Shown: one piece after another, positions 1 through 64,000 of the stretch
How the letters are laid out: every line of letters starts with the position of its first letter
How positions within the stretch are numbered: the first letter of the stretch is position 1
Sequence record: PP438435.1
DNA length: 64,000 nucleotides
Strand: one strand, 5' to 3'
Notes under the pieces: model-generated
The model's input: the letters and a program-made list of their open reading frames with translations, nothing else
The model's database searches: none
Told to the model about the DNA's origin: nothing
Position numbers and translations under genes: made by a program

Positions 1-435
1 ATGATACGGATTTCGAGAGAAACGTCAAGCGGTGGGGGCGAATTTTTTGCTTCCGATGACACCGCTGTGGGGATGGACATCGGTGAGGTCTTCGGATCCG
101 AACCCTTCATCGCGGCAACGGATCGAGGGGCGATGCGTCCCCTGATGCGCTTCTGGTCCATGTCGATCACGTTGGGCCGGTTCGCCTACGAGCCCTGGGA
201 GATCGAGACTCTGGCGGACTGGCAAGGAACGCCGGGTGCGTTCGTTGAGTTGCTATCGCAACTCAAGTACGTCGTTCCGTTCGGTGATCGGCTGCGGATC
301 GCTGGAAAGATCACGGAGCAGACGCGAATCGGTTGCGGGCTGGCTTCGGTCATGGACGCAGATATGCGCCGCCAAGTGGTCATCGCCTCCGCCCAGCGCG
401 CATCGAGCACCGCAGCGGCCGGGGGTGCAGCGTGA
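1..435 (+). CDS. Winged-helix protein resembling the N-terminal domain of phage replication initiators (may be 5'-truncated)
   Basis: LMRFWSMS...WEIETLADWQGTPGAFVELLSQLKYV resembles the N-terminus of the next ORF; its stop overlaps the next GTG (GTGA at 432-435). Confidence 0.55.
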   Translation: MIRISRETSSGGGEFFASDDTAVGMDIGEVFGSEPFIAATDRGAMRPLMRFWSMSITLGRFAYEPWEIETLADWQGTPGAFVELLSQLKYVVPFGDRLRIAGKITEQTRIGCGLASVMDADMRRQVVIASAQRASSTAAAGGAA

Positions 436-1676
436 CTACCAGTGTCGAGCCCCTCATCCCGAACACACCACCGGCTCTGGCTGCGCCACGCAGCGGCCGT
501 TACAGCAACCCCGGGCGCGCTGAAGCCGCACGGGTGTACGACATCCGAATCGCCACAGATCTGCCAGAGCATAGGAAAGTCACCAAACTGCGCGCTCTCT
601 TGGAGAACGCTCACCCGCAGATCAATCTCGGCGACAAGGGATTCAGGTGCCTGATCCAGCTTTGGACGCGGGCGGGTAAGCACCATCGCAGCGGGGTGGT
701 GCGCCTCAGCGTTGAGGATCTGGAGTTCGAGGCTGGATGGCGCGAGGGGATGTGTCCGCCGACGCACTACGGTCTGCTTGTTCGCACGCTGATCCAAGCT
801 GGGTTCTTGGTCGAACTGGAGGCCGACAGCGCGTACGAACTGCACGATTGGGCAGAGCATCAGCCGTGGGTGACTGAGGGTCTGCGCGCGTCGGTTGCCG
901 GGCGCTTCCACAAGCTCGTCGCATTGGCGAAATCACGCCAAGGCCTCACTCACGAAGATGCTCTGCGTTACGCGCATCAGCGTGTGCCTGAGTATGCGCA
1001 GCTTACGAAAACGACACTGGAAGATCAGCTCGATAGCATCGCGGACGACCCGGAGCAGCTGGAGATGCAAGAAGTCGGCGTGTCGCGCGCCGCGATCATG
1101 GGCGAGAAGGCAAAGCCGCGTAGTCGCAACCCATCGGGCGCGAAAGTGCGAACGTCTGTCGAGTCGATGCTGACCAAAGTCACGCCTCCGCAGAACGTGG
1201 ATGCGACGATGTTCAAGCGCTTCCTGGAGCACCGCGCTGCGCTGCGAACCCTGAAACTGCATGAGTGCGAGTCTCTCGCGAGCCACCTCGACACCGCAGC
1301 CGAGGAAGGCGTCGATCTCGGCAAGCTGCTGTTGCTCATGTCCGCGTCCGGCTATACCGATGTTCCGCTGACGGTCCGTTTCAATCGCGAGCGCTTGAGC
1401 GTGCCGCGTACCGAACTCGACCCCGCCCCGAACACTGGTGTGTCGCACGCGTCAAAGGGGCGCCACGCACAGACGCTTGCGAACTGCGCCGAGGACGAAC
1501 GCAGTCGCAATCTCTTCCTGGAAGTGACAGGACTGGATCTCCGAAACGCCGACGCTGAGTCCGTGGCACGATTCTTCTCCGGCGACTGGAAGCCGCAAAG
1601 CGGGCCGCAGCCGACAGAGAGCAATCGATCTGCCGACACCCCGCCGTCCGAAGACAGCCCCCCTGGAGCCTCCTAA
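432..1676 (+). CDS. Phage-type replication initiator (lambdoid O-like / replisome organizer)
   Basis: N-terminal wHTH-type segment ending YELHDWAEHQPW; C-terminal PQNVDATMFKRFLEHRAALR...EEGVDLGKLLLLMSASGY resembles phage initiator C-termini; GTG start coupled to upstream stop. Confidence 0.6.
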   Translation: MTTSVEPLIPNTPPALAAPRSGRYSNPGRAEAARVYDIRIATDLPEHRKVTKLRALLENAHPQINLGDKGFRCLIQLWTRAGKHHRSGVVRLSVEDLEFEAGWREGMCPPTHYGLLVRTLIQAGFLVELEADSAYELHDWAEHQPWVTEGLRASVAGRFHKLVALAKSRQGLTHEDALRYAHQRVPEYAQLTKTTLEDQLDSIADDPEQLEMQEVGVSRAAIMGEKAKPRSRNPSGAKVRTSVESMLTKVTPPQNVDATMFKRFLEHRAALRTLKLHECESLASHLDTAAEEGVDLGKLLLLMSASGYTDVPLTVRFNRERLSVPRTELDPAPNTGVSHASKGRHAQTLANCAEDERSRNLFLEVTGLDLRNADAESVARFFSGDWKPQSGPQPTESNRSADTPPSEDSPPGAS

Positions 1677-1678
1677 TC

Positions 1679-2386
1679 ATGTCGGATCGGATGAAGGTAA
1701 TCGAGCTGCTCTGGGATGTCCTAGCGGAGCGCTTCGAGCGGTGGAGCGTGACGTTCGGGAAGGTGGCGCCCGGTGCGGGGGGCGCGCCGTCCGTAGCTGC
1801 ATGGGGGTTCGTTACCCAACTCCAGGAGTTGGACGATAACGAGCTGCGCAAGGCGGCTTCAATGCTGCCTCTGAATGCGTTTGGTGCACAACGGAACGCA
1901 TGGTTTGTACCAACACCGAACGACATCATCGACATGGTGAGGGAAGTGCCGGCGCAGGGGCTGGCAGTGCAGCAGTATCTTCGGGGCAGCAGTTACTTCC
2001 TCGACAGCGACTTCGGCCGGCGCATGCGGGTTGCGTTGCTCACCGTGCCTGAGGGACGGCCCGTGCCTCGATCCGCCCACCTGGCAACGCTGCAAATCAA
2101 AGACGATTTCTCGCTGCAGCGAGCGTATCAGCTGGCGCTGCTCTGGACGCGCCACCGTGCGCGCATGGACCGAGCGGCCTGCGACCAGCTCGCCGCGCTG
2201 CCACCTGCGAGCGAGCTGCTTGCTGAGTTGGCCTCGCCTGTGGCACCGGCTGCCGAACCCTTTGTCGCAGCTGAGCGGCATCCCGTCACCGAGGAAGGCC
2301 TTCGTCACCTTGCAGCGGCGGCCGAGCGGCTCGGTGTACGCATCTCAGACCCCGAGCCGGGTGGGGCCAAGGCACCCGGTCTTTAG
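1679..2386 (+). CDS. Putative helicase loader (lambda P-like)
   Basis: Directly follows the O-like gene; AAWGFVTQLQELDDNELRKA...WFVPTPNDIIDMVRE parallels the W...F(L/V)P(S/T)P..(F/I)...R pattern of P-like loaders. Confidence 0.45.
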   Translation: MSDRMKVIELLWDVLAERFERWSVTFGKVAPGAGGAPSVAAWGFVTQLQELDDNELRKAASMLPLNAFGAQRNAWFVPTPNDIIDMVREVPAQGLAVQQYLRGSSYFLDSDFGRRMRVALLTVPEGRPVPRSAHLATLQIKDDFSLQRAYQLALLWTRHRARMDRAACDQLAALPPASELLAELASPVAPAAEPFVAAERHPVTEEGLRHLAAAAERLGVRISDPEPGGAKAPGL

Positions 2387-2410
2387 CAGCAAGCCATCTG
2401 GAGGACACGG

Positions 2411-4630
2411 ATGTCCAGCAACGCATCTCAGCCCGTCAAGTTCGAGGGCGTGATCCAAGAAGTCCGCTACCGAGATGGAGTGGATGGCTTCTCAATTCTG
2501 ACGGTGCACACGCAACTGGGCAGCGTCTCCGTCAAGGGGCACACGACGGCAGGCCTGCGCGAACGTATCTCCGTGGAAGGCAGATGGGTACGGCACGCAA
2601 AGCACGGGCCACAGGTTGAGGCAATTGCGATCGTCCCGCTCCTGCCTGAGGGCCTCGCCAACATGGAAAGATTCCTCGGCTCCGGCCTCATCAAGGGTCT
2701 AGGGCCGAAGCAGGCTGCGCGAATCATCGCCGCGTTCGGCGAGCAAGCCTTCGAGGTCCTTGATAATTCTCCGGAGCGTCTTGCCGAGATCCCAGGCCTC
2801 GGCGCGAAGACGATCGCGAAGGTGCAAGAAAGCTGGGCCGAGAAGCGAGCAGCCGCACGCATCCTTGCGGCGCTCGCAGGTCACGACATCGGGCCAGGCA
2901 CCGCAGTGCGCATCTACAAGCACTTCGGGGCAGAAGCGTTGAAGATCATTCGCTCTGATCCCTACCGGCTGTCGCGCGAGATCCGCGGCATCGGATTCAA
3001 AGTCGCGGATGCGATAGGGCGCACGTCAGGAATCGCGTTCGACGCGGCGGCAAGGATCGAGGCCGGGATCGCGCATGTGCTCTCCGAGGCCACCGGGCGC
3101 GGCAGCACAGGCATGGCCCGATCCCGGCTGATCGCCAGGTCCCGGGAGCTCCTTGAAGTAAGCGAGCATGTGGTATGCGCGAACGTTGACAGGATGTGCG
3201 CGGCGAAGTCGCTCTTGATACCAGCACTGCAAGCGCCGCATGGCCCGGTCATCTTCGAGCGTCAGCTGCATGACGCAGAGCAGCGGATCGCTCAGCGCAT
3301 TCGCGACCTGCTATCGGTCCCTCTGGCCAGCCGGACGCCGGCGGCCCGTGCATCACTGGCGCGAAAAGCTGAAGGTGTGTGTGGCGTAACCCTGGCCCCG
3401 GAGCAGCGCGCCGCTGTCGAAATGGCGCTGGCTCAGCGGGTGAGCGTGTTGACCGGCGGTCCTGGCACAGGCAAGACGTCGACTCTGAAAGCGATCCTTG
3501 AGGCCGTGCGCCAAGACGGACGCTCGGTGGTGCTCGGCGCACCGACGGGCAAAGCGGCGAAACGCATGCAGCAATCGACGCAGGCCCCGGCCGCGACCTT
3601 GGCGCGCCTGGTAGGGCAGGGCGGCGCCGATGACGCGGATCGCACGATCGAGGCCGATGTGCTCATCGTGGACGAAGCGTCGATGATCGATGTTTCGCTC
3701 CTGGATCGGACGCTCGCCTGTTTGCGTCCGAATGCGAGCATTGTGTTTGTTGGCGATGTCGATCAGTTGCCCAGCGTGGGGCCCGGCCGAGTGCTTGCTG
3801 ACCTCATTGAGTGCGGCACGGTCCCCGTGACTCGCTTGACGCAGATCTTCAGGCAGGCCGCCGAGAGTTCCATCATTCGCAACGCTCACCGCATCAACAA
3901 CGGCGAAGCCCTCGATCTGGGACCATGCGGACGCAAGGACTTCATCTTCGTCGCCAGCACCGACGCGGTCGACACCGTAGATCGCATTGCTGCAATCGTG
4001 CGGGAGCGCATTCCGGCCATGCTCGGCCTGTCGGTGCAGGACATTCAAGTCTTGTCACCGATGCGGAAGGGCGAAGCTGGGGTCAGCAACCTCAATGCTG
4101 TGCTTCAGCACACCCTCAACCCTTCGCCGCCCGATGCAATCGTCCGGGGCGCGTCGAGGTTCGCCGTCGGTGACCGGGTGATTCAGACGGTGAACAACTA
4201 CCAGTCCGGGATCATGAACGGTGAGAGTGGCGTCATCAGAGCCATCGATCGCGAAGCCGGAACGCTCAAGCTCGACGTCGACGGCAAGCAGGTCGATTAC
4301 GTGCTCGACGATCTGGACCAGCTGGATCTTGCCTACGCGATCAGCATCCACAAGTCGCAGGGATCCCAGTTTCCGGCGGTCGTCGTGCCTATCTGTAGCC
4401 AACATACAGCGCTGCTGCAGCGCTCGATTCTGTATACGGCAGTCACCAGGGCATCGCAGTTTTGCGTGGTCGTGGGTGATCCGAAAGCTGTTTCGATGGC
4501 GATTGCCAACGTGCGAACCGATCCGAGGATCACTGCGTTGCGCGACGCCTTGATGAACGACGATGCACGTCTCGACCAGGTGCTCAGCGCTGCGCGGTCG
4601 CCTGGGCCGTTTCGCTCTTTGGCCATGTGA
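2411..4630 (+). CDS. recD2: ATP-dependent RecD2-like SF1B DNA helicase
   Basis: GGPGTGKT, DEASM, VGDVDQLPSVGPG, RQAAES, YAISIHKSQGSQF, LYTAVTRA; N-terminal OB/HhH region (GSGLIKGLGPK); RBS GGAGG. Confidence 0.95.
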   Translation: MSSNASQPVKFEGVIQEVRYRDGVDGFSILTVHTQLGSVSVKGHTTAGLRERISVEGRWVRHAKHGPQVEAIAIVPLLPEGLANMERFLGSGLIKGLGPKQAARIIAAFGEQAFEVLDNSPERLAEIPGLGAKTIAKVQESWAEKRAAARILAALAGHDIGPGTAVRIYKHFGAEALKIIRSDPYRLSREIRGIGFKVADAIGRTSGIAFDAAARIEAGIAHVLSEATGRGSTGMARSRLIARSRELLEVSEHVVCANVDRMCAAKSLLIPALQAPHGPVIFERQLHDAEQRIAQRIRDLLSVPLASRTPAARASLARKAEGVCGVTLAPEQRAAVEMALAQRVSVLTGGPGTGKTSTLKAILEAVRQDGRSVVLGAPTGKAAKRMQQSTQAPAATLARLVGQGGADDADRTIEADVLIVDEASMIDVSLLDRTLACLRPNASIVFVGDVDQLPSVGPGRVLADLIECGTVPVTRLTQIFRQAAESSIIRNAHRINNGEALDLGPCGRKDFIFVASTDAVDTVDRIAAIVRERIPAMLGLSVQDIQVLSPMRKGEAGVSNLNAVLQHTLNPSPPDAIVRGASRFAVGDRVIQTVNNYQSGIMNGESGVIRAIDREAGTLKLDVDGKQVDYVLDDLDQLDLAYAISIHKSQGSQFPAVVVPICSQHTALLQRSILYTAVTRASQFCVVVGDPKAVSMAIANVRTDPRITALRDALMNDDARLDQVLSAARSPGPFRSLAM

Positions 4631-4653
4631 AAGGTTTATCAGAAGGAGTCTCC

Positions 4654-7600
4654 ATGCACCGTAGCGCGCTTCTCTCATTCTTCTGGTTGCTTACCGCAGT
4701 CGTCGCGCTGGCAGCTTCCCCAACCTTCGCCGGCGCTCCGGATACGGAGTCGCGGCTCGCGGATGTGTACCTGTTCTACCGGGACGCGGATGGTTCCGAG
4801 CAGCAGGTCCAGTTCGCGCCAGCGTTTGACCGGGATACGCTGGCGTACACGGGTGTCGCGCCAGCGAGCGCGGTGGCAGCGATCGGCGCCGCCGTGCTTG
4901 GTTCGCCAGCTCAAACCGTGCGTGTCAATGGTGACGCCGCGCCTGGCGATACCATCTTCGCTTACATCGACAGCACGATTGCCGGTGTTCCTGCAACCGT
5001 CGTGATCGAGGTGACGGCGGGTGACGGCGTGACGCGTACCGAGTACACGTTCGATCTCGTGCGTCCACCGAGCCCTGAGTCCGACCTGGCGGCTCTGACG
5101 CTCGCATCGGGCGATTTGTCGCCAGCCTTTGATCCCGAGATTCGGCACTACTTCAGCACCGTGCCGAAGGCAGTCGCCGCCATCGAAGTGATCGCCACGC
5201 ACAGCGATGAAGAAGGTTCGATCACCATCCAAGGCATGCCGGTGATCTCAGGCCTCCCGTCTGAACCGGTGGCGTTGCCGGCGGTGTCGCCAGCAGTGAA
5301 TACGATCGAAGTGGTATCCACTGCGGCCGATGGGCTGTCCAGCTCGACCTATCGCATTGAAGTCACGCGTCAGCGCGGGAACTCAGCACGGCTCGCTGCC
5401 CTCGTCACTACGCCCGATGTCAACCTCCCCTTCAATCCGAATGGCGGCGTCGCATCGACCATCGTCGCGAATGACATCGAATCCGTTGATGTCACCGCTC
5501 TCGCAGAAGACCCGGACGCTTCCATCACGTGGTCCGGTAACGGCGTCGTACTCCAGCCGGCGCCGCACGGCGCCCCGGTGCCGATCCAGTTGAATGTTGG
5601 ACAGAACGATTTCACCTGGCGAGTGGTGAGCGAGGATCAGAGCACGAGCCGCATCTACTTCGTCAAAATCTATCGTCGCCAGGATCCGGCGGTGCAGCTC
5701 GTTACCGTACAGAGCGATGCCAATTGCTGCAGTGGGTATCCAACGACACCTGAGCAGTCGCGCTTCCAGTTCTTCGCAGAGGGAACGCAACGTAGCGTTA
5801 CGTTCTCTGCGGCGACGCTCGATCCGGCGGCGACGATGACATTTGGCGGCAAGCCTCTCGCCCAGTCGTGGCCCGTGACCATCGACCTTTCGACCCCGAG
5901 GCCCCCCACGAGTCCTCTGGTGGTTCCGCTCGTCGTCACCAGTGCCGATGGTGAGTCGACCTACGAGTACAGGGTCGACTTCATCCGCGACCCATCGACC
6001 ATGAACTACCTGTCGGGACTGCAGGCTACGGTCAATGGCGAGCCCGTCGCCGTGACCCCGGACTTTCATCCTCAGCGCTATACGTACAGGATGCAGCGTG
6101 CCGTTGGCGACGCCATAGCCTTCACGCTTGATCTCGTAGATCCTGTCGGTACGATCGAAGCCTTCGGCGAGCTGAGCGGCGCGGTGCCGGTCGGCGTGGC
6201 GACACCCCCGCACACTGTGCGGCAAGGTCTGCAGACGTTCCGGTTTGTGATCACGGCGGAATCGGGAGCCACCATTGAGTACACCGTGGAGGTGGTGGGC
6301 GGGGTATCGAGTGAGAATCGCCTGGCAAGTCTGAGCTTCAGTGTCGGAACACTCGCTCCGGCGTTCTCCTCCGAGGTTGGCAACTACGTGCTGAGCGTTC
6401 CCGCGGGCACGGATCGGTTCTGGGCGCAGGGCACACCCGTGGATCCGACGGCAACCATTGCCCTGGACGGTGTGCCCGCCGGCGCCGGCGGCTTCATGGA
6501 CGTTGCGAGCTTCATCGATGGGCAGGCGCTCGACATCGTGGTGACTGCCGCATCGGGCGCTACGCGTGCGTACGCCGTCGTCGTAGACCGGCCGAATGCG
6601 CCTCCGCGCATCACGGCGCGCGCTATCAGCGGAATGCTGGAGGACTCACACGAGGTAGTGAACATCGCCGTGGGCGATCTCGAGTCGCCGGCAGATGCGC
6701 TCACGCTCCAAGCGGTGAGCTTGGACCAGGGGCTTATTCGGGATGAGGACCTTGCCGCGTTCCTCAGTGGGACGGGCCCCTCGCGGTCGCTCCGGATCCA
6801 GCCTCTGGCGGATCAGTTCGGGAGCACCGAGGTTGTCCTGACGCTGCACGATCCGGAGGGTCTCGCGACCGAGCACCGCATCACCGTGCATGTGACGTCG
6901 GTGAACGATGCGCCGAGCTTCGATCTGGAGAGCGCTGAAGTGCGCATCGTGCCCGGGCGTGAGTTGACGTTGCCCGGAGTCATCCGGAACGTAAGCCCAG
7001 GCCCAGACAATGAGCTTGGCCAGCAGGTGGCTCTGCGCGTAGTCACAACGGCGGTCTCCGGTTCCGTTCCACAAGGATGGTCCGTCAACGCGGTCAGCGC
7101 TGGTAGCGGTCGGTTCGATTTGGTGTTGCTGGCGCCGGCTGGCGAGGCCGTCAGTGAGCTCGATGTCGCAGTGACAGCGCAGGACGATGGCGGAACGGAA
7201 CTCGGGATCGACACCTCGCCACCCCAGGTTTTGCGCGTGCGCGGCGCGGCGTCGGAGGACGTGGACGTGCAGGTCTCGATCGATCGCACGCTGGCGGCAG
7301 CCACCGAGCGCGCCTACCAGGTCACCGTGGGCAACGCAGGCACCGTGTACTCGCAGGACGTCATGGTGGAGCTCTTGGGCCCACTGGAATTGGCGGAGGT
7401 CCAGTGGCGATGCCTCACAACAACGGTGAGCTCGACGTGCAGCATCGAGACCATCAATGAACGTCCGTTCGCTCGACTTGGGTTGCACCCCGGCGCGATC
7501 GCCATTCTTGAGGTGTCCGGCAGGGTGGGCGCGGGCGCGTTCGCACGCGTCGAGGCGATTGCTCGGACGAATGGCCTGGCGCCGCTCCTCAATCCTGAAG

Positions 7601-7668
7601 ACGACCGTGCGGTGTTCGAGGACGTCATCGAGCCCGACGGCGTCTTCAGGGCTGGATTCGAGCCCTAA
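4654..7668 (+). CDS. Secreted cadherin-like beta-sandwich repeat protein (adhesin-like) with C-terminal DGVFRAGFEP motif
   Basis: Signal peptide MHRSALLSFFWLLTAVVALAASPTFA; repeated L..L.......L.P.F.......Y units; NAPP/VNDAPSF Ig-type domains; RBS AAGGAG at 4643-4648 supports start at 4654. Confidence 0.8.
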   Translation: MHRSALLSFFWLLTAVVALAASPTFAGAPDTESRLADVYLFYRDADGSEQQVQFAPAFDRDTLAYTGVAPASAVAAIGAAVLGSPAQTVRVNGDAAPGDTIFAYIDSTIAGVPATVVIEVTAGDGVTRTEYTFDLVRPPSPESDLAALTLASGDLSPAFDPEIRHYFSTVPKAVAAIEVIATHSDEEGSITIQGMPVISGLPSEPVALPAVSPAVNTIEVVSTAADGLSSSTYRIEVTRQRGNSARLAALVTTPDVNLPFNPNGGVASTIVANDIESVDVTALAEDPDASITWSGNGVVLQPAPHGAPVPIQLNVGQNDFTWRVVSEDQSTSRIYFVKIYRRQDPAVQLVTVQSDANCCSGYPTTPEQSRFQFFAEGTQRSVTFSAATLDPAATMTFGGKPLAQSWPVTIDLSTPRPPTSPLVVPLVVTSADGESTYEYRVDFIRDPSTMNYLSGLQATVNGEPVAVTPDFHPQRYTYRMQRAVGDAIAFTLDLVDPVGTIEAFGELSGAVPVGVATPPHTVRQGLQTFRFVITAESGATIEYTVEVVGGVSSENRLASLSFSVGTLAPAFSSEVGNYVLSVPAGTDRFWAQGTPVDPTATIALDGVPAGAGGFMDVASFIDGQALDIVVTAASGATRAYAVVVDRPNAPPRITARAISGMLEDSHEVVNIAVGDLESPADALTLQAVSLDQGLIRDEDLAAFLSGTGPSRSLRIQPLADQFGSTEVVLTLHDPEGLATEHRITVHVTSVNDAPSFDLESAEVRIVPGRELTLPGVIRNVSPGPDNELGQQVALRVVTTAVSGSVPQGWSVNAVSAGSGRFDLVLLAPAGEAVSELDVAVTAQDDGGTELGIDTSPPQVLRVRGAASEDVDVQVSIDRTLAAATERAYQVTVGNAGTVYSQDVMVELLGPLELAEVQWRCLTTTVSSTCSIETINERPFARLGLHPGAIAILEVSGRVGAGAFARVEAIARTNGLAPLLNPEDDRAVFEDVIEPDGVFRAGFEP

Positions 7669-7724
7669 CGGAAATGAGTGCGCGCTCGCCCCGGGCGCGC
7701 ACTCCCCACATGGAGGTGGAGAAC

Positions 7725-8390
7725 ATGTCAGCGAAACACAGCGCTCCGGCGTTGACATCGAGCGAGATGTACGTGGCACATGGCCTCGTCGAAGCGTACC
7801 GGCGAGGCATTGTGGCCGGTGCGATTCCTACGGATTCAGTCGGCAACGAGATTGCCGAGATCGAACAGCTGTCGCTGTGGATACAGCCGCTCCTGGAGGC
7901 CGGCCATCGCATCACCACGGATGAGTGGTCCGGCGTGTTGGATTACGAGCTGTTTGATGCAGGCGATGCGGGCTCGGTCTCAGCGCGCATGTACGATCGG
8001 GCGGTCATGCTTTCGGTCTTGCGTTTCCCGCCGTCAGCCGAGGCGGCTGAGGCATTGGTGCGCGGCGTTCTGGGTGAGGCGGATCATCAGGGCATTGCTG
8101 CAGCAGGGGCGCGGATGTTTCTCACGAGCGCCAGCACTGAGCCGTGTTGGACTGATCGAGTGAATGGGCGCGTTGCGCGCGTGGGGATCTGGTCCGATGA
8201 AGGCGGCGCCGTTCGCGTGGCTGTGGAGTCTCTCCAGAGGGAGAGCGGTGAAGTCGGCGACGGTGGTGTGGAGATGGCTTCCGAGTCCCTCAACACCGTG
8301 GCTGAGGTAGAGGAGTTCGTTGCCTTTGGGAGCGCGGTTGGAGCGTCACCCGGTGCGGTGGGCGGGGCGAGCTCCCCATCATGCGGTTGA
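7725..8390 (+). CDS. Hypothetical protein
   Basis: Open frame with GGAGG RBS upstream of ATG 7725. Confidence 0.6.
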   Translation: MSAKHSAPALTSSEMYVAHGLVEAYRRGIVAGAIPTDSVGNEIAEIEQLSLWIQPLLEAGHRITTDEWSGVLDYELFDAGDAGSVSARMYDRAVMLSVLRFPPSAEAAEALVRGVLGEADHQGIAAAGARMFLTSASTEPCWTDRVNGRVARVGIWSDEGGAVRVAVESLQRESGEVGDGGVEMASESLNTVAEVEEFVAFGSAVGASPGAVGGASSPSCG

Positions 8391-8552
8391 TCACGCCGCG
8401 GCGGTGCGCGGACGTCTGGCACGCTGGCACGTTGCGGCCAGAGCACCGGGGCGCGCAGGGCGCCTCGCTCGAGGGGCCCTGTCTATCCGTGTCCGTTGAC
8501 CCGCTCGCGTGGCGCAGCATCGCGCGGTTGGGGGGGCGCATCGCTTTTCCGC

Positions 8553-9101
8553 ATGGATCTAGCGGAACCCGTGTTCGTCGATGTGCATGGGACGCTCCAC
8601 GATCGGGAGGCCGAGATCCTCGATTGGGCGGCCCACATGGGTTACGTGGAGCCCCGTGTCATCTACCGCGCCTGGTCGTTCGATGATGAGTTCGAGGAGT
8701 GGCGGTATTCGACGCACTCGTCGGCGTCCGAGGCCGAACAGGAGACCTGCGAGCTCGAGGGGCCTGACGGGCAGCCTGCAGTCGAGTCTGTAGCCACCGT
8801 GGCTGGGACCCGCCGCCTGGCTGAGTGGTGTGCGGTGCCCGCGTGCCAGTTGCTTGATGCTACGAGCTGGATGGTGTTGCCTTGGATCGATGTGCATGCG
8901 CCCGATGCGGTGGGGCCCTGGTGGGACGACGCGTACGCCCCACAGTGCTTGTCGGCTCCGCGTGGCGGTGTCCTACCATCGCGGCAGGCGTCGGTTCGGT
9001 GGGTCCCGGCAACGTGGTCAGAGGCTTTTGATGCTTCCGAGGCCGGCGTGGCGATGCGCGTCTTGGAAGCTGCTCGCGCGAACGCTGTCGCTTGCTGTTG
9101 A
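8553..9101 (+). CDS. Hypothetical plasmid/phage-type protein (G.WWDD...LSAPRG motif)
   Basis: Protein-like composition from MDLAEPVFVDVHG; start uncertain. Confidence 0.55.
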   Translation: MDLAEPVFVDVHGTLHDREAEILDWAAHMGYVEPRVIYRAWSFDDEFEEWRYSTHSSASEAEQETCELEGPDGQPAVESVATVAGTRRLAEWCAVPACQLLDATSWMVLPWIDVHAPDAVGPWWDDAYAPQCLSAPRGGVLPSRQASVRWVPATWSEAFDASEAGVAMRVLEAARANAVACC

Positions 9102-9136
9102 CGCCAGCAGCCGGAAGGGTGGGCGCTGCGCGCCGT

Positions 9137-10546
9137 CTAGGGATATGCGCTGTGCGCGAGGTTGTCGAATCGAGTGGCCTGGCCGCTGAAGGCGAGCTTC
9201 ACGGTCCCAGTGGGGCCATGGCGGAACTTGCCCACGATGATTTCGGCCAGACCCTTGTCCTCGGAGTCCGCGTGGTAGTAGTCATCCCGGTAGATGAAGA
9301 GGATCAGGTCGGCATCCTGTTCAATCGCACCCGACTCACGCAGGTCCGCCATCACCGGACGCTTGTCGGCGCGGGTTTCCAGTGAGCGATTGAGCTGGGA
9401 GAGCGCCACGATCGGGATATTCATCTCCTTGGCCAGCGCCTTCAAGGACCGCGAGATCTCTGAGATCTCGGTCGCTCGATTCTCCTTGTTCCCGGGCACC
9501 TGCATGAGCTGCAGGTAGTCGATCACGATCAGACCGATCCCGCCCTTCTCGCGAGCGATCCGGCGTGCTTTCGCACGGAGATCCAAGGGCGAGAGGGCGG
9601 GCGTGTCGTCGATCACCAAGGGGCTCGCAGTCATGTGCTCCAAGGCCTGCGTGAGCCGCGGCCAGTCTTCTTCCGAGAGGTTCCCCGTCTGGACACTCTG
9701 TGACGAAATCCGGCTGTGCATGGAGACCATGCGGTAGCCCAGCTGCGTGCTGCTCATTTCCATCGAGAAGACAAGAGCGACCTTGCCGGTGGTGCTGGAG
9801 GCATAGTCGGCAATCTGCAGAGCGAAGCTCGTCTTGCCCATTGCAGGCCTGGCCGCAACGATGATCAGATCGGTCTCGCGCATGCCCTTGAGCATGCGAT
9901 CGAGGTCGACAAAGCCCATCGGCAGGCCGAGCATGTCGCGCTTGTTCTGAAAGTTCTCGCTGACCGCTCGAAAGATCTCGCGGGCCAAGGGCCGCATCGA
10001 GGTATGCGAAGCCCGAGCGCGATCGCTGTGCTGCGCGACCTGGTAGATGCGCTGCTCGGCTTGCTCGGTGATTTCCTTGGCGCTGAGCTCGACCGGGTTG
10101 TAAGCGAGCTGCGTGATCTGGAAGGATTCGTCGATCAGTCGCCGGAGAAGGGCCTTGTCGCGCACGATCGCCGCGTAGGCTTCGAGGTTGGCGGCACTGG
10201 GCGTCGTCGAAGACAGCTCGACGATGTAGGCGCCCCCACCAATCAGCTCCGCCTCACCTCGCGCTTCAAACCATTCTCCCACGGTCACAGCGTCGAAGCT
10301 GGCGCCGCTTTTCGCCAGGGCGATGATGGAGGCATAGATCAGCTGGTGAGAGCGGAGGTAGAAGTCGGTCGCATGTAGCGAGTCGGCCACGCGATCGAAT
10401 GCTTCTGCGCTGAGCATCAAGCCGCCGAGTACGGCCTGTTCAGCTTGGATGTTGTGTGGCGGGATCCGCAGGCCGTCTTCCGAGAACGACGGTTCGATGC
10501 CGCGGAATGTCGGAGCAGGGCTCTGCGAGCGAGGGGGTCGTGCCAT
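9137..10546 (-). CDS. dnaB: Replicative DNA helicase DnaB (element-encoded)
   Basis: PPHNIQAEQAVLGGL, AARPAMGKT, FSMEMS, IDYLQLM, SQLNRSLETRADKRP..ADLRESGAIEQDAD. Confidence 0.97.
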   Translation of the reverse strand: MARPPRSQSPAPTFRGIEPSFSEDGLRIPPHNIQAEQAVLGGLMLSAEAFDRVADSLHATDFYLRSHQLIYASIIALAKSGASFDAVTVGEWFEARGEAELIGGGAYIVELSSTTPSAANLEAYAAIVRDKALLRRLIDESFQITQLAYNPVELSAKEITEQAEQRIYQVAQHSDRARASHTSMRPLAREIFRAVSENFQNKRDMLGLPMGFVDLDRMLKGMRETDLIIVAARPAMGKTSFALQIADYASSTTGKVALVFSMEMSSTQLGYRMVSMHSRISSQSVQTGNLSEEDWPRLTQALEHMTASPLVIDDTPALSPLDLRAKARRIAREKGGIGLIVIDYLQLMQVPGNKENRATEISEISRSLKALAKEMNIPIVALSQLNRSLETRADKRPVMADLRESGAIEQDADLILFIYRDDYYHADSEDKGLAEIIVGKFRHGPTGTVKLAFSGQATRFDNLAHSAYP

Positions 10547-10560
10547 TGTTCTGCCTTACG

Positions 10561-10606
10561 CTAGGCGCCTAGGGGGCATGCTCGCGGCAAGATAGCCTAG
10601 TGTCAA
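10561..10606 (-). promoter_or_regulatory. Putative dnaB promoter region with CTAGGCGCCTAG(G) operator
   Basis: Palindrome core at 10561-10573 (13/14 match to CCTAGGCGCCTAGG); minus-strand TTGACA at 10606-10601 followed by a CTAGGC half-site. -10 element not clear. Confidence 0.6.
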
Positions 10607-11961
10607 GCCCCCACGGATGAGAATGCTCCGGTGTCCGCCGGCGGCGCCGGCATCGGAGGCTTGTCAGCGAGGGCAGCGTCCAGCGCGGCAGTGTTGGCGC
10701 TGAATGACTTCAGGTAGGACTCGTAATCCATTGCAGGTGGTGGTGCCCAACCCGTCTCGTCAAGATGAATCTCAAGCGCTCGGACCGCCTCACTGACGTG
10801 CGGCTGTGAGAGGCGCGAGCCAGCCGCGGTTTCAGCTTGCATGTGCGCCCGGATGCCACTGCTCTCGATCGACGCGACTCGGCGACCCACATCGTTGAGT
10901 GCGTAGTGCAAGCAGCGATCGATGGCCTTTACCCACAAGAAGTCGCTCGTGCTGACGATGCCGGTGTCCTGTGCGGCGCCCAGCAGGCGCGATAGCGAGC
11001 AGCGGATATGCGCGCTGGCGAAGTAGCAGGCCGCGAGTTGGCCTTCGGGGGATAGGGGATCATCGGCCACTCGCGCGCTGTCTAGGTACTCAGCCGCTCC
11101 CCTGTTGAAGCGTTTCAGCATCGAGTCGAGTAGCGCTTCCGCCTTCGGGTCGAGCCGGATTTCCCAGGGGCCGTTGGCTGGCCAGTCGGTGTAGAGCTTG
11201 CCCTTGAGCGTTCGGATCAGGCGCTCTCTGGCTGTCCACGCAGGCCCGAACCCCGCCGAGGCCGCATCCATGAGCTGATCCGCTGCTTTTTTGTCGCCAA
11301 GGATGCGCGCAGCGAAGATCGCGAGCAGTAGGTCCTCTGCGAATGTCCGCGGCTCCGTAGACGGTCGGCCAAGCTGCGCGCCGAAGGCGGCGCTGGCTGC
11401 ATCGGGCCGCCAGGTCGCGCGCGTGAGTTTCGGATCCCGCTTTGGCGTGAGCGCTTTGACGATGACCGCCCACTCGTAGGGCGGTAGGGGCCACCAGAAA
11501 TTGCCTCGCTCCTCGCGCTTGGTTTTTCCCTCAAGCCATAGCACGGGTCTGATACGCGGGAACACCTTTGCGTTGTGGCGCAGCAGGCCCTCGAAGTCGA
11601 GGCGCCTGCGGTAGCGCACCGCCGGCGCTCGACGCCAGATCCAGATCCCGGTCAGCACAAGTCCGATCGACGCCGGCAGAGCCAGGAACCGACCGCTCAT
11701 GCTGATGGCCTCGAACAGCGTGGATGCCGGCAGGTCCTCGGGGACAGGCCGCTTCAGGATGCGCACGAAGCGATTGAAGTCCCGGCGATAGCTCTCTGGG
11801 TACAGAGGCATGACGTGCTGCATGACCACCGCCTGCGCACGCATCGCTGTCCATGTCCGCTCGCGGATGGAGGATCCGAAAGCGACCCACAGTACGATCG
11901 CGAGTAGTGAAATCCCGATCACGGTGGGAGCGATGAAGTCAGGCTTCGGTGCGTCAGACAT
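10603..11961 (-). CDS. icmP: Type IVB coupling-complex protein DotM/IcmP (IncI TrbA-like)
   Basis: Two N-terminal TM segments; C-terminal GIVSTSDFLWVKAIDRCLHYALNDVGRRVASIESSGIRAHMQAE matches the IcmP signature. Confidence 0.88.
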   Translation of the reverse strand: MSDAPKPDFIAPTVIGISLLAIVLWVAFGSSIRERTWTAMRAQAVVMQHVMPLYPESYRRDFNRFVRILKRPVPEDLPASTLFEAISMSGRFLALPASIGLVLTGIWIWRRAPAVRYRRRLDFEGLLRHNAKVFPRIRPVLWLEGKTKREERGNFWWPLPPYEWAVIVKALTPKRDPKLTRATWRPDAASAAFGAQLGRPSTEPRTFAEDLLLAIFAARILGDKKAADQLMDAASAGFGPAWTARERLIRTLKGKLYTDWPANGPWEIRLDPKAEALLDSMLKRFNRGAAEYLDSARVADDPLSPEGQLAACYFASAHIRCSLSRLLGAAQDTGIVSTSDFLWVKAIDRCLHYALNDVGRRVASIESSGIRAHMQAETAAGSRLSQPHVSEAVRALEIHLDETGWAPPPAMDYESYLKSFSANTAALDAALADKPPMPAPPADTGAFSSVGA

Positions 11962-11988
11962 CGGTGCACTCCGCGAGGCGGCGCTGGT

Positions 11989-12690
11989 TCAGGTCGAGGC
12001 GACGGGCGCGGGCGTGCGCCGGCGTGCCAGCTTCTTGGCGATGGTTCCGCGCTTGAGCTTGGCTTCGCTTTGCTTCGCGACGCGCGCTGGCTGAAAGCGG
12101 AAGCGGCTCCGCAGTAGTTCATGGTCATAGCCGCGTGCGATGGCCTCCTGCACGACGTTGTCCATGAACATCTGCAGCACGCGTTTTCGCTGGGATACGG
12201 GCGTGGAGTTGAGCTTGAGCCAGTACAGGAGCATCAAGCGTTCCACTTCCAGCCGCATCGATGAGCCCTCACTCCTTCCGATCCACTTGTAGCCGGCGGT
12301 GCCGTCACGCCCCAGAAGCACAGCGAGGTGCCGGGCTGTGAAGGTCTCGTCGATGTCCTTGCAGAGATCGAACAGCTCTTTGGCTGTTGGAGCTCTCGGG
12401 ATGGGGAGGACGTCGCGGTCTTCGGACAGCACTCGCAGCATGACCGCTTGCGTGATCGACGGGCGCTGCTTGTCCAGGCTGCCCGCGCTCGGCAGCGCGT
12501 TGTTCTTTTTGAGCGCGTAGTACGCCTGCGGCATGAGCCCCAGGAGATACATCATGTCCGGAGCGCGCAAGCCAAATGCGCGCTCCATCACCTGGAAATC
12601 GGAGCCTCGCACGGGGCGATCTTTGGGTATCACGCGTTCGTCCTCTAGGAAAGGAGCACCGGTGGGGTGCAAGATTGATGTGCGAGCCAA
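11989..12690 (-). CDS. Putative DNA-binding protein with two HTH-like segments
   Basis: ERAFGLRAPDMMYLLGL and TARHLAVLLGRDGTAGYKWIG look like HTH units; basic C-tail; TTG start; co-oriented with icmP. Confidence 0.5.
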   Translation of the reverse strand: MARTSILHPTGAPFLEDERVIPKDRPVRGSDFQVMERAFGLRAPDMMYLLGLMPQAYYALKKNNALPSAGSLDKQRPSITQAVMLRVLSEDRDVLPIPRAPTAKELFDLCKDIDETFTARHLAVLLGRDGTAGYKWIGRSEGSSMRLEVERLMLLYWLKLNSTPVSQRKRVLQMFMDNVVQEAIARGYDHELLRSRFRFQPARVAKQSEAKLKRGTIAKKLARRRTPAPVAST

Positions 12691-12733
12691 GTATAGTGTA
12701 TGCGAAACCCCACATCAGAGGCCTGGAGGCCCC

Positions 12734-13534
12734 ATGAACTCACCCATCAACATGGAAGATCCGTTTGCCCGCCACCCCTTGGGCGGGCAAGGGGGGCGGA
12801 CGGTACGCAGCGTGGTCCGCGGCGTGATCACCGCGGATCCGAGGGACGACGCGCCGCCGGCGAAAACGGTGCTGCTGGATCACGTCACCCTTGATCCTTC
12901 CGTTCTCACCCGTCCCGTGCATGGCGTCAGCTTCTTCTTCGGGAAGTCGGATCTTCACATCCTGCTCGAGGCCGCCTTCCATGCAGCCCAGGCCCAGGAG
13001 CGCGTGGCCTACGAAGTGGAGGTGGCCGTCGACATCACGGCTATCAAGCAGGTTGGCGGCTTGCGCGCCGATGACCTGATCGCCGAGTCACTGCGCGCAC
13101 CCGCCAACCGACAGCACTACGTCATCTATCTGAACCGCATGTCGGAGTCCGGCAGTGAGTACCTCGAACAGCTGTTCGCGGACGAGATCGCCGAGTTGCG
13201 CGACCCCGACACTGGTGAGCTGGATGAAGAGGTGAGGGAGTGGCGCTTCCCCAAGATCATCGCGCGCTACCCGCACCTGCTGGACGTCATGGCAGCTCAC
13301 CCGGCCTTCGCGCACGTGATCATGTTCGTATGGGAGTGCGCCGCACCCGCGCCGGCTGGCGGTGTCGTCGAGGGCGCCAAGATCGCGACGCTGTATCACC
13401 CTGGCCGCGTGCTCGAAGTGGAAACCATTGGCGCGGACTTCATTCGCGCGGTCTTGCCCGTGATCGGCGACAGTATCGAAGTCCAGCAAGCGCTTGAGGC
13501 GAAAGGGATTCACGTCGCGGCCGCCGGGATGTGA
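12734..13534 (+). CDS. Hypothetical protein
   Basis: GGAGG RBS before ATG 12734; strongly GC3-biased codons. Confidence 0.7.
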   Translation: MNSPINMEDPFARHPLGGQGGRTVRSVVRGVITADPRDDAPPAKTVLLDHVTLDPSVLTRPVHGVSFFFGKSDLHILLEAAFHAAQAQERVAYEVEVAVDITAIKQVGGLRADDLIAESLRAPANRQHYVIYLNRMSESGSEYLEQLFADEIAELRDPDTGELDEEVREWRFPKIIARYPHLLDVMAAHPAFAHVIMFVWECAAPAPAGGVVEGAKIATLYHPGRVLEVETIGADFIRAVLPVIGDSIEVQQALEAKGIHVAAAGM

Positions 13535-13543
13535 CGCGTGCGC

Positions 13544-13572
13544 TTGCCTGCGTAGCGTTAGCGCACTATAGT
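13544..13572 (+). promoter_or_regulatory. Sigma70-type promoter of the transfer operon
   Basis: TTGCCT-17 bp-TATAGT upstream of GTG 13603. Confidence 0.6.
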
Positions 13573-13602
13573 CTCATCACGACAACGCCTCAGGGGTGGT
13601 AG

Positions 13603-14154
13603 GTGAAACGCATAGTTCTGGGCGCCCGCCGTGTCATCTCTGGGCTTCGCGATCGTCGAAACGCACGCGTCCGCCTGCTGGCGCGTAGCGATGGCGGCAG
13701 CGTCGCGCTGTCGCGGTTGGCTGCGACGCTGCGTCCCGGTACGGCCGGGGGCGTCAGTGTCGAGTACCGCGTGGGCGACGCTGAATCCGCTGGCATCCCG
13801 CTGCTCACGCGCTCCGCTGGCGCAGAAGAGTGGTCGGTGGTCACGCACTTCCCGACCGAGGGCAGGGCAGCGAAGGCGCTTTGCGACCTTGTTCTGCCAC
13901 CCCCGGCTTTCCGTCTCAACTGGCGTGCGGCTGCAGCCACGGCCGCAGTCGTAGCGGCCGTTTTACTGCTGACGCCGGCACCCACTCCCCCGGTCCTGTC
14001 GACCGCCCAGGCGGGAGGCGCAGCCGCACGCCCGTTGAACCTGTCTGCGCCGCTGGACATGCCGCGGCCGTCGATTCAGGCGCCCCCGTTGGCCAGTCCC
14101 GGCGATGAGGGACTGGTCGTCGACATGGAGGAGCTGCTGTCATGCGATCCCTGA
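13603..14154 (+). CDS. Hypothetical membrane-anchored protein, first gene of the transfer operon
   Basis: Central hydrophobic segment AAAATAAVVAAVLLLTP and Pro-rich tail; overlaps next gene. Confidence 0.55.
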   Translation: MKRIVLGARRVISGLRDRRNARVRLLARSDGGSVALSRLAATLRPGTAGGVSVEYRVGDAESAGIPLLTRSAGAEEWSVVTHFPTEGRAAKALCDLVLPPPAFRLNWRAAAATAAVVAAVLLLTPAPTPPVLSTAQAGGAAARPLNLSAPLDMPRPSIQAPPLASPGDEGLVVDMEELLSCDP

Positions 14155-14588
14155 CGCGCATATCGCTGGTCCTGCTGTTGCTGCTCACGAGTCCGTTGGC
14201 AGGGGCCCAGGCGACGCCGTCCTTCTACGTGAAGGTTGACCAGCACTGGTACGCAGTCACGTCGGGTGACGTGGCCATCGACGCAGGCGGGAACCTGGTC
14301 GACATCATTGGCACGGTGCTGCAGACAAGCTGCCGGCGAAGCTCTGGCGCTGTCCCAGCGCTTGGCACGCACAGTGCACTGCTGGGCAACCAGATTTTTG
14401 ACGTCCTGTATGCCAACGACGCCATCCGCCTGCACGCAACGACGCCGCCGGTTGTCGAGATTCGGCCTCCCACGGGTGATGTGTCCTGTGGGGCCGGCGT
14501 CACGCCCCCTCAGCCGATTGTCGATGCTGTTGCAAACCCCCCGGCACCCGGCTTGCAGCCTCTCTTCGCCAACGGTTTCGAGTCTTAA
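14142..14588 (+). CDS. Small secreted protein with C-terminal PLFANGFES motif
   Basis: Signal peptide MRSLTRISLVLLLLLTSPLAGA; two Cys; Pro-rich linker; FxxGFE end. Confidence 0.75.
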   Translation: MRSLTRISLVLLLLLTSPLAGAQATPSFYVKVDQHWYAVTSGDVAIDAGGNLVDIIGTVLQTSCRRSSGAVPALGTHSALLGNQIFDVLYANDAIRLHATTPPVVEIRPPTGDVSCGAGVTPPQPIVDAVANPPAPGLQPLFANGFES

Positions 14589-14591
14589 TCC

Positions 14592-15272
14592 ATGCTCTCA
14601 AAACGCCCTCAAGCACCTGGTGCACAGCAGCCAGCTTCCATGGTGCGCGGCACCGGTCAGCGCGAAACTGTTGCGCTGTCTATCGACTGGCTTCAGGAGC
14701 GGCTGACGTTCGCGCTGCGCGCGAATGCAGCGCTCGCTTTGTGCCTCTTGGTCTCCATCGGCATCAATGTCACGCAGTTTCTCACTGAGCCTGAGCCAGC
14801 GTACTTCGCGGTTGATGATCGCGGGCAAGTGATCAAGCTGACTCCTGTGGACCAGCCATTACTGTCGAACGACGCTCTCGCCCAGTGGGCGAGCGAGACT
14901 GCACGGAAGGCCTACAACCTCAACTTCGTTGACAACGAGCAGCAACTCTCCGTGCTGCGTGATCGCTTTTCGCCGGGCGCGTACAGCGAGTTCCTGAAGC
15001 AGATGGAGCAGAGCGTTTTGCCGCAGGTGAAATCTCAGCGGCTGATCGTGGAAGCCATCGCTGAACCGGCCACGATTCAGCGCAGTGGCTTGAACACCAA
15101 CGGGCACTTCTTGTGGCAGGTGGAAGTGCCCGTGTCCGTGACCTCACATTTCGGTGCCGGCCAGAGCCGTACGCAGCGTTACAAGGTCTCCCTCACCATC
15201 CAGCGTGTCGACAACCGGTTTCGCCCTGAGTCGGGTGTCGTCGTCACGCAGTTCATTTCTCGCCTCGCGTAG
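14592..15272 (+). CDS. icmL: DotI/IcmL (TraM-like) T4BSS protein
   Basis: TM helix then YFAVDDRGQVIKLTPVDQP, LNFVDNEQQL...F...Y..F, WQVEVPV, GVVVTQFI. Confidence 0.9.
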   Translation: MLSKRPQAPGAQQPASMVRGTGQRETVALSIDWLQERLTFALRANAALALCLLVSIGINVTQFLTEPEPAYFAVDDRGQVIKLTPVDQPLLSNDALAQWASETARKAYNLNFVDNEQQLSVLRDRFSPGAYSEFLKQMEQSVLPQVKSQRLIVEAIAEPATIQRSGLNTNGHFLWQVEVPVSVTSHFGAGQSRTQRYKVSLTIQRVDNRFRPESGVVVTQFISRLA

Positions 15273-15281
15273 GGGTCTCCG

Positions 15282-16283
15282 ATGCTGATCCGTCGCTTTA
15301 TTGGTCATGTGTTGATGGCCCTGCCCATCGTCGCGTGCGCTGCTTCCGCCACTGCCCAGGATGCGGTGCCCATGCCCGCGCCCGAGGTCGCCCAGGCTGA
15401 AGCAGCGCCCCCCGTCGAAACGCCGCCTGTGACGGCTTCGCAGGACACAGCAGGCGCTGCTTGGCTGGAGGCGCTGCAGACGCAGTATCCACTCTCGCCG
15501 GGCCAGGTGAAGGAGCTGAGGGCTCGGGATTCCGCGGTGTCCGAAGCGGCAATGTCACGCCCGACGCCTGCGGCAGCGCGCAGCGACATCATCTCGGTGA
15601 GCTTGGAGCCTGGCGCGTCCTCGCCCGTGATCGAGCTGTTGCACGGTTTCGCGACGAGCATTGAGGTGCTCGATGCGACTGGCCAGCCATGGCCCGTGTC
15701 GGTCCCTACGATTGGTGACGCTGAGGCTTTCAGCGTGAACGTCGTCGGAGCGTCGCTTTCCGAAGAGGTGGCGCAAGCCGGCGTGTCGACCCCAGCGGGT
15801 ATCGGGAGCGTCATCACGCTTGCTCCCCTTCGCAAGTTCGCTGCGACCAACCTGATCGTTGTTTTACAGAATCAATCGCGACCGATTAGCGTGGTCCTGA
15901 AGGCTGTCGAGCCCACAGCAACAACGGAGTTCCGTGATCGCGTCACGATCTCGGTGCAGGGCGTCGGGCCCTACGCAAAAAGCGTGTCGGCGAGGGGATA
16001 CGAACACCTGGATGCAGGCGAGGACCTGCGTTCCGCGCTGATCGGACGCCCGCCGCGTGGAGACGCCAAGGAGATTCTGGCGGCGGATCTCCCCGCTGGC
16101 CTGCGCGCATGGCGCGCGGGGAACACGCTCTGGATTCGGACGAATGCCACGTTGATCAGCCCCGCGCATGAAGCGAGTGTCGCTGGCGGTGCGCACCGTG
16201 CGTACCGACTCAGGTATCTGCCTGTCGTCGTAATGAGCGAAGCCGGCACGCTGAAGGAAATCAATCTCCAGGAGGCTCTGTGA
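15282..16283 (+). CDS. icmK: DotH/IcmK (TraN-like) T4BSS core protein
   Basis: Signal peptide; VSLEPGASSPVIELLHGFATSIEVLDATGQPWPV. Confidence 0.9.
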   Translation: MLIRRFIGHVLMALPIVACAASATAQDAVPMPAPEVAQAEAAPPVETPPVTASQDTAGAAWLEALQTQYPLSPGQVKELRARDSAVSEAAMSRPTPAAARSDIISVSLEPGASSPVIELLHGFATSIEVLDATGQPWPVSVPTIGDAEAFSVNVVGASLSEEVAQAGVSTPAGIGSVITLAPLRKFAATNLIVVLQNQSRPISVVLKAVEPTATTEFRDRVTISVQGVGPYAKSVSARGYEHLDAGEDLRSALIGRPPRGDAKEILAADLPAGLRAWRAGNTLWIRTNATLISPAHEASVAGGAHRAYRLRYLPVVVMSEAGTLKEINLQEAL

Positions 16284-17554
16284 CCAACTCGAATGTTCCG
16301 CCGGTAGAAGTGCCTGGCGTGACCCCTGAAGACGGCGGTCCGGTGATTCGTCGAGGGAAGAAGGGTGCAGCCAAGAGTCCGATGCGGCCCTTCATCATCA
16401 TGGGCGTCGCCGCACTCGTGATGGCAGGCGTGCTGGTCGTGTCCTGGATCCAGTCCATGAAGCCCCAGGTTCAGGAGTCGGCGCGCACCGCACCCGTCGC
16501 CGCGAACGTGGAGAATCCCGGGCTCTCGGCGACGGAGGATCCGACCCCCGCGTACCGCGAGATGGTTCTGGAAGAGAACCGGCGTGCCAGTGAGGCCGCT
16601 TTGAGTGGTGAAGGTGGTCGAGCCGTCGTGCCGCCGCTGCTTGGAGAGCGCAACGCTCCGCGGCAGCCGGACCCCGTCGTCACTTTCGATGATCCGCCGG
16701 CGCGTCAGCAGCCGGCTCGAACCACAGGCGGCGCCGTTGACCCCAAGAAGGTGTCCGCGCTCGTGGCTGAGAGTCGCCGCCTCCAGGCGCATTGGACGTC
16801 GCTGGGTCCGGCTGTCAGCACACAGGCTGCCCCGTTGCTGGTGCAGCGCGGGGCAGCTACTGACGCGGCTGCCGCTGCTGGCGGCGCGATCGGCGACGGG
16901 CCTCAAGTGCCTCTATTCGTTGTGCAGACCGCGGTCATGGAGACCGGCGCCAATTCGGACTATCCCGCACCGGTAGTGATGCGTTTGACCGGTGGCCCCT
17001 TGCGCGGAGCCCGGATTGTCGGGGAGTTCCGCGCAAGCTCGACGCAAGGTGTCAGTGATCGTGTGCAGCTGCGCGTATCGAGGATCGAAGTCGACGGCGT
17101 GGTGTATCAGACCGATGGCTTGGCGGTCGACCCCGGCACCCGCATCCCCGCGATCGAGGGCGACATCAATCGCCATCTCGCGCGCAACATTCTGGCGCGC
17201 GGCAGCGTGGCGTTCTTGCTCGGCTATGCGGGTGGCATCACCAGCGGCGCTCGCACCAGCTTCTCCGCGGACGGTGGCTTCGTGACGTCTTCACTCCGTA
17301 CGGGTGACCTGTTCCGCGCAGAAGCATCGCGAGAGGCCGCGTCTGCGGCAAGCGAGATTCGTATCCGGCAGCCTACTGTCACGGTGCCGGCAGGGACCCC
17401 CGTGGGCGTTGTCTTCCTCGAAGGACTGAAGTCGGCGGAGACGTCCGGCGCCAGTTCACGCGGATATGTTGCCGGTGCTGCACCAGCACCTGATGCGGCC
17501 AGCAGAGACGCTACGGGCGGTCAGCTGGAGTTCTCGACGGGCGAGTTCGAGTAA
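16280..17554 (+). CDS. icmE: DotG/IcmE (TraO, VirB10-like) T4BSS protein
   Basis: N-terminal TM; AVMETGANSDYPAPVVMRLTGGPLRGARIVGEF; TVTVPAGTPVGVVFL. Confidence 0.88.
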   Translation: MTNSNVPPVEVPGVTPEDGGPVIRRGKKGAAKSPMRPFIIMGVAALVMAGVLVVSWIQSMKPQVQESARTAPVAANVENPGLSATEDPTPAYREMVLEENRRASEAALSGEGGRAVVPPLLGERNAPRQPDPVVTFDDPPARQQPARTTGGAVDPKKVSALVAESRRLQAHWTSLGPAVSTQAAPLLVQRGAATDAAAAAGGAIGDGPQVPLFVVQTAVMETGANSDYPAPVVMRLTGGPLRGARIVGEFRASSTQGVSDRVQLRVSRIEVDGVVYQTDGLAVDPGTRIPAIEGDINRHLARNILARGSVAFLLGYAGGITSGARTSFSADGGFVTSSLRTGDLFRAEASREAASAASEIRIRQPTVTVPAGTPVGVVFLEGLKSAETSGASSRGYVAGAAPAPDAASRDATGGQLEFSTGEFE

Positions 17555-17557
17555 GCC

Positions 17558-18109
17558 ATGGGTCCGGAAGACAGCCTTCTTCTCTTCGCGAACCAGATGC
17601 CGCCCGTGCAGCGGGCGACGCTGGTGGTCGCGTACCTGATCGGCTTCGTAACGGCCGCCTCTGGCGTCTTCTATATGGCCTTCGGTGGCGGGCGTAACAG
17701 CCAGTACGGCCACGGCCTCGGCTATGGCTTCTCGATGGTCGTGGGTGGTGTCGCGATCATGAATCTCGCGCCTTTCATGACTGCTGTTGGGCTGTCATTC
17801 CTGGGTGCGCCCGTCATGGGCGCCGAGGGTGACGGGATCCTCGGGATGGGACAGATAGGCGGGTCAGGCGATGCCGCTTGGGTCGGCGCGATCTTCAACA
17901 TCCTCATCGCGATCGGGTGGATCTTTTCGCTCTGGGGTTTGATCAATTTGTCGCATGCGGGATCGCGTCGACAGAAGGGCATGGGCGCAGGCGTGTCGCG
18001 CATTGTCGCCGGCGTCGCGCTGGCCAATCCTTACGTGACCGCACAGATCCTGGGCGCGACGTTCGGCGTCTCGGACGTCGTCACTATCCTCGTTCCGCCA
18101 CCGCCGTAA
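17558..18109 (+). CDS. icmC: DotE/IcmC (TraQ-like) inner-membrane protein
   Basis: Four TM segments with VAYLIG and GWIFSLWGL...RIVAGVALAN pattern; expected position after icmE. Confidence 0.75.
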   Translation: MGPEDSLLLFANQMPPVQRATLVVAYLIGFVTAASGVFYMAFGGGRNSQYGHGLGYGFSMVVGGVAIMNLAPFMTAVGLSFLGAPVMGAEGDGILGMGQIGGSGDAAWVGAIFNILIAIGWIFSLWGLINLSHAGSRRQKGMGAGVSRIVAGVALANPYVTAQILGATFGVSDVVTILVPPPP

Positions 18110-18161
18110 GGGGCCTGCGGTCGGAGCACATCTGTTTAGGCCCTCACATGGAGTACGTGCA

Positions 18162-18530
18162 ATGAAAACTGTGAAATCCCTGGTGGCGAGCATCAAGACC
18201 TATGGCCTTGGTGCGGTCATTTTCGCGGCCGCGATGTCGCAGGCGTCGGCGCAGCGTGACGTCGCGGATATTGCGCAGTCGGTGGATGAAACTGGCGGCG
18301 CTCTCGGCTCGGCTGCGTGGACGATGATTGCGCTCGTGGGTTTCGTGACCACGGGCGTCGGTGTGTTCAAGATGATCAAGGCCAAGGAGAACCGCGAAGG
18401 CATGGGTATGGGCCTGGGCATGACCATTGGCGGCGCGGTCATGGCGGCCCTGCCGTTCCTGATCGGTGCGTTCAGCCAGACCGGCTTCGGCGAAGGCGCC
18501 TCCGGCCTCGATCGCATCAACGTCGACTGA
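18162..18530 (+). CDS. icmD: DotP/IcmD (TraR-like) pilin-like protein
   Basis: Signal-like N-terminus, two hydrophobic helices separated by FKMIKAKENRE; follows icmC; high-expression codon usage. Confidence 0.72.
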   Translation: MKTVKSLVASIKTYGLGAVIFAAAMSQASAQRDVADIAQSVDETGGALGSAAWTMIALVGFVTTGVGVFKMIKAKENREGMGMGLGMTIGGAVMAALPFLIGAFSQTGFGEGASGLDRINVD

Positions 18531-18533
18531 GCA

Positions 18534-19937
18534 ATGCGCGGTGCCATCGGTGTTCTCCTTGCGAACGATCCCGTCAAGTTCAGTGAACGCGGCGGCGATT
18601 GCTCTGCTGTGCGCGCATGGGACGCCGATGGCACCGAGATGGCGGACAGCCCCGAGAACTGGCTAGTCGATCGGCTGGCGGGGTTCTGGTGGTCGAATAT
18701 CAGCGGATACGCGCTCAATACGAACCATTTCGGGAGTCGGCAGGATCTCAAAGACGACGCCTTTCTGTGCAGTCGCTTCAACACGATCATCGATGAGCTG
18801 GGGCTGTCTGGCGAGAGCAAGCAGCAGCAGGCGGTAGTGCTTTCGCGGTTGCTGAATCGCGTGCTCGTCAAAGCGCAGGAGGCGCTTGGCACAGAGCTCC
18901 TCACGCCTGAGCGCAGCCTGCCGATTGCGATCCGCAAGAAGTTCTTCAAGCCATTCGGGCGGGTCGGGTTGCTATCACCGGCCGTGCGCCTCGCGCTTGA
19001 AGAGACTGTGCAGGGCTCGACGTTTGCTGGGCGAGCATCCTTTCGGGATGGCAAGACCTTCGTCTTGCGCAACAACCGCGCGCACTACGCAGCGCGACTG
19101 ATGAGCCAGCGAGTGCCCTATGGCGAATGGGTCGAGATGGACCCACCGCAAGACCCGCAGCAAGCCGTCCATTGGGCGCGCAATCTCTTGGAGGGGAGGC
19201 CGCTCCTCATCAACTGCGAAGTGACGTTTCGCGGCCCTCGCGCCCACGATTTGAGCTTGCTTGCGAACATGGGTAGCGGTGCAGCGGCGGTCATGGGTAG
19301 CCGCGGCCGGCGCGCCAATCTGCGCAGCTGGGTGGCAGGCCCCGAGTTCCTGGCGTTGTCGCAGCTGGCCGACATTCGCATTCGCGGGGTTCTCGCCGCG
19401 GACCGGTATGTTGCGAATCCCTGGGCGGGCTTTGCTGCGCTGTCGGACGTAGGTCCTGACGGCGCGCTGCCCTTGCCGTGCGGCCCGCTTCTGCTTCGCG
19501 GTCGCAGCGCTGTTGATTACGACATGGGGCTCGTCGCCGAGTGCTGCGCGTTCGCTCTCACCTCGCAGGAGACGGCGGACCATATCAGCGCCTGGATCAG
19601 CAGCCACGATCGCGCCGCGATGCTGAGCACGTGCGCTGAACTTTTGCACAGCTTCCCGCCGGAGGCGTTCGCGATCGCGGGCTTCTCCCGCGGGCGCGTG
19701 TGGGTGCGCATCTCGACTGAGGATGTCGATATTGAGGACGTTTACGCCCGGGTGGCAGAGATCAGCGAAGCCGGACGCCTGGTGCCGCCGGTGCTGCCGA
19801 AGCCGGGGCCTGCCTCGGTGCGTCGCCTTGAGATCGGTAGACGCGTTAGCGGAGCGGCCGCGTCAGGCAAAGACCTCGAACTTATTCCCGCCGTGGCCGC
19901 CATTCTGGGCAGCCGCGGCACTGCACTTGGAGCTTGA
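18534..19937 (+). CDS. Conserved-looking hypothetical protein in the T4BSS operon (possible degenerate PolB-like fold)
   Basis: 467-aa soluble ORF tightly packed between icmD and icmB; see findings. Confidence 0.7.
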   Translation: MRGAIGVLLANDPVKFSERGGDCSAVRAWDADGTEMADSPENWLVDRLAGFWWSNISGYALNTNHFGSRQDLKDDAFLCSRFNTIIDELGLSGESKQQQAVVLSRLLNRVLVKAQEALGTELLTPERSLPIAIRKKFFKPFGRVGLLSPAVRLALEETVQGSTFAGRASFRDGKTFVLRNNRAHYAARLMSQRVPYGEWVEMDPPQDPQQAVHWARNLLEGRPLLINCEVTFRGPRAHDLSLLANMGSGAAAVMGSRGRRANLRSWVAGPEFLALSQLADIRIRGVLAADRYVANPWAGFAALSDVGPDGALPLPCGPLLLRGRSAVDYDMGLVAECCAFALTSQETADHISAWISSHDRAAMLSTCAELLHSFPPEAFAIAGFSRGRVWVRISTEDVDIEDVYARVAEISEAGRLVPPVLPKPGPASVRRLEIGRRVSGAAASGKDLELIPAVAAILGSRGTALGA

Positions 19938-19940
19938 CGG

Positions 19941-22900
19941 ATGCTTGGTCTCATCGATCGCGGCCTTCGCGCCCTGGATCTCAATTTCTGGTGGATTCTG
20001 CGCAGCTTGGGGCTGAATGCGCCGTCGTTCTGTTCGCTCGATTCTGTGGACGGCACGCACTGCCTGGTGACCACCTCCAGTGACCTCGTTTCGGTGCTCG
20101 AGCTTGGCGGGACGCGGCACACGGTCACGGATGCGAACTTCGATGCGGTGATGCGCACACTGGCTCTCAAGCTCAGCGCGCACTTCGCGGGCACGCTGGC
20201 GCATCGCCTGCAGGTCGTCTTCGTGCGCGACAATGGAATCGAAGCGCTCGACCGGGAGCTGACCGAAGTGCTGTCGCCGAGCCTGTCTGCCGCGCGCACT
20301 CTCGGTCTGCAGGTCGAGGACCTGCTGTCGACGCGAGCCGTCAAGCTCGCTGAACACTGCGCTCTGGAGCGAGCGTACTTGGTGGTCACGACCACACCGC
20401 AGGCGATGTCGACGATGGACCGGCGCGCCGCCACAGGTGAGCTCAACAAGATCAAGCGGGAGATTCCCGCTGCACCCGACGCCTTGCGTCCAGTGCCTGG
20501 TCTCCCGGGGCTCATGGAGTCGCATCGGTCGCTGCTGGAGGCGCTGCGCAACGACTTTCTGCATCTGGGGTATCACGCAACCCTGCTGAAGGCGGGTGAC
20601 GCGCTGCGCGTCATCCGGCTGCAGGTCGACCCTGAGTGGACGGATCCGTCGTGGACAGCGTCCATCCCGGGCGACGGTAAGCCGATCGCGCGACGCGCTC
20701 GCGCCCCGGAGGCGGGCGCATCGCCGGAAGATGCGAGCGCGATCTTCTGGCCGAGCCTCGCACGCCAGTTGATTCCGCGCGGCGCCGAGCCGTTGTCCAG
20801 CCAGGTGCTGAAGATCGGCGATCGCCTTTATCAGGGCGTGAGCATGTCGCTGGGCCCTTCGCAGCTAGAGCCCTTCAGCGCGCTGTTCGATCGTCTCAAC
20901 GAGACGCACATCCCCTACCGGTTGAGCTTTCGGATCAGCGGCGCCGGCGTCGATGATCTTGAGATTTCGCTGCGGCGGATCGCCGCCATGTTCTCAACCT
21001 CGCGCACCGTCAAGAACGCACTGAAGGAGGCTGTCGACGACAGGGCGGATGGCCTGAAGCGCGTCGGCTTCCAGCTGGACGCATGCACCTGGGTGCACAC
21101 CTCCGATGGAGTGCAGGATCGGATGGCGCTCAGTCGCGCCGCGTCGCGCCTCGCGCGCACGATTCAGGGCTGGGGCGGTTGCGAGGTCGAGGAGCGGCAG
21201 GGGAGCCCGGTCACCGCTGTGTTTTCGACGGTGCCCGGTCTGCTGGACCGTGGCGCGGGGACGCTCTCGGTGCCGCCCGTCGAAGATGCTGTGGCGTTGT
21301 TGCCGTTCTCTCGCCCGGCGTCGCCGTGGACGGCCGGCTCGCTGATCCTGCGTACCCCCTGCGGCAAGATCTACCCGCACGAGCCCAGCAGGCAGGTTCA
21401 GACCGCGCTGGTGAATCTGGTGTACGCCCCGATGGGCGCCGGTAAGTCCTTTCTGCTGAACGCGATGAACACCGGCCTTGTGCTGTCGCCTGGGCAGGAA
21501 CAGTTGCCCTACATTCGTATCCTCGACATTGGCACGTCGAGCTCCGGTCACATCTCCCTCATTCGCGAAGGCCTGCCACAAGAGCTCCGTCATCTGGTCG
21601 TTTATCGCCGGCTGCAGAACCTGGTGTCGGACGCCATCAACGTGTGCGATACGCCGATTGGAATGCGGTATCCGCTCGCTTCGCAGCGTAGCTTTATCTC
21701 GAGCTTCTGCTGCCTGCTGGCTAGTTCCCTCGAGGGGCATATCAGCCCGGACGTGCCATCGGTGATCAACCGTGCGATCGATGAGGCCTACCGGGTCAAG
21801 GATTCGGAAGAGCCGAATCGGTATGACCGTGGCGTCGATCTCGATGTGGATGCCGCGCTGGATCAGCTCAACATCACGCCGGATGATCGGACGACCTGGT
21901 GGGAAGTGACGGATGAGCTCTTCGCGCGGGGCTCCGTGGTGAACGCCGTCCGCGCCCAACGGTACGCTGTGCCGACGCTGGGTGACGTGGCAGCGGCCAC
22001 CAGCAGCGAGCGCGTGAAGTCGGTGTTCCGCGCCGAGGAAGGAGACGCGATCTGCGGCTACACGTTCCGCCTGTTGACTGACGCTCTGCGCGAGTACCCC
22101 ATCATCTCGCGGCAAACGCGCTTTGACCTGGGTGCTGCGCGCATCGTCAGTCTCGACCTGCAGGAGGTCACGCCGAAGGGCGGGTCCGCGGCAGAGCGAC
22201 AGACGGCGATCATGTACCTGCTGGGCATGTACGTTCTCACGAATGAGTTCTCGATCACTGAAGAGAACGTCGATGCCGCGAAGATGCCCCCTGCCTATCG
22301 GGAGCATCATTTGCGCGTCGCGAAGCGGATCAAGTCGATTCCCAAGCGCATTGTGCTCGATGAGCTGCATCGAGCCATGGCGGCCGGACCCTTGGTCTCA
22401 GGCACCATCGAGAACTTCATTCGCGAGGGCCGTAAGGACAACGTTGAGGTCACGCTGGCCAGCCAGCAGCTCGAAGATTTCTCGAAGACGATGGTGAGTC
22501 TCGCGACCTCGATTTGGATCTTGGGCTCAGGCGCACAGTCTCGTGACGAGACGATGGAGCGCTTCAAGCTGGGGCCGGAAGTCGTTCCGATCCTGGAGCG
22601 TATCGGCAAGCCGAGCGCGAAGGGCAGTCGTTTCCTCGGTGTCTTCGATACGCGCAACGGCCGCTATGTGCACGAGCTGATGTTGACGCTGTCGCCCACG
22701 GAGATGTGGGCCTACAACACGAACGCGGAGGACCGCGAGGTCCGCGATGGTCTGTACGCACGGATTGGCGGTGCCGCGGCGCGCTTCGTGCTCGCCAAGG
22801 CCTTCCCTGAAGGCTCTGCATTCTCCGAGATCGATCGTCGCAAGGCCGCGCTGGCGCGTGCAGGGCGCGCGGCAAGTGAGGAGGCCGCGACGCGCAATGT

Positions 22901-23015
22901 GATCGACACGCTCATCAAGGAACTGATGGATCTCTACGATCGCCAGATGGGCCAGCACGACGCGCTCGATCTGGTGGACCCGGCTGTGGCCGCCATGGAA
23001 CAGGAAGCACACTGA
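19941..23015 (+). CDS. icmB: DotO/IcmB (TraU, VirB4-like) ATPase
   Basis: 1024 aa; Walker A APMGAGKS, Walker B LDELH, IFWPSL, FIREGRK...VTLASQ, LTLSPTEMWAYNT. Confidence 0.93.
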   Translation: MLGLIDRGLRALDLNFWWILRSLGLNAPSFCSLDSVDGTHCLVTTSSDLVSVLELGGTRHTVTDANFDAVMRTLALKLSAHFAGTLAHRLQVVFVRDNGIEALDRELTEVLSPSLSAARTLGLQVEDLLSTRAVKLAEHCALERAYLVVTTTPQAMSTMDRRAATGELNKIKREIPAAPDALRPVPGLPGLMESHRSLLEALRNDFLHLGYHATLLKAGDALRVIRLQVDPEWTDPSWTASIPGDGKPIARRARAPEAGASPEDASAIFWPSLARQLIPRGAEPLSSQVLKIGDRLYQGVSMSLGPSQLEPFSALFDRLNETHIPYRLSFRISGAGVDDLEISLRRIAAMFSTSRTVKNALKEAVDDRADGLKRVGFQLDACTWVHTSDGVQDRMALSRAASRLARTIQGWGGCEVEERQGSPVTAVFSTVPGLLDRGAGTLSVPPVEDAVALLPFSRPASPWTAGSLILRTPCGKIYPHEPSRQVQTALVNLVYAPMGAGKSFLLNAMNTGLVLSPGQEQLPYIRILDIGTSSSGHISLIREGLPQELRHLVVYRRLQNLVSDAINVCDTPIGMRYPLASQRSFISSFCCLLASSLEGHISPDVPSVINRAIDEAYRVKDSEEPNRYDRGVDLDVDAALDQLNITPDDRTTWWEVTDELFARGSVVNAVRAQRYAVPTLGDVAAATSSERVKSVFRAEEGDAICGYTFRLLTDALREYPIISRQTRFDLGAARIVSLDLQEVTPKGGSAAERQTAIMYLLGMYVLTNEFSITEENVDAAKMPPAYREHHLRVAKRIKSIPKRIVLDELHRAMAAGPLVSGTIENFIREGRKDNVEVTLASQQLEDFSKTMVSLATSIWILGSGAQSRDETMERFKLGPEVVPILERIGKPSAKGSRFLGVFDTRNGRYVHELMLTLSPTEMWAYNTNAEDREVRDGLYARIGGAAARFVLAKAFPEGSAFSEIDRRKAALARAGRAASEEAATRNVIDTLIKELMDLYDRQMGQHDALDLVDPAVAAMEQEAH

Positions 23016-23023
23016 GGAGAGTC

Positions 23024-23521
23024 ATGATGCAGACGCAAATGCGGACGAAGTGGGCGCTCGCACTGGGGGCCCTGTTGGTTGGAGCCCTGGCTGATGTGGC
23101 GAGCGCGCAGCGCACCGTCACGCTCACCAATGCGAATCCTCCGCTGGTGATCCCGATCACTGCAGCGCCGGTCGAGCTCAACAACAAGGTGGTCACGATT
23201 CCGTGCGCCGTGAACGCACAAGGGGCGTGCCCGATCGGCGGCTCCTCGACGCCGCCGGCATTGAGCTTCAGTTGCTCTGGTTGTGCGACCGCCCGTGTTG
23301 GCCAAGCCGTGTCATTGACCTGGACCAGTACGCCGACGGAGGTCTGCTTCGCGGGGGGCACCGGCCCGGCCGCGACCAGCTGGACGGGTCTGCAGAACAC
23401 GAGTGGAACCGGTCGTTCGCTGTTGTTCACGGCAGCAGGGAGCTACTCCCTCACCCTGAAGTGCTACGGGGGCTCTGGTGCGACGGAGTTGCGTACGGTT
23501 GCCGCTGCCGTCAGCAGTTGA
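23024..23521 (+). CDS. Secreted Cys-containing Ig/PKD-like protein
   Basis: Signal peptide KWALALGALLVGALADVASA; GSYSLTLKCYG beta-strand pattern; RBS AGGAG. Confidence 0.65.
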   Translation: MMQTQMRTKWALALGALLVGALADVASAQRTVTLTNANPPLVIPITAAPVELNNKVVTIPCAVNAQGACPIGGSSTPPALSFSCSGCATARVGQAVSLTWTSTPTEVCFAGGTGPAATSWTGLQNTSGTGRSLLFTAAGSYSLTLKCYGGSGATELRTVAAAVSS

Positions 23522-23566
23522 TCGGCGGCACGTGCTGCCGGAGACACCTGACCAGCTCAGGGATCG

Positions 23567-23595
23567 TTGACACCTAGGCGCCTAGGGGTTAGGCT
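23567..23595 (+). promoter_or_regulatory. Sigma70 promoter with CCTAGGCGCCTAGG operator in the spacer
   Basis: TTGACA (23567-72), 17-bp spacer, TAGGCT (23590-95); perfect 14-bp palindrome at 23573-23586. Confidence 0.85.
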
Positions 23596-23630
23596 CGCCA
23601 CCGCGTGCATTAACACAGCAGGTGGCTACG

Positions 23631-24026
23631 ATGGCATTCACTGAACTCCTGAGCGAGTACCTGGACCTCCGCGCCGAGGAGCGCTCGGAGGGAACGACCT
23701 TCCCCCGCGGGCAAGCGCTTCGCGAGCGGATGCAGGCCATCGGCGAAGCGATGGACGCCCTCGTGGCAGGCGTGGCGGCGCTCGCACACTTTCCTGCGTC
23801 AGCGTTCGATGCCGGCGAAGGCGTTCAGATCGTCCGCGTGGCGCAGCGGACCGGTGAGGATCTCTGGGCCGTGCGCAGCGCTGGGGAGGTCTTGTCTCGA
23901 TTCGGCGAGTGGGCGCCAGAGCCCTCGCCCAGCAGGCGGACAGCGGCATGGATCGCTGACCACCGATTCGCGAGCGCAACGGCTGCAGCGCAGGCGCTTC
24001 ATGCGGCACGAGGGCGCTCGTCATGA
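23631..24026 (+). CDS. Hypothetical phage/plasmid-type protein
   Basis: LWAVR..GEVL...GEW..EPSPSRR....DHRF motif; coupled to next gene (ATGA). Confidence 0.6.
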   Translation: MAFTELLSEYLDLRAEERSEGTTFPRGQALRERMQAIGEAMDALVAGVAALAHFPASAFDAGEGVQIVRVAQRTGEDLWAVRSAGEVLSRFGEWAPEPSPSRRTAAWIADHRFASATAAAQALHAARGRSS

Positions 24027-24592
24027 GCGAGCACGCGCAAGCATCGTATGACCTCGTGGCGCACCTTGTGCGCCAGCAGGCGTGGTCGCGGAAGACGTTC
24101 GGGCCCGGCGACCGCGCGGCGGCCATCCTTGATCACATCCGCAAGGAGCTTGCCGAAGTCGCGGCAAACCCCCGTTCCGTGGAGGAGTGGATCGACATTG
24201 CAATGCTGGCGCTCGATGGCGCTTGGCGATCCGGCGCCTCGACACAGGAAGTGGCCGAGGCACTGCGCTGGAAACTCACCGTCAACGAGAGCCGCACGTG
24301 GCCCGATTGGCGCGCGGCGGAGCCAGGACGAGCGATCGAGCACGTGCGTGAGGGCGCTCCCGCCAGCGAGCTCGCTGTGTTCACGGCGACCTGGTGGTCG
24401 AGCGTCGCATGGGCGAATCAGGAAATCGACGTGTTGGCTCCGAACGAAGCGGCGGTGCGGGCCCTTGTGGATCGCGAGTGCCCCGCCGAGTTCAGGGGGC
24501 AGCCCTACTGCAAGGAGTCGACGGACTCCCTCAAGATCACGCGCGGCGACGCAGTGGCGTTGCCCTATGTCATCCGACAGCGCGATATGTAA
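24023..24592 (+). CDS. DUF550-family dATP/dGTP pyrophosphohydrolase (MazG-like) with C-terminal extension
   Basis: QQAWSRKTFGPG...ILDHIRKELAEV....EEWIDIAMLALDGAWR...KLTVNESRTWPDW...AIEHVR. Confidence 0.85.
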   Translation: MSEHAQASYDLVAHLVRQQAWSRKTFGPGDRAAAILDHIRKELAEVAANPRSVEEWIDIAMLALDGAWRSGASTQEVAEALRWKLTVNESRTWPDWRAAEPGRAIEHVREGAPASELAVFTATWWSSVAWANQEIDVLAPNEAAVRALVDRECPAEFRGQPYCKESTDSLKITRGDAVALPYVIRQRDM

Positions 24593-24620
24593 CTCGACCC
24601 GGGACATCAGGAGAGGCCCC

Positions 24621-25223
24621 ATGGAGTTTGGCATCGGCGGTAGTGCTAAGGCTGGTGGCGCCGGCTATCGCGTCGTAGAGGAGCCGGGCATCAAGATTGT
24701 GTTCGGGTCCGTGCCACTGGGTGAGTTTGCTCAGCTGCTGTCCGGAGCCCCAGACACCTGGCGGCTCGATCCGGGCCTGGGCCAGCTGCTCGGGGCGAAC
24801 CTCGCAGCCGGGACACCGGAAGCGCTCGCGGCCTACCGGCGCCGTGCGGCGCCAGGGCCGCGGCGTTGCGCGGAGGTATCAGCAGCGCTGTCGGCGGGTC
24901 TCAGCGCCGGCGCGATCGCGTGGGTGCTGAACGGCGACCGGGGAGAGAGTTCGGATGCGTTGTTCCAAGCGTGTGTGAGCGTACCGGTGCTTCAGGGGGC
25001 CGCTCGATCGGCTCCCAGGGATGGCGCGGACTTCAACCGCTGCGCGTTGCTCCAGGAGGCGGTTTACGAGTGCGCAGACGTGGGCGCGGCTGCGGCCATC
25101 TCTCCGCAGTGGGCTAAGCTCGTTGCTGCGTGGGATGCACTTCTCGCGGAGCGAGAGGCGGATCTCGGCGAGGGCAGCGCGTGGCAGCGGACGACAGCGG
25201 CTTTGAGGGCGCTCGGGGCTTGA
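24621..25223 (+). CDS. Hypothetical phage-type protein (W..NG..GESS...PRDGADFNRC motif)
   Basis: RBS AGGAG before ATG 24621; the longer ORF-track call from 24048 overlaps the DUF550 gene. Confidence 0.65.
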   Translation: MEFGIGGSAKAGGAGYRVVEEPGIKIVFGSVPLGEFAQLLSGAPDTWRLDPGLGQLLGANLAAGTPEALAAYRRRAAPGPRRCAEVSAALSAGLSAGAIAWVLNGDRGESSDALFQACVSVPVLQGAARSAPRDGADFNRCALLQEAVYECADVGAAAAISPQWAKLVAAWDALLAEREADLGEGSAWQRTTAALRALGA

Positions 25224-25248
25224 CACCTAGGCGCCTAGGCGTAAAGCT
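25220..25248 (+). promoter_or_regulatory. Sigma70 promoter with CCTAGGCGCCTAGG operator in the spacer
   Basis: TTGACA (25220-25), palindrome 25226-25239, weak -10 (TAAAGC/AAAGCT near 25242-48). Confidence 0.75.
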
Positions 25249-25282
25249 GACGCTGTGCATCGAGCACGCATTGGAGATGGAG

Positions 25283-25477
25283 ATGCTGACGTACACGATC
25301 CAGTTCGAGGGCAGGGCGGGGCATGCGGCCGTTCGTGCGGCTGTCCAGGGTGTTTGCGCCGTGTTGGCGTCAGTGCGGGACGACGGGGTTGCAGTCGTGC
25401 GCGTGCCAGAGGCCGCGGCCGAGGCGTTTGAGGGGGCTCTGGATAGCGCTGAGGGTGTCGCCGGTTACGCAGTGTAG
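25283..25477 (+). CDS. Small hypothetical protein
   Basis: GGAG RBS; first gene after the 25220 promoter. Confidence 0.5.
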   Translation: MLTYTIQFEGRAGHAAVRAAVQGVCAVLASVRDDGVAVVRVPEAAAEAFEGALDSAEGVAGYAV

Positions 25478-25543
25478 TCGGACCCGTTGAGGCGTTTCGC
25501 CGCTCATGAAGGGCGGCCACCGCACGCAGCAAGAGGAATCTGC

Positions 25544-25789
25544 ATGTCGAATCCAGGAAGTCTTCTGGCACTGATGGTGCTGGCGATCGCCGGCTTTATC
25601 GGAGCCCTATCGCTCAGCGGCATTGAGCCCGTGATCAGTGACCGCGAATTGGAGAGCATGCTACTGAACACGTCGCCGTGCGTCCGATACGAACTCTCGC
25701 GCGAGCAAGCGCCTTTGACCTATCGAGTTGTGGACCGAGTGAAGGCGTCGTGCATGTTCACGCCCGAGCGCGTGAGCGCGCACCCATGA
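25544..25789 (+). CDS. Small membrane-anchored protein (PCVR...KA.C), paralogue of 26575..26997
   Basis: N-terminal TM helix; SPCVRYEL...PL...KASC. Confidence 0.6.
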   Translation: MSNPGSLLALMVLAIAGFIGALSLSGIEPVISDRELESMLLNTSPCVRYELSREQAPLTYRVVDRVKASCMFTPERVSAHP

Positions 25790-26056
25790 ACGCAGCGGGC
25801 GTTCGGTCGGAGGCGGGTGCTGTGAACCTCCCGATCGCGTGGAGCGACCAATCGCCGGAGCTGCGCGAGCGCTGTGCCGGTGTCGTCCGAGACCGCACTG
25901 CGCTGTCCGGTGAAGGGGGAGCGCGAATGCACGCTCGTGAGCGTGTCACGAGTGGCCTACCGCTACCGTCGCCGTGGAGCGCAATCGCGCTGTGACAACC
26001 GCTATTGCAGCCTGGCATCGAAGCCGTGGCCGATAACGACCCGATGGAGGACCACG

Positions 26057-26578
26057 ATGTTTAATGACCCTGCGCTGATCGAGCGTTTGCAGGCCGCAAA
26101 GGATCGCATGTACGTGATCGTGGTCGCCGGCGGGACTACCCTACTGTGGGTAGGGCTTAGCCTTTACATCGTCTGGATGCGCCCCGGCGTTTTTCCCGCT
26201 TGGGCGACATGGTGGTGCGCTGTCGGCATCGCGGCTGCGGCCATCTTCGAGCTCGTGGCAGATGGCTTCTTGAAGGACGAGAGGAAGCGCCTGGCACTTC
26301 GCAATCGCGCCGTTCGGCATCACATCAAGGAGATCACTCTACTCTGGTGCGTAGCGAGCATCAGCGCGATCTTCGCCATAGTCATCGCCGCCGTCGCTGA
26401 GGTGGCGGAAAAAGCGGGCAGTCTGGATGCGCAAGTACGCCCGATCGCCACGATTGCGGGGTACGGGTTCAGTATCGTGGCTGTTGCAGCGTTCGCCAGC
26501 GCGGTGTCCCTCATCTTCAAGAGGCCAGGGTCAGAGCCCGGGGCAGGCGATGGTGGCAGTGCCGGGGGGAAGGCATGA
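26057..26578 (+). CDS. Four-TM membrane protein
   Basis: GGAGG RBS; four hydrophobic segments. Confidence 0.65.
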   Translation: MFNDPALIERLQAAKDRMYVIVVAGGTTLLWVGLSLYIVWMRPGVFPAWATWWCAVGIAAAAIFELVADGFLKDERKRLALRNRAVRHHIKEITLLWCVASISAIFAIVIAAVAEVAEKAGSLDAQVRPIATIAGYGFSIVAVAAFASAVSLIFKRPGSEPGAGDGGSAGGKA

Positions 26579-26997
26579 GTAACGACAACCGCGCGTTTGC
26601 AATCATCGGTGCCTGCGTCGTTGCTTTCTCGCTCGGCGTCTGGGGCGCGCACACGTATGTGACCGATGGTGGAGAGGCGGCCGCAGGCGTGCAGCCCGCG
26701 CATCGGAACCCAGAGGGGGGCGCATCTGGGGAAGCAGCGAGTGATCTCGATCCAGCGATCGAGGCGCCGCCGCGCACGCGGGGGGACGCTACGCTGGAGC
26801 GGGAGCTCACAGCGGACGAGCTCGCTGACGTCACGCCATGCGTGAGGGATCGGTTGCGACGAGCGCTCTCGGGAGTTGATGCTAATCCGCTGCGCGTTGT
26901 AGATCTCGCGGTCGCGAAGGCCGCATGCCGGTTGGAAGAGAGAGCGGATGCGCAAAGGGCCGCGCTCGGCGTGAGCGATTCCAGTATCGCGGAGTGA
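26575..26997 (+). CDS. Membrane-anchored protein (PCVR...KA.C), paralogue of 25544..25789
   Basis: N-terminal TM; TPCVRDRL...NPL...KAAC. Confidence 0.65.
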   Translation: MSNDNRAFAIIGACVVAFSLGVWGAHTYVTDGGEAAAGVQPAHRNPEGGASGEAASDLDPAIEAPPRTRGDATLERELTADELADVTPCVRDRLRRALSGVDANPLRVVDLAVAKAACRLEERADAQRAALGVSDSSIAE

Positions 26998-27006
26998 TAG
27001 CCGCGA

Positions 27007-27036
27007 GCCCCGCCCGTCCAACGACACGGGCGGGGC
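27007..27036. repeat. Inverted repeat (11-bp stem)
   Basis: GCCCCGCCCGT / ACGGGCGGGGC with 8-nt loop. Confidence 0.85.
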
Positions 27037-27045
27037 GGACCTAGG

Positions 27046-27090
27046 ACGAACGAATCCCAGCAGGCGTAGCGTGCTGGGATTCGTTCGTTT
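27046..27090 (+). terminator. 17-bp perfect stem-loop, possible terminator
   Basis: ACGAACGAATCCCAGCA / TGCTGGGATTCGTTCGT with 9-nt loop and only a short T run. Confidence 0.55.
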
Positions 27091-27143
27091 GGAGCCCCGA
27101 TGTTGGCATGTGACATGCTGACATGGTCTGCGCAGCTAGGTGC

Positions 27144-27172
27144 TTGACACTAGAACCCTAGGCGCCTAGGCT
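27144..27172 (+). promoter_or_regulatory. Sigma70 promoter with CCTAGGCGCCTAGG operator overlapping -10
   Basis: TTGACA (27144-49), 17 bp, TAGGCT (27167-72); palindrome 27157-27170. Confidence 0.85.
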
Positions 27173-27253
27173 CTGCTCCAAGCAGATGACTTGGAGGCCC
27201 CCGCATGAGCGTTCGCAGCGACCAACCGATCCCTTGCTGTGGGGTGCACCCTC

Positions 27254-28855
27254 ATGGCTGATGGCGACGCGATCGTCGTAAGGCGTGCATCGCCCAGCGT
27301 GCGGCCGAAGCTGATTGCAGACCTGTTCTGCGGCGCTGGCGGCATGTCTAACGGCGCTCAGCGGGCAATGCGGGACCTTGGTCTCCCTATGACCCTGGTC
27401 GGAGTGAATCATTGGCCCGTCGCGATCGAGACAAACAGACGGAACCATCGCGAGCACGCTGAGCGAATCAGGTGCGCGAATCTCGAGACCGCTCTGCCTC
27501 TCGACCACGTTCCCGAGGGCCGTCTCGATCTCCTGATGGCGGCGCCATCGTGTGTGTTTCATTCGAGGGCGAGAGGTGGTCGCCCTGTGCACGACCAGCA
27601 GCGAATGGATCCATGGCATGTGGTGCGTTGGTGCACGGAGCTTCGCGTGTCGAGGGTCCTCGTCGAGAACGTCGAAGAGATCCTGGCATGGGGTCCATGC
27701 AGTATTGTAACAGGGCGGCCCATTCCGTCGCGCCGAGGCGAGTATTTTCGCGCGTGGGTGGCCGCGCTCCAGTCGATCGGTTTTCGCGTGGAGTGGCGCG
27801 TCCTTTGCTGCGCCGATTACGGAGATCCAACTACGCGCCGGCGCTTCTTTCTGATCGCGCGCAGCGACCGCGGCCCCCTGGAGTGGCCCGAGCCCACGCA
27901 CGCTCGCGAAGCGCAGGCGGATCTTCTCGGTTCGCGCCCAAGGTGGCGCGGCGCCAGGGAGGTGATCGATTGGTCGAGGAGTGGATCGAGCATCTTCGGC
28001 AGGGCTCGCCCATTGAAGCCGAACACGATCAGACGCATCCACGCAGGCGCGGTGAAGTATCGCTGGCCAACGCCCTACGTAGAGGCGCTGAAGGCGCTGC
28101 TCGATGGCGGGACGCCGCGCCTATCGTTCTCGCGTGAGGAAGCCATCGAGCTGGGTCTGGTGGCGGCGGATCTGGCTGGAGCCGGCATCGTGCTCGCCAC
28201 TGGCGCCACGGGCGCACCACGAGATCTCGATCTGCCCCTACCAACGATCACGACCGGGGGTGCGGGGGGCGCGCGACCGCAGCTGATCGAGCCGATCATC
28301 GTCAGCAAGCACGGGTTCAAGACGGATGCGTGCGCCCGTGGCGTTGACGAACCCCTGTGGACTGCGACGACGCGCGGTGCCGGCTACCTTGCAGACCCGC
28401 TCGTGGTGCCGGTCTCCAATAGCACCAGCGGAGCGGTGCCGCGATCCGTGAGCGAACCGATCCGCACGGTCACCACGGCCAAGGGCGGCGATCAGGCGCT
28501 GGCCATCCCAGTGCTGGCGGGTGGCGCGCCGTTCCTTGTACCGAACTTTGGCGAGCGCGAGGGCCAAACGCCGCGCACGCACTCTGTCGATGATCCCCTT
28601 CCCACGATCACCGCAAGCGGTCATCTGCAACTTGCGGAGCAGGCCTTTGTCGCGTGCGCGGCCGAAGTCCGAATCGACATCAACTACCGGATGCTTCACT
28701 GGCGCGAGCTCGCCCGGGCGACGTCCTTTGATGACGGCGATGAGGTGTATGACTTCGCGGGTACGGCGACCGAGATCACAAAGCAGATCGGCAACGCCGT
28801 CCCCAATCGAACGGCGCAGGCTCTTGTGCGGGCGCTCATGCAGGACGCGAGATAA
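27254..28855 (+). CDS. Orphan C5 cytosine DNA methyltransferase (phage/plasmid Dcm-like)
   Basis: DLFCGAGG (I), AAPSC (IV), ENVEE (VI), RRRFFLIAR (VIII), RELARATSF (IX), KQIGNAVP (X). Confidence 0.92.
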   Translation: MADGDAIVVRRASPSVRPKLIADLFCGAGGMSNGAQRAMRDLGLPMTLVGVNHWPVAIETNRRNHREHAERIRCANLETALPLDHVPEGRLDLLMAAPSCVFHSRARGGRPVHDQQRMDPWHVVRWCTELRVSRVLVENVEEILAWGPCSIVTGRPIPSRRGEYFRAWVAALQSIGFRVEWRVLCCADYGDPTTRRRFFLIARSDRGPLEWPEPTHAREAQADLLGSRPRWRGAREVIDWSRSGSSIFGRARPLKPNTIRRIHAGAVKYRWPTPYVEALKALLDGGTPRLSFSREEAIELGLVAADLAGAGIVLATGATGAPRDLDLPLPTITTGGAGGARPQLIEPIIVSKHGFKTDACARGVDEPLWTATTRGAGYLADPLVVPVSNSTSGAVPRSVSEPIRTVTTAKGGDQALAIPVLAGGAPFLVPNFGEREGQTPRTHSVDDPLPTITASGHLQLAEQAFVACAAEVRIDINYRMLHWRELARATSFDDGDEVYDFAGTATEITKQIGNAVPNRTAQALVRALMQDAR

Positions 28856-28905
28856 ACAGCCGTTCGTCGGCATTGCTATCAATTCGCAGCGTGGAGGGTG
28901 CAGCC

Positions 28906-29421
28906 GTGGGATGGAAGAACGTCAAGGAACGCTTCAGCCTAGAACATATCGTTTGCGTCGAGGGCGGGCGGTTGAAGGTGGGGTCCGGTTATGTGCGGGG
29001 GTTGATCGAGGTCGACATGAGCACCGGCGTAGTCGTGGTGAATCCCACGTTCCCGGATATGAAGCAAAAGTACCCCGATCTGTTCGCAGCGAGCCCGGAA
29101 GAAGTGCTTGCTCTGATTTCGGCGCCGGACAGCTTCGTGAGATCGCTGCCTGTCTATGCTTACCGCGGGGCCGAGATCATCGAAAAAGCATGCGAGGAGT
29201 ACGGCTGGCCGCACGCCACGCACGATGGCGAGGTGCAGTACGACAACAGCCATTCGCCGGACCGTGCAAAGGTCGTCGCGTGGGCCAAGCAGTCGGCCGC
29301 TGCAGAAGTGAAATGGCTCGCTGAGCGTCTGGAGCGGGCGCGCCAGGAGGTGCGGGAGATCGAGGAACGATTGAAGGAAGCGCAGGGCACAGCGGAACAG
29401 CTGGCTCGTGAGCACCCGTAG
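28906..29421 (+). CDS. Hypothetical phage-type protein (MGWKNVKE...CEEYGWP..THDG)
   Basis: GGAGG RBS before GTG 28906. Confidence 0.7.
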   Translation: MGWKNVKERFSLEHIVCVEGGRLKVGSGYVRGLIEVDMSTGVVVVNPTFPDMKQKYPDLFAASPEEVLALISAPDSFVRSLPVYAYRGAEIIEKACEEYGWPHATHDGEVQYDNSHSPDRAKVVAWAKQSAAAEVKWLAERLERARQEVREIEERLKEAQGTAEQLAREHP

Positions 29422-29463
29422 CGCATGCCCGCTTCCGCGGGCGCGGAATCAAGGAGAACGACG

Positions 29464-30558
29464 ATGGCAGATCAGACGGGCATCGAGTGGGCGGACAGCA
29501 CCTTCAATCCCTGGATGGGGTGCAGCAGGGTGTCCCCGGCGTGCGACCACTGTTATGCGGAGCGCGACACGGCCCGGTTCGGGCGCGTTGGCTGGGGCCA
29601 GGGCGTGCCGCGCGTCCGAACGGCGGAAGCGAACTGGCGGAAGCCGTTGCGTTGGAACGCGCGATCCTTCTGGCAATGCGCAGATTGCGGTTGGCGTGGA
29701 GACACGCCGCGCGTAGACCACGCAGACGAAGATGCCCCAGGGGGAACGGGCATTGCCTGTCCCGCATGCCTACAGCGCGACGTGCGCCCGGCCCGTCGCC
29801 GCGTCTTCTGTGCCAGCTTGGCAGACGTCTTCGACAACGAAGTCGATCCACAGTGGCGCGCGGACCTCGTGCACCTGATCTTCAAGACTCCGCACCTCGA
29901 TTGGCTACTCCTCACGAAGCGCATCGGAAACGCCAAGGGGATGCTTGAGCAGGCTGTTGCCAGTCTCAGCTTGGGAAATCATTCGTGGGAGCACCAATCG
30001 TCGCGAGGATTCCGGCACGTCTGGCTCGGCGCGACGATCTGCAACCAGGAAGAAGCCGACCGCGATGTCTCGAAGCTGTTGGCCACGCCCGCTGCGGTGC
30101 GTTTCCTGTCGATCGAGCCGATGCTGTCGGCCATCAACGTCTCGCCTTACTTTGGCGCTTGCGATTGCTACGTGCCCTGCCAGGAGGGCGTAGGCATGCA
30201 CGCGCCCTCCTGCCCAGCAACCAGGCCGCGCATCGAGTGGGTCATCGTTGGCGGCGAGAGTGGCCCCAACGCGCGGCCACTGCATCCTGAGTGGGTGCGT
30301 AGCCTGCGCGACCAGTGCGCCGGTGCCGGCGTGCCGTTCCTTTTCAAGCAGTGGGGTGAATGGGCGCCGCACGCATGTCTTACTGGAGGTGACGAAGGCG
30401 GCAGCCTGAAGCGCGGTCACGTCCGGTACATCGCTGGCGACGGCCGCGAACCAGATGGGCACTTTCGGCGCGGCGATGCCGCGTTGGCGCGTGTCGGCAA
30501 GAAAGTTGCCGGCCGCGCCTTGGACGGCCGCACGCATTCCGCGTGGCCGAGCCCGTAG
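29464..30558 (+). CDS. DUF5131 / phage Gp37-Gp68 family protein
   Basis: TGIEWADSTFNPWMGCSRVSPACDHCYAE, RRVFCASLADVF, LLLTKR, VRFLSIEP, WVIVGGESGPNARP, VPFLFKQWGEW. Confidence 0.92.
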   Translation: MADQTGIEWADSTFNPWMGCSRVSPACDHCYAERDTARFGRVGWGQGVPRVRTAEANWRKPLRWNARSFWQCADCGWRGDTPRVDHADEDAPGGTGIACPACLQRDVRPARRRVFCASLADVFDNEVDPQWRADLVHLIFKTPHLDWLLLTKRIGNAKGMLEQAVASLSLGNHSWEHQSSRGFRHVWLGATICNQEEADRDVSKLLATPAAVRFLSIEPMLSAINVSPYFGACDCYVPCQEGVGMHAPSCPATRPRIEWVIVGGESGPNARPLHPEWVRSLRDQCAGAGVPFLFKQWGEWAPHACLTGGDEGGSLKRGHVRYIAGDGREPDGHFRRGDAALARVGKKVAGRALDGRTHSAWPSP

Positions 30559-30626
30559 CTCCTGAGTAGACGGGTGGCGATGAAGTCACTGCGTTTTGTG
30601 CTGCGTTGATCAGAGAGGAGGAATAC

Positions 30627-31115
30627 ATGTCGCTTTCCACGCTTATCCGGTTGGATGTGACCCTGTCACCCTCGACCCCGGCGCTCTTGCTGGGTGCGAT
30701 TGCCCGGGGCTTGCACCAGGCATGGGCGGGCCCCGCTGACGAGGCCCTCGAGGAACTCTTTGGCTGGTCGCTCTTCGCCGGCGAGAGCGCGCTGGCAGCG
30801 GTCTGGCCGGAGGATCTGGCTGCCCATCTGGCGCGCCCGGATACGGGGCTTCGGGTGCAGTCGCCTTCAGGCGCATGGCGGCTTGTCACGCTGTCAGCGT
30901 GCCCGACACGAAGGCTTCAGATAGATGCCTTGCTCGCTGCGATTGGTCCGTGGGTCCTCGCGGAGGATGGAGCCGAAATCGGTGAGGTGAGCCCGGAGAC
31001 GGACATCGATGAGCGGCAGGACTCACGCCGTGCGTTGATTCGATGGACCGGCGGTGTGGCGACGGTTTCTCCGTTGGAGCGTCACGTCCGCGATCAGGAG
31101 GATTCCCTGCTGTGA
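30627..31115 (+). CDS. Hypothetical protein
   Basis: Strong GGAGGA RBS before ATG 30627. Confidence 0.6.
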   Translation: MSLSTLIRLDVTLSPSTPALLLGAIARGLHQAWAGPADEALEELFGWSLFAGESALAAVWPEDLAAHLARPDTGLRVQSPSGAWRLVTLSACPTRRLQIDALLAAIGPWVLAEDGAEIGEVSPETDIDERQDSRRALIRWTGGVATVSPLERHVRDQEDSLL

Positions 31116-31150
31116 CGTAGCGAGCGGCGCCCAGGCGCTGCTCGCTACCC

Positions 31151-32899
31151 TCACGCAGCGTCGCGGGACGTGCCGCGTGCTGCTCGCTCCAGGAAGCGCG
31201 TGGCGATCGCGCGCAGGGCCGCGTGATTGGTGTCGACGCGCTCGAAGGGCTGCACTTCGGCGTTCAGCAGACCCTCGAGCTGCGTGTGCTTCAGGCCCAG
31301 CACGTCGGCCATGTAGGGGTCCATGCTGTCCTCCGCGTCGCTCAGCAGGAAGTAGGCGAGCACTGATTCCGTCTGCCCGTCGCGATCTACGCGCCCGATG
31401 CACTGCTTGATGACCGCAGGCGACCAGTCCAACTCTCCGAAGACAGCAACGTGGCTGACGGACTGCAGGCCGTCGAGGCCTGCACCTGAGCGCAGCGAGA
31501 CGATGAGCAGCTTGCTCTCGCCGCTCACAAACGCATTGCGCGCTGCGTCCTTCTGTTTTGGGGACTCGGAGCCGGTGTACCAGACGGGATTGAGGTCTCC
31601 CAACTGCTCACGCCAGATCTCGTAGACCTGGCGGTGCCAACCGAACAGGACGACGGGCTCTCCGGACTCGACCAGCATGCGGACGTAGGCTGCGACATGC
31701 GGCGCTTTGGCGATACCGGTGGCTTGCCGCATCAGCATGTCGAACTCGCCGGCTGCCTGCATGCGCTCGCCGCGGAACCGCTCCTGGCTCGAGAGGATGA
31801 CCTCAGCCAGCCTGACCGCGTCGCCTTGGATGGTTCGCAGGGCGTGCGGATCCGCATCAATGTACTGAATGCTCTGCATGACGGGCGGGAGCTCGCGCCC
31901 GACATCCGCGCGGGTGCGTCTCAACATCAGGCCCTGGCGCCGCAGATACGCACCTAGCGCGGCGGGGTCTGTAATCGCGAGTCCGTTGCCGGCGCTGGTG
32001 GTGCACCACTCGCGCTTGAACTCGTCGAGCGTGCCCAGCGCGTCGGCACTCGCCAGTGGCGTCAGCACATAGAAGGCTTCTGTCCCGTAGTTGTGGATTG
32101 GGGTAGCACTGAGTCCCAATCGATACGTGGCGCGTGCGGCGACGTGCGAGAACGCGCTGTAGATCTGCGTGCCGGGATTGCGCAGTTGCTGACATTCCTC
32201 AGCGATCACCAACTTGATCTGCCCGGCGAGCTCCGCGGCCCAGCCGCGCAGCATGTGGTAGCTGATCAGGAGCACGTCGGGAGGCGGTGCTGAGGCGTCG
32301 TGCCCACGCCCCCGGCGCCTGGGTAGCGAGTCGTCGAGTCCTTGCAGCGGGTACGGGGTGCCTTTCGTCACCGCGTGTACGCGCAGATGCGGGGCGAAAC
32401 GCTTCAGCTCGTGCCGCCACTGGGGCAGCAGGTGCGGGGGCGCTACGACCAGTGCTGGGAGAGCGCCCTGCAGCATCAGGCATCCGATGGCTGATGCGGT
32501 CTTGCCCAAGCCGAGGTCATCTGCAAGCAGCAGCCCCGCGCTGAGGCTAAGCGCGGTTGGAACCTCTGCTTGGTACGTCCGGAGCGGGATCGCTAGCGGG
32601 AGGTCGGCAAGGGGCGCGTGGTGGCCAGCGAGCAGGGCGGCGATGCGCGCTTCGCGGTCGATGTGGCGTGCTGCCTGCGCTTGCATATGGGCCCGCACCG
32701 CATCGGTAAGCGGGATCGGGAAGCGCTCAAGGAACCACAGGAGCTCGCGCGCATGCTCTGGCGTGTCGGAGAGCCAGAGCGTCCCGCTCACGTGTTGATT
32801 CATGCGGGGAAAGACGCGCTTGGCCCGCATGCGGAGGTCCGGCGGGAGTGTCAGGCCGTAACCCCGATCTGGGGTCAGTTCGATCGCAGGCGTCGTCAT
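31151..32899 (-). CDS. SNF2-family (SF2) helicase/ATPase
   Basis: LLADDLGLGKT, IAEECQQLRN (variant Walker B), LSATPIHN, GAGLDGLQ, QCIGRVDRDGQ; start could be 32977. Confidence 0.88.
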   Translation of the reverse strand: MTTPAIELTPDRGYGLTLPPDLRMRAKRVFPRMNQHVSGTLWLSDTPEHARELLWFLERFPIPLTDAVRAHMQAQAARHIDREARIAALLAGHHAPLADLPLAIPLRTYQAEVPTALSLSAGLLLADDLGLGKTASAIGCLMLQGALPALVVAPPHLLPQWRHELKRFAPHLRVHAVTKGTPYPLQGLDDSLPRRRGRGHDASAPPPDVLLISYHMLRGWAAELAGQIKLVIAEECQQLRNPGTQIYSAFSHVAARATYRLGLSATPIHNYGTEAFYVLTPLASADALGTLDEFKREWCTTSAGNGLAITDPAALGAYLRRQGLMLRRTRADVGRELPPVMQSIQYIDADPHALRTIQGDAVRLAEVILSSQERFRGERMQAAGEFDMLMRQATGIAKAPHVAAYVRMLVESGEPVVLFGWHRQVYEIWREQLGDLNPVWYTGSESPKQKDAARNAFVSGESKLLIVSLRSGAGLDGLQSVSHVAVFGELDWSPAVIKQCIGRVDRDGQTESVLAYFLLSDAEDSMDPYMADVLGLKHTQLEGLLNAEVQPFERVDTNHAALRAIATRFLERAARGTSRDAA

Positions 32900-32907
32900 A
32901 AGAGACC

Positions 32908-33252
32908 TCAGAACAGCGCTGGGAGTCGGACGACGCGAATGGCCGCCGTAGGGGTTGCGTCTGTGCGCCAGCGGCACGTCGTGGCGACGACCACGCTGTC
33001 GATGCCGGGCACGCGAAGGTAGCGCTGGGCCTGGGTGAGCGCTGCGCCCAGGGCGCCCTTCACCTTGAGCTCGATCGCCACATTCCCCGCCTTCAGGTCA
33101 AGACGCCCCGCCGGCGTGACGACTTGGCGCTCCACGGCGTAGCCGGCGATCGCGAGGCAGTGAGCGACCGCGTCCTCCAAGCGGCTTTCATCACTTCGCA
33201 GGAAGCGATGGCGGCTGAGGACGTTCATGATGGCTTCTGGCGACGTGTCCAT
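32908..33252 (-). CDS. Small PD-(D/E)xK nuclease-fold protein
   Basis: E...RQV...GRLDLKAGNVAIELKVKG...TQAQRY (D...ExK plus QxxxY). Confidence 0.75.
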   Translation of the reverse strand: MDTSPEAIMNVLSRHRFLRSDESRLEDAVAHCLAIAGYAVERQVVTPAGRLDLKAGNVAIELKVKGALGAALTQAQRYLRVPGIDSVVVATTCRWRTDATPTAAIRVVRLPALF

Positions 33253-33280
33253 GCGGGCTCCTTTCGATTCGCGTAGCAAG

Positions 33281-33309
33281 AACATAATGCGCGTACGCTA
33301 GAAACGCAA
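33281..33309 (-). promoter_or_regulatory. Sigma70-type promoter of the nuclease-SNF2 unit
   Basis: Minus strand TTGCGT-17 bp-TATGTT. Confidence 0.6.
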
Positions 33310-33315
33310 AAACCC

Positions 33316-33360
33316 TTGATGCAGGCGGCCAAATACAAGTAAAGTCTAAGCTCCTTAGAC
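33316..33360 (+). promoter_or_regulatory. Promoter of the invasin-like gene with palindrome GTCTAAG-CTC-CTTAGAC
   Basis: TTGATG-18 bp-TAAAGT; inverted repeat 33344-33360 overlaps the -10 end and likely start site. Confidence 0.55.
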
Positions 33361-33372
33361 CTCGGAGCTGGT

Positions 33373-36300
33373 ATGCGTACTTTCCTCTCTCGTGTTCGCG
33401 AAGTGGCGGTGCTTACCGCAGTCGCGATCGGCGTCAGTGCTTGTGGTGGTGGCACGACACAGACCGCGCAGGAAAACGCGGTGACGCAGCGTTCTCTGTC
33501 AGTCAGCGTCGAGCTCGTCGATAGCGCGAACGCTTCGCGGAACCGGTTCAGCGAGGGTGATCAGTTCGACGCGAGGGTCACCGTGACCGAGCGCGTGCAG
33601 CAGGTTTCCTCTGGTCGCACGCTCTCCGACACCTCCGGCCCCGCGGCAAACGTCACGGTGGCGCTGCAGGCGTCGGGCGCGACGGTGCAGCCTGTATCAG
33701 GCACTGCGCTCTCGGACAGTCGTGGGCAGGCCACGTTTCGTCTGACAGCTGGGCAGCTTGCCGGCGCGTTCGGCATCACCGTGCGCGCCGAGCTTGCTGG
33801 CGTGTCGCCGGTGGAGCGGTCGGTGCCGTTCGCTGTCGATCGCACGATCCAGCCGCGGCTGTCCCTGCAGTTGCTCGACGCGCAGGGTAATCCGGTGTCT
33901 AGCGCTCGGCCGGGCGATGAAATCCGCGTGCGGGTCTCGGCGCAGAAGGTGCGCGAGAACGCGATCGGGGTCTCGCAACAGTTCGAGCCAGCGGGCAACG
34001 TCCGCGTCGATCTATCCGCCGAATCCGGTCGCTTCGATCCCTCGGGATCTCAGATCGTGACGGACGCGGCCGGCGAGGGCGCCGCGCTGTATGTGCCCGG
34101 CCTGTTCAACGGTGCCGTGCGGGTCACCGCGGCTGCAACGATCGAGGGCAAGCTGGCCACGTCGATTGCAACGGTGGATGTGCGAGTGCCGCAGGTGCGT
34201 GTCGGCTACGGTGCGCCGTTCGTCGCTGGACTGCGGATCGATCCGCCGGAGATCGAGGCCGGGACCGATGCACGCATCAGTGCCCAGCTGCTGCGCGAGG
34301 ACGGGGTGTTGTTCGAGGAGCCGGTGAGCGTGCGCTTCGAGAGCGCCTGCGCGAGCCAGGGCGCGGCGAATCTGCTTTCGCCTGTGCTATCGGCAGGAGG
34401 GAGTATTGCGACCGTGTACAGCGCTCGGGGCTGCGTGGGGCAGGACCGCATCCGAGCCATCATCGAAATCCCGGGATTGTCGCAGCCGGCGGTTGGCGAG
34501 GGGCTGCTGCGCATCCGGGCGCCCCGCGCTGAGGGCATTGCGTTCGTGTCAGCGGAGCCTGTAGACATCGCTCTCCGTGGACGCGCCAGCCCTGAGCGTC
34601 CGGATGCGTCTCGCGTGACGTTTGAGGTGCGCAACGCCGCGGGGCTGCCGGTGCCGGCCGCACCGGTCAGCTTTGAGCTGACCGGTCAGATCGGCGACAC
34701 GACGCTTCTGGCGCCGTCTGGCGTGACCGGCCCGGACGGGCGGGTCACTGCGGTTGTGCGAGCCGGCGACGCTGCGGCTGTCGTCGCGGTACAGGCGCGC
34801 GTGACGGGGACCAATTTCGTGACCACCTCGCGGCAGGTCACCGTGTCGACTGGCGGTGCGGATCAGGACAGCTTCTCGCTGTCGCTCAGCACGCTCAACG
34901 TCGAAGGTTTCGACATCGATGGCCAACGGGCCACCATCAGCGTGCGCGCAGCCGACCGCTTCAATAACCCAGTCGCCGACGGCACTGCTGTGCTTTTCAC
35001 GACTGAAGGCGGCGCTATTCCTGCGCGCTGCGAGACCTCCGGTGGCCTCTGCACGGTCGACCTGGTGACACAGCAGCCCAGGCCCAGCAACGGACGCGTG
35101 ACGATCCTGGCGCGGACGGAGGGTAGCGAGAGCTTTGTCGATCTGAATGGCAACGGCTTGTTCGACGTCGGTGAGCCTTTCGACGATCTTCCGGAGGCTT
35201 GGCTCGACGCTAACGAGAACGGTCTATGGGACGTGGGCGAGTTTTTTGCTGACGCGAACAACAACGGTCGATACGACGGCGCGAATGGACGTTTCGATGG
35301 CGGCCCTTGCGCGGTGCCTGCAGCGTGCGGCCTCGCTGCCGATGTTCGTGGCCAAGCTGTGCTTGTGTTCGCGACCTCGCTTGCTTCGATCCAGATCAGT
35401 CCGGATCCGATCGTGGTCGACGACGTCACGCCGCGTGAGGTTCAGATCCTGATCAGCGATCGCAACGGCAATCTGCCGCCGGCGGGCTCGCGCGTTGAGG
35501 TGACGACCTCGAACGGAACTCTGCTGACCGAAGTAGAGGGTGAGCTGGGCAACAGCAATGCGCGCGGCCCTTACGTCATCCGCGTTGCGATCATCGGTGA
35601 CGGCGAAGCGTCGACGGGCATCCTGAGCGTGCGTGTGACGTCGCCATCGGGCGCCGTGACGACTGCGACGGCCCGGGTCATCGACAGTAGCGTCTGCGAT
35701 CCCAGCTCCGGCTTTTCGCCCCCGCCCCCGCAGTGCCAGGCAAATCAGCCGCAGGTCGGCTCGCTTTCGGTGACGCCTGAGACCATCTCGGTGGCTGCGG
35801 GCTCGTCGATCGAGCAGAACGTCACCGTGCGCGTGCTGAGCTCGGCCAACCCGCCGGCGGGCGTCGCAGGCGTGACGCCTAGCGTGAGCTGCACCACCTC
35901 GAACGGTGTGAGCGGCGAAGTGGTTGCAGGTATCCAGTCCACAGCCGCGAGCGGTGAGACCACGGTTCGCATCAGGGCGACGGCTGGGCCGTCGGCGGCA
36001 GGCGACGCCAGCTGCTCGGTGTCGGCAGGCGGTCGAAGCGCAACCGTTCGCTTGGCGGGGCCGGCTTCCGGATCGAATCAGCCAGGCGCCATCAGCGTCA
36101 CGCCGACGACGGTGAACCTGCAGGCGAACCAATCGAATCGCGAGGTGCGCCTGCTGGCCACGGTGCGCAATAGCGCAACGCCGGCCGCACCGCTGGCGGG
36201 TGTGACGCCCAGCGTTCGCTGCAGCTCTGCGAATGCAGTGGGCATCGTGATCAATCCCGGCATCGTGCCGCCGACGAACGCGTCCGGGCAGACGGAGGTT

Positions 36301-36396
36301 CCCGTGTTCTACAACACGGATGCAGCGCCGTCAGGCTCGGTTGTCTGCGAGGTCAGCGCCGGCTCCGCGGTGACAACGGTCAGCTTCGCGCCCTGA
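33373..36396 (+). CDS. Invasin/intimin-like Ig (Big_1-type) repeat lipoprotein
   Basis: Lipobox VSAC-GGG; Ig repeats with VTGPDGRVT; DxNxNGxxD calcium-loop repeats at about 35134-35280; two C-terminal Cys-pair repeats. Confidence 0.82.
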   Translation: MRTFLSRVREVAVLTAVAIGVSACGGGTTQTAQENAVTQRSLSVSVELVDSANASRNRFSEGDQFDARVTVTERVQQVSSGRTLSDTSGPAANVTVALQASGATVQPVSGTALSDSRGQATFRLTAGQLAGAFGITVRAELAGVSPVERSVPFAVDRTIQPRLSLQLLDAQGNPVSSARPGDEIRVRVSAQKVRENAIGVSQQFEPAGNVRVDLSAESGRFDPSGSQIVTDAAGEGAALYVPGLFNGAVRVTAAATIEGKLATSIATVDVRVPQVRVGYGAPFVAGLRIDPPEIEAGTDARISAQLLREDGVLFEEPVSVRFESACASQGAANLLSPVLSAGGSIATVYSARGCVGQDRIRAIIEIPGLSQPAVGEGLLRIRAPRAEGIAFVSAEPVDIALRGRASPERPDASRVTFEVRNAAGLPVPAAPVSFELTGQIGDTTLLAPSGVTGPDGRVTAVVRAGDAAAVVAVQARVTGTNFVTTSRQVTVSTGGADQDSFSLSLSTLNVEGFDIDGQRATISVRAADRFNNPVADGTAVLFTTEGGAIPARCETSGGLCTVDLVTQQPRPSNGRVTILARTEGSESFVDLNGNGLFDVGEPFDDLPEAWLDANENGLWDVGEFFADANNNGRYDGANGRFDGGPCAVPAACGLAADVRGQAVLVFATSLASIQISPDPIVVDDVTPREVQILISDRNGNLPPAGSRVEVTTSNGTLLTEVEGELGNSNARGPYVIRVAIIGDGEASTGILSVRVTSPSGAVTTATARVIDSSVCDPSSGFSPPPPQCQANQPQVGSLSVTPETISVAAGSSIEQNVTVRVLSSANPPAGVAGVTPSVSCTTSNGVSGEVVAGIQSTAASGETTVRIRATAGPSAAGDASCSVSAGGRSATVRLAGPASGSNQPGAISVTPTTVNLQANQSNREVRLLATVRNSATPAAPLAGVTPSVRCSSANAVGIVINPGIVPPTNASGQTEVPVFYNTDAAPSGSVVCEVSAGSAVTTVSFAP

Positions 36397-36403
36397 AGCG
36401 CGA

Positions 36404-36433
36404 ATCCCTGGCCGGCAATCGCCGGCCAGGGAT
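36404..36433. repeat. 13-bp perfect stem-loop abutting the ssb RBS
   Basis: ATCCCTGGCCGGC-AATC-GCCGGCCAGGGAT followed directly by GGAGG. Confidence 0.85.
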
Positions 36434-36442
36434 GGAGGCCCC

Positions 36443-36826
36443 ATGAACAAACAGTTCCTTGTTGGCACGGTGACCTCGGCCGTTGAAAGTCGCGTGACGC
36501 CTCGGGGTGTAGCGGTGGCCGAGGCGCGCCTGGTGACAGAGGAAATCGAGAATCGCTCCGCCGCGCAGCACGTGCATCGGCAGATGCACTTCCTGCGCGG
36601 TTACGGCGCACTCGCAGCGCGCATGTTGAGCGAGCTGTCTGAGGGATCGGTCGCATGGGTCGAAGCCAGCTTCGTGAGTGAGAAGGGGCCGGACCATCGA
36701 TGGGTGTGGCACAGCAAGGTTGTCGACTTCAAGCGACTGGGGCATCGCGACCCGGAGCCAGAAAAGGCGCCGCGCAAGCCACCCCCGATGCCTGCCTGCT
36801 TGATGGATGACGACGGGACGCCGTAG
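36443..36826 (+). CDS. ssb: Divergent single-stranded DNA-binding (SSB/OB-fold) protein
   Basis: MNKQFLVGTV....ESRVTPRGVAVAEARLVTEE...GYGALA.....LSEGSVAWVE; acidic tail MDDDGTP. Confidence 0.7.
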   Translation: MNKQFLVGTVTSAVESRVTPRGVAVAEARLVTEEIENRSAAQHVHRQMHFLRGYGALAARMLSELSEGSVAWVEASFVSEKGPDHRWVWHSKVVDFKRLGHRDPEPEKAPRKPPPMPACLMDDDGTP

Positions 36827-36848
36827 GCGCAAGGACAGGAGTCAAGCC

Positions 36849-37172
36849 ATGGAGAAGATGAACCGGAGCCAGGTGGTGGCTGCGGTAAGCGAGCGTTTGC
36901 GCATGAGTCAGGCGACTGTGCGAGCGGTCATTGATGCGTTCCTCGAGGAAGTCGAGCGGGCGCTCCGCCGGCGCAGGGAGGTTCGGCTGAGCGGGTTCGG
37001 CGCCTTCGTGATGCGGCGTCGAGGCGCACGTCCAGGGCGCAACCTGCGGAGCGGGGAGGTCATCGTGCAGCCGGAGCAAGAAGTTCCGGTGTTTCGATCG
37101 TCGGAGAAGATGCGGCAGCGTGTCGCAAAGGCCATCAGCATGGAGGGTGAAAATGGCAACGGAGCAGAATGA
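36849..37172 (+). CDS. HU/IHF-family nucleoid protein
   Basis: MNRSQVVAAVS...VRLSGFGAF...ARPGRNLRSGE...VPVFRSS. Confidence 0.92.
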   Translation: MEKMNRSQVVAAVSERLRMSQATVRAVIDAFLEEVERALRRRREVRLSGFGAFVMRRRGARPGRNLRSGEVIVQPEQEVPVFRSSEKMRQRVAKAISMEGENGNGAE

Positions 37173-37491
37173 GTTGGACGCGGGTGCTGGCGCGCTTGGG
37201 CTGGTGCGTTCGCATCGTGTCGGCCTCTCCCTCATCGCGGGGGTGCTGGCCATGATGACTGTGATGGGACTGCTGGCGGTCGCAGGCGTGCCCGTCGGTA
37301 TTGCGTCGGGTCGAAGTGTCGTCGCGCTGATGTCCTTGGTCGCATGGGGAACCGCGGCCTGCGGCGGGGTCTTCTGGGCGCTGGGATGGGGCCCGGGCCG
37401 TGCTCTGCGAGATCAGAAGGTGGAAATCCTGAGTCTGGCGGTGTTGTTGGCCTTCGCAGCCTTGGCGACGTGGCTCGCCTCTCTCGATTGA
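37153..37491 (+). CDS. Three-TM membrane protein
   Basis: GGAGG RBS; three hydrophobic segments. Confidence 0.6.
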   Translation: MATEQNELDAGAGALGLVRSHRVGLSLIAGVLAMMTVMGLLAVAGVPVGIASGRSVVALMSLVAWGTAACGGVFWALGWGPGRALRDQKVEILSLAVLLAFAALATWLASLD

Positions 37492-37502
37492 AGGCGTGCA
37501 AG

Positions 37503-37997
37503 ATGCAGGCCGACGTCACACTACTGACGAATGAGCGCGGCGAGTGGTTGGACGAAGCGGGTGCTCTCATGGATGCTGTCACCGAGCAGGAAATGGCGAG
37601 CGTGCCCTTTGGGTGCGGCCCCGGGTTTGTGCAGTGGCGTCTTGTGTGTGTGGAGGACGCCATAGCTGTCCTGGTGACGCTCGACGTGCCGTTTGATCAC
37701 CCTCACTGGGGCGACGGCGCTGAGCCACTGCCCCCGTTCACTGATTCGCAAACGTACGCCGCTGGAGTGGCGTCATACGCTGCGTGCGCGGTGGAGGTCT
37801 GGGCTGAGGCGCATGGCGTGCCCTGGTGGCGCGCTGTAGAGCCGTCAGAAGACGTTATGGAAGGCCCCCTAGGGGCGCTGCGCGTCGGCGTCATGGTCCC
37901 GATCGCGTCGATTGAGGACCAGGCGCAGGCGCTGTCGTTCGCGCGGAGAGTGTTCGGCGGAGCAGTCGGCTTGAACGGTCTGCCAGCCGCAGGCTGA
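37503..37997 (+). CDS. Hypothetical protein
   Basis: Protein-like frame from MQADVTLLTNERGEW. Confidence 0.55.
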   Translation: MQADVTLLTNERGEWLDEAGALMDAVTEQEMASVPFGCGPGFVQWRLVCVEDAIAVLVTLDVPFDHPHWGDGAEPLPPFTDSQTYAAGVASYAACAVEVWAEAHGVPWWRAVEPSEDVMEGPLGALRVGVMVPIASIEDQAQALSFARRVFGGAVGLNGLPAAG

Positions 37998-38026
37998 GCC
38001 GTCGCGCGTCGCCCGGAGGCATAACG

Positions 38027-38052
38027 ATCAAGGCCCCGAAAGGGGCCTTGAT
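38027..38052. terminator. Putative bidirectional terminator hairpin between convergent units
   Basis: ATCAAGGCCCC-GAAA-GGGGCCTTGAT, 11-bp stem with GNRA loop. Confidence 0.7.
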
Positions 38053-38083
38053 GCTTTGCGGCGTGCGGCGAGGGCGGCAAGGG

Positions 38084-39337
38084 CTACTTGGTATACGTCA
38101 CCGCGCAGTCGCGCCCTTCGAGAAGTACGAGACTCGCATGGGCGTTCGCGATCGCCACATCGAGACAGCCGTCGCCCATGAAGTCGCCGATGGCCACGCC
38201 CTGCGGGTAGTAGTGACTCGCATACGGGACGGTGACGTACAGCGGATCCGCCAGCGTGCCGTCAGGGCGCTGCAGATGTACGCCAACGCGGCTGTGGCCA
38301 CCATGGAAGGACAGCAGGTCGGTGCGGCCGTCACCGTCGATGTCCGCCGCCCTCAGGACATTCGGCAGGTCCATGCTGGGGTGAATCACGGGGGCACTAT
38401 AGGTGCCGCTGCCGTCGCCGTAGGCAATGCCAATGCAGCTCCTCGGGGCGTTGCGGTCCTGGGCGAGCGCGATGTCGTCGTGTCCGTCGCTGTTGAAGTC
38501 TCCGATCGCGAGCCCGCGAACGAATGAGCTCGACGCCCCGTCGCAGTCGAGATGCAGCTGCGGGAGCGCTTTGAACTGCCACTGGTTGGACGTGCCGACG
38601 TTACGGAGCACGTGACCGGTGAAAGCGCCGGCGTTGTTCCAGGCGGTGAACGCGAAGTCATAGTCGCCGTCACCGTCGATGTCAGCGACCGCGCCTTGGC
38701 TGTGGCCACCGAAGAGTTGCGGGAAGGGGGCGCTGGTCAGCTCGCCCGTGGACGTGTGGTGCAGTTGCAGGGTGTCGTTGCCTCCGGTGATCAGGGCGCC
38801 CGCATCGCCGCGTGGCGAGGGGATCCAGTCGGCGCGCGCCGGCGTCGACGGCGGGCCGACCTCCATGTGTGCAGGGCCATGGGCGGACCAGTGCATGAGC
38901 ATGCTGATCCCTTCGCGGGTGATGACGGCGACCGCTGGCGCTCGGCCGCGGCCAAACCAGGTCGGTACGAGGGTGACATGGGGATAGGTAGGCAGCGTCT
39001 CCTTCCACGACAGCGAGAGGGCGCCGTGCTCGTCATGGGTGTAAAGCCGCAGCTGCATGAGGGACGTCGTCGGCGTCCGGACGATGTGGCTCGCGAGGAG
39101 ATCCTGGCGACCATCGCCGGTGAGGTCGGCAAGTGCGACTGACCACCCGCTCTGCAGGTCGGGCATGACGACCGGCGGCGCGAAGTGCCAGCCTGCAGGG
39201 GCGTGGCTGCTGGGCGCTACCTCATGGATGTCGGGCACCGGGTGAAAGTGCTCACCCGGGGTTAGAGGTCTGCCGTAAGCATCAACAGGAGGCGCGAGCA
39301 GTGTGGCGAGAGTGACTGCGATCAGGTAAGCGGGCAT
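38084..39337 (-). CDS. Secreted FG-GAP/VCBS repeat beta-propeller protein
   Basis: Signal peptide; ADLTGDGRQDLL, ADIDGDGDYDF, GDFNSDGHDDIA, ADIDGDGRTDLL, GDFMGDGCLDVA. Confidence 0.88.
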   Translation of the reverse strand: MPAYLIAVTLATLLAPPVDAYGRPLTPGEHFHPVPDIHEVAPSSHAPAGWHFAPPVVMPDLQSGWSVALADLTGDGRQDLLASHIVRTPTTSLMQLRLYTHDEHGALSLSWKETLPTYPHVTLVPTWFGRGRAPAVAVITREGISMLMHWSAHGPAHMEVGPPSTPARADWIPSPRGDAGALITGGNDTLQLHHTSTGELTSAPFPQLFGGHSQGAVADIDGDGDYDFAFTAWNNAGAFTGHVLRNVGTSNQWQFKALPQLHLDCDGASSSFVRGLAIGDFNSDGHDDIALAQDRNAPRSCIGIAYGDGSGTYSAPVIHPSMDLPNVLRAADIDGDGRTDLLSFHGGHSRVGVHLQRPDGTLADPLYVTVPYASHYYPQGVAIGDFMGDGCLDVAIANAHASLVLLEGRDCAVTYTK

Positions 39338-39385
39338 CTATGTATGACCTGGGTGCGGGTGAGTGGAGGTGGGGCGCGGTGGTAG

Positions 39386-39727
39386 TTAGAGGCTCATCCG
39401 GGCGCTTGTGGTGACGGCGTTCGTGGCGGCAGCGACAGCCTCGAGATGGAGCTCGCCAACGTCACGCATGAGGAGCGAGTGCGTTCGCTGGGCGCTTGCC
39501 ACCACGTTCGCATCGCTCCAGTTCGGAGCGGTCGCAGGACTGATGTGTCGCAGCGCAGCGGCCCACAGATCTATCAGGGCATCCGGCCGCGCGGCGATGC
39601 TGACGACGCGAGCATTGCGGGCCAAGACATCAAAGGCGTCGGCGTCATCGCATGCGGCGATGTATTCGTCGAAGAACGTAGCAGCAACGACTGCGGGCAC
39701 CGCAGGGTGATAGGCGTAGGTATTCAT
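39386..39727 (-). CDS. Hypothetical protein
   Basis: Fits the co-oriented minus-strand array. Confidence 0.55.
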   Translation of the reverse strand: MNTYAYHPAVPAVVAATFFDEYIAACDDADAFDVLARNARVVSIAARPDALIDLWAAALRHISPATAPNWSDANVVASAQRTHSLLMRDVGELHLEAVAAATNAVTTSARMSL

Positions 39728-39738
39728 TGGTGACGCAC

Positions 39739-40311
39739 TCAGGGTGAGGGGCCGGCAGCCGGAGCCGCGGCGGCGGTGTGCGCGGCCTTCAGGCGGGCCT
39801 GCTCGTCGGCGTGCTGCGTGTCGACGACGAGCGTTGCGGCCTCGCGCGGGGGCATCGTCGACAGGTTGGTGGCGGCTGCTTTCTCGAGCGCGGCCGGGAT
39901 TCCCGGGTGCGAGGGCGGGGCGTTGAACTCCGTGACGTGGCCATTGGCGAACATTGCCAGCGTGGTTGTGCCCTTCTTCGCGGCGCGCTTGAGGGACGTC
40001 AGCACGCTCTCGATTGCCACCTGGCGCCCAGCGAGCGAGTCGACCCAGTCTTCGAGATCTGCACCGTACTGCCCGATCGCGTCGGGGGTGAGCTGCAGGT
40101 ACTCGCGCTCACGTGCGGCGTTCGCGGCCTTGGCCGCGGCGATGTCTGCCGGATCGCTATCCACCACGGGGCGCAGCAGCGTCATTCCTCCCCGGCCGTT
40201 GTTGCGGGCGGTATAGATCGGGCGGTCTTCCCAGGTCACGATGGCGTCGAAAGCCATCGTTTCCTCGCTCAGCGAGGCGTAGTGCTTGAAGCGCTTCAGG
40301 CCGAGAGACAT
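39739..40311 (-). CDS. Hypothetical plasmid/phage-type protein (EET.AF.A...ARNNGRGG)
   Basis: AAGGAG RBS before ATG 40311. Confidence 0.7.
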   Translation of the reverse strand: MSLGLKRFKHYASLSEETMAFDAIVTWEDRPIYTARNNGRGGMTLLRPVVDSDPADIAAAKAANAAREREYLQLTPDAIGQYGADLEDWVDSLAGRQVAIESVLTSLKRAAKKGTTTLAMFANGHVTEFNAPPSHPGIPAALEKAAATNLSTMPPREAATLVVDTQHADEQARLKAAHTAAAAPAAGPSP

Positions 40312-40327
40312 CGGGTACTCCTTGGAG

Positions 40328-41065
40328 TCAGAAGGAAAAGCCAGCCGACGGCGCGGCAGGAGGCTCGGCGTCGGTCGGAAGGGGTTCGGCGCGCCAATCC
40401 CAGGTGCGCGCATTGATGTCCAGTTGTGACCGTGGCCAGTGTCCAGGTGTGCCGTGGTAGCGGCCGCTCGGGTGCGAGGTCGCATCGAAATCGAGGGTGA
40501 TGCGCTTCGAGGGCGAGATCTGGAGCTCGGCGAGCATGCCGCCGCCTGCAACGAGCGTGTTGGCGCGCAGCGCCTGTACATGCAGACCGGCGAGCGCGAG
40601 GCGCTGCAGGATCGCCGCCACCATGGCCTCGGTAGGTGCAGTTCCGCTCACGCCCAAAGAGAGCCACTGCGTGGATGCCGTGATGTTGTAGCTGCTGCCA
40701 CCACCTGGGTAGGTCTGCAGCTCACGCGTGACGAGAGCGATCGCAGGCACCGCCGAGACATCCTCAAGCAGCTGCTTCGCGATGGCAGATCGTGCAGCGC
40801 TGGATTCCGGCAGTCCGAGCCAGGTGAGCTCGGAAGTGCAGAGTCCCTGCACGTACCAGAGTTTTCCCTCAGGCGTGCGGCTCACAGTGACGAAGAAGGG
40901 TGCATCTCGGCCGTTGTTGACGATCTGCACCGCGGGCCTGCGGTTGAGCGACATCAACTGCACTCCGCCTTCGTTGTGGAGCCAGGTGCCATAGTAGGCG
41001 CGACCGTGAACTGGGAGTGTGCCTTCTTGGTGGAACGCACGATCGTTGATGAGGATGGTGGTCAT
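40328..41065 (-). CDS. Hypothetical protein
   Basis: Protein-like frame from MTTILINDRAF. Confidence 0.6.
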   Translation of the reverse strand: MTTILINDRAFHQEGTLPVHGRAYYGTWLHNEGGVQLMSLNRRPAVQIVNNGRDAPFFVTVSRTPEGKLWYVQGLCTSELTWLGLPESSAARSAIAKQLLEDVSAVPAIALVTRELQTYPGGGSSYNITASTQWLSLGVSGTAPTEAMVAAILQRLALAGLHVQALRANTLVAGGGMLAELQISPSKRITLDFDATSHPSGRYHGTPGHWPRSQLDINARTWDWRAEPLPTDAEPPAAPSAGFSF

Positions 41066-41090
41066 TGGAGTAGCGTCCGATGGCGTAGAG

Positions 41091-41981
41091 TTAGGGCGTG
41101 AGGACCGGCGCGGTGCGTGGGCGCGAGTCGTTGCTGCGGAAGCAGCCAACGCCCCATGGCTCGGCGAGTTCGGGGACCGAAAAGACCGATTCGGCGGCTC
41201 TGTTCTCACGAAAGGCGCGGAGATGCTCGGCCGAACCCTCGGTGGCCAAGTGCAAGGGATCCTCATACGCGTAGTCAGCGTGGGAACGGGACACCCTGAA
41301 GGCACCACACACCTGTCCCATGAGGCGACAGAAGGCATCCACGGCGTCAGGCGTCTGCGCTACAGGAAAGACTTCCTCCGTGTACGCGTGGACGCGCGTG
41401 CCGTCGGGAGTGGAGAGGATGAACAGCGGCAGCGCTTGAGGATCGAGGCCGAGGCAATCGGGGTCATCCGAGAGCAGGACCACCTTGGTGAGGTGCGCGA
41501 CGGTGCCCTGCGGGAGCACAACGCCATCGAACGGGGACGAGTACACCACTGCGCCACCCCCCGAGGCTTCTCGGAAGGCGTGGAGCGCAGCCTCGACGTC
41601 GTTGATCCAGGGCTGCAGGAATCGCGTGGGGAACTGTGCGTGCTCATCGAGCGCATCTGCATGGATGCGATCGAGCGTGCTCTCCGGACCTGCGCAGGTA
41701 GAGCCCTTCGCCCATAGGGCCTGGTAGTCCTCGTACTCCTCGCGCATGCGCTCAAGGAGCTGCTCGCGCGGCCACGCGGCGGCGGCCTGGGCGTCTGCCA
41801 AGGTCACGAACTGCAGCGGCCACGCGCCGCCGGCGGCGCAGCGAAAATCCGGGGAGGCGTTGAGCTCGTATGGGATGGATGGGCGTAAGCGCGGCCTGGT
41901 CTCAATCCGCCAGCCGTCGTCGCGCTCCCAGTAGGAGGTGTTTGTGCCGTCGGGCGGCAGCTTGGTCCATGTGTTGGGCAA
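41091..41981 (-). CDS. Hypothetical multidomain protein
   Basis: TTG start with GGAAGGA upstream. Confidence 0.6.
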   Translation of the reverse strand: MPNTWTKLPPDGTNTSYWERDDGWRIETRPRLRPSIPYELNASPDFRCAAGGAWPLQFVTLADAQAAAAWPREQLLERMREEYEDYQALWAKGSTCAGPESTLDRIHADALDEHAQFPTRFLQPWINDVEAALHAFREASGGGAVVYSSPFDGVVLPQGTVAHLTKVVLLSDDPDCLGLDPQALPLFILSTPDGTRVHAYTEEVFPVAQTPDAVDAFCRLMGQVCGAFRVSRSHADYAYEDPLHLATEGSAEHLRAFRENRAAESVFSVPELAEPWGVGCFRSNDSRPRTAPVLTP

Positions 41982-42009
41982 AGGAACATCCTTCCGTGGA
42001 TGTGAGGGG

Positions 42010-42771
42010 TCAAGAACCCAGGCGCGCAGGGGCGGTGGATGACGCTGTGCATTGGGCTTGGTAATCAGAGACCGCGGCGTTTACGAAACCAGCGACATCG
42101 AGTTCGTGCGTGAGCCGGCGACGCAGTTCTGCTGCGTCAGAAGTCCACATGGCGTCGGTGTGGTGGTACGGGGTCCAGCAGACGCCCGTGACACCGCCCT
42201 GATAGTGGGTGGCGATACTGAGCCCGCAACCGGCATCAGCATCACCGTGCACCGCCGGGTCCGTCAGCGTGGCCTCGATCCAGAGCGCGATGGTGCCGCC
42301 GCGCTTTACTTCGCCGCTCCAGCGAAGTTCTTCGTCGCCGCCGTGATCCGTGTCGGGCTCGAAGGTTGCGTCAGGGATCGCGTTGGCAATCGCCTCACCG
42401 ACCCGCACGCAGGCATCGCTGAGATCGATACAGGCGGCACGCCACAAGCGCAGATAGGTCATCAGTTGAGCATCAGCTGCGGCGGTGGGATCGCTCTCGT
42501 GCATGTCGGTGACAGCCATCGACCGCATCCGCCCCCAAGCCATTGCATCCGAAGGCGCGGTCGTCGCGTACCTGGCCAAGTGCTGGAGCTTCTGGCGTGC
42601 ATCGATCGGCGCAAGGCCATCACCGCGCGCCGTGGCGCCCAGGAGGTAAAGCCGCTCGAAGAGCCATCTGTCTACGGGGGCTTCCGCGACAGCAGGAGCG
42701 CCGCGCAGTGCGCCATGGAATAGTTGTGGAAGGATGCGCTCGAGTGTGACGCGGTCGTGTTGGTTTGGCAT
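42010..42771 (-). CDS. Hypothetical protein
   Basis: Frame from MPNQHDRVTLE; AGGA upstream. Confidence 0.6.
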   Translation of the reverse strand: MPNQHDRVTLERILPQLFHGALRGAPAVAEAPVDRWLFERLYLLGATARGDGLAPIDARQKLQHLARYATTAPSDAMAWGRMRSMAVTDMHESDPTAAADAQLMTYLRLWRAACIDLSDACVRVGEAIANAIPDATFEPDTDHGGDEELRWSGEVKRGGTIALWIEATLTDPAVHGDADAGCGLSIATHYQGGVTGVCWTPYHHTDAMWTSDAAELRRRLTHELDVAGFVNAAVSDYQAQCTASSTAPARLGS

Positions 42772-42793
42772 GGGGCGTCCTAAGAGGCAGGGG

Positions 42794-43486
42794 TTAGGGC
42801 GATGAGCCGGGCGCGGGACGCTGTGGCGAGATCTCCTGCGAAACGGCGTCGTCGATACCGCGGCGTACTTCGGCGACGACCCAATCCCAGTAGCCGAGCC
42901 GCGTGTCGCCTTCCGCCACGTCGTGTTGCCAGCCTTCAATCGGATGATCGGGGTGGGTGCTCCAAAATCCCCCACAGCTGTCCGCGAGGGCTTCGGCGTC
43001 CTCAGCGAACGAGGGATAGCCCTTCATGTCAGCCACGCTGCCGAATATGCCGCGCAACGTCGCGAGGGCATGTTCCCGGTCACGGACAGAGGCGAGATCC
43101 AGAGCAACCCGCAGCACGAGGCGGCCTGGCATGTTGTCGTCGACCGGCAGGATTTGCACGGGGATGGTGGCGTTCACGCGGCTCTGCAGATCGAGGACCG
43201 CTGCGGCGAAGTAACCGTTCGCCGAAGCGCGTAGTGGGTACAGGTTCGCGTCGTGGAGCCACCAAGGATCCGCGTACGGGCATTCAAGGTGGGCAATGAG
43301 AGCAGGGCGGCCGTCAACGGCGCCGAGGTACGGCAACACGTTTCCCGGCCCCTCGTCGAAGGGCACCTTCTGCCAGTCGGTGTCGCTCACGAGCACATCG
43401 GCAGGCGCCTTGATGTTCGTCGGCTCGCCAAGCCCATTGCTCAGATAGACGATATGCACTGGTGCTTCATGCGTAGGCCCGGACAT
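42794..43486 (-). CDS. Hypothetical protein with C-terminal HP..P...W...V..GDTRLGYWDWV domain
   Basis: The C-terminal motif is one I recognise from small plasmid/phage proteins. Confidence 0.65.
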   Translation of the reverse strand: MSGPTHEAPVHIVYLSNGLGEPTNIKAPADVLVSDTDWQKVPFDEGPGNVLPYLGAVDGRPALIAHLECPYADPWWLHDANLYPLRASANGYFAAAVLDLQSRVNATIPVQILPVDDNMPGRLVLRVALDLASVRDREHALATLRGIFGSVADMKGYPSFAEDAEALADSCGGFWSTHPDHPIEGWQHDVAEGDTRLGYWDWVVAEVRRGIDDAVSQEISPQRPAPGSSP

Positions 43487-43488
43487 GA

Positions 43489-44631
43489 TTAGCTCCCCAT
43501 CCCAGGCGCGCTCGCCTTGGATTCGAGACACGCTTCCGGTACGCCATGCCCGATGCGCGGTAGCTGCGGCACTACGCGTGCATCCCGATCGAAAGCGATA
43601 TGGGTGAAACCGTGGCGTCGCGCGATCGCGATCAGGCTAGCGAGCGATTCGTGCGGAGTCGGGTTGTCGACGTCCTCGTTTGGGCGGACATCGATGCGGG
43701 CCTGATACGGGCTGCTCGCGACCGCGGTGAAGTCGGCGTAGACGCCCTCATCAGGGCTCGCCGCACTGGCCTGCAAGTGTTCGTAGAGGTCGTAGGGGAT
43801 GTGCTCGGTGCTGAGCACCCAAGCGCGCTCGGTCTCGAATGCGTACGGACCGATCTCGCGTCCGGGCGGGCCAGCGATCGCGACGCGGCCCCCGCTCACC
43901 TCATATCCGCCGGCGCGCAAAACCTGTTCGGCCCGAGAGAGATCCAGTCCCTCAGCGCCGTGCCAGTCGGCCACGCCGAGCCCGTGGAGTTGACCGATGA
44001 GGTCAGCCAGCGCCGGCAGTGCATCGCGTTCGGCGTTGCCTGTAGGCTCGCCTGCATGCCGCAAGCCTTCATGCAACACGGTCGTGATCGGAGACGCCAG
44101 TTCTGAAAGCATATCCACGGCATCGCCGCCGTTGACCTGTGTGTCGTCCTCCTTCGGGTTGTAGAAGCCAAGGTTCTCCATCGATGCGCGCAGGGTGCCG
44201 ATCAAGTCGATCGCGGCCCTGTAGTGCTTCACGAGGGCGCCCAGGGGGGCGTGCGTGGCTTCGCGAGTGGCCAGGCGGTTGAGATAGGCGCGCAGCGTGT
44301 CGAACTCGGCGACGACTTGGATGCCGTTTTTCTCATCGGCGAGTTCGGCTTCAGTCGCGCGAATGGTGTAGTTCCCTCGGCTGTCAATTTCCGCGCGGTC
44401 AGCCATCGCATCCAGTGTCGTCACACACAGTTGCGCGAGCGCGTGATTGTCGACCACCGTGCGGCCGCGAAGAGCTGAGCGAACCTCGCCAAGAAGGGCG
44501 CGGCTGATGTCGCTCGCGGGTTCATCAGGCCGGTCGGCCAGCCGTGCGAGAACGCCGGAGAGTGCTCTGAGCGTGTCGTTCGAGATGAGGTGCCGGACTG
44601 AGTCGGCAGCACGAGGATTGGCGGTAGGCAT
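43489..44631 (-). CDS. Hypothetical multidomain protein with C-terminal DUF5983-like domain
   Basis: WVLSTEHIP...LIAIARRHGFTHIAFDRDA...LP. Confidence 0.6.
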   Translation of the reverse strand: MPTANPRAADSVRHLISNDTLRALSGVLARLADRPDEPASDISRALLGEVRSALRGRTVVDNHALAQLCVTTLDAMADRAEIDSRGNYTIRATEAELADEKNGIQVVAEFDTLRAYLNRLATREATHAPLGALVKHYRAAIDLIGTLRASMENLGFYNPKEDDTQVNGGDAVDMLSELASPITTVLHEGLRHAGEPTGNAERDALPALADLIGQLHGLGVADWHGAEGLDLSRAEQVLRAGGYEVSGGRVAIAGPPGREIGPYAFETERAWVLSTEHIPYDLYEHLQASAASPDEGVYADFTAVASSPYQARIDVRPNEDVDNPTPHESLASLIAIARRHGFTHIAFDRDARVVPQLPRIGHGVPEACLESKASAPGMGS

Positions 44632-44653
44632 GTCGTGGGTCCTGTGGGAGCGA

Positions 44654-45607
44654 TCAGGCGAGCGAGAGCGAGGTCGCGGCGGCGGGAAGCAGCGCGGGGT
44701 CGGTGTAGTTGATCGTCGCCGTGTGGCGGCTTGCGCGTCCGGGGCATTCGAGTGCGACCGAAAGTTCCGCGCCAAGGTCGCCGATCTCCACGCGCACGAT
44801 GTCGTACTGCGTGCAGAGCAGGAGCGCGCAGCGCTGGCTGCCGCTCACGAACCGCACCTCGAAGCTGTCTCCCAGCGCAGGGCTGGTGACGCCGGCGCTA
44901 TTGACCAGATGGTATGGGCCCTGCTCGCCCAAGCCGAGGTCACTCCACGTCGCGCTCAGCAGCGTGCACCCCGGCGAATCGTGCAGAGGACTGCGTCCCC
45001 GCATGGGCTGGCCATCTGCTGTACACGGGGCGACGTGGACGTACAGCCCGTCGGGCGAAACCGCGAGGTCCAGCTGGTAGACGGGCGCGGCGATGGCGGG
45101 CGCCGCGCCTGGCCGCAGCAGCAGGACGGTGTAGGCGCGGGAGTCGCGGTCGGGCAGGGGGACCGTCGGAAGGCGCACGGCAAGCGACTGCGGAGGAAGG
45201 CCGAGAGGCAGTGGTTCGGTGGCGAGCTGGGCGCGACGGCGCTCCTGGGCCATCTCGAGCTCGATGCGTAGGGCTTGCCGATCGACCGCGCTCGTAGCGG
45301 TCAGCGAGGCCCAGCAGGCGCTGGCGGCCTTGAAGAAGGCGCCTGCATAGTCCCTGTCCTCCAAGGGAAGCGCGCCGGTATCGGCATCCGCCAAGCGCGG
45401 CACCAGGCCATGGCCGGTCGCCAGCCAGTGAGGCGTGAGCTTCGTCAGGGCGGCATCCCAGCCGTGCGCGGCAATCGTGCTTTCGATGATGCGGTAGAGG
45501 GCACTCTTGTTTGGTGCGTCAAGGAGCGCGTCCCACAGCGCAAGGTCGCGTTCGGCGTTGAGCGCGCGAAGCCGGGGGTCCGTGTCGGGGCGATCGAAAG
45601 TGCTCAT
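44654..45607 (-). CDS. Hypothetical protein
   Basis: Coupled to the UvrD-like gene (4-nt overlap). Confidence 0.6.
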   Translation of the reverse strand: MSTFDRPDTDPRLRALNAERDLALWDALLDAPNKSALYRIIESTIAAHGWDAALTKLTPHWLATGHGLVPRLADADTGALPLEDRDYAGAFFKAASACWASLTATSAVDRQALRIELEMAQERRRAQLATEPLPLGLPPQSLAVRLPTVPLPDRDSRAYTVLLLRPGAAPAIAAPVYQLDLAVSPDGLYVHVAPCTADGQPMRGRSPLHDSPGCTLLSATWSDLGLGEQGPYHLVNSAGVTSPALGDSFEVRFVSGSQRCALLLCTQYDIVRVEIGDLGAELSVALECPGRASRHTATINYTDPALLPAAATSLSLA

Positions 45608-47421
45608 GGGGAGGGTGTTCCGTGTGCGAGGGGAGCGACAGCGGACCGCAGGTCGCGCCAGGCTTCGGCGCTGCTGCGTGCGTTGCGATACAGCGTGCTG
45701 ACCGCTGCGGTGAGCTCGGAGAGCTCCTCGGGCGAGAGTTGATCGCGCGTCAGGTGTGTAACGGCGTCCAGGGCTTCACCCATTGCCCGGGTGGCGTGTG
45801 CGAGGGCGTTGCGCACACGATCGACGGTGGGATCGCTCGCGGGCGGTGCCGGAATGGCGGGGGCGGCACCGTTGAGGCTGGAGGCAGCAGATGCTGCCCC
45901 GACGGGGTCCCCGCGGAGCGCGATGCTGATGGGGTGATCCGGGCGCGCCAAGGGATTGCCCGGATTCAGCGCTCGCAGGGTGTCCAGGTGCGCGAGGAAC
46001 GCACTACACCCGCTGACGTCCAGTGTTTTTTGCGCGCGGGTGACTGCGACGTAGAGCAGCCGGCTCTGCTCGGGTTCCCAGCGCGAGTTCTTGGGCTTCG
46101 GGCCTTGGATGTCCTCGACGGTGACCCCGACGAAGTCGTCGGTCAGCCGAACGTGGTCCCACTCCCGGCCCTTGGACTTGTGCGCGGTTGTGAGGATGAC
46201 ATCGGCGTTCTCTTCGTCGCGATCGGTCGGGTCCTTCGGGACCTGGTTGACCATTTTGCGTAACTCCGGCTCGGAGTATTCCTCCACCAGGTTCACCAAC
46301 ACTGCGAGGTCCTTGCCGGGCGGCGTCTTGGCGTACGTCACCACCTCATCCCAGTCGCGGAAGCCCGTCAGCTCTGCTGCGGTCGGCTTGCGGTTGTCCT
46401 GGAGCGCGTTGACCGAGTCCAGCAAGCGCACCAGGTCGGCCGTGCCACCGACGATCACGGCGCTCTGTTCGGCTTTGAGTGCCGCCGCCAGTTCGCCGAT
46501 CAGGCCCATGTTCGTGCGGGTCACGACAGTTCCCGCCTCGACGGTGTCGAGGCGGGTGTCCAGCGCGTCGAATCCGCGCAGGGTGATGTCTGGATCGAGC
46601 GCGCTCTGCAGGACGATGTTGGCCGCATCCGCGACACGCGGCCCGAAGCGGAAGCTCTGCGATAGCGTTGCTGTGGCGTCGAGTTTGAAGGCGCTCATGG
46701 CGTTGACAGCGCCGCGCCAACTGTAAATCTGTTGGTGGGAGTCACCGACGACAATGATCTGGCCGCGCTGTCTGGCAAACAGGTCGATGACGAGAGGCGT
46801 GGAGTCCTGCGCTTCGTCGAGTAGCAGCACATCCGCGCGCAGCTGGGGGTTGGTCAGCGCCCATAGCTTCAAGTAGACGTCATGCGTGACGGTCTGCTTC
46901 TGGGTGGCGCTCATGTCGGACATGGCGTCCCACAGGCGTCGCGCGGTTGAAAAGATCGCCCGCATGACGGGCGGGTCGTCGGCGAACGGCGCATGCGTTT
47001 CGTTGATCTCGCGATCCGCGCTCTGGCAGAAGGTGCTGATCGTCTGCAGGACGTAGTAGGCGCCGGTGACGGCGTCGAGGCCTGCGAAGTGGCGCGTGCT
47101 CCAGCCTTGTTCGGCTGCAAGAGCGCGCGGTGTCAGGGTGCCCAGGCGCTCGGCGTCCTTGAAGGCTTGGCCGTGTGTCGCCCACGCCAGGCCGTGGTTC
47201 GTCTTCGGCGTGACGTTGCGGGGCGCTGCTGCCTTGAAGTCTGCGACGTTCTTCTTGCCGAATGACGTGTAGAGCATCCGCCGCTTGGGCATCGCGTTCG
47301 CGATCAGCTTCAGCGTGCTCGTCTTGCCGGCGCCGGCGCGGGCTTCGATTCGGAGGCTTCGGCCTGCCGTGGCATGGGCGAGCGCCACCGCCTGCTCTTC
47401 CGTGGGCTTGAACGTAGTCAT
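45604..47421 (-). CDS. UvrD/Rep-family SF1A helicase
   Basis: ARAGAGKT, LDEAQD, VGDSHQQIYSWRGA, LSQSFRFG, TAHKSKGREW, LYVAVTRA. Confidence 0.92.
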   Translation of the reverse strand: MTTFKPTEEQAVALAHATAGRSLRIEARAGAGKTSTLKLIANAMPKRRMLYTSFGKKNVADFKAAAPRNVTPKTNHGLAWATHGQAFKDAERLGTLTPRALAAEQGWSTRHFAGLDAVTGAYYVLQTISTFCQSADREINETHAPFADDPPVMRAIFSTARRLWDAMSDMSATQKQTVTHDVYLKLWALTNPQLRADVLLLDEAQDSTPLVIDLFARQRGQIIVVGDSHQQIYSWRGAVNAMSAFKLDATATLSQSFRFGPRVADAANIVLQSALDPDITLRGFDALDTRLDTVEAGTVVTRTNMGLIGELAAALKAEQSAVIVGGTADLVRLLDSVNALQDNRKPTAAELTGFRDWDEVVTYAKTPPGKDLAVLVNLVEEYSEPELRKMVNQVPKDPTDRDEENADVILTTAHKSKGREWDHVRLTDDFVGVTVEDIQGPKPKNSRWEPEQSRLLYVAVTRAQKTLDVSGCSAFLAHLDTLRALNPGNPLARPDHPISIALRGDPVGAASAASSLNGAAPAIPAPPASDPTVDRVRNALAHATRAMGEALDAVTHLTRDQLSPEELSELTAAVSTLYRNARSSAEAWRDLRSAVAPLAHGTPSP

Positions 47422-47466
47422 GGAGTCCTTTCCATGTGGCGCCCCAAGGGGGGGCTTGCGCGACTC

Positions 47467-47496
47467 ACGTTAGCGGAATAGGATGTCAGTACGCAA
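47467..47496 (-). promoter_or_regulatory. Possible promoter of the minus-strand array
   Basis: Minus strand TTGCGT-18 bp-TAACGT. Confidence 0.4.
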
Positions 47497-47547
47497 CACG
47501 TAACGCACGGTTGCGGTTGAGTGGAGTCATCTCCACACGGAGGCTTT

Positions 47548-48984
47548 GTGGTCAAACAGCCAACGCTGAACGACGTGATCCTGCGCGCTTTGCGCGGGCT
47601 CCCGCAGGCCGGCGCCATTCGCGCCGAGCGCTTTCAGTGGGCAGCTGACCGTGTGGCCGCACTGCCGCGCTCGGCCGGCGAGGCCGCGATCCGTGACCTG
47701 CGCGGGCTGGGCACCCCTGAGATCGGCGTGCTGGTGCACGAGGCGAGGGGGGTGTGCGACAGCCGCAGCTGTGCCCGCACCATCGCCCGAGCCAAGTTGC
47801 TTGAGCGCGCGCCTGACCTGCAGGTGCGCCACCCGGTGCTGGATGTTGCATTGCCCCTTGCGGCCAGTCTGCTGACGCAAGGGCATGGCGGCTTCGCGCT
47901 CGACCTCACCCATTCCGCTGCGTCCGCGCGCCTTGGCGACGGTGCATCGCGCCCCTGGCAGCTGCCGGATCCCGCGGTTCAGTTCGTCCGCATGCCCGCG
48001 GCGGCTGGCTCCACCCGTATCGGCCTCGCCTATGTCCGTCCGGTGGCGGATCTGGAGGAGGCGCACACCGCCTGCCCTGACGCTGCCCTTGCGCTTTCGC
48101 TGGCGTCGTACTCCGCGGTGGCGGATGGCGTCATGAGCTCTCGCCCGGACGCACTTTTCGTTCTGAATGTGGTTGCTCCCGGTCTCGAAGCCTGGGCACC
48201 GCTACTGCGCGTGTCGCCCACGGTGTCTGAGTCCGTTCGGGCGGCGCTCATGCAGACCGCGTGGACGGAAGCGCCGCCGGTGATGCTGCAGCCGGTCGCC
48301 GTGGGCTACGACATGAACCTGGTGCGCGACGCGCTGAAGGTCGGCGAAGGGTTCTGGCAGCGCTGCGTGCTGGCTGGTGCCGTGCCATCGCTGCCGCCCA
48401 GCGTATCTGCGCCGGCGGCCAAGCTGCCGGCTGGCAGCGAAGAGCGCGCACGGCACCTGGTGCAGCAGTTCCTGTGTATGGACAAACTCGTTCACGGATT
48501 GGGCGAGCGCATGGAAGTCCAGCGCCACGCATTGCGTGCGCTGGCGGCAGACGCGGCATTGGCGGTCGGCACCCATGGATTGGGTGCGGGCCAGATCGAG
48601 GTGATGGAACGCCTCGATGTGCCGGCGGCAGCAGAGGAGCTGCTTGCGCGAGGGATCGCACCCCAAGGATGGTCGTCCGTTGACTGGGATGTCGAGGGCA
48701 TGCGCGCAGCCCTGGAGGGACTGGGCGTGGATGTGACCGGATTCGCCAGGGCCGGAGTGCCCGACGCGGACCGGATGGCGGAAGCGCTTGGGCCGGATGT
48801 CCATGCCTTCCGTATTCGCGAGGTGGCCGTCGCCTGGAGCGCTGCTGAAGCGCAGGCGGGTGTCGATCAGGCGAGTGCGCTCGCTGCAGAGCTGGTCGCG
48901 AATGTGTCGGACCTCGTGTTCGACCAGCTCCGTATTGGCACGGATGCTGACGGTGCGGTGCTTTCCGGTGCGCAGGCGGCATGA
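47548..48984 (+). CDS. Hypothetical protein
   Basis: GGAGG RBS before GTG 47548; long GC3-biased frame. Confidence 0.7.
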   Translation: MVKQPTLNDVILRALRGLPQAGAIRAERFQWAADRVAALPRSAGEAAIRDLRGLGTPEIGVLVHEARGVCDSRSCARTIARAKLLERAPDLQVRHPVLDVALPLAASLLTQGHGGFALDLTHSAASARLGDGASRPWQLPDPAVQFVRMPAAAGSTRIGLAYVRPVADLEEAHTACPDAALALSLASYSAVADGVMSSRPDALFVLNVVAPGLEAWAPLLRVSPTVSESVRAALMQTAWTEAPPVMLQPVAVGYDMNLVRDALKVGEGFWQRCVLAGAVPSLPPSVSAPAAKLPAGSEERARHLVQQFLCMDKLVHGLGERMEVQRHALRALAADAALAVGTHGLGAGQIEVMERLDVPAAAEELLARGIAPQGWSSVDWDVEGMRAALEGLGVDVTGFARAGVPDADRMAEALGPDVHAFRIREVAVAWSAAEAQAGVDQASALAAELVANVSDLVFDQLRIGTDADGAVLSGAQAA

Positions 48985-49165
48985 CGCCGCCGCGCGCCAC
49001 TGTGTTCAGCGGACCCATGGATGGGTCTGCGCCCGCGGCCACGGCAACGTGTCGGCGGGCTCGTGTGGCCACGACTGGGCAGGACGCGCAGCGCTGAGCC
49101 AAACCCCAATCAAGGCCGTTTCGGCGGTCGTCCAGGGCAGGTTGCCCTCACAAGGAGAGTGAGTC

Positions 49166-50281
49166 ATGAGTCTGTTGAACAACATTCGCCCCCAGCGGGG
49201 CGCGTCGGGCACCGTGTCGTTTTTCGGTGTGGTGAAGGCCTTCGACATCAGCGAGAAGGGCCAGTTCGTCGTGGTGCAGGTCGTCAACCACGATCAGTCG
49301 CCGGGTGAAGAGCGTCGCGTCGCGCTGAACCCCGAGTCCAACTACACGCAGAAGAACCCGAAGTACGACCGCCCGACCATCGCGGATCTCACGAAGGGCA
49401 AGATGAAGACCGAGATCGGCGGCACGATCCGCATCGAGAATGCGTACCAGGATCGGAACACCGGCACGTGGATGGCTCGCTGGATCAGCACCGCCCTGAA
49501 GTCCCCCGAGCAGGGTATCGTGCGCGTGCTCGGTGAGGCGCGTGTCGGTACGCTGGTCACGAACCCGCAGACCAACAAGAGCTATCGCGCCCTCGACATC
49601 CTGGACAGCAAGAATGCGAAGCCGGTGCGCACGCTCGGCGAGCTCGACGAGGCGGTCAAGGCGGCCGTCACTGGCGTGCACGGATCGGCCTTCATCCGCA
49701 TCCGCGAGTTCGACGCCCAGGGCAAGGCCGACTACGAAGGCATCTTCGTTTCCGGCGGCGGCGCAGCCGACGCTGCCGAGCGCGCCGAGCGCGTCATGAG
49801 CTCCAAGAACGAGAACTTCAGTCGCTTGCGCGACGCGCTGGCGAAGTCCGACGTCGGCCCCGCGATGGCCGTCGAAGTGGTCCCGACGTTCCGCGTCTTC
49901 TTCGGGTCCGAATCTGCGACTAAGAGTCAGCTGGATGCGCTGTTCTGCGCGCATTCGCAGCGGGAGAACGGCGAGGGGCCCGCGTACAGCAAGGGCTTCA
50001 CCACCGTGCTGGCCCACTTCCACAAGTACCAGGACAGCAACGAGGTCTTCTGCGCCGGTGCGCTCACCACGGGCAGCAACGCCACCTTCTCCCGCGTGGG
50101 CGCGAGCTTCGAGGTCGAGGGCGTCGTGGCGGGTGCCGAGAACATCGACACGGCCGAGTCCGGCCTGAGCGGTGCGGCCCCGTCCGAGGATGAGCTGCCG
50201 CCGGAGATTGACCTCGACGCCGCCATGGGTGCCGCGGCGCCGCCGGCTGCGCGTCCGGCAGCTCCCGGCCCCTCGTTCTAA
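49166..50281 (+). CDS. Hypothetical protein with strong high-expression codon bias and acidic/Pro-rich tail
   Basis: AAGGAG RBS; near-exclusive AAG/AAC/TTC/ATC codons. Confidence 0.85.
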   Translation: MSLLNNIRPQRGASGTVSFFGVVKAFDISEKGQFVVVQVVNHDQSPGEERRVALNPESNYTQKNPKYDRPTIADLTKGKMKTEIGGTIRIENAYQDRNTGTWMARWISTALKSPEQGIVRVLGEARVGTLVTNPQTNKSYRALDILDSKNAKPVRTLGELDEAVKAAVTGVHGSAFIRIREFDAQGKADYEGIFVSGGGAADAAERAERVMSSKNENFSRLRDALAKSDVGPAMAVEVVPTFRVFFGSESATKSQLDALFCAHSQRENGEGPAYSKGFTTVLAHFHKYQDSNEVFCAGALTTGSNATFSRVGASFEVEGVVAGAENIDTAESGLSGAAPSEDELPPEIDLDAAMGAAAPPAARPAAPGPSF

Positions 50282-50391
50282 GCCTGCACGCCAGCGCCCC
50301 GAAGGATCCCAGGATAGGCCGCCAAGGATGGCGGCATGGCAAGGACGCCGCTTCGGGTATGTTCTCCGCACGCAGACAGAAAGGACCTCAC

Positions 50392-50904
50392 ATGTCATCG
50401 CAGACCCTGCCTGTTGTCTTCCGTGCGACAGGAACGGCCTCGCAGTATTCCGTGTCGCTTGAGGCCTACGAGGCACAGTCAGACGCGCCGTCCTGGTGGC
50501 CGGCGCGTCTGACGATCGCGCAGGACGCGGCTGAGCGCTCCTTCGACGGCCGCGTTCATGGGCTTGCCGGCGCCGCCTACGTGACGTTTTCGTCGCTGGT
50601 CGAACGTCGTGGCGAACGCCACGTGCATGCGGATCTTCTGCGCGGCCGCTTGCCTCCTGACGGGGAGGCGCGCTTCGACGCCACCTTCGTTCCGCCGAAC
50701 GCAGCGGCCCAGGTGCGCAGCTTGATTCACCAATCGAACATCCGTGGCGTGCCTGCGGATATAGCCATGGCCGCGAAACAGGAAGCCGCGCGCATCCGCG
50801 ACGATTACGGCGTGCCGGTTTCAATGGAGGTCGTTGTCGCTTTCGATCGCGCTGCCAGCCGCACCGCGGAAGTGCGTCGCGGCCTCAAGGCGCCGGGGCT
50901 GTAG
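50392..50904 (+). CDS. Hypothetical protein
   Basis: AAAGGA RBS before ATG 50392. Confidence 0.65.
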   Translation: MSSQTLPVVFRATGTASQYSVSLEAYEAQSDAPSWWPARLTIAQDAAERSFDGRVHGLAGAAYVTFSSLVERRGERHVHADLLRGRLPPDGEARFDATFVPPNAAAQVRSLIHQSNIRGVPADIAMAAKQEAARIRDDYGVPVSMEVVVAFDRAASRTAEVRRGLKAPGL

Positions 50905-50976
50905 CGCTCGACTCGCGTTCTATCACTAACGCGGACCTCCCATGAGCCGGGCACGGTCTGCTGGAGGAATCCCGTA

Positions 50977-53900
50977 ATGATCCAGTGGATTGATCTGTCC
51001 GCCCACGGCTTCCAGCTGCGCGGGGCGCAGCGCGAGGGCGAATCGCGCCGCGTCGTTGCTGTGCCTGATCCGATCGAGGCGGATCTGTCCGCGAGCGTTG
51101 TCGAGGGTCTCACGGGGCTCGGCTTCGAGCGCAGTGGCTGGCCCGCGGTGTGGCACCGCGAGGCGCGCGGGCTGTTGATGGCGCAGGTCCTTGGCCGCTT
51201 CCCTCAAGGTGTGCTGTCGCCGATCGCTGTGGAGGAGCTCTTCACAGCACCGTATCCGGACGGGCGTGACGGCTCGCCGCTGGGACGCTTGGCGGAGCTT
51301 CTGTCGGAACAGCGATCAGCGCCGAATGACATGCTTGGCACCGGCACGGCTTTGGTGCAGTTTCTTGCTGCTGCGCATCGTGAGTCCGGCGAGATCATCT
51401 GGGCGCGCTGGGCTGACGTCGAAACCATTGAAACCCTCGCCGCTGCCGATGCGCAGAGTATTGCGCGCTGGATGGAAGGCCAGCTGCGCATGCGGGCGGT
51501 GCGTACGTCGGACGACCCCGTACGCGATGTCGCCGATCCGGTTCTTGCAACACCGGAGCTGCGAGGGCGTAGCGGCTTCGAGCTGCGACGCGCACTAGAA
51601 GAGTGGAAACAGCATGTCGAAGCTCCGTTGTTGCGGACGCTTGACATTGACGAGGCCCGCATTCGCGATGTCGAAGCCTTGCTCGGCGAGACGCCGCGCG
51701 TTGAGCTCGCGCGGCACTGCGTTGGCGCGTCGAGGCGCGCGGTGGCTTTGGAGCGTGGCCGGCTCGAGGCGGCCGAGAAGCGCGCGTCGGACGCCGAGTT
51801 CGAGGCCGTTGTCGCTGAGTGGGGGCCGTACGTGTCGCCCAATGAGGGCGCGGATGTGCGAGGGCTGATGATTGAGGCGGGCCTGGATCCCGAGGGTCTG
51901 GCGGTCGCGCTTGAAGACGGCGAGCTTCGCGCGCTCAGGCCCGCAGATTCGGGTGCGGTTGCGTTCTTCGGTCGCGCGAGCGAGATGCTGGGCTGGACGG
52001 TCACGAGCACCGCCAGCCTGCCGATGTCGATCGTGACGGCTTCGCGGGAGGTGGCCGCGCGGGTGGTCGCGCGGCGTGACGCCGCGGCGAATGTGGGGCC
52101 GGTGGTGCTCTTGCAGCAGGCTGGTGGCAAGGTCCTGGCGCTGGATGAGCGCTTTGTCCGCCTGATCGAAGCAATGGCGCCCGGTGGGACGTGGCGCGGC
52201 CCGGACCGCACCGAGCAGGAGCACGCGGTCGCGTGGGGCGGCGGTGGCGTGGCGTACGAGCGTGACGGGGCGCTCGTGGCTATGTTGGCGCCCTTGCGCC
52301 ACATCGTGGCGCAGTGCGATAGGCAACTGCCTGAGATCCTGGCGCGCGCAGCGGCAGGTTTCCCCGATCGTGCGCGGCCTGCCGCTGCTCTCGCTGCGGA
52401 CGGCGCTGTGTACCGAGGCGCGCCTCTTGGCGCGCCGCCGGCGGCGCGCGTGGATCTGGATGTGTCGGCATGGCTGCCCCCAACGGTGCAGTCTGGCGCG
52501 AGCACCTTCGTTACGGTGATGTACGTCGGCGTGCCGGCCGACGTTGCGCAGCGCGCCGAGAGTGCGCATGACGCAGGTGTGTCCGTGCCCTGGGCCGAGA
52601 TCGAGTCGCTTTCGTATGGGCGCGTGTTGCGGGATGTCGAAGACGGGCATCCGGTTCCGTTTGCGGGTGAGGTGCTGCCAGACCGCGTGGTTGTCGGCTG
52701 GCGCCGATCCGACCTGCAGACCACTCTCAACCAACTGCGCAATCGGCGAGCCTACCCGGACACCACGTGGTTCCTGGAGGCCGCGCCCGGCGCCGCGCCG
52801 GTGCTGGAAGTCCACGTTCCGTTCGTTCGGGAGCGCGCGTCGACCTACAAGGAGCGGGTGATTATCCCCGCCCACGAAGACCAGTCGCTGATCATTCTGC
52901 GGCGACCTGTCGACGCCGAGACGTGGAGCTCTGCCGGCGTGTTCGAGCCGGTGCCGGCCCGTGGGCTCGCCGACGATGCGTTGGAGCGCGGCCTGGTGCG
53001 TGTGGCGCATGCGGACGATCCGGCAATCGCTCAGGCTGTGTCTGCATGGGAAGCGCAGCGTTCTGCGGAGGACCTGGACGCGGAGCTCGTGTCGCCGGAC
53101 GACAGCTCGGTTGCGTCGGAGGCCGACGGCCCCGACAGCGATGCCGACGACGAGGCAGAGGAGTCGCGCCCCCCCGAGGGGAAAGCCCGCATCGAGGACT
53201 TCGGCGAGAAGATCGGAGGCGCGCGCAAGGACATCAACGGCTTGGGATCACGCGCCCTTGAAGTCGCAATGACGGAGACGTGGACCAGCGACGAGCTGCG
53301 CGAGTACCTGACCAAGGATCGCCTCTGGCCGTTCTCGGTCAAACAGCGACTCGCTGAGGGTGCCGAACCAGGCGTCGTCGCGCTGGAGAAGGACGTCCGC
53401 GATTACGTGCGTCCGGAGTACCACCGTGTCGGCCGCGGGACGCGCGGCAACGTGCTCGCATGGGACGATGCCGCGGCTCGGCGCTGGGCATCGGGTGTAC
53501 GCGTCATGGCGAGCGTCTTCGAGGGTGTGAAGACGGTCGCTGAACTGAAGGCGCGCGCCAGCGCCGCCTTCGATGCCGCAAACCCCGTGGCTCGGGCACG
53601 CCTTGCACTGACGGAAGGGGTGAACCTGCGCCGCTACCGCGACTACTGGCGTAACTGGGTAGGGGGCTTGGCCGCGCAGGACGAGTCTGTGCGCTTCCGC
53701 GTGGTTGGCCAGATCGAGGCGAGCGGCCGCGTCCTCATGGCGCGCCGCGAGCGCAACGAGAACCGGCGTGATGTGCGCGAGCAGGTCAAGCTCGCGCGTC
53801 CGGAAAAGGGCAAGGCGCCGCGCATCAGCGAGCGCCCGCATCTGGCGGAAATCGGCCGGGTCGGCCCCGAGGTGCGGAGCGGTAACGTCACCCCCGAGTT

Positions 53901-56475
53901 GCTGGCGACGACCTTCGGGTTCCGCGGCGGCGAGTTCGGGAACTGGCTGGGACAGAAGGAGCGCCAGGAGGTCCTCAACTTCGCGTTCGAGTCCCTGCAC
54001 GATCTGGCGCGTGTGCTGGGCATCCCAGCCAGTGCCGTCAGCTTGAACGGCGAGCTTGCGATCGCGTTTGGCGCACGCGGCACTGGCGGCAAGCGCTCGG
54101 CGGCCGCGCACTACGAGACGGGTCGGCGCGTCATCAATCTCACCCGCATGAACGGCGCCGGCTCACTGGCGCACGAGTTCGCGCATGCGTTCGATCACTA
54201 TGTCGCCCGGACCCTGGCGCCGGATCTCGGCCGCGTGTTCGTCACCGAGAGCGGCGGCGATGTCACCGGCTATCGACTGCGCGGGTCGGGGCTTCGTGAG
54301 GAGGTCGCGCGGGCAATTGCCGGCGTGGTCCAGTCCTTGTTCTGGTATCGACCGTCCGATGAAGAGCGCGTCGCCGCCTCGCGTTCCGAGGCCGTCGCTG
54401 CGATGGATGAGATCCAGCGGCTGTGGCAACTTCCGCTGGCCCATCCGGAGAAGGCGCTGGCCTGGCAGGTCTTTGGTGGCAACGACGCGATCGTGCTTGC
54501 GGATACGCGGGTAGCGGCGGGCGTGCAAGCGGTTAACCTCGCGTTCATGAGGCTCTGTGATGAGCTGCGCGAGGGGCTGGCGACGCTCGAAAAGGCACGC
54601 GCGATGCTGGATGACGCGCCGACCGCGGCCGGCGAGCTGGTCGCCGAGGCTGGGCAGCGGGTCTACGAGGCGCAGCGCGCGATCACGGCAGCGTGGGACG
54701 AAAATCGCAAGGAGCCGAATGAGGCTCTGCGTCAGATTGCACCGCACCTCCGGCTGCAGTGTGCCGGTGGGTACGCTTCCAGTGCCGCCGATCGCGTTCA
54801 GCGGCGCATCAATGAGTGGCAAGCCCTGATCGTGCGGCTCGCGACGGGCAGCATCACGTCCGAGTATCAGACCCAGTATCTGCGGGACGCCCTCGCGATC
54901 GACGAGTTTGAGCAGCGAAAGCCTGCGTACTGGGCGCAGCCGATCGAGCTGTTTGCGCGTGCTTTCGAGAGCTGGGTGTTCGATCGCCTGCAGGAGAAGG
55001 GCCAGCACTCGGACTACCTGGTGCACGGCGTCGAGGACAAGGGGTACACGCTGGCCGAGCACGGCGCCGCGGTCAACGCAGGCGATGTGCGAGATCCCGA
55101 AAGCGGCCGCGGCCTCTTCCCGTATCCGCGCGGCGTCGAACGTGCTCGCATCAATGCTGCCTTTGACGCGCTGGCCGGCGCCCTGAAGCACGAGGTGACA
55201 CCGGAAGGGCATTGCAAGCTGTATCAGCGCCGCCCCAGCCCGCTGGGCGCAGGGCAGGGGATGTCGGTGGAGGCGGTGGTGCGCGCCGTGCATCGCTTCC
55301 GTGATGCGCTGGCCAACACGTGCGGGGTCGAGGTCGTGGCGCAGGTCGAGGACCTTCCTGCGCCGGCGCCAGCCGATGTTGCTGGTCTCTTCGACGTCCC
55401 GACCCGTACGGTGTATCTGGTGGCGGCGAATCTGCGTTCCCCGGGCGAGGTGAATGCGACGCTGACCCACGAGATCTTGCGCCACGCGGGGCTGTTCGCC
55501 CTCTTGGGCGAGCACAAGGAATCGGTGCTGGAATCGATCTGGGCGGACAACCCGAGCGTCCGCCAGCGGGCCGACGCTCTGCGGTCGGAGGGCATCGAAG
55601 AAGGTATCGTCTTCTCGCGCACAGAGGCGACCGAGGAAGCGCTGGCGCAGCTCGCCGATGAAGGCGCACTGGTCAGGCTTTCGACCTGGGGGCGCGCTGC
55701 AGCGTGGATCCGATCGGCAATCCGGGACGTGGGCCTGGGGTCGCTCGTGGGGCGCTGGGATGATCGGGACGTGGCGTATCTCGTCAGTCGCGCTGCACGC
55801 GCGTCGGGCCTGCGGCCGCACACGTTGCCGACGGCGGGCAGCGCGACGCCGGATGGGTGGATGATGCGGTTCCTGGAGGCGCCCCGCCGCGCACTCACCG
55901 CAGGGGCTTTCCTGGGCTCGATGCTGGGTGCCGGTGTGCTGTCGGGGCTGCAGCCGGCGCCGCCGCGCAGCGACCCGTACCAGCCTCCCCTGAGCTGGCC
56001 CGAGATCTACGCGCCGGAGTGTGTGGCCGACAGCGCGGCGCGAGAAGACACCGCCCGGCGTTGGGCCCGTTTCGGCATGCCAGCCGAAGCCTTCAGTGCG
56101 GAGGTGCGCTCTGGGTTGATGTCCGACATCGAGCGGGCGCGCGCCGCGCTTGAGGGAGAGGCAGATCGCATCCATGCGCGATTCGACGCGGTGGAGGAGG
56201 CTCTGATGAAGCGCGTGGAGTCGGGCGACCCGCTGGTCGCTCGCGCCGCGCGGGTGCAACTGGAGAGCGCGCGCTCTGCGAGAGACGAAGCGTACAGCGC
56301 TGCATCGAGCCAGGTGTTCGGCAACGTCGATGCGCAGGTGCTCGCAGCGTTGAATGCGCAGTGCCGGGAAATCGCGGACGCGTACGCGCCGCCGGTGCGG
56401 TGGCCGGATCCGAGGGAGATGGAAGCCCTCGAGGACGAGTCCGCGGCCGCGTCTGTACGCTCGCCGTCGCTGTGA
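50977..56475 (+). CDS. Large polyvalent protein with LPD1-associated zincin metallopeptidase and a second HE-motif peptidase-like domain
   Basis: RIEDFGEKIGGARKD; FGFRGGEFGNW...IAFGARG...AAAHYE...INLTRMNGAGSLAHEFAHAFDHY; YWAQPIELFARAFE; LTHEILRHAGL. Confidence 0.82.
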   Translation: MIQWIDLSAHGFQLRGAQREGESRRVVAVPDPIEADLSASVVEGLTGLGFERSGWPAVWHREARGLLMAQVLGRFPQGVLSPIAVEELFTAPYPDGRDGSPLGRLAELLSEQRSAPNDMLGTGTALVQFLAAAHRESGEIIWARWADVETIETLAAADAQSIARWMEGQLRMRAVRTSDDPVRDVADPVLATPELRGRSGFELRRALEEWKQHVEAPLLRTLDIDEARIRDVEALLGETPRVELARHCVGASRRAVALERGRLEAAEKRASDAEFEAVVAEWGPYVSPNEGADVRGLMIEAGLDPEGLAVALEDGELRALRPADSGAVAFFGRASEMLGWTVTSTASLPMSIVTASREVAARVVARRDAAANVGPVVLLQQAGGKVLALDERFVRLIEAMAPGGTWRGPDRTEQEHAVAWGGGGVAYERDGALVAMLAPLRHIVAQCDRQLPEILARAAAGFPDRARPAAALAADGAVYRGAPLGAPPAARVDLDVSAWLPPTVQSGASTFVTVMYVGVPADVAQRAESAHDAGVSVPWAEIESLSYGRVLRDVEDGHPVPFAGEVLPDRVVVGWRRSDLQTTLNQLRNRRAYPDTTWFLEAAPGAAPVLEVHVPFVRERASTYKERVIIPAHEDQSLIILRRPVDAETWSSAGVFEPVPARGLADDALERGLVRVAHADDPAIAQAVSAWEAQRSAEDLDAELVSPDDSSVASEADGPDSDADDEAEESRPPEGKARIEDFGEKIGGARKDINGLGSRALEVAMTETWTSDELREYLTKDRLWPFSVKQRLAEGAEPGVVALEKDVRDYVRPEYHRVGRGTRGNVLAWDDAAARRWASGVRVMASVFEGVKTVAELKARASAAFDAANPVARARLALTEGVNLRRYRDYWRNWVGGLAAQDESVRFRVVGQIEASGRVLMARRERNENRRDVREQVKLARPEKGKAPRISERPHLAEIGRVGPEVRSGNVTPELLATTFGFRGGEFGNWLGQKERQEVLNFAFESLHDLARVLGIPASAVSLNGELAIAFGARGTGGKRSAAAHYETGRRVINLTRMNGAGSLAHEFAHAFDHYVARTLAPDLGRVFVTESGGDVTGYRLRGSGLREEVARAIAGVVQSLFWYRPSDEERVAASRSEAVAAMDEIQRLWQLPLAHPEKALAWQVFGGNDAIVLADTRVAAGVQAVNLAFMRLCDELREGLATLEKARAMLDDAPTAAGELVAEAGQRVYEAQRAITAAWDENRKEPNEALRQIAPHLRLQCAGGYASSAADRVQRRINEWQALIVRLATGSITSEYQTQYLRDALAIDEFEQRKPAYWAQPIELFARAFESWVFDRLQEKGQHSDYLVHGVEDKGYTLAEHGAAVNAGDVRDPESGRGLFPYPRGVERARINAAFDALAGALKHEVTPEGHCKLYQRRPSPLGAGQGMSVEAVVRAVHRFRDALANTCGVEVVAQVEDLPAPAPADVAGLFDVPTRTVYLVAANLRSPGEVNATLTHEILRHAGLFALLGEHKESVLESIWADNPSVRQRADALRSEGIEEGIVFSRTEATEEALAQLADEGALVRLSTWGRAAAWIRSAIRDVGLGSLVGRWDDRDVAYLVSRAARASGLRPHTLPTAGSATPDGWMMRFLEAPRRALTAGAFLGSMLGAGVLSGLQPAPPRSDPYQPPLSWPEIYAPECVADSAAREDTARRWARFGMPAEAFSAEVRSGLMSDIERARAALEGEADRIHARFDAVEEALMKRVESGDPLVARAARVQLESARSARDEAYSAASSQVFGNVDAQVLAALNAQCREIADAYAPPVRWPDPREMEALEDESAAASVRSPSL

Positions 56476-56479
56476 ACTG

Positions 56480-56532
56480 AACACGCCACCCGGTGGGCCC
56501 GCAGGCGCGAGGGGTCCACCGGGTGGCGTGTT
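56480..56532. repeat. 17-bp perfect inverted repeat between the two giant genes
   Basis: AACACGCCACCCGGTGG / CCACCGGGTGGCGTGTT with 19-nt loop. Confidence 0.85.
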
Positions 56533-56648
56533 GCTGTGGGCGTTCTGAAAGCGTTGGGTCGCGGGCCTCACCCTTGCCGTGTGGGCGTATTGGATACATG
56601 ATGCGCCTATGCCCCGCAGGAAGCGGGGCGGTCATGCAAGGACGCCCC

Positions 56649-59600
56649 ATGTCGACTCCCGCTCTCGAAACCGTCAAGTGGTTCGATCTCTCTTCCTACA
56701 GCCTCACGCTGATGCTGATGCGCGGCGACCAGGGCAAATCTTGGTTGCTCGCCTACGGGGCTGTCGACGCGCATGCGCAGGCTCTGGAGCGTCTGGGGAT
56801 GCGGCCGCATCCTCAGACGCCGGGATCGTGGTTCCGCGGGTTCGGCGCCGGGCAGACGCTGCGCGCGCAGGACGTCGCTGCGGCGTTCCCGGAGGTCAAG
56901 TACGTGGAGCTGCCCCGTGGCCGAGTCGTCGTCGAAACGCTGGCATCTCAGCGCACGGCGTCGAGCGAGCCGGCAGCCATCTCCAGGGCGCCGGCGGCAC
57001 AGCAGCGGAGCGAGTTCGGGCGGATGGTTGCGCGGGTCCTCGCACAGTCCGGGCTCGTCGTCTCGGACGAGCGAGCGGAGATGCGCCTCTATGGCGATGT
57101 GTCGCAGCCCGCGGTGCGGTTGCAGTCCAGCACCGCAGACGCGGCGCTACGGCTGCGCATCGAGCGTCTCGGCGCGGGGCGCACGGTGATGGGGTCGGTG
57201 GTGGCTCAGCTGGATGGCGCAGGACAGTGGCATGTGTCCGGGGCGTCGACGTGGACAGGCGCCTCCGGCTATCGCGATGCCGCCGACACCCTGGGCGCGA
57301 TGGCGCTGATGCGGGCCCTTGTCGAGGCAGGGCTGGCGTCGCAAGCGCCCGCGTTCGCCGCCGACTTCGTCGAGGTGGACGAGACCATTTCGTCCGACGT
57401 CGTCGGCCGACCCTTCAAGCTCGAGACCTCCGGTGGCGCGGTGGCGACGGCGTGGGTCACGGCATACAGCGTCGCGGGTGGCCGCCAATGGCTCGATGTC
57501 ACTTTCGAGGACGACATGGGGCGGCCGCGACTGCGGGTCGCCGCCTTCGAGCGGGCGCCGGGGCGCACTGTGGAACTGTGCGTTGCCGAAGCGCTTCAGA
57601 GCGCGGAAGCTGCGCTGCCCGTGGGTGCATGGCGCGCCCCGGACCAACCCGCCCCGCGGCGCGTCGCGCGCTCGACAACTGCGTGGCTTCAGGAGACTGG
57701 CAATGAGCTCGAATCCCCGCGTGCGTCCCCTGCACGAACTGATACCCCCCGCGTCGACGCCGGAAGCGCTGGCCCAGCTGGATCTGGAGATGCTGATGGC
57801 AGCCGGCGACCCGGCCGCGGCGATCGCGAACTCGGTGACGGCGTCGCCGACGCAGGCGACGCCGGTCTGGCAGGAGGATCTGACGAATCAGATCTACGAG
57901 AAGCTGCTGGCGTCGAATCCGCCAGACCCGACGCTGACGTACGAGGCGCGGTTGATGCACATGGCGAAGCTGATGGAGGAGGCGCGGGAGCACGCCCGCA
58001 GCAGTGGTCTGCCGTCGCGGGGCGCGACGCAGGTCGCCGCCGCCGTCTTGGCGGCCCGAGCAGCGCCCCGCGAGGATCAGACCACCGACTGAGTGCGGTT
58101 CCAGCAGAGGTTAGCTTCAACCACGCGCGGGCGACCGAAGCGAATATGGCGGCGCTGCGCGCGCTGAAGCGCATTGAGCAGCGGCCTGCGGGCGAGGACG
58201 CCGACCCCGAGGATCTTGCAGCGGTCTCGCGCTACATTGGCTGGGGCGGCCTGCCGCAGGTGTTTGCGCGTCATAGCGACTTGCACCGTGCCTTCCATGA
58301 TGAGCTGCAGTCCCTTCTGAGCGAGTCCGAATACGAGGCCGCGAAGGCTTCCACGCTCAATGCCCATTTCACCGCTTACCCGGTCATTGATGGCATCTGG
58401 CAGGCGCTGCAGCACCTGGGCGTGCGCGAGGGCGTGGGCCTGGAGCCGGGTGCCGGCGTTGGGCGGTTCATCGGCCGACGCCCGGAGGCGCTGTCGGAGT
58501 CGGTCGAGTTCGTCGCGGTCGAACAGGACGGTGTGTCGGCGCGAATCCTGAAAGCGCTGTATCCGGCGGCACAGGTGCATGCCGTGGGCTACGAGCGCAC
58601 GGCCATCCCCGACGGCAGCGTCGACTTCGTGGTGGGCAACGTCCCATTTGGCGCGTACAGCGTCTACGACCCGCGCTACAAGACGTTGCGCGCCCCCATC
58701 CACGACTACTTCATCGTCAAGAGCCTGGACAAGCTGGCGCCCGGTGGCGTGATGGCGGTGATCACGTCCACGGGCACGCTGGACAAGCAGAGCCCGACGG
58801 CGCGCGAGGCCATGTACGCGAGTGCGGATCTGCTGGGCGCGTTTCGCATGCCTGGCACCACGTTCCGGGACAACGCGGGCACCGACGTCACCACCGACCT
58901 GCTGGTGTTTCGCAAGCGGCTTCCGGATGACGTGGCGCAACCGTTCGATTGGCGCGATCTCGTGTCCATGAAGGGTGCCGACGACAGCGAAATCGCCGTC
59001 AACCGAATCTTCCAGGGTGCGAAGGACGGCAATTCGCGAGGCGTCGTGTTGGGCTGGCTCGTCAGCGATCGGAGCCAGTACGGCCGCGAGCGCGTGGTGG
59101 CTACCCATCGGCATCCCAAGAGTCGCGAGGAAGCGCTGCCCGTGGGCCGATGGCCAGAGGTGTACCGCAAGGTGCTCCCTGCGGGCGTCCACGCGCCCAT
59201 CGACACGCCCCAGGAGCAGCCGCTGCTGTCACCCGCGGACATGGCCACCAACGCCGCGCGCGAAGGGCGCTACGTGGTGGAAGACGGACGCGTGTGCTGC
59301 ATCTACGAAGGCCAACCGGTGGCGTTGCCGGGCCTGAGTCGCCTGGATGAGTCGCGCCTACGGCTGATGATTCCGGTGCGCGACACCCTGCGCGCGCTTG
59401 TCGACGAGCAGCTCGTGGGGTGCTCGGACGAGCGCTTGGCGGAGTTGCAGGCGCGGTTGAACGCGGCCTACGACGCTTTTGTCGGGACACATGGGCCAAT
59501 GTCGCGGCCTGCGAATCGCCGGCCATGGATCGATGATCCGGACGCGATGCTGGTGCTGGCTGCGGAGGTGTACGACGCGGACTCGAATACCGCAACACGC

Positions 59601-62600
59601 GCTGCAATCTTCAGTGAGCGGACGCTCGGTCCACGCCAAGCGGCAGCGACGGTGGAGTCCCCCACGGAAGCGCTCACGTTGTGCATCAACGAACTGGGGC
59701 GTGTGGACCCCGCGCGCATCGAGGCGCTGAGCGGAAAGCCCTGGGAGAGCGTGCGCGAAGCCTTGCGCGGCGAGATCTTCTTCGACCCCGAGATCGGGCG
59801 CTGGGATCTGGCGGCGCGCTATCTGTCCGGGCACATCCCGCGCAAGCTCGACATCGCGCGCAGCGCAGCCGAGACCGACCCTTCGATCGCGGAGAACGTG
59901 GCAGCGCTCGAAGCCCGTCTGCCGCGGCGTGTTGTCGCCGAGGAGATCGATGTCACGCTCGGCAGCCCGTGGGTCGGTGCCGACTATGTGCAGGCATTCG
60001 CGCAGGAGGTGCTCGGCGGCATCGTGCCTACCGTGCTCCACAACCCCTCGATCGCGTCGTGGCGCGTCGAGGGCGCCAAGTCAGGAGCGCCGACGCGCTG
60101 GAGCACCCAGCGCATGGATGCGTGGCGGCTGCTTGAGCTCGCGTTGAATGGGCAGTCTCCGCAGGTGTGGGACTCGATCGAGGTCAAGGGCAGCGAAGTG
60201 CGCGTCCTGAACACTGAGCAGACAGCGCTCGCGATCGAGATGCAGAAGCAGATGAAGCATGAGTTCGCGGGTTGGATCTTCCGCGACAGTGAGCGTCGGG
60301 CGAAGCTCGAAGACCGGTACAACTACCTCTTCAATGGCTACCGCAGCCCGGACTACTCCGGGCTCAAGCTGCGCGTGCCGGGCCTTGCGCTGGGCATGGC
60401 GTATCGCGATCACCAGACGACGGGGATTGCGCGCGGGGTGCTGGAGCAGAATACGCTGTTGGCGCACCCGGTGGGGTTCGGCAAGACCGCGACAATCGCT
60501 GGCACGGTCATGCTGGGGCGCTCGCTCGGCATCATCAACAAAGCCGGCATCGTGACGCCGAAGAATGTCATCTATCAGTTCGCCGCGGAGATCGTGCGGT
60601 TCTTCCCGAACGCGCGGGTACTCACCATTCGCCCGGAAGACTTGAGCCGAAAGGGCCGCGCGCAGTTCTGGCGGCGCGTGCAGGTGTCGAATCCGGACGT
60701 GATCCTCGTGACTCCGGAGGCCTTCAAGCGACTTCGACTGCCGGCAGAGGCCGAGCGGCGCTATCTCGCTGAAGAGCTGGCCCGGATCGACATGGCGCTG
60801 GCGTGGGAGGCCGAGGTCAATGGCAGCAAGAGCAGCAAGTCTGCGACGCGTGAAGTCAAGCGCCTGGAGCGGCTGAAGCAGGGCATGAAGGCGCGGCTTG
60901 AGCGACTGCTGAACCTGGATGAGAAGGACGACAACCGCATCTCGCTGAAGGATCTCGGCGTCGACGCTCTGTGCGTGGATGAAGCGCATCGCTACAAGAA
61001 CCTGCAGGTGGTGTCGCGAGAGCGCGTGCTGGGCGTGCCCACGGCGGCGAGCCAGCGCGCCTCCGATATGCACTCGAAGGTGCGCTACATCCAGAACATG
61101 GGCGGCCGCGTCGTCTTCGCCACCGGCAGCTTCATCACCAACACGCTCGCCGAGGCGTTCAACGTCCAGCGCTACCTGATGCAGGACGAGATGGAGGCCC
61201 AGGGTGTCGGCTTCTTCGACGCCTGGAAGGCGCAGTACGCGCACGTGGTCGGCTCGTTGGAGCCGGATCCGGGTGGTTCGGGCTATCGAACTGTGTCGCG
61301 CATGGCAGAGCTGCGCAATGTTCCCGAGTTGGTGGCCATGCTGGCGCAGGTTGTCGATGCTGTGGCGGACGACGCCTCGAAAGTCGGGGGTCGCCCCGAT
61401 CCGGTGTTCGTCACGCGCAGCGTCGAACCCACTGAGCTGCAGGCGCTCTATCGTGAAGCGCTGGCCGAGCGCGTCACCTTCATGCGTCAGCATCCAGCAG
61501 AGGCCAAGAAAGCCGGAGACAACATCCTCGTCGTCCTGGGCGACGCGCGGCGCAGCGCGCTTGACCTGCGCGCGCAGTTCCCGCATGCGCCGGCAGCCGC
61601 ATCCGGCGGGAAGCTCGCTGCTGTGGCTGCCGACATCCACGAGCGCTATGTGGCGTCGCAGGATCGCTTGGGGACACAGGCAGTGTTCCTTGACTTCGCG
61701 ACCCCGCCGTCGAGCAAGAAGCTCGATCGCGGTTGGAACGCATACGAAGAGCTCACCGCGAGGCTGGTCGCCCTCGGCATCCCGCGCGAGGAGATCGGGT
61801 GGGCGCACGACGCCAAGAACGACAAGGCGAAGGCGGAGCTCTTTCAGCGCGTCAAGCGTGGCGAGCTGCGCGTCGTGATCGGCTCTACGGAGAAGATGGG
61901 GGAGGGCACGAACATGCAGGATCGCATGGTGGCTATCCATCACCTGAACGCGCCGCATCACCCGGGGCACATCGTGCAGCGCAATGGACGTGGCATTCGC
62001 TTCGGCAACCTCAACACCTCGATCGCCATCTGCACGTGGGTGACCAAGGGGCTGCTGGAGGACTGGAACTGGCACCTCGTCACCCTGAAAGACGGCTTCA
62101 TTCGGCAGGTGACGGAAGGGCTCGCAGCGCACAGCGATGGCCAGGGCCTGGCGCGGCGCATTGTCGAGGATTCGGCGGCCATGTCGTTTGCGGACATCGA
62201 AGCGCACGCGTCGGACAACCCGCTGGTGAAGGACAAGGCCGTGATCGACGAACGTGTCCAGCGGCTGGAGATGCTGGAGCGCGCCGATGGGCAGGACCGC
62301 GGTGCTGCTCGCTCGGAGCTGAGCTTTTTGGAATCGAGCATTGCGAGTGACATGCGCGCTATCGAGCTCGCGACCGATTTCGCGGAGCAGGCCAAGATTC
62401 ACAGCGAGGAGGCGGAAGCCGCCCTTCTGCAAGAAGCGCGGAAGGGCGCGTCGGAACGCGTCGAGCGCATTTACGAGGGAGAGGTCGAACTCGCACAGGC
62501 CGATCCGCAGGCGTTGGCCAAGGCGCAGGCCGGTCGCAAAGAACGCTATCGGCTGATCGAGGAAGAGACGTTCGCGATGCGCGTGCGCGGTGTCGCACAG

Positions 62601-63293
62601 TTGGGGCGCGTTGCTGCAGGCAAGGCGCTGATCCGCGAGGTGGAGCGCATCAGCGGTAAGTTCGCCGCACGCGCCCCGTCCGTTGCGGAGTACAAGGGCG
62701 CGGCTATCAACCTGGTGCCGACGTATGCCGAGCCGAAGATCGAGATGTCATGTCGCGGCGTTGCGGCGAAGGTGACGACGGAGACCTCTGCAGATCCGGT
62801 CGGTATCGTTCGGCGCATCGAGAACCTTCATGCACAGATCGTGCGGGAGGCGGATGAGCTTGTGGCTCGCGTCGCTTCACGGCGGGAGAAAATGGCGGAG
62901 ATCCAAGCGCGCCTCGATGCGCCCTGGGGACACCGCCAGGAGCTGATGGATGCCCGGATCGAGCAGTCGCGCATCAATACCGAGCTTGCTGTGATGAACG
63001 AAGGTCAGGTCAAGGAGCCGCATGGCGCTGCGCTTGAGCGGTTCCTCCAGGCGTTCGAGGCGGCGGGCGGGGTGTTGCCTGTCGCGATGGAGGGCGCGGC
63101 GCCGACAGCCTTCGATGAGTTCGATTTCGAGGCCTTCAGTCTGGCCGAGGACGCCGCCGAAGAGGAGGAGGCCGAGGATGAAGGCTCCGAGCTGGGCGAA
63201 GCGGGTGAAACTGCGGCGTGCGACACTGATGAGGAGGATGCGTGCGGAGCCGCTGAACAGGTTCCGCGCGGCAAGCAGATTGCCATGGCATAA
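56649..63293 (+). CDS. DarB-like giant N6-adenine DNA methyltransferase / SNF2 helicase polyvalent protein
   Basis: YIGWGGL, LEPGAGVGRF (motif I), VGNVPFG (motif IV), AHPVGFGKT, VDEAHRYKN, GEGTNMQ, QRNGRGIRFGN; AAGGA RBS before ATG 56649. Confidence 0.9.
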   Translation: MSTPALETVKWFDLSSYSLTLMLMRGDQGKSWLLAYGAVDAHAQALERLGMRPHPQTPGSWFRGFGAGQTLRAQDVAAAFPEVKYVELPRGRVVVETLASQRTASSEPAAISRAPAAQQRSEFGRMVARVLAQSGLVVSDERAEMRLYGDVSQPAVRLQSSTADAALRLRIERLGAGRTVMGSVVAQLDGAGQWHVSGASTWTGASGYRDAADTLGAMALMRALVEAGLASQAPAFAADFVEVDETISSDVVGRPFKLETSGGAVATAWVTAYSVAGGRQWLDVTFEDDMGRPRLRVAAFERAPGRTVELCVAEALQSAEAALPVGAWRAPDQPAPRRVARSTTAWLQETGNELESPRASPARTDTPRVDAGSAGPAGSGDADGSRRPGRGDRELGDGVADAGDAGLAGGSDESDLREAAGVESARPDADVRGAVDAHGEADGGGAGARPQQWSAVAGRDAGRRRRLGGPSSAPRGSDHRLSAVPAEVSFNHARATEANMAALRALKRIEQRPAGEDADPEDLAAVSRYIGWGGLPQVFARHSDLHRAFHDELQSLLSESEYEAAKASTLNAHFTAYPVIDGIWQALQHLGVREGVGLEPGAGVGRFIGRRPEALSESVEFVAVEQDGVSARILKALYPAAQVHAVGYERTAIPDGSVDFVVGNVPFGAYSVYDPRYKTLRAPIHDYFIVKSLDKLAPGGVMAVITSTGTLDKQSPTAREAMYASADLLGAFRMPGTTFRDNAGTDVTTDLLVFRKRLPDDVAQPFDWRDLVSMKGADDSEIAVNRIFQGAKDGNSRGVVLGWLVSDRSQYGRERVVATHRHPKSREEALPVGRWPEVYRKVLPAGVHAPIDTPQEQPLLSPADMATNAAREGRYVVEDGRVCCIYEGQPVALPGLSRLDESRLRLMIPVRDTLRALVDEQLVGCSDERLAELQARLNAAYDAFVGTHGPMSRPANRRPWIDDPDAMLVLAAEVYDADSNTATRAAIFSERTLGPRQAAATVESPTEALTLCINELGRVDPARIEALSGKPWESVREALRGEIFFDPEIGRWDLAARYLSGHIPRKLDIARSAAETDPSIAENVAALEARLPRRVVAEEIDVTLGSPWVGADYVQAFAQEVLGGIVPTVLHNPSIASWRVEGAKSGAPTRWSTQRMDAWRLLELALNGQSPQVWDSIEVKGSEVRVLNTEQTALAIEMQKQMKHEFAGWIFRDSERRAKLEDRYNYLFNGYRSPDYSGLKLRVPGLALGMAYRDHQTTGIARGVLEQNTLLAHPVGFGKTATIAGTVMLGRSLGIINKAGIVTPKNVIYQFAAEIVRFFPNARVLTIRPEDLSRKGRAQFWRRVQVSNPDVILVTPEAFKRLRLPAEAERRYLAEELARIDMALAWEAEVNGSKSSKSATREVKRLERLKQGMKARLERLLNLDEKDDNRISLKDLGVDALCVDEAHRYKNLQVVSRERVLGVPTAASQRASDMHSKVRYIQNMGGRVVFATGSFITNTLAEAFNVQRYLMQDEMEAQGVGFFDAWKAQYAHVVGSLEPDPGGSGYRTVSRMAELRNVPELVAMLAQVVDAVADDASKVGGRPDPVFVTRSVEPTELQALYREALAERVTFMRQHPAEAKKAGDNILVVLGDARRSALDLRAQFPHAPAAASGGKLAAVAADIHERYVASQDRLGTQAVFLDFATPPSSKKLDRGWNAYEELTARLVALGIPREEIGWAHDAKNDKAKAELFQRVKRGELRVVIGSTEKMGEGTNMQDRMVAIHHLNAPHHPGHIVQRNGRGIRFGNLNTSIAICTWVTKGLLEDWNWHLVTLKDGFIRQVTEGLAAHSDGQGLARRIVEDSAAMSFADIEAHASDNPLVKDKAVIDERVQRLEMLERADGQDRGAARSELSFLESSIASDMRAIELATDFAEQAKIHSEEAEAALLQEARKGASERVERIYEGEVELAQADPQALAKAQAGRKERYRLIEEETFAMRVRGVAQLGRVAAGKALIREVERISGKFAARAPSVAEYKGAAINLVPTYAEPKIEMSCRGVAAKVTTETSADPVGIVRRIENLHAQIVREADELVARVASRREKMAEIQARLDAPWGHRQELMDARIEQSRINTELAVMNEGQVKEPHGAALERFLQAFEAAGGVLPVAMEGAAPTAFDEFDFEAFSLAEDAAEEEEAEDEGSELGEAGETAACDTDEEDACGAAEQVPRGKQIAMA
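57703..58092 (+). CDS. Nested 129-aa gene in the +1 frame of the DarB-like gene
   Basis: AGGAG RBS 7 nt before ATG; canonical GC3 codons in this frame while the host frame reads as a G/D/A/R-rich linker. Confidence 0.75.
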   Translation: MSSNPRVRPLHELIPPASTPEALAQLDLEMLMAAGDPAAAIANSVTASPTQATPVWQEDLTNQIYEKLLASNPPDPTLTYEARLMHMAKLMEEAREHARSSGLPSRGATQVAAAVLAARAAPREDQTTD

Positions 63294-63321
63294 GGGCGTG
63301 CTCGGCACGCGGGGGAGGCGT

Positions 63322-64000
63322 GTGTCGCAGGCGGTGGATGCGGTGATGCTGGCGTGCGTAGAGGCGCTCGCGCGGTGGCGAAGGCCCAGCTCGGGCGCAT
63401 GGGGGCTGATGGGTCCAGGCGCGTTGCGCCTGGCGCTTGGCGCCCCCGGCAGCGCCCCTTTGCTGGACGTCGCCGTGCCCGCGAATGCGGCCGTCGACCT
63501 CGATGAGGTTGCCGGGTTCCTGCATGTGGTCGCGGCCGCACGCGTCAGCAGTCGGTTGGGGAGTCATTGCGACGTGCAGCGCATCGATGCGCAGGTTCCG
63601 ACCCTGCAGGTTCTCGCTGTCGAGGAACACGTCAAGGTGGAGCTGCGCTTTCCAGCGCTGGTGTCGGAGGACGCGCTGCAGCAGCGTCAGCGCTGGCCGA
63701 TGGCGCGCCTGCACAGCGAAGGGTGGCCGGGGTGGAGCGTGGCCGCTCTGGTGGCCACGCCGCGCGTGTTGCTCGCTGACGTGGTGCGTCGTGTGGCTGA
63801 ATCGGAGCCCGGCGCTGAAGCTGATCTGCGGTGGCTGCTGGCGCGCGGGGTCACTGTGGCCGATGTGGACGTGGCGGCAGGGCTGGCTGGACGTGCGCAG
63901 GCGGTAGATGCCGCGCGGCTGCGTGAGATCGTGCTCGAGCACGGGATTTCCATGGACGATTGCGAGACTGCCGAGTCGGCGGCGGGTACGCGTCCTGAGC
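63322..64000 (+). CDS. 3'-truncated ORF absent from the ORF track; weak AbiEii/nucleotidyltransferase-like pattern
   Basis: GGAGG RBS, GTG start, no stop to the window end: MSQAVDAVMLACVEALARW...LMGPGALRLALG...EADLRWLLARG. Confidence 0.65.
   Translation, partial: MSQAVDAVMLACVEALARWRRPSSGAWGLMGPGALRLALGAPGSAPLLDVAVPANAAVDLDEVAGFLHVVAAARVSSRLGSHCDVQRIDAQVPTLQVLAVEEHVKVELRFPALVSEDALQQRQRWPMARLHSEGWPGWSVAALVATPRVLLADVVRRVAESEPGAEADLRWLLARGVTVADVDVAAGLAGRAQAVDAARLREIVLEHGISMDDCETAESAAGTRPE

Follow-up and report, generated by a model that had tools for sequence, protein, structure and literature searches.

A 14-bp palindrome embedded in twelve promoters of a conjugative plasmid recorded as a phage is best read as the operator of a global repressor regulon

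Results

Genes and promoters at the locus

The stretch of DNA analyzed here (the window) comprises 64,000 nucleotides of record PP438435.1. On its minus strand, a gene for the replicative helicase DnaB (9137..10546; Pfam DnaB_C, E=1e-104; DnaB, E=3e-32) follows a gene for a DotM-like type IVB secretion protein (10603..11961; Pfam DotM_C, E=3e-31). The dnaB promoter (10578..10606, minus strand) consists of TTGACA at 10606-10601, a 17-bp spacer and GAGCAT at 10583-10578; the DotM-like gene terminates within this -35, at the TGA 10603-05. Starting 4 bp (GCCC) downstream of the -10 lies the first copy (10560..10573, no strand assigned) of a 14-bp palindrome, CCTAGGCGCCTAGG, with the core CTAGGCGCCTAG; this copy matches at 13 of 14 positions and reads CCTAGGCGCCTAGC on the minus strand. 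Behind it dnaB forms a single-gene unit. The DotM-like gene is outside the regulon described below, its stop codon overlapping the dnaB -35.

The other three copies are perfect and precede operons on the plus strand. In the second promoter (23567..23595), TTGACA at 23567-72 is followed directly by the palindrome at 23573-23586, GGT and TAGGCT at 23590-95, with a 17-bp spacer between the two hexamers; the operon behind it (23631..25223) encodes a 131-aa protein, a PF04447 dATP/dGTP pyrophosphohydrolase (formerly DUF550) and a 200-aa protein. In the third (25220..25248), TTGACA at 25220-25 takes in the TGA that ends the preceding gene (25221-23) and is followed by the palindrome at 25226-25239 and by a -10 that can be read as TAAAGC or AAAGCT, with a spacer of 16 or 17 bp. 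Its operon (25283..26997, the start at 25283 being taken from a relative's gene call) encodes five small proteins without Pfam matches; a simple scan of hydropathy marked hydrophobic segments in three of them, with four in one. The fourth promoter (27144..27172) carries TTGACA at 27144-49, 7 bp and the palindrome at 27157-27170, whose terminal TAGG together with CT makes up the -10 (TAGGCT, 27167-72) after a 17-bp spacer. Here, the operon (27205..31115) encodes a C5 cytosine methylase, a 171-aa protein, a DUF5131 protein (29464-30558) and a 162-aa protein; an 18-codon upstream ORF (27205-27261) overlaps the methylase ATG at 27254, and the methylase gene ends at 28855.

These four copies were the only matches in the window with two or fewer mismatches, compared with 0.17 expected from shuffled sequences, and none of 100 shuffles reached four. 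A preliminary description of this DNA had proposed the four positions, a TTGACA-17 bp promoter geometry and the presence of two TGA stops inside TTGACA. The window search returned the same positions, and the geometry and the stops held base by base, with the spacer at 25220 being 16 or 17 bp. The controlled genes it had named were also recovered: Pfam recognized DnaB, the PF04447/DUF550 hydrolase, the C5 methylase and the DUF5131 protein, and the hydropathy scan agreed with its membrane-protein cluster.

Distribution and specificity of the palindrome

A scan of the whole replicon (208,985 bp; 226 proteins), again with up to two mismatches, detected 12 sites, all in annotated gaps. Against crude gene calls (coding at least 83%), they again lay outside coding sequence, save that two of them ran into a call, by 1 and 5 bases. 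The palindrome also ranked first among the over-represented 12-mers and 14-mers of the replicon. Of the element-specific regulon of four promoters proposed earlier, the promoter-embedded operators were supported and the number was not. The 12 promoters are scattered over 10-172 kb of the plasmid (~160 kb), so the regulon extends beyond one leading-region block, and "leading region" does not describe sites dispersed in this way round the plasmid. As anticipated in the preliminary description, CTAG is depleted (109 observed vs. ~680 expected from base composition); the replicon has 25 CCTAGG hexamers, 17 of which fall within operators. Across 26 sites in four plasmids, the 12-bp core was nearly invariant and its central CG invariant, the outermost C/G being the least conserved position.

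The motif was also searched for in 185,579 representative genomes (one per species, Xanthomonadales included), JGI metagenome contigs and IMG/VR. Linked to a promoter, it was essentially absent from the genomes and the JGI contigs: TTGACA-linked palindromes gave only three matches in the 185,579 genomes, and the bare 14-mer yielded only single matches in IMG/VR, none of these matches being related to the present plasmid. The earlier view that this is not a general genomic motif was upheld in all three collections.

Promoter geometry

Measured from a TTGACA-like -35, the palindrome falls into three registers, which together account for 11 of the 12 sites. In class A, represented by four sites on PP438435.1 including 23573 and 25226, the palindrome fills the -35/-10 spacer; in class B, exemplified by 27157, it overlaps the -10, its TAGG contributing the hexamer's T and A; and in class C, to which the dnaB copy belongs, it lies just 3' of the -10, at the transcription start. 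Of the 26 sites in four plasmids, 24 had a -35-to-palindrome distance of 0-2, 7-8 or 26-28 bp; the other two, DFL 172000, which has no clear -35 and is ambiguous in orientation, and L039 18001, fell outside all three classes. All eight non-coding or stop-overlapping TTGACA hexamers on the replicon are operator-linked, the remaining 23 being intragenic, and seven of the nine replicon-wide matches to TTGACN-N16-18-TANNNT contain the palindrome.

Most of the 12 promoters have a consensus or near-consensus -35. Where a -35 could be recognized, at 11 promoters, the spacers measured 16-18 bp; those at perfect-TTGACA promoters were 17 bp, except for one of 16 or 17 and one of 18 bp. A strict sigma-70 scan called none of these promoters, because T1, A2 and T6 are the only positions of TATAAT that their -10 hexamers keep; the hexamers are weak by E. 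coli rules, which counts against the overall reading given below. A protein bound in any of the three registers would be incompatible with RNA polymerase on the same promoter. A short operator that overlaps the core promoter and recurs at several promoters of one conjugative plasmid, as found here, is a feature of plasmid global-repressor regulons such as those of KorA, ArdK and StbA.

The operator-controlled operons hold replication, DNA-modification and accessory genes. Their products include DnaB, two C5 methylases, an adenine methylase, DUF5131, the dNTP pyrophosphohydrolase, an RNase T-like exonuclease, an AbiEii toxin, membrane proteins and many unknowns. No palindrome lies directly upstream of the secretion and pilus genes of PP438435.1.

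Conservation in related plasmids

The comparison set comprised four related plasmids, with DnaB 64-82% identical to that of PP438435.1. At orthologous promoters, the -35, the palindrome and the T/A/T positions of the -10 were kept, while the flanks had diverged. The dnaB operator was retained in all four relatives, in each of which the DotM-dnaB synteny is also found, and in the five-plasmid alignment of this promoter the -35, an xAxxxT -10 and the operator stood out as conserved islands. The second promoter has orthologues in three relatives (L033:8742, L039:15021 and L040:15008), as has its operon in relatives, and the third (L033:10409 and L039:16818) and fourth (L033:11901 and L039:21312) have orthologues in two. 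Further, genes found only in a relative (a 971-aa gene; DUF6904 with PAPS reductase) carry their own promoter-operator copy.

Nature of the replicon

PP438435.1 is labelled in GenBank as a Dolichospermum phage ("jumbo cyanophage"). Its genes, however, specify a Dot/Icm-type secretion system, a thin pilus, a relaxase, a coupling protein and ParB/parS. The families detected were DotM_C, DotH/IcmK, DotI/IcmL, TrbI/DotG-like, DotD, TraG-D_C and MobA/MobL, together with secretin/PilO/T2SSE/T2SSF, ParB and KfrA_N. The secretion core, coupling protein, relaxase, pilus and partition genes of a type IVB (Dot/Icm, IncI-like) plasmid are thus all present, and the earlier description of the DNA as a conjugative element stands despite the phage label. 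Neither Pfam nor PHROG returned a capsid, portal, terminase or tail match among the ~95 proteins scanned, the sole phage-like trace being a partial, weak terminase-like stretch in one protein (E=3e-7 over 80 residues); lacking virion genes among those proteins, a tailed-bacteriophage identity was rejected. Judged by its gene content, PP438435.1 is a conjugative plasmid mislabelled as a phage. The gene order of a relative spans the record ends, which implies that the replicon is circular. The nearest DnaB homologues belong to Xanthomonadales, a member of which is probably the host; the best PLSDB match of DotH was 31%.

A candidate regulator

The preliminary description had suggested the product of 11989..12690 as regulator. 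This protein showed no DNA-binding signature in Pfam or NCBIfam and was rejected, being a conserved secretion-cluster protein that adjoins DotM in all relatives. A better candidate lies outside the window, at record 103473-103799: a 108-aa Xre/434-type helix-turn-helix (HTH) protein, encoded by the last gene of the operon behind operator 102439. Its five-helix domain matched Pfam HTH_3 with a score that passes the curated threshold (E=1.8e-7), and its NCBIfam matches, RstR and DicA, fell below their cut-offs. Among solved structures, 434 repressor and P22 C2 came closest, through their DNA-binding domains (E=7e-5 to 6e-4). An orthologue with 76% identity, the predicted recognition helix kept, occurs in an operator-sharing relative; in L030, the 4 kb of contig upstream of the orthologue contain no operator, so conserved autoregulation is not evident. 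Apart from the query's own representative, no single-domain homologue above ~50% identity turned up in an exhaustive HMMER search. Several small family-less proteins are also encoded behind operators, and each could be the regulator; the 108-aa protein is the leading candidate for the predicted master repressor.

Discussion

The best reading of these sites appears to be a KorA/ArdK-like global repressor regulon. From their geometry and conservation we infer repression: CCTAGGCGCCTAGG is probably the operator, placed in 12 promoter cores, of a dimeric sequence-specific repressor that would most likely be plasmid-encoded. Bound at any of the three operator positions, such a repressor would exclude RNA polymerase, and the promoters would be silent in an established host. 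Upon entry into a repressor-free recipient, they would fire briefly and be reset as the repressor builds up; since the candidate HTH operon sits behind operator 102439, negative autoregulation would follow. Zygotic induction of this kind is plausible by analogy with R388 and RP4 (PMC3937220, PMC7314908).

A host-encoded regulator could instead bind the palindrome, the plasmid promoters being plugged into a host circuit, and the HTH orthologue is indeed confirmed in just one operator-sharing relative, the contigs of two more distant ones having been covered in part. We regard this as unlikely. The near-absence of the motif from genomes, with three unrelated matches among species that include Xanthomonadales, counts against a host regulon, which would leave chromosomal copies, and known plasmid global regulons rely on plasmid-encoded repressors (PMC3937220, PMC2665229).

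The concentration of CCTAGG hexamers within operators, and the two C5 methylases and one adenine methylase in operator-controlled operons, would also suit CCTAGG pairs acting as methylation targets or as controller-protein boxes like those of restriction-modification systems, with promoter activity set by the plasmid's C5 methylases. Controller proteins of such systems are likewise small Xre-type HTH proteins. Nevertheless, no restriction enzyme was noticed in the part of the proteome scanned, and the central CG, outside CCTAGG, is invariant as well; an invariant centre with variable ends is more in keeping with a 12-bp protein footprint than with a pair of 6-bp enzyme sites. The methylation explanation is improbable as a substitute for a repressor, with which methylation could coexist. 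By a similarly improbable extension, the operator would double as an epigenetic timer linking the length of the establishment burst to completed self-methylation: each operator copy carries two CCTAGG sites, the plasmid's cytosine methylases belong to the regulon, and the repressor's binding to new, unmodified DNA in the recipient may differ from its binding to the modified DNA of an established host. Likelier than the timer is that the ~35-bp promoter-operator unit is a portable cassette enrolling newly acquired cargo genes in the regulon, because extra operator copies precede relative-specific genes.

Binding of the 12 copies by the plasmid ParB, which would silence nearby promoters in partition-linked control, is very improbable. 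ParB (record 205905-206879) does have ParB_N, HTH_ParB and ParB_C domains, and about a dozen palindromes scattered over a conjugative plasmid recall RK2, which carries 12 KorB sites. KorB, moreover, acts as a repressor (PMC11790492). However, there are no CCTAGG palindromes within 30 kb of parB, and those present occupy fixed registers inside core promoters, neither upstream nor distant. Instead, a distinct, perfect 22-bp palindrome with GTTTCCACGTGGAAAC lies directly 5' of parB and is kept beside parB in a relative; we take it to resemble canonical parS closely, and this separate site in both plasmids led us to reject the CCTAGG palindrome as a ParB-binding site. Least probable of all, and rejected, is a MerR-kind activator that would bind the palindrome and remodel the promoter: the class A sites do lie in the spacer, where such activators bind, but MerR promoters have spacers of 19-20 bp, those here are 16-18 bp and already the optimal 17 bp at most perfect-TTGACA promoters, the palindrome also overlaps the -10 or sits downstream of it, and the scanned proteins included none of the MerR family.

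For the global repressor regulon, IncP Kor and IncW/IncN ArdK, close to the analogues named in the preliminary description (IncP Kor and IncN CUP/Ard), are the right comparison. RP4 KorA, a 101-aa dimeric protein, acts at seven promoters on a 12-bp palindrome (OA, consensus GTTTAGCTAAAC) that comes in a perfect and an imperfect class (PMC2665229). The plasmid described here shares the short palindrome at many promoters, the two classes and, provided that the candidate is right, an autoregulated operon encoding a small (~100 aa) dimeric HTH repressor (PMC2665229). In contrast, its motif is the 14-bp CCTAGGCGCCTAGG rather than GTTTAGCTAAAC, which rejects identity with the IncP-1 OA operator, the sites number 12 instead of seven, the Dot/Icm-type backbone is unrelated, and no second operator type was seen alongside the palindrome. 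In IncP-1 plasmids, KorA is encoded in a korA-incC-korB control operon. Here, Pfam and NCBIfam gave no KorA-family match among the candidate proteins scanned (part of the 226), and no korA-like gene was seen at parB, which adjoins the relaxase gene.

ArdK of R388 holds down five maintenance promoters, one of which is its own, and these strong repressed promoters overshoot after transfer (PMC3937220). The proposed likeness, one repressor on several strong maintenance or establishment promoters, its own among them, with a post-transfer burst (PMC3937220), is one of architecture rather than of any known sequence relationship. The controlled set here differs in including a replicative helicase and three methylases, and its sites extend over ~160 kb, whereas the ArdK set is clustered near the transfer origin. 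Related CUP/ArdK control is found in IncN pKM101. The N-terminal domain of the candidate is most similar to the DNA-binding domains of 434 repressor/Cro and P22 C2, and 434 repressor binds as a dimer to 14-bp near-palindromic operators that overlap promoter cores. Unlike these proteins, it has no cleavable C-terminal domain but a Pro-rich linker and two C-terminal helices predicted by a low-confidence model, and dispersed sites on a plasmid replace the tripartite operators of a temperate phage.

The palindrome circuit is thus most likely a known type of plasmid control in a new plasmid family. For this uncharacterised family of large Dot/Icm-type environmental plasmids, it provides a clear, testable regulatory map, in which one operator recurs at twelve promoters and a few proteins stand as repressor candidates. 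Relabelling PP438435.1 as a plasmid has consequences for phage databases and for claims of host range based on the record, and the rule that strong promoters are held by a global repressor would be extended from the small RK2 and R388 to a 209-kb plasmid.

Results

The palindrome marks promoters across the whole replicon

The window was searched for the 14-bp palindrome CCTAGGCGCCTAGG with up to two mismatches allowed, and the count was compared with that in 100 dinucleotide-preserving shuffles. Four matches were found, against a shuffle expectation of 0.17, and none of the 100 shuffles reached four. These were the copies of the preliminary description: perfect at 23573, 25226 and 27157 (sites are named by their start coordinate) and identical at 13 of 14 positions at 10560. 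Base-by-base inspection bore out the promoter geometry proposed for them, with TTGACA at 23567, 25220 and 27144 and, on the minus strand, at 10606-10601, and likewise the placement of two TGA stop codons within TTGACA hexamers. No gap separates the -35 from the palindrome at 23573 and 25226, while at 27157 the distance is 7 bp and the terminal TAGG, followed by CT, forms the -10 hexamer TAGGCT. The minus strand at 10560 reads TTGACA, 17 bp, GAGCAT, 4 bp and then the palindrome. Since a strict sigma-70 scan did not call the palindrome promoters of the window, our own pattern, TTGACN-N16-18-TANNNT, was used instead.

The regulon had been described as comprising four promoters. All four sites are present, but a motif scan of the full 208,985-bp record PP438435.1 raised the total to 12 sites at no more than two mismatches: six perfect (23573, 25226, 27157, 82592, 112500 and 172000), five with one mismatch (10560, 102439, 121016, 144339 and 166960) and one with two (100662). 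Rather than forming a single leading-region block, they are spread over 160 kb. All 12 fall in gaps of the deposited annotation, with site 25226 doing so only if the start of CDS 25181-25477 is moved to 25283. A crude gene call, in which coding was 83% or more, likewise left them non-coding, except that one site overlapped a gene by 1 base and another by 5. Further, the palindrome ranked first of all repeated 12-mers and 14-mers on the plasmid. Of the 31 TTGACA hexamers on the two strands, 23 are inside annotated genes; the remaining eight, either non-coding or overlapping a stop codon, are without exception linked to an operator. Similarly, the palindrome lies inside seven of the nine matches to TTGACN-N16-18-TANNNT. 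The depletion of CTAG was also confirmed, as both CTAG and CCTAGG are several-fold rarer elsewhere on the plasmid; 17 of the 25 CCTAGG hexamers of the replicon are within operators.

Three local features of the window were also recorded. The deposited start of CDS 25181-25477 overlaps both operator 25226 and the preceding gene, and comparison with the 64-aa gene of a relative suggests ATG 25283 as the likelier start. Two GC-rich hairpins at 27015-27100, between the operon behind operator 25226 and the promoter at 27157, probably serve as terminators that keep the two transcription units apart. Finally, an 18-codon upstream ORF (27205-27261) with a GGAGG ribosome-binding site ends in a TGA that overlaps the C5 methylase ATG at 27254 (ATGGCTGA); the same layout occurs in a related plasmid (contig L033), which suggests translational coupling or a leader peptide.

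Operator position favors repression

To describe promoter-operator geometry, 26 sites from four plasmids were oriented by their downstream gene. Their -35-to-palindrome distances fell into three classes, with two sites outside them. In class A (0-2 bp), the spacer is taken up by the operator, with a TAnnnT -10 approximately 3 bp beyond it; in class B (7-8 bp), the -10 begins with the operator's promoter-proximal TAGG (TAGGCT, TAGTAT, TAGGAT or TACGCT); and in class C (26-28 bp), found only at dnaB, the operator lies just past the -10. The two exceptions are site 18001 of the related contig L039, which is unclear, and site 172000, which lacks a clear -35 and lies between divergently oriented genes for a HipB-like protein and a membrane protein. 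Palindrome positions 2-13 are near-invariant (25 or 26 of 26 sites per position), and about 70% of the sites have C/G at the outer positions.

In all three classes, a bound protein would occupy the place where RNA polymerase must sit, which favors repression and counts against activation from an upstream position. Spacer remodeling of the MerR type is disfavored by spacers of 16-18 bp.

The operators are conserved in related plasmids

Relatives were found by protein searches with a 108-aa helix-turn-helix (HTH) protein (record 103473-103799), the DUF550 protein and DnaB, followed by contig look-ups; an IMG/VR search for related loci with the DotM-like protein returned nothing. The plasmids came from SRR845265 (DnaB 82% identical; L030, L033 and L034), ERR4007992 (77%; L035 and L039), SRR32675152 (67%; L036) and two JGI metagenomes (64%; L037, L038 and L040), and the DotM-dnaB junction and the secretion cluster are common to them all.

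In a five-way alignment of the dnaB promoter, the -35, an xAxxxT -10 and the operator stand out as conserved islands, while the remainder has diverged. The orthologues of sites 23573, 25226 and 27157 are all kept in SRR845265, at roughly 77-81% overall identity and with flanks that are little alike, and in ERR4007992. In the latter, the orthologue of 23573 belongs to class B, as opposed to class A here, a shift which suggests selection for an operator in the promoter and not for a fixed sequence block. Two relative-specific units, a 971-aa gene and a DUF6904-PAPS reductase pair, carry promoter-operator copies of their own. At the dnaB operator position in SRR32675152 (L036:1741-1752), the single copy available reads CTATGCGCATAA, a symmetric G-to-T and C-to-A core change (G5>T/C10>A) that may mark a shifted repressor specificity. 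Both sites seen in the JGI plasmid (3300032431) read CCTAAGCGCCTAGG.

Motif scans of representative genomes, metagenome contigs and IMG/VR yielded isolated, unrelated matches and no relatives, and thus serve as a specificity control. The promoter-linked motif matched three times among 185,579 species (one genome each) and six times in JGI metagenome contigs, and the bare 14-mer gave 14 single matches in IMG/VR, none of them related to this plasmid.

Genes behind the operators

Operator 10560 precedes dnaB. Behind operator 23573 lie a dATP/dGTP pyrophosphohydrolase and proteins of 131 and 200 aa without assigned function; behind 25226, five small proteins, three with hydrophobic segments; and behind 27157, the upstream ORF, the C5 methylase, a DUF5131 protein and two unknowns, one on either side of the latter. 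Outside the window, the sites precede genes for DUF6283 and DUF6384 proteins (82592), unknown proteins of 313 and 97 aa (100662), a 113-aa protein with two hydrophobic segments, an 84-aa unknown and the 108-aa HTH protein (102439), a run of small same-strand genes of assumed extent that includes DUF4031 (112500), a same-strand run with an RNase T-like exonuclease (121016), a same-strand run of about 18 kb, also of assumed extent, encoding another C5 methylase, an AbiEii toxin and a protein annotated as an adenine methylase (144339), and two unknowns (166960). Operator 172000 could serve either HipB-like/HipA or a four-segment membrane protein; the HipA kinase and its upstream HipB-like HTH gene occupy record positions 170171-171877 (L004:20171-21877), and 123 bp separate the operator from the HipB-like start downstream of it. 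PDB sequence searches with three small operator-linked proteins gave nothing meaningful.

No palindrome lies directly in front of the secretion or pilus genes. Replication, DNA modification and accessory cargo best sum up the controlled set, which extends over 160 kb.

The replicon is a Dot/Icm-type conjugative plasmid

The window matched PP438435.1, deposited as 'Dolichospermum phage Dfl-JY45', at 100% identity over the 21 kb compared (9000-30000), and the fetched record contains the whole window exactly, as its bases 1-64000. Despite this match, the phage identity was rejected on gene content. Pfam searches identified DotM-like (10603-11961), DotI/IcmL (14640-15272), DotH/IcmK (15282-16283), TrbI/DotG-like (16280-17554) and DotD (203165-203650) proteins, a TraG-D_C coupling-protein domain (180101-182665), a MobA/MobL relaxase (204386-205654) and, at 191-199 kb, a thin-pilus set of secretin, PilO, T2SSE ATPase and T2SSF, along with topoisomerase III (156002-158149), HipA (170171-171487), ParB (205905-206879), KfrA-like (113115-114122) and RdgC (114393-115304) proteins. 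Among the approximately 95 proteins scanned, no capsid, portal or tail match was found, and the sole virion-like trace was a weak terminase-like stretch of 80 residues. With a complete Dot/Icm-type conjugation system, maintenance genes and no virion genes among the proteins scanned, the element is therefore a Dot/Icm-type conjugative plasmid, in agreement with the conjugative element assumed at the outset.

Two large window proteins have no palindrome in front: one of 1832 aa (50977-56475) with an LPD1 polyvalent-protein domain, and one of 2214 aa (56649-63293) resembling DarB-like antirestriction methylase-helicases (PHROG 10089, E=0). Proteins of both kinds are typical of conjugative elements.

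The gene order of a relative crosses both ends of the record, indicating a circular replicon, and PP438435.1 has no terminal repeats. Its GC content is about 65%, and the closest chromosomal DnaB homologues are from Xanthomonadales/Lysobacterales (57-61% identity). Most likely, PP438435.1 is a conjugative plasmid whose host was a Xanthomonadales-like heterotroph present in the cyanobacterial culture. It is distant from everything in PLSDB, where megablast retrieved no close relatives, tblastn with DotH gave a best match of 31% and a search with the 108-aa HTH protein returned nothing useful. Segments 100% identical to it (L031 and L032) are present in assemblies of the unrelated runs DRR737448 and SRR6407889, so the plasmid or its host also occurs outside the published isolate. 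Neither the record nor the motif was the subject of any paper found in our literature search.

Candidate regulators

The best-placed candidate is the 108-aa HTH protein, whose gene is the last in the operon behind operator 102439. Among solved structures, it is closest to the DNA-binding domains of the 434 repressor and P22 C2; 434 operators are 14 bp long. SRR845265 carries the same operator and an orthologue that is 76% identical and keeps the predicted recognition helix save for one Ser/Thr change. When 1.8 billion representatives were searched exhaustively with HMMER, no single-domain homologue above about 50% identity appeared beyond the query's own representative; the protein is thus as lineage-restricted as the operator. 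On the other side, no operator lies in the 4 kb that contig L030 holds upstream of the orthologue, several small proteins without family matches likewise stand behind operators, and the single-sequence AlphaFold2 model was poor (pLDDT 49). We therefore regard it as the leading candidate, at somewhat less than an even chance.

It is one of four proteins with HTH_3-type domains. A 356-aa member is encoded between operators 100662 and 102439, and upstream of its gene lies the palindrome CCTACGG-TT-CCGTAGG (L029:6006-6021; record 101006-101021), whose half-sites resemble the CCTAGGC of the operator and which might constitute a second, related operator. The other two were set aside as antitoxin-like: a 107-aa protein (97630-97953) with a Y4mF/HipB-type family match below the curated cut-off, and a 117-aa protein (171524-171877) adjoining HipA.

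ParB is an unlikely regulator because no CCTAGG site occurs within 30 kb of parB and a separate parS-like palindrome lies upstream of the gene, both here and in a relative (L035:21139-21154). This element, CCGGTTTCCAC/GTGGAAACCGG, is a perfect 22-bp palindrome with a parS-like core between relaxase and parB (record 205749-205770; L005:5749-5770); it probably acts as the partition site, perhaps with the transfer origin close by. The protein originally suggested, 11989-12690, was discarded, as it matched no DNA-binding family and is a conserved neighbor of DotM among the secretion genes of every relative.

Discussion

The set of promoter palindromes is real and larger than first reported. In how it would work, with one palindrome at many promoters, the putative circuit is like KorA/OA of RP4, where a 101-aa dimeric HTH protein acts at a 12-bp palindrome in seven promoters with perfect and imperfect classes (PMC2665229). 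It is also like the ArdK regulon of R388, in which five maintenance promoters are repressed, ArdK's own included, and strong repressed promoters overshoot after transfer (PMC3937220). By sequence, the plasmid's circuit belongs to neither family: its operator differs and its backbone is unrelated, and no KorA-like protein was seen among the plasmid proteins scanned.

Zygotic induction, the reading first proposed and documented for RP4 genes (PMC7314908), would follow almost automatically if the repressor is plasmid-encoded. The phage label of PP438435.1 is wrong and, together with the annotated start of CDS 25181-25477, merits the attention of curators. Global-repressor regulons are a known kind of plasmid circuit, and the operator set of this plasmid is best regarded as a new example.

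What the first reader, a model, noticed from the sequence alone, without database searches (positions are those of the whole stretch)
50977..56910. The two giant polyvalent proteins share an unnamed N-terminal domain, a possible transfer tag
Seen in sequence: the LPD1-type protein begins IQWIDLSAHGFQL...LTGLGF...PAVWHRE...LLMAQVLGRFP (50977-51205). The DarB-like protein begins VKWFDLSSYSLTL...LERLGM...PGSWFRG...LRAQDVAAAFP (56673-56891). The order W.DLS.[HY]...L / L..LG / P..W.R / L....V...FP and the W-to-FP spacing (72 vs 70 aa) match, though the rest of the proteins is unrelated. Established: polyvalent proteins and DarB are delivered with element DNA to counter host defences. Inference: this ~80-aa module may be a shared recognition domain for the element's T4BSS or its coupling complex.
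Basis: partly seen in the sequence, partly recalled or inferred. Interest (0 to 1): 0.75.

Follow-up and report, generated by a model that had tools for sequence, protein, structure and literature searches.

The report
Shared N-terminal domain on plasmid giants
Two neighbouring giant anti-restriction-type proteins begin with the same small, unnamed ~85-residue domain, which also heads many other DNA-modifying enzymes on Dot/Icm-type conjugative plasmids; it may be a docking or delivery module, but that is untested.

Summary
Pairwise, the two N-termini are only marginally alike (BLASTP 13-residue match, E=0.02; small-profile hhalign P=0.005). A profile search of 1.84 billion proteins found about 35 genuine relatives. 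37 of 39 family proteins carry the domain within their first ~21 residues.

A profile built without either window family hits both window proteins (E=7e-22 and 3e-12). Enriched profiles of the two families align at 98.8% probability.

The domain is about 85 residues with the order β-β-β-α-β-α-β (AlphaFold pLDDT 85-88). It has no Pfam, NCBIfam or PDB match. It heads at least six architectures: LPD1/zincin, DarB-like methylase-helicase, strawberry-notch helicase, C5 methylase, DUF6908 giant and T5orf172.

A third copy sits on a C5 methylase elsewhere in the same 209-kb element. That element is GenBank PP438435.1, deposited as a "phage" but looking like an I-type conjugative plasmid.

Six of seven loci examined carry Dot/Icm genes. 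DarB-like homologues on the two P-type or MOBQ plasmids examined, and on listed phages, lack the domain.

The transfer-tag reading is plausible but unproven:
- Known T4BSS signals are C-terminal.
- The ART-PolyVal giant of the same element lacks the domain.
- A Teredinibacter T4BSS plasmid giant also lacks it.
- The DarB-like protein already has a Glu-rich C-terminal tail.

The parts
50977..51231 (+). N-terminal domain copy 1 (protein 1, residues 1-85). Signature: W-x-D-L-S-x-[YH]-G-x-x-L ... A-L-x-x-L-G-F ... G-x-W-x-R ... F-P.
   Evidence: Translation. HMM built without this family hits it at E=2.6e-12. AF2 pLDDT 84.8 with order b-b-b-a-b-a-b.
50977..56475 (+). Protein 1: 1832-aa LPD1-type polyvalent protein.
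   Evidence: ORF. Pfam LPD1 E=2e-19. Relatives P0002, P0003 and P0020 have the same architecture.
54172..54186 (+). HExxH (zincin-like) motif of protein 1, residues 1066-1070.
   Evidence: Motif search; it is conserved in P0020. Read from sequence only; there is no Pfam hit.
54910..55191 (+). LPD1 domain of protein 1 (residues 1312-1405).
   Evidence: Pfam PF18796, 69.7 bits against a cut-off of 27.
56670..56924 (+). N-terminal domain copy 2 (protein 2, residues 8-92 counted from ATG 56649).
   Evidence: Translation. HMM built without this family hits it at E=6.7e-22. AF2 pLDDT 88.1 with the same element order.
56649..63293 (+). Protein 2: 2214-aa DarB-like N6-methylase plus SNF2-type helicase.
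   Evidence: Start conserved in four homologues and used in GenBank. 29-34% identity over residues ~470-2130 to annotated DarB-like antirestriction proteins and N-6 DNA methylases.
58608..58808 (+). Methylase catalytic region of protein 2 (motif NVPF at residue 664).
   Evidence: Weak Pfam Eco57I hit at residues 654-720. Motif position.
60411..62006 (+). Helicase module of protein 2 (Walker A GFGKT at residue 1276, DEAH at residue 1444).
   Evidence: Weak Pfam hits to DEAD, ResIII, SNF2 and Helicase_C. Motifs.
63111..63290 (+). Acidic C-terminal tail of protein 2: 22 D/E and 2 K/R in the last 60 residues. It resembles an E-block.
   Evidence: The same feature is present in all DarB-type family members. 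Two MPF_T/MOBQ controls have D+E of 13-14 with K+R of 11.
10603..11961 (-). DotM/IcmP-like T4BSS coupling-complex protein.
   Evidence: Pfam DotM_C E=4e-31. NCBIfam DotM_IcmP_IVB E=3e-38, below that model's cut-off.
14592..15272 (+). DotI/IcmL.
   Evidence: Pfam T4BSS_DotI_IcmL E=2e-37.
15282..16283 (+). DotH/IcmK.
   Evidence: Pfam T4BSS_DotH_IcmK E=6e-44.
16280..17554 (+). DotG/IcmE/TraO-like protein.
   Evidence: Pfam TrbI E=1e-11. NCBIfam IcmE_DotG and TraO_IncI1, both below cut-off.
19941..23015 (+). IcmB/DotO-like ATPase.
   Evidence: 33% identity over 96% of its length to annotated IcmB of pXCV183 and many plasmids.

Best explanation
SHOWN:
- Both giant proteins begin with homologous copies of a previously unnamed, independently folding domain of about 85-90 residues.
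- The predicted order of elements is beta-beta-beta-alpha-beta-alpha-beta, followed by a Pro/Ala-rich linker.
- The family is locked to the extreme N-terminus of otherwise unrelated enzymes: DarB-like N6-methylase/SNF2 helicase, strawberry-notch helicase, C5 methylase, LPD1/zincin giant and DUF6908 giant. In one T5orf172 protein (P0042) two copies follow the T5orf172 domain instead.
- These proteins are encoded on I-type (Dot/Icm-like, T4BSS) conjugative elements.
- Three proteins of this one element carry the domain.

INFERRED: it is a protein-docking module. It would couple the element's DNA-modifying 'establishment' enzymes to one common partner that is specific to this plasmid type. The most plausible partner is the substrate-recruitment side of the I-type conjugation machine (the coupling complex DotL/DotM or an adaptor, or the relaxase-DNA transfer intermediate). 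Docking there would let the enzymes be handed to the recipient with the DNA and act before host restriction does. In protein 2 it could work together with the Glu-rich C-terminal tail, which is the canonical DotM-type signal.
For: - Homology and domain reality. Confident and concordant AF2 models.
- N-terminal locking: 37 of 39 proteins have the first copy starting at residue 21 or earlier, median 6.
- Six downstream architectures.
- Three carriers in one element.
- T4BSS genes lie in or next to 6 of 7 loci examined: the window, pXCV183 typed MPF_I, pPA15W-NR typed MPF_I with two carriers, the Shewanella plasmid, Alteromonas pKD01 and metagenomic L024.
- The same methylase-helicase enzymes on an MPF_T plasmid, a MOBQ plasmid and phages lack the N-terminal ~470 residues. 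The module therefore tracks the element type, not the enzyme.
- Conserved positions are mostly hydrophobic or structural, plus a W-x-D-L-S-x-Y-G hairpin. There is no catalytic-looking set.
- Precedent for a folded recognition domain on T4SS substrates: the XVIPCD bound by VirD4 (PMC8740702).
Against: - There is no experimental or interaction evidence.
- Described T4BSS signals are C-terminal (PMC5802825), and an N-terminal one would be new.
- The ART-PolyVal giant of the same element lacks the domain. So does the DarB-containing 4743-aa giant of a Teredinibacter plasmid that encodes IcmB. The domain is therefore not a universal requirement.
- Tandem duplications occur in P0014, P0028, P0023, P0029 and P0042.
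- The association with T4BSS may partly reflect shared ancestry of one plasmid backbone group. The synteny DotI-DotH-DotG...IcmB...giant recurs.
- Only about 35 clusters were found, so sampling is small.
Confidence: 0.4

Rival explanations
1. The domain is a targeting module that acts on DNA or the replisome rather than on the secretion machine. It would tether methylases, helicases and nucleases to the incoming plasmid DNA. Possible targets are ssDNA or a ss/ds junction, a leading-region structure, SSB, the sliding clamp or the primase. Modification would then keep pace with complementary-strand synthesis in the recipient.
For: - Most partner domains act on DNA: N6 and C5 methylases, SNF2 and strawberry-notch helicases, and a T5orf172 nuclease-like domain.
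- Polyvalent proteins often start with DNA-anchoring domains such as ArdC-N or ParB (PMC5512222). The ART-PolyVal giant of a related element starts with a ParB-like motif in the equivalent position.
- Tandem copies suit a binding module.
- The top Foldseek hits for protein 2 are the MotA C-terminal DNA-binding domain, but they are weak (E=0.1-0.2, TM about 0.3).
Against: - The domain's charge is not conserved: pI ranges from 4.4 to 11.9 and net charge from -7 to +7, which is atypical for a generic nucleic-acid binder.
- The structural matches are not significant.
- The LPD1/zincin and DUF6908 partners are not obviously DNA enzymes.
- This reading does not by itself explain why homologous enzymes on MPF_T plasmids and phages lack the domain.
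Confidence: 0.3
2. The domain is an assembly or regulatory module unrelated to delivery. It would make homo- or hetero-oligomers among the carriers (protein 1, protein 2 and the C5 methylase), or autoinhibit the enzymes in the donor.
For: - Three carriers occur in one element and two of them are adjacent.
- The domain sits on a flexible Pro/Ala-rich linker.
- The conserved surface is largely hydrophobic.
- There is no conserved neighbouring partner gene.
Against: - Several sampled plasmid regions show only one carrier within the stretch scanned: about 37 kb of pXCV183 and about 8 kb each of pKD01 and the Shewanella plasmid.
- Strict N-terminal locking is not required for an oligomerisation domain.
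Confidence: 0.15
3. The resemblance is chance, or reflects only compositional bias of a high-GC genome.
For: Pairwise BLASTP finds only 13 residues. Single-family HMMs do not cross-hit. The 3-sequence profile comparison gives only 3-7% hhalign probability.
Against: - The leave-both-families-out profile hits both N-termini at E=7e-22 and 3e-12, with the next ORF at E~0.9.
- hhalign gives 98.8% probability with enriched profiles.
- Low-GC members such as P0022, P0025 and Alteromonas pKD01 belong to the family.
Confidence: 0.01

Closest known systems
Large polyvalent-protein-associated domains (LPD1-LPD40) and N-terminal anchoring domains (ArdC-N, ParB) of polyvalent proteins (Iyer et al. 2017, PMC5512222)
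   Same: It is a small uncharacterised globular module that recurs in giant multi-domain proteins of conjugative elements. It combines with the methylase-helicase dyad, strawberry-notch ATPases and LPD1.
   Different: It matches no Pfam LPD, ArdC-N or ParB model. It is locked to the N-terminus. So far it has been seen only with I-type (Dot/Icm-like) elements.
Glu-rich/E-block C-terminal translocation signal of Dot/Icm substrates, bound by DotM (Meir et al. 2018, PMC5802825)
   Same: The secretion-system family is the same, and the window encodes a DotM-like protein. The proposed role, recruiting cargo to the coupling complex, is the same.
   Different: That signal is a short, acidic, C-terminal peptide. 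This is a folded N-terminal domain of variable charge. Protein 2's own C-terminal tail resembles the E-block better.
XVIPCD, the ~120-residue folded recognition domain of Xanthomonas T4SS effectors bound by VirD4 (Oka et al. 2021, PMC8740702)
   Same: It is a conserved, folded recognition domain shared by otherwise unrelated cargo proteins of one T4SS.
   Different: XVIPCD is C-terminal, belongs to a type A T4SS and sits on antibacterial toxins. No sequence or fold comparison with it was made here.
Phage P1 DarB and DarB-like antirestriction proteins
   Same: Protein 2 shares the methylase-helicase core: 29% identity over residues ~476-2113 to annotated phage DarB-like proteins.
   Different: The listed phage versions align only from about residue 470 onwards and lack the N-terminal domain. 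No other record in the 50,697-record phage collection matched the domain by tblastn with one member, P0012.
Phage T4 MotA C-terminal 'double-wing' DNA-binding domain
   Same: It gives the top Foldseek PDB hits for the protein 2 model, and it is a small mixed alpha/beta domain.
   Different: E=0.1-0.2 and TM about 0.3 for protein 2, and E=1.9 for protein 1. This is not significant and is a lead only.

Membership tests
Polyvalent proteins (Iyer et al. 2017) | Giant multi-domain protein carrying a polyvalent-associated domain (LPD1 in protein 1; DarB-type adenine methylase plus SF2 helicase dyad in protein 2). | tested here: met
   LPD1 at 69.7 bits against a cut-off of 27. Protein 2 aligns over ~1650 residues with annotated DarB-like proteins and has methylase and helicase motifs.
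Polyvalent proteins (Iyer et al. 2017) | Encoded on a conjugative element or phage, next to transfer or packaging genes. | tested here: met
   DotM, DotI, DotH, DotG and IcmB homologues lie in the same window.
Any named domain family (Pfam-A, NCBIfam, PDB sequences) | Significant match of the N-terminal ~85 residues to an existing model. | tested here: not met
   No Pfam hit on full proteins or on 13 domain sequences. No NCBIfam hit. No PDB sequence hit better than E=0.19. Short family members have '-' as precomputed Pfam.
Dot/Icm E-block translocation signal | Location in the C-terminal ~30 residues. | tested here: not met
   The domain starts at residue 1-21 in 37 of 39 proteins.
Dot/Icm E-block translocation signal | Glu-rich acidic composition. 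| tested here: not met
   The domain's net charge ranges from -7 to +7, median +1.5. The separate C-terminal tail of protein 2 does meet this feature.
Dot/Icm E-block translocation signal | Binding to DotM and T4CP-dependent translocation. | not testable with these tools
   This needs binding and reporter-transfer assays.
ArdC-N or ParB N-terminal DNA-anchoring domains | Profile match to ArdC-N (DUF1738) or ParBc. | tested here: not met
   Neither family appears in Pfam scans even at E<=10.
XVIPCD-type folded T4SS recognition domain | C-terminal position, conserved XVIPCD motifs and binding to the VirD4 all-alpha domain. | tested here: not met
   The position is N-terminal. Motifs and binding were not tested.
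MotA C-terminal double-wing fold | Significant structural superposition. | tested here: inconclusive
   Foldseek E=0.1-1.9, TM 0.28-0.37, probability <=0.47.

The most novel reading that the evidence does not exclude
The domain is the first N-terminal, folded substrate-recognition module for I-type (T4BSS) conjugation systems. It would be a portable tag that marks which plasmid enzymes are injected into recipients ahead of, or with, the DNA. It would be recognised by the coupling complex or a dedicated adaptor, independently of the C-terminal E-block route.
Probability: 0.3. Interest if true: 0.8.

Novelty: new variant of a known kind. Interest (0 to 1): 0.6.

Why it matters
How giant polyvalent anti-defence proteins are selected for delivery by conjugation machines is not known. 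The 2017 survey of these proteins leaves 40 of their domains without a function. A compact module shared by at least six unrelated enzyme architectures, and so far restricted to Dot/Icm-like plasmids, gives a concrete and easily testable handle. It can be fused to a reporter, deleted, or used to pull down its partner.

If it proves to be a delivery or docking tag, it would allow plasmid-injected proteins to be predicted from sequence. It would also add a new class of signal to T4BSS biology. If it proves to target DNA or the replisome, it would explain how incoming plasmids are methylated in time to escape restriction.

Tried and rejected
- Pairwise BLASTP, single-family HMMs and 3-sequence hhalign were too weak to decide.
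- Word-indexed homologue searches restricted to residues 1-100 found only 3 clusters per family.
- The GTDB genome scan with the protein 1 domain gave one spurious non-ORF hit, L006. The metagenome scan with the protein 2 domain returned only a contig already held.
- tblastn of the protein 2 domain and of the C5-methylase domain against plasmids found nothing.
- Foldseek against PDB and BFVD gave nothing at E<1e-3. MotA, gyrase A, aIF1 and DUF3560-labelled hits are leads only.
- I looked for a conserved neighbouring gene, such as an adaptor or chaperone, beside carrier genes in seven loci. BLASTP found none.
- I considered that short 100-250-aa family members are stand-alone proteins. At least one, P0047, is the frameshifted N-terminus of a strawberry-notch gene, and most of the others for which contig lengths were seen sit on contigs of about 1 kb, so I treat them as fragments.
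- I considered that the element is a phage, so that the domain could be a capsid-targeting signal. Ten large ORFs gave no phage structural hits, only secretin, pilus-ATPase and pilin-type matches. All other carriers examined are on plasmids or plasmid-like contigs.


Full report
**What is at the coordinates.**

The region holds two adjacent genes on the + strand.
- Protein 1 (50977-56475, 1832 aa) has one Pfam match, LPD1 at residues 1312-1405. It also has an HExxH motif at residue 1066.
- Protein 2 occupies the ORF that ends at 63293. Four homologues and the GenBank annotation all start at ATG 56649 (MSTP...), giving 2214 aa.
- Protein 2 has methylase (NVPF) and helicase (GFGKT, DEAH) motifs. 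It aligns at 29-34% identity over about 1650 residues with annotated DarB-like antirestriction proteins and N-6 methylases.
Outside the N-termini the two proteins show no BLASTP similarity.

**Is the similarity real?**

With the window alone it is marginal.
- BLASTP aligns 13 residues (E=0.02).
- Each family had only three close relatives in the word-indexed search.
- hhalign of the two 3-sequence profiles gave P=0.005 at 3-7% probability.
- One of 400 column shuffles reached the observed score.
- Neither single-family HMM found the other protein.

I then searched a 7-sequence combined alignment (A3) against 1.84 billion representative proteins.
- 41 proteins scored E<=1e-3. Six are repeat proteins matching a 30-residue piece many times and are false positives.
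- The other 35 match the whole profile. Counting them together with the window families' members, 37 of 39 proteins have the first copy starting within residues 1-21, median 6.

The query mixed both families, so I removed the circularity.
- An HMM built from 24 segments belonging to neither window family hit protein 2 at E=6.7e-22 and protein 1 at E=2.6e-12 among the 747 six-frame ORFs of the window. The next ORF scored E~0.9.
- A DarB-type-only profile hit protein 1 at E=3.4e-12.
- hhalign of the enriched LPD1-type and DarB-type profiles gave 98.8% probability and E=6.6e-17 over 82 columns.

The homology is therefore established.

**Anatomy of the domain.**
- The best-conserved positions are W4, D6, L7, [YH]10, G11, L14, L45, G49, F50, W59, R61, F75 and P76 (protein 1 numbering).
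- AlphaFold2 models of both N-termini are confident (pLDDT 84.8 and 88.1, pTM 0.75). They give the same order of elements: three strands, helix, strand(s), helix, strand. The two models share one alignment, so they are not fully independent.
- The domain is followed by Pro/Ala-rich linkers.
- Foldseek found nothing significant in PDB or BFVD. The best hits are the MotA C-terminal domain (E=0.1-0.2 for protein 2), gyrase A and aIF1.
- No Pfam-A, NCBIfam or PDB-sequence match exists. Short family members carry no precomputed Pfam family, although that annotation includes families as recent as PF28553-5.
- The 2017 polyvalent-protein survey describes LPD36 directly upstream of the methylase. In the text I searched it makes no mention of an N-terminal module of this kind. 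I could not compare with LPDs that are not in Pfam.

**Where the domain occurs.**

Downstream architectures:
- LPD1 (P0020 and protein 1).
- N6-methylase plus SNF2 helicase (ten DarB-like giants, two of them with tandem copies).
- Strawberry-notch helicase (AAA_34 plus Helicase_C_4).
- C5 cytosine methylase (P0044).
- T5orf172/MUG113 followed by two copies (P0042).
- A 2026-aa DUF6908 giant of Pseudomonas plasmid pPA15W-NR.

The window is bases 1-64000 of GenBank PP438435.1. Scanning the whole 208,985-bp record found a third carrier. It is a 579-aa C5 methylase at record positions 141562-143301 on the minus strand (E=1.6e-13). The 2387-aa ART-PolyVal giant and the DUF3584 protein of the same record lack the domain.

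On annotated plasmids the domain heads giant proteins. These are strawberry-notch proteins on the first, third and fourth plasmids below, and on pPA15W-NR both a strawberry-notch protein and the DUF6908 giant.
- Xanthomonas pXCV183: conjugative, MOBP, MPF_I, next to DotI, DotH, DotG and IcmB.
- pPA15W-NR: MPF_I, with two carriers.
- A Shewanella plasmid with DotH, DotI and DotA nearby.
- Alteromonas pKD01 with DotI, DotH and DotD nearby.

A metagenomic contig has the carrier gene about 3 kb from DotI and DotH. A Bosea megaplasmid carrier showed no T4SS gene within 20 kb and is undetermined. HMM scores confirm the domain in all of these.

The window itself encodes DotM, DotI, DotH, DotG and IcmB homologues.

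By contrast, all 25 listed best plasmid hits for protein 2 (of 2021 matching records), and the listed phage hits other than the source record itself, align only from about residue 470. An MPF_T Bradyrhizobium plasmid and a MOBQ Roseibium plasmid encode versions that start there and give no HMM hit. tblastn with one family member, P0012, found no record in the phage collection other than the mislabelled source record.

**What argues against a simple 'transfer tag'.**
- Described Dot/Icm signals are C-terminal Glu-rich sequences recognised by DotM (PMC5802825).
- Protein 2 and all DarB-type family members have such an acidic C-terminal tail: 12-25 D/E in the last 60 residues. Two controls from other plasmid types have 13-14 D/E balanced by 11 K/R. 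A canonical signal may therefore already be present.
- The domain is not on every giant of T4BSS elements. The ART-PolyVal protein here and the 4743-aa DarB-containing protein of a Teredinibacter plasmid that encodes IcmB both lack it.
- Tandem copies occur.
- The loci with T4BSS genes partly share one backbone synteny. The association is therefore not made of independent events.

**What argues against a generic DNA-binding role.** The domain's pI ranges from 4.4 to 11.9. The only DNA-binding structural resemblance is non-significant.

**Verdict.**
This is a bona fide, unnamed domain family.
- Its N-terminal locking, its promiscuous fusion to establishment and anti-restriction enzymes, and its restriction so far to I-type conjugative elements make a docking or delivery role the best single hypothesis (about 0.4).
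- A DNA- or replisome-targeting role is close behind (about 0.3). An assembly or regulatory role remains possible (about 0.15).
- A folded recognition domain on T4SS cargo has precedent in the XVIPCD (PMC8740702). An N-terminal one on T4BSS cargo would be new.

**Limits.**
- Only one exhaustive profile search was possible, so the family's true size and range are underestimated.
- No interaction modelling was available.
- MPF typing was read from annotation for a handful of loci.

Noticed in passing
window 1-64000 (= GenBank PP438435.1 positions 1-64000): The window is 100% identical to the first 64 kb of 'Dolichospermum phage Dfl-JY45', deposited as a complete 208,985-bp phage genome of a cyanobacterium. 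The record is 65.7% GC. It encodes DotM/I/H/G/IcmB homologues and secretin, pilus-ATPase and pilin-like genes. Ten large ORFs gave no phage structural match. It looks like an I-type conjugative plasmid of a high-GC bacterium rather than a cyanophage.
   Followed up: partly
PP438435.1 141562-143301 (-), outside the window (L011:41562-43301): This is a third carrier of the N-terminal domain in the same element. It is a 579-aa C5 cytosine DNA methylase starting MRWMDLRRHG. It has the same architecture as the metagenomic protein P0044.
   Followed up: yes
window 63111-63290 and C-termini of P0005-P0015, P0024, P0028, P0041: All DarB-type family members end in a strongly acidic stretch followed by 10-25 non-acidic residues, which resembles the Dot/Icm E-block. 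Two DarB-like controls from MPF_T and MOBQ plasmids do not. Only two controls were examined.
   Followed up: partly
PP438435.1 66403-73566 (L010:16403-23566); homologue L005:10137-16868: A further giant (2387 aa) carries four ART-PolyVal matches. In the L005 homologue, the N-terminus has a ParB-like motif (LMDGHRRW) instead of the shared domain. The ParB reading is from sequence only.
   Followed up: partly
L024:5114-8031: The 205-aa 'stand-alone' family member P0047 overlaps, out of frame, a downstream strawberry-notch (AAA_34) ORF. It is therefore a frameshifted N-terminus of a giant gene. Most other short members for which contig lengths were seen lie on contigs of about 1-1.5 kb.
   Followed up: partly
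window 27239-28855 (+): A second C5 cytosine methylase (NCBIfam dcm, E=2e-19) lacks the N-terminal domain.
   Followed up: no
window 31151-33252 (-): An SNF2-family helicase lies next to a gene annotated as a Cas4-family exonuclease. DUF5131 (29425-30558) and a dATP/dGTP pyrophosphohydrolase (24023-24592) are nearby.
   Followed up: no
window 63238-64000 (+): The annotated downstream gene (63238-64020) overlaps the last 56 nt of protein 2 in another frame.
   Followed up: no
PP438435.1 86907-90608 (L010:36907-40608): A 1233-aa protein matches DUF3584 over its full length (E=7e-196).
   Followed up: no
L029:2434 onward (Teredinibacter purpureus plasmid Bs12_MP, 165433-179664): A single annotated 4743-aa protein contains a DarB-like methylase-helicase core. 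It sits on a plasmid that also encodes an IcmB homologue. Its N-terminus is unrelated to the domain.
   Followed up: partly

Follow-up and report, generated by a model that had tools for sequence, protein, structure and literature searches.

A putative second gene, complete and in the +1 frame, within the interdomain spacer of a giant DarB-like methylase/helicase gene

Can a stretch of DNA inside a very large gene for an anti-restriction-type enzyme carry a second, complete gene in another frame? This question is raised by positions 57703-58092 of a 64,000-nucleotide stretch of sequence record PP438435.1 (hereafter the window), where an ORF with its own start and stop, here called Y, lies inside a giant ORF on the same strand. 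From the comparison of related loci, the stretch very probably encodes two proteins, one in each frame. The reading we prefer, to which we give a probability of about 0.82, is that Y is a genuine gene with its own initiation site, placed in the +1 frame of the spacer between two parts of the giant protein, and that both frames are under selection.

The giant host gene (56649-63293, + strand; XAI97101.1, 'hypothetical protein', 2214 aa) encodes an N-terminal domain X, a spacer and a DarB-like methylase/SNF2-helicase part. Its frame, in which codons begin at positions divisible by 3, is called F0 here; it is free of stop codons from 56493 to 63293, and the GenBank start is the ATG at 56649. Domain X (56649-57701, +) has a third-position GC content (GC3) of 0.85 and an F0 dN/dS of 0.18-0.24, is kept in all homologues, and gave no family match in Pfam, NCBIfam or PHROG. 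The spacer (57702-58091, +, 130 F0 codons), which shares its bases with Y, is open and of low complexity; 85% of its F0 residues are G, A, D, R, S, P or E, and they are not conserved. An initial annotation, made from the sequence alone, had already read this part of the giant frame as a low-complexity linker without a stop. The enzyme part (58092-63293, +) has no conserved start codon of its own, and the stop codon of Y falls within its first conserved motif. As had also been proposed, its conserved beginning lies upstream of the next in-frame ATG, which is at 58146. The candidate starts for a separate enzyme are not conserved, since ATG 58146 of the window corresponds to a non-start codon in locus L001 and vice versa, and they sit within conserved protein sequence.

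The assignment of the host gene as DarB-like, first made in the initial annotation, is supported by tblastn: the enzyme part is 30-35% identical to proteins annotated 'DarB-like antirestriction' over 98% of its first 800 residues, and 33% identical to P1 darB over residues 88-283 (E = 5e-18). An anti-restriction role of the giant protein is predicted by this homology. That the methylase is fused to a C-terminal SF2/SNF2 helicase is indicated by weak matches of the window protein to Helicase_C (E = 1.4e-4, Pfam) and DrmD SNF2-like (E = 6e-5, NCBIfam), and homologues bear precomputed SNF2-rel_dom, ResIII and Helicase_dom assignments. The full-length homologues (2101-2217 aa) are each called as one protein, with precomputed PF28553/PF28554/PF28555.

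Y (57703-58092, +) lies from start to stop within the giant ORF 56649-63293, on the same strand and in the +1 frame. It has 129 sense codons from ATG 57703, followed by TGA (58090-58092), and its predicted product is acidic with a pI of 4.96. A Shine-Dalgarno-like AGGAG (57691-57695, +) is located seven bases 5' of the ATG. The AGGAG, the ATG, the 129 codons and the TGA had been pointed out initially and were found again on re-reading the sequence, with 58092 being the last base of the TGA. The same DNA, without a single base of difference, is found in three independent public assemblies, so that sequencing error is excluded. The expectation that standard annotation would miss the nested gene also proved right, as GenBank annotates the giant ORF alone over this segment, and the entries for Y in databases all come from contigs too short for the giant gene. 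Gene callers thus overlook Y wherever the giant ORF is intact.

Codon usage and GC3 change frame over the spacer. The F0 third-position GC is 0.48 there and ~0.85 in both flanks, whereas the GC at codon positions 1/2/3 of Y is 0.70/0.53/0.88. The codon-usage score within the spacer is 0.39 for the Y frame and -0.15 for F0, compared with 0.34 +/- 0.07 for F0 windows elsewhere in the gene. Both measures pass to the +1 frame in a single segment, 57669-58088, which is the sole one of its kind among the 21 long genes of the window. This agrees with the earlier remark that codons are canonical in the nested frame and odd in the giant frame only here, with canonical flanks. Immediately upstream, a frame-2 ORF (56579-57706) had been called as a gene on a short contig. 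We considered this ORF as a true upstream gene, overlapping the start of Y by ATGA, and rejected it; its GC3 is 0.56-0.57, F0 is the coding frame there, and the ATGA overlap is not conserved among relatives.

A Y-like ORF in the +1 frame is present in all long-spacer loci (11/11, the window and 10 others), whose enzyme parts range from 95% to ~49% identity. In each of them, the ATG of Y is preceded by at least four bases of the AGGAGG core, located 6-10 bases 5', and the position of the stop is conserved. The length of Y varies from 73 to 129 codons, and the length differences between loci in this segment are multiples of three throughout. Homologues keeping the giant frame only, which the initial annotation had named as an outcome that would speak against a nested gene, are therefore not what was found among these loci, as all 11 keep the nested ORF. 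A short-spacer homologue (L018) served as negative control; it is without Y, and X is joined directly to the enzyme part in one frame. Y evolves fast, being only 73% identical where the enzyme part is 95% identical, and the proposed tblastn and HMM search of the 129-aa product returned orthologues within Y's own clade.

Profile comparisons were used to ask which reading of these bases is conserved between the clades. When the distant loci were searched with an HMM of near-clade Y, the +1 spacer piece was the top match each time, with E = 2e-12, 2e-10, 9e-8 and 0.03, the last of these being a marginal match only (L011). The reverse search with an HMM of distant-clade Y recovered 7/7 near loci. 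In contrast, HMMs built from the F0 reading of the same bases scored between -12 and +6 bits across clades, with no recognition. When the two frames were aligned separately, only 22 of 55 pairs had a higher identity in Y than in F0. Low complexity raises the apparent F0 identity of distant pairs, and per-frame pairwise identity was therefore dropped in favour of the profile comparisons. The protein-level similarity of Y persists where DNA identity is only ~55%. Judged by these profiles, the Y frame is the only reading of 57703-58092 that is conserved at the protein level across clades.

The two frames also differ in the kind of selection that acts on them. For the closest pair, the dN/dS of Y was estimated as 0.49 (95% interval, 0.26-0.87), and five close sequences gave 0.59 (0.42-0.81); these estimates come from a simplified re-implementation of OLGenie rather than the published program, on an alignment built in the frame of Y. 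On an F0-based alignment, the spacer has an F0 dN/dS of about 1.0 where the flanks have 0.1-0.25, and its F0-synonymous rate is about threefold lower, at 0.40 compared with 0.8-1.9. The +1-frame dN/dS on this F0-based alignment is 0.54, only moderately under that method's background of 0.65-1.0. In the closest pair, 26/16/31 substitutions fall at codon positions 1/2/3 of Y. The frame-specific comparison suggested in the initial annotation thus gives 0.49-0.59 for Y and about 1.0 for the spacer in the giant frame. Taken as sequence evidence, these values indicate that Y is under purifying selection as a protein, with its residues, ATG, ribosome-binding site and stop conserved.

The giant frame, for its part, contains no stop across Y in any of the 11 loci, although synonymous resampling of Y gives a probability of 0.03-0.41 for this in each locus. 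The multiplied probability is ~1e-10 if the loci are taken as independent, and this overstates the significance since the loci are related. The third frame over the same segment contains 2-9 stops. By this comparison, the giant frame is selected only for openness across Y and not for its residues, which leaves the F0 residues of the spacer free to drift. The earlier proposal that both frames are used is well in line with the conservation of the nested frame and the open giant frame in 11 loci, and it is from this comparative evidence that we infer translation.

Several other explanations were weighed against the preferred one. The +1 ORF could be a by-product of chance or composition in a Gly/Ala/Asp/Arg-rich spacer in DNA of 66% GC, without any protein Y. 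The open +1 frame alone is indeed uninformative, being expected by chance from the composition of the spacer: given the spacer residues, the probability that this frame is stop-free is 0.93 in the window and 0.25-0.91 in the relatives, and twelve further stretches in the giant gene are open in an alternative frame for 100 codons or more. However, a drifting spacer should have GC-rich third positions, whereas F0 GC3 is low here and the three-base periodicity matches Y. Constraint on sites synonymous in F0 is roughly threefold that of the flanks. The start codon, its Shine-Dalgarno core and the place of the stop are kept in 11 loci, profiles of the Y frame cross clades where those of F0 fail, and the predicted fold of Y is confident. 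The comparative evidence for Y lies far beyond chance, and we regard a mere by-product as very improbable. Lowered synonymous variation by itself would be expected from coding and non-coding constraint alike, and a structured RNA, a binding site or a transfer site could therefore be thought of instead of a second protein. Such an element would not account for codon periodicity in the phase of Y, seen both in substitutions and in GC, for length differences in multiples of three, for the conserved start, ribosome-binding site and stop, or for protein-level similarity at a DNA identity of only ~55%, and we consider it extremely unlikely.

Another possibility is that the region holds three separate genes, with X ending near 57700, Y being an ordinary gene, the enzyme starting alone, and the open giant frame being accidental and untranslated. 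Gene callers do split the region in three on short contigs, the F0 codon usage in the spacer looks non-coding, and enzyme-only homologues (~1642 aa) exist elsewhere. Nevertheless, no stop for X is found in any locus, F0 stays open across Y in all 11 where the other frame is interrupted, the candidate starts of the enzyme part are unconserved and lie inside conserved protein sequence, and the short-spacer homologue fuses X to the enzyme part in one frame, all of which makes this arrangement very improbable. It could also be supposed that the Y frame is part of the giant protein, entered by a +1 shift near 57700 and left again before 58090, or displaced by two compensating indels; the normal codon usage of the Y frame between flanks in F0 would fit. 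But eleven independent assemblies show the same frame layout, and three further runs have identical DNA, by which the two compensating indel errors that the initial annotation had considered are excluded. Moreover, Y has its own conserved stop, and F0 is kept open, which a frameshift model does not require. In several loci (L006, L007 and L012), a +1-frame stop lies only 1-6 codons before the ATG of Y, leaving no room for a conserved shift site. We find it barely conceivable that Y belongs to the giant protein.

The product of Y was characterized by structure prediction and searches. With AlphaFold2 on only 6 sequences, pLDDT was 80-96 over residues 51-120, with helices at 57-71, 80-99 and 106-120, and values of 88-96 are given for the C-terminal half. 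The three-helix C-terminal half (residues 55-120; 57865-58062, +) contains the invariant or near-invariant columns of the family, namely L60, P74, A94, R95, E96 and G102-S105. Nothing significant was found for Y in Pfam, NCBIfam, PHROGs, PDB sequence profiles or by Foldseek against PDB and BFVD. Particularly, there was no match in sequence or fold to type IVB adaptors of the IcmS/IcmW type or to the DNA mimics ArdA/Ocr in Pfam, NCBIfam, PHROGs, PDB and Foldseek. A likeness to TnpV, which had been mentioned initially, was not supported: no TnpV match was obtained in Pfam (12 members) or NCBIfam, and no Pfam family of any kind reached E <= 1 for the Y product of the window. A word-indexed search of 5.8 billion proteins returned only Y's own clade, as did an exhaustive search of 1.84 billion representatives apart from a repeat protein (P0123), which was judged to be spurious as a relative. 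Scans of GTDB genomes found none, a scan of JGI metagenomes found only a duplicate of L007, and tblastn against plasmids and phages found only the source record. Y is thus an acidic orphan whose C-terminal half is confidently predicted by the model as three helices.

Among known systems, the best reading of Y is that of an embedded gene comparable to Rz1 within Rz or comS within srfA, which would be lodged here in an unconstrained interdomain spacer. In phage lambda, Rz1 is a complete gene enclosed by Rz on the same strand and in the +1 frame; both genes are transcribed together and their products cooperate (PMC6139136, PMC5295617). Y is likewise complete, with its own start, on the same strand and in the +1 frame inside its host gene. 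However, Rz1 carries a signal sequence and a lipobox and is a lipoprotein of the outer membrane, whereas the 129 residues of Y include no cysteine, and thus none of the lipobox kind that marks Rz1-like o-spanins, and its polar, proline-rich N-terminus is not signal-like. Rz and Rz1 are lysis proteins that work together, whereas the host of Y is a 2214-aa anti-restriction-type enzyme, unconstrained over the overlap, and their partnership is something that we only infer. In Bacillus subtilis, the small regulatory gene comS lies inside srfA, the gene for surfactin synthetase, in a different frame (PMC12915044). Both comS and Y are concealed in this way in a giant multidomain gene, and products of the comS/srfA type are transcriptionally coupled through the embedding of the small gene in the giant one. 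With tens of codons, comS is far smaller, and it lies over an enzymatic module rather than a spacer, whereas Y has 73-129 codons and is confined to the interdomain spacer; no sequence relation of Y to ComS was seen, there being no family match.

Small viruses and phages have overprinted genes, in which one of the two overlapping frames typically encodes a disordered product (PMC8227390; method, PMC7531306). The Y locus resembles them in its asymmetric constraint, with a folded, conserved frame against a low-complexity one, and in the suppression of synonymous change in the host frame. Here the nested product is the structured and conserved one, and the host spacer is the one that drifts. Unlike in small viruses, the overlap is found in an element of ~209 kb with no obvious pressure on genome size. 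With regard to the enzyme itself, P1 DarB and the methylase-helicase dyad of polyvalent proteins have been described (PMC5512222), in a text in which the words 'overlapping', 'frameshift' and 'linker' are absent. The enzyme part of the host is homologous to this dyad, and an LPD1 polyvalent protein adjoins it in a mobile element; domain X and the long spacer are peculiar to the clade of the window. In P1, small accessory proteins are needed for the loading of DarB into capsids, and for Y they may serve as no more than an analogy.

In the sequences, Y occupies the interdomain gap exactly, with a start just past X and a stop in the first conserved motif of the enzyme part. Ribosomes would initiate at the internal Shine-Dalgarno sequence and ATG on the mRNA of the giant gene, and through initiation on the same mRNA, Y would be transcribed together with the gene of the giant protein and always be inherited with it. 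The spacer would then serve as a flexible tether, its sequence being set by Y. The weakest step of this explanation is the role of Y as a partner. Its strict co-occurrence with the giant protein over long divergence, and its small, acidic and helical product, tentatively suggest that Y works with the giant protein as a partner in folding, assembly or transfer, or as a regulator. The roles proposed initially (chaperone, inhibitor or delivery adaptor) are likewise speculative. A still more specific and rather doubtful idea is that Y is a dedicated partner of a giant transferred enzyme, either as an adaptor or chaperone to a Dot/Icm-type coupling complex or as a brake in the donor cell. If so, placing the gene of Y inside the spacer of the enzyme would make the pair inseparable in recombination, and the spacers of giant polyvalent proteins might be a general nursery of hidden genes. 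A related idea on the origin of the arrangement is that X and the enzyme part may have been fused by read-through of an older Y gene in another frame.

In bacteria and their mobile elements, there are few long overlapping genes on one strand for which the support is good, and many of those that have been claimed are under dispute. The case of Y comes with eleven diverged loci and a clear asymmetric signature of selection. It suggests that an interdomain spacer tolerating any sequence can hold a whole second gene, which makes the spacers of giant polyvalent proteins in plasmids and phages a concrete place to seek hidden genes. In addition, DarB-like anti-restriction modules, which influence the passage of mobile DNA across restriction barriers, would gain in Y a strictly linked component that is uncharacterised so far.

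The element itself, of roughly 209 kb, is labelled as a phage and looks like a conjugative plasmid or ICE, which supports the conjugative context proposed initially. Its coupling proteins are DotM-like and TraG-like. Our literature search found no paper on record PP438435.1 and no relevant pairing of polyvalent proteins with overlapping genes. The upstream neighbour of the giant gene (50977-56475, +) encodes an 1832-aa polyvalent protein with an LPD1 domain (E = 5e-20, Pfam), and this neighbour is syntenic in most of the related loci (L006-L009, L012, L014 and L018).

A nested gene of 129 sense codons runs from ATG 57703 to TGA 58090-58092 in the +1 frame of the giant gene (56649-63293), with AGGAG at 57691-57695 upstream of its ATG; the bases that the initial annotation had reported at 57691-58092 (AGGAG, ATG, codon count and stop) match the sequence. 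The host frame, that of the giant gene, is open from 56493 to 63293 and encloses the nested gene. GenBank gives it as one hypothetical protein starting at ATG 56649 and has no entry for the nested frame, as was suspected. The openness of the 129-codon frame alone is no evidence for a gene, because a stop-free +1 frame is expected by chance with P = 0.93 (in the window; residues of the spacer, the host-frame reading of the same bases, fixed and codons resampled), and because the giant gene contains about a dozen further alternative-frame open stretches of at least 100 codons. The spacer residues are rich in Gly, Ala, Asp and Arg. In the GC3 frame plot, coding lies in the host frame over 56500-57700, where GC3 is about 0.85, passes to the +1 frame over 57700-58100 (0.88, against 0.48 for host-frame third positions), and returns to the host frame from 58150. 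Codon usage over the nested gene scores 0.39 in its own frame vs -0.15 in the host frame, and in other windows of the giant gene the host frame scores 0.34 +/- 0.07 and the +1 frame -0.14 +/- 0.14. When the 21 long genes of the window were scanned, 57669-58088 was the sole stretch in which another same-strand frame outscored the gene's own.

Comparison with relatives identifies the nested frame as a conserved gene. We fetched DNA for ten homologous loci, comprising a near set (L001 and L005-L009) and a distant set (L011-L014); L010 is identical to L007. All ten carry a +1-frame ORF of 73-129 codons at the same place, every one with an ATG that is preceded, at a distance of 6-10 bases, by at least four bases of the AGGAGG core, and in most of them its stop falls inside the first conserved motif of the DarB-like enzyme part. 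The GC3 frame switch is present in all four distant loci. In an alignment of 12 sequences, five columns are invariant (M1, P74, A94, R95 and S105) and five more nearly so (L60, E96, G102, L103 and P104). A short-spacer homologue, L018, has no such ORF in its spacer or within 13.7 kb.

The cleanest of the selection tests is the profile comparison. We built an HMM from the seven nested proteins of the near clade and ran it on every six-frame piece from the distant loci; in each of the four, its top match was the +1 spacer piece (E = 2e-12, 2e-10, 9e-8 and 0.03). The reverse search recovered 7/7 near loci, whereas HMMs from the host-frame reading of identical bases gave -12 to +6 bits. At long divergence, protein-level conservation is thus seen only in the nested frame, as these profiles indicate. 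Substitutions between the closest pair fall 26/16/31 on nested codon positions 1/2/3, the reverse of what a host-frame-only model predicts. Using a simplified OLGenie-type estimator (our own script; method from PMC7531306) in the nested frame, dN/dS of the nested gene was 0.49 for the closest pair (bootstrap 0.26-0.87) and 0.59 for five close sequences (0.42-0.81), and that of the host frame over the same segment was 1.3-1.5. In a control with the alignment built in the host frame and evaluated in sliding windows across the gene, dN/dS of the host frame rose from 0.09-0.25 in the N-terminal domain and enzyme part to about 1.0 in the spacer, where host-synonymous divergence fell from 0.8-1.9 to 0.40 and the +1-frame ratio dipped to 0.54 from a background of 0.65-1.0.

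Several other origins of this layout were weighed. Sequencing error, including two compensating indels that would place the segment in the DarB frame, is excluded: the region is 100% identical in three contigs of other public runs, and ten other, diverged assemblies show this frame layout too. None of the genes concerned is broken. Entry into the nested frame by frameshifting is ruled out because several loci have a +1-frame stop merely 1-6 codons 5' of the nested ATG. No separate start of the enzyme part is conserved: of the candidates, ATG 58146 in the window and a GTG in L001, each is a start codon in one sequence and not in the other, and both lie within conserved protein sequence. With the N-terminal 400 residues of the enzyme part as query, we obtained a graded series of full-length homologues (2101-2217 aa, 95% to about 49% identical), all opening with this same N-terminal domain, with a low-complexity stretch between it and the enzyme part, and in the short-spacer homologue the two domains are joined directly. 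When synonymous codons of the nested protein were resampled and host-frame stops counted, P for a stop-free host frame was 0.03-0.28 at seven loci and 0.22-0.41 at the remaining four; the frame was nevertheless open in 11/11, and the third frame has 2-9 stops in the same loci. The joint P of about 1e-10 is overstated since the loci are related, but the direction is clear. On this evidence the host frame across the N-terminal domain, spacer and enzyme part is one gene. Its annotated start, ATG 56649, is probably right because homologues begin at that position; the frame is open for 52 codons 5' of it, from GTG 56493, just 18 bases past the upstream gene's stop. At the other end, its final 56 bases (63238-63293, +) overlap the next annotated gene (63238-64020), and a similar overlap of 52 bases is called in L005 (6871-6922).

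The predicted nested protein has 129 residues, a pI of 4.96 and no cysteine. AlphaFold2 (6 sequences) left its N-terminal 50 residues uncertain and placed helices at 57-71, 80-99 and 106-120 (pLDDT 88-96). No similar family or protein was found in Pfam, NCBIfam, PHROGs or PDB sequences, nor any fold match by Foldseek against PDB or BFVD. Among 5.8 billion and 1.84 billion proteins, matches came from the same clade only, apart from P0123, an 849-residue repeat protein matched in seven stretches that we regard as spurious. All the database entries come from contigs of 541-2103 bases, which cannot hold the giant ORF, and this accounts for the absence of the nested gene from annotation. A 375-codon frame-2 ORF (56579-57706, +), with an ATGA overlap at the nested start, is likewise considered spurious, its GC3 being only 0.56-0.57; on one short contig in the public data (L002, 2-679) it had been predicted as a gene, which illustrates how gene callers mis-split the region once the giant ORF is truncated.

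Taken at the level of sequence, selection maintains both frames of the segment, preserving the protein in one and no more than an uninterrupted reading in the other. Ribosomes would begin the nested protein at an internal site of the giant gene's mRNA, the spacer would serve as a flexible tether with residues dictated by the nested gene, and the small protein might conceivably act together with the giant one. The embedded-gene architecture is already known from Rz1 in Rz (PMC6139136) and comS in srfA (PMC12915044), and the asymmetric constraint from viral overprinting (PMC8227390), so that ours is another instance. It does not belong to the Rz1, ComS or viral overprinted protein families, because it lacks the lipobox looked for in comparison with Rz1 and has no family matches. 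What is distinctive is the giant polyvalent anti-restriction-type host, the way the nested gene exactly fills an interdomain spacer, and the orphan product.

The DarB-like label of the enzyme part is borne out by proteins annotated as DarB-like antirestriction (identity 30-35%, covering 98% of 800 residues) and by P1 darB (E = 5e-18), and this fits the methylase-helicase dyad described among polyvalent proteins (PMC5512222). Directly upstream lies a gene for an LPD1-domain polyvalent protein of 1832 aa (50977-56475, +); its synteny with the giant gene in most loci (L006-L009, L012, L014 and L018) suggests that the two form a conserved module. Immediately downstream of the giant gene, the distant relative L014 has an AbiEii-domain gene (7544-8395), and in other loci the only recorded families are weak Big_1 (L008) and ankyrin-repeat (L018) matches. 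PP438435.1 (1-208985), whose first 64 kb are the window, is labelled as the cyanophage 'Dolichospermum phage Dfl-JY45', but it resembles instead a conjugative plasmid or ICE of the IncI/Dot-Icm type from a high-GC bacterium. The GC of those first 64 kb is 65.6%, the annotations of its 226 CDS include no capsid, terminase, portal, tail or other virion gene, and it encodes a DotM-like protein (DotM_C, 10603-11961, minus), a TraG/TraD-type coupling protein (TraG-D_C), a topoisomerase and proteins of a type IV pilus (secretin, PilO, two T2SSE ATPases, T2SSF and prepilin). The window also holds genes for a C-5 cytosine methylase (27239-28855), a DUF5131 protein (29425-30558), a separate SNF2-family helicase (31151-32977) and a UvrD-like helicase (45604-47421). 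The DarB-like gene is thus not the only DNA-modification or helicase gene of the element, which holds several others.
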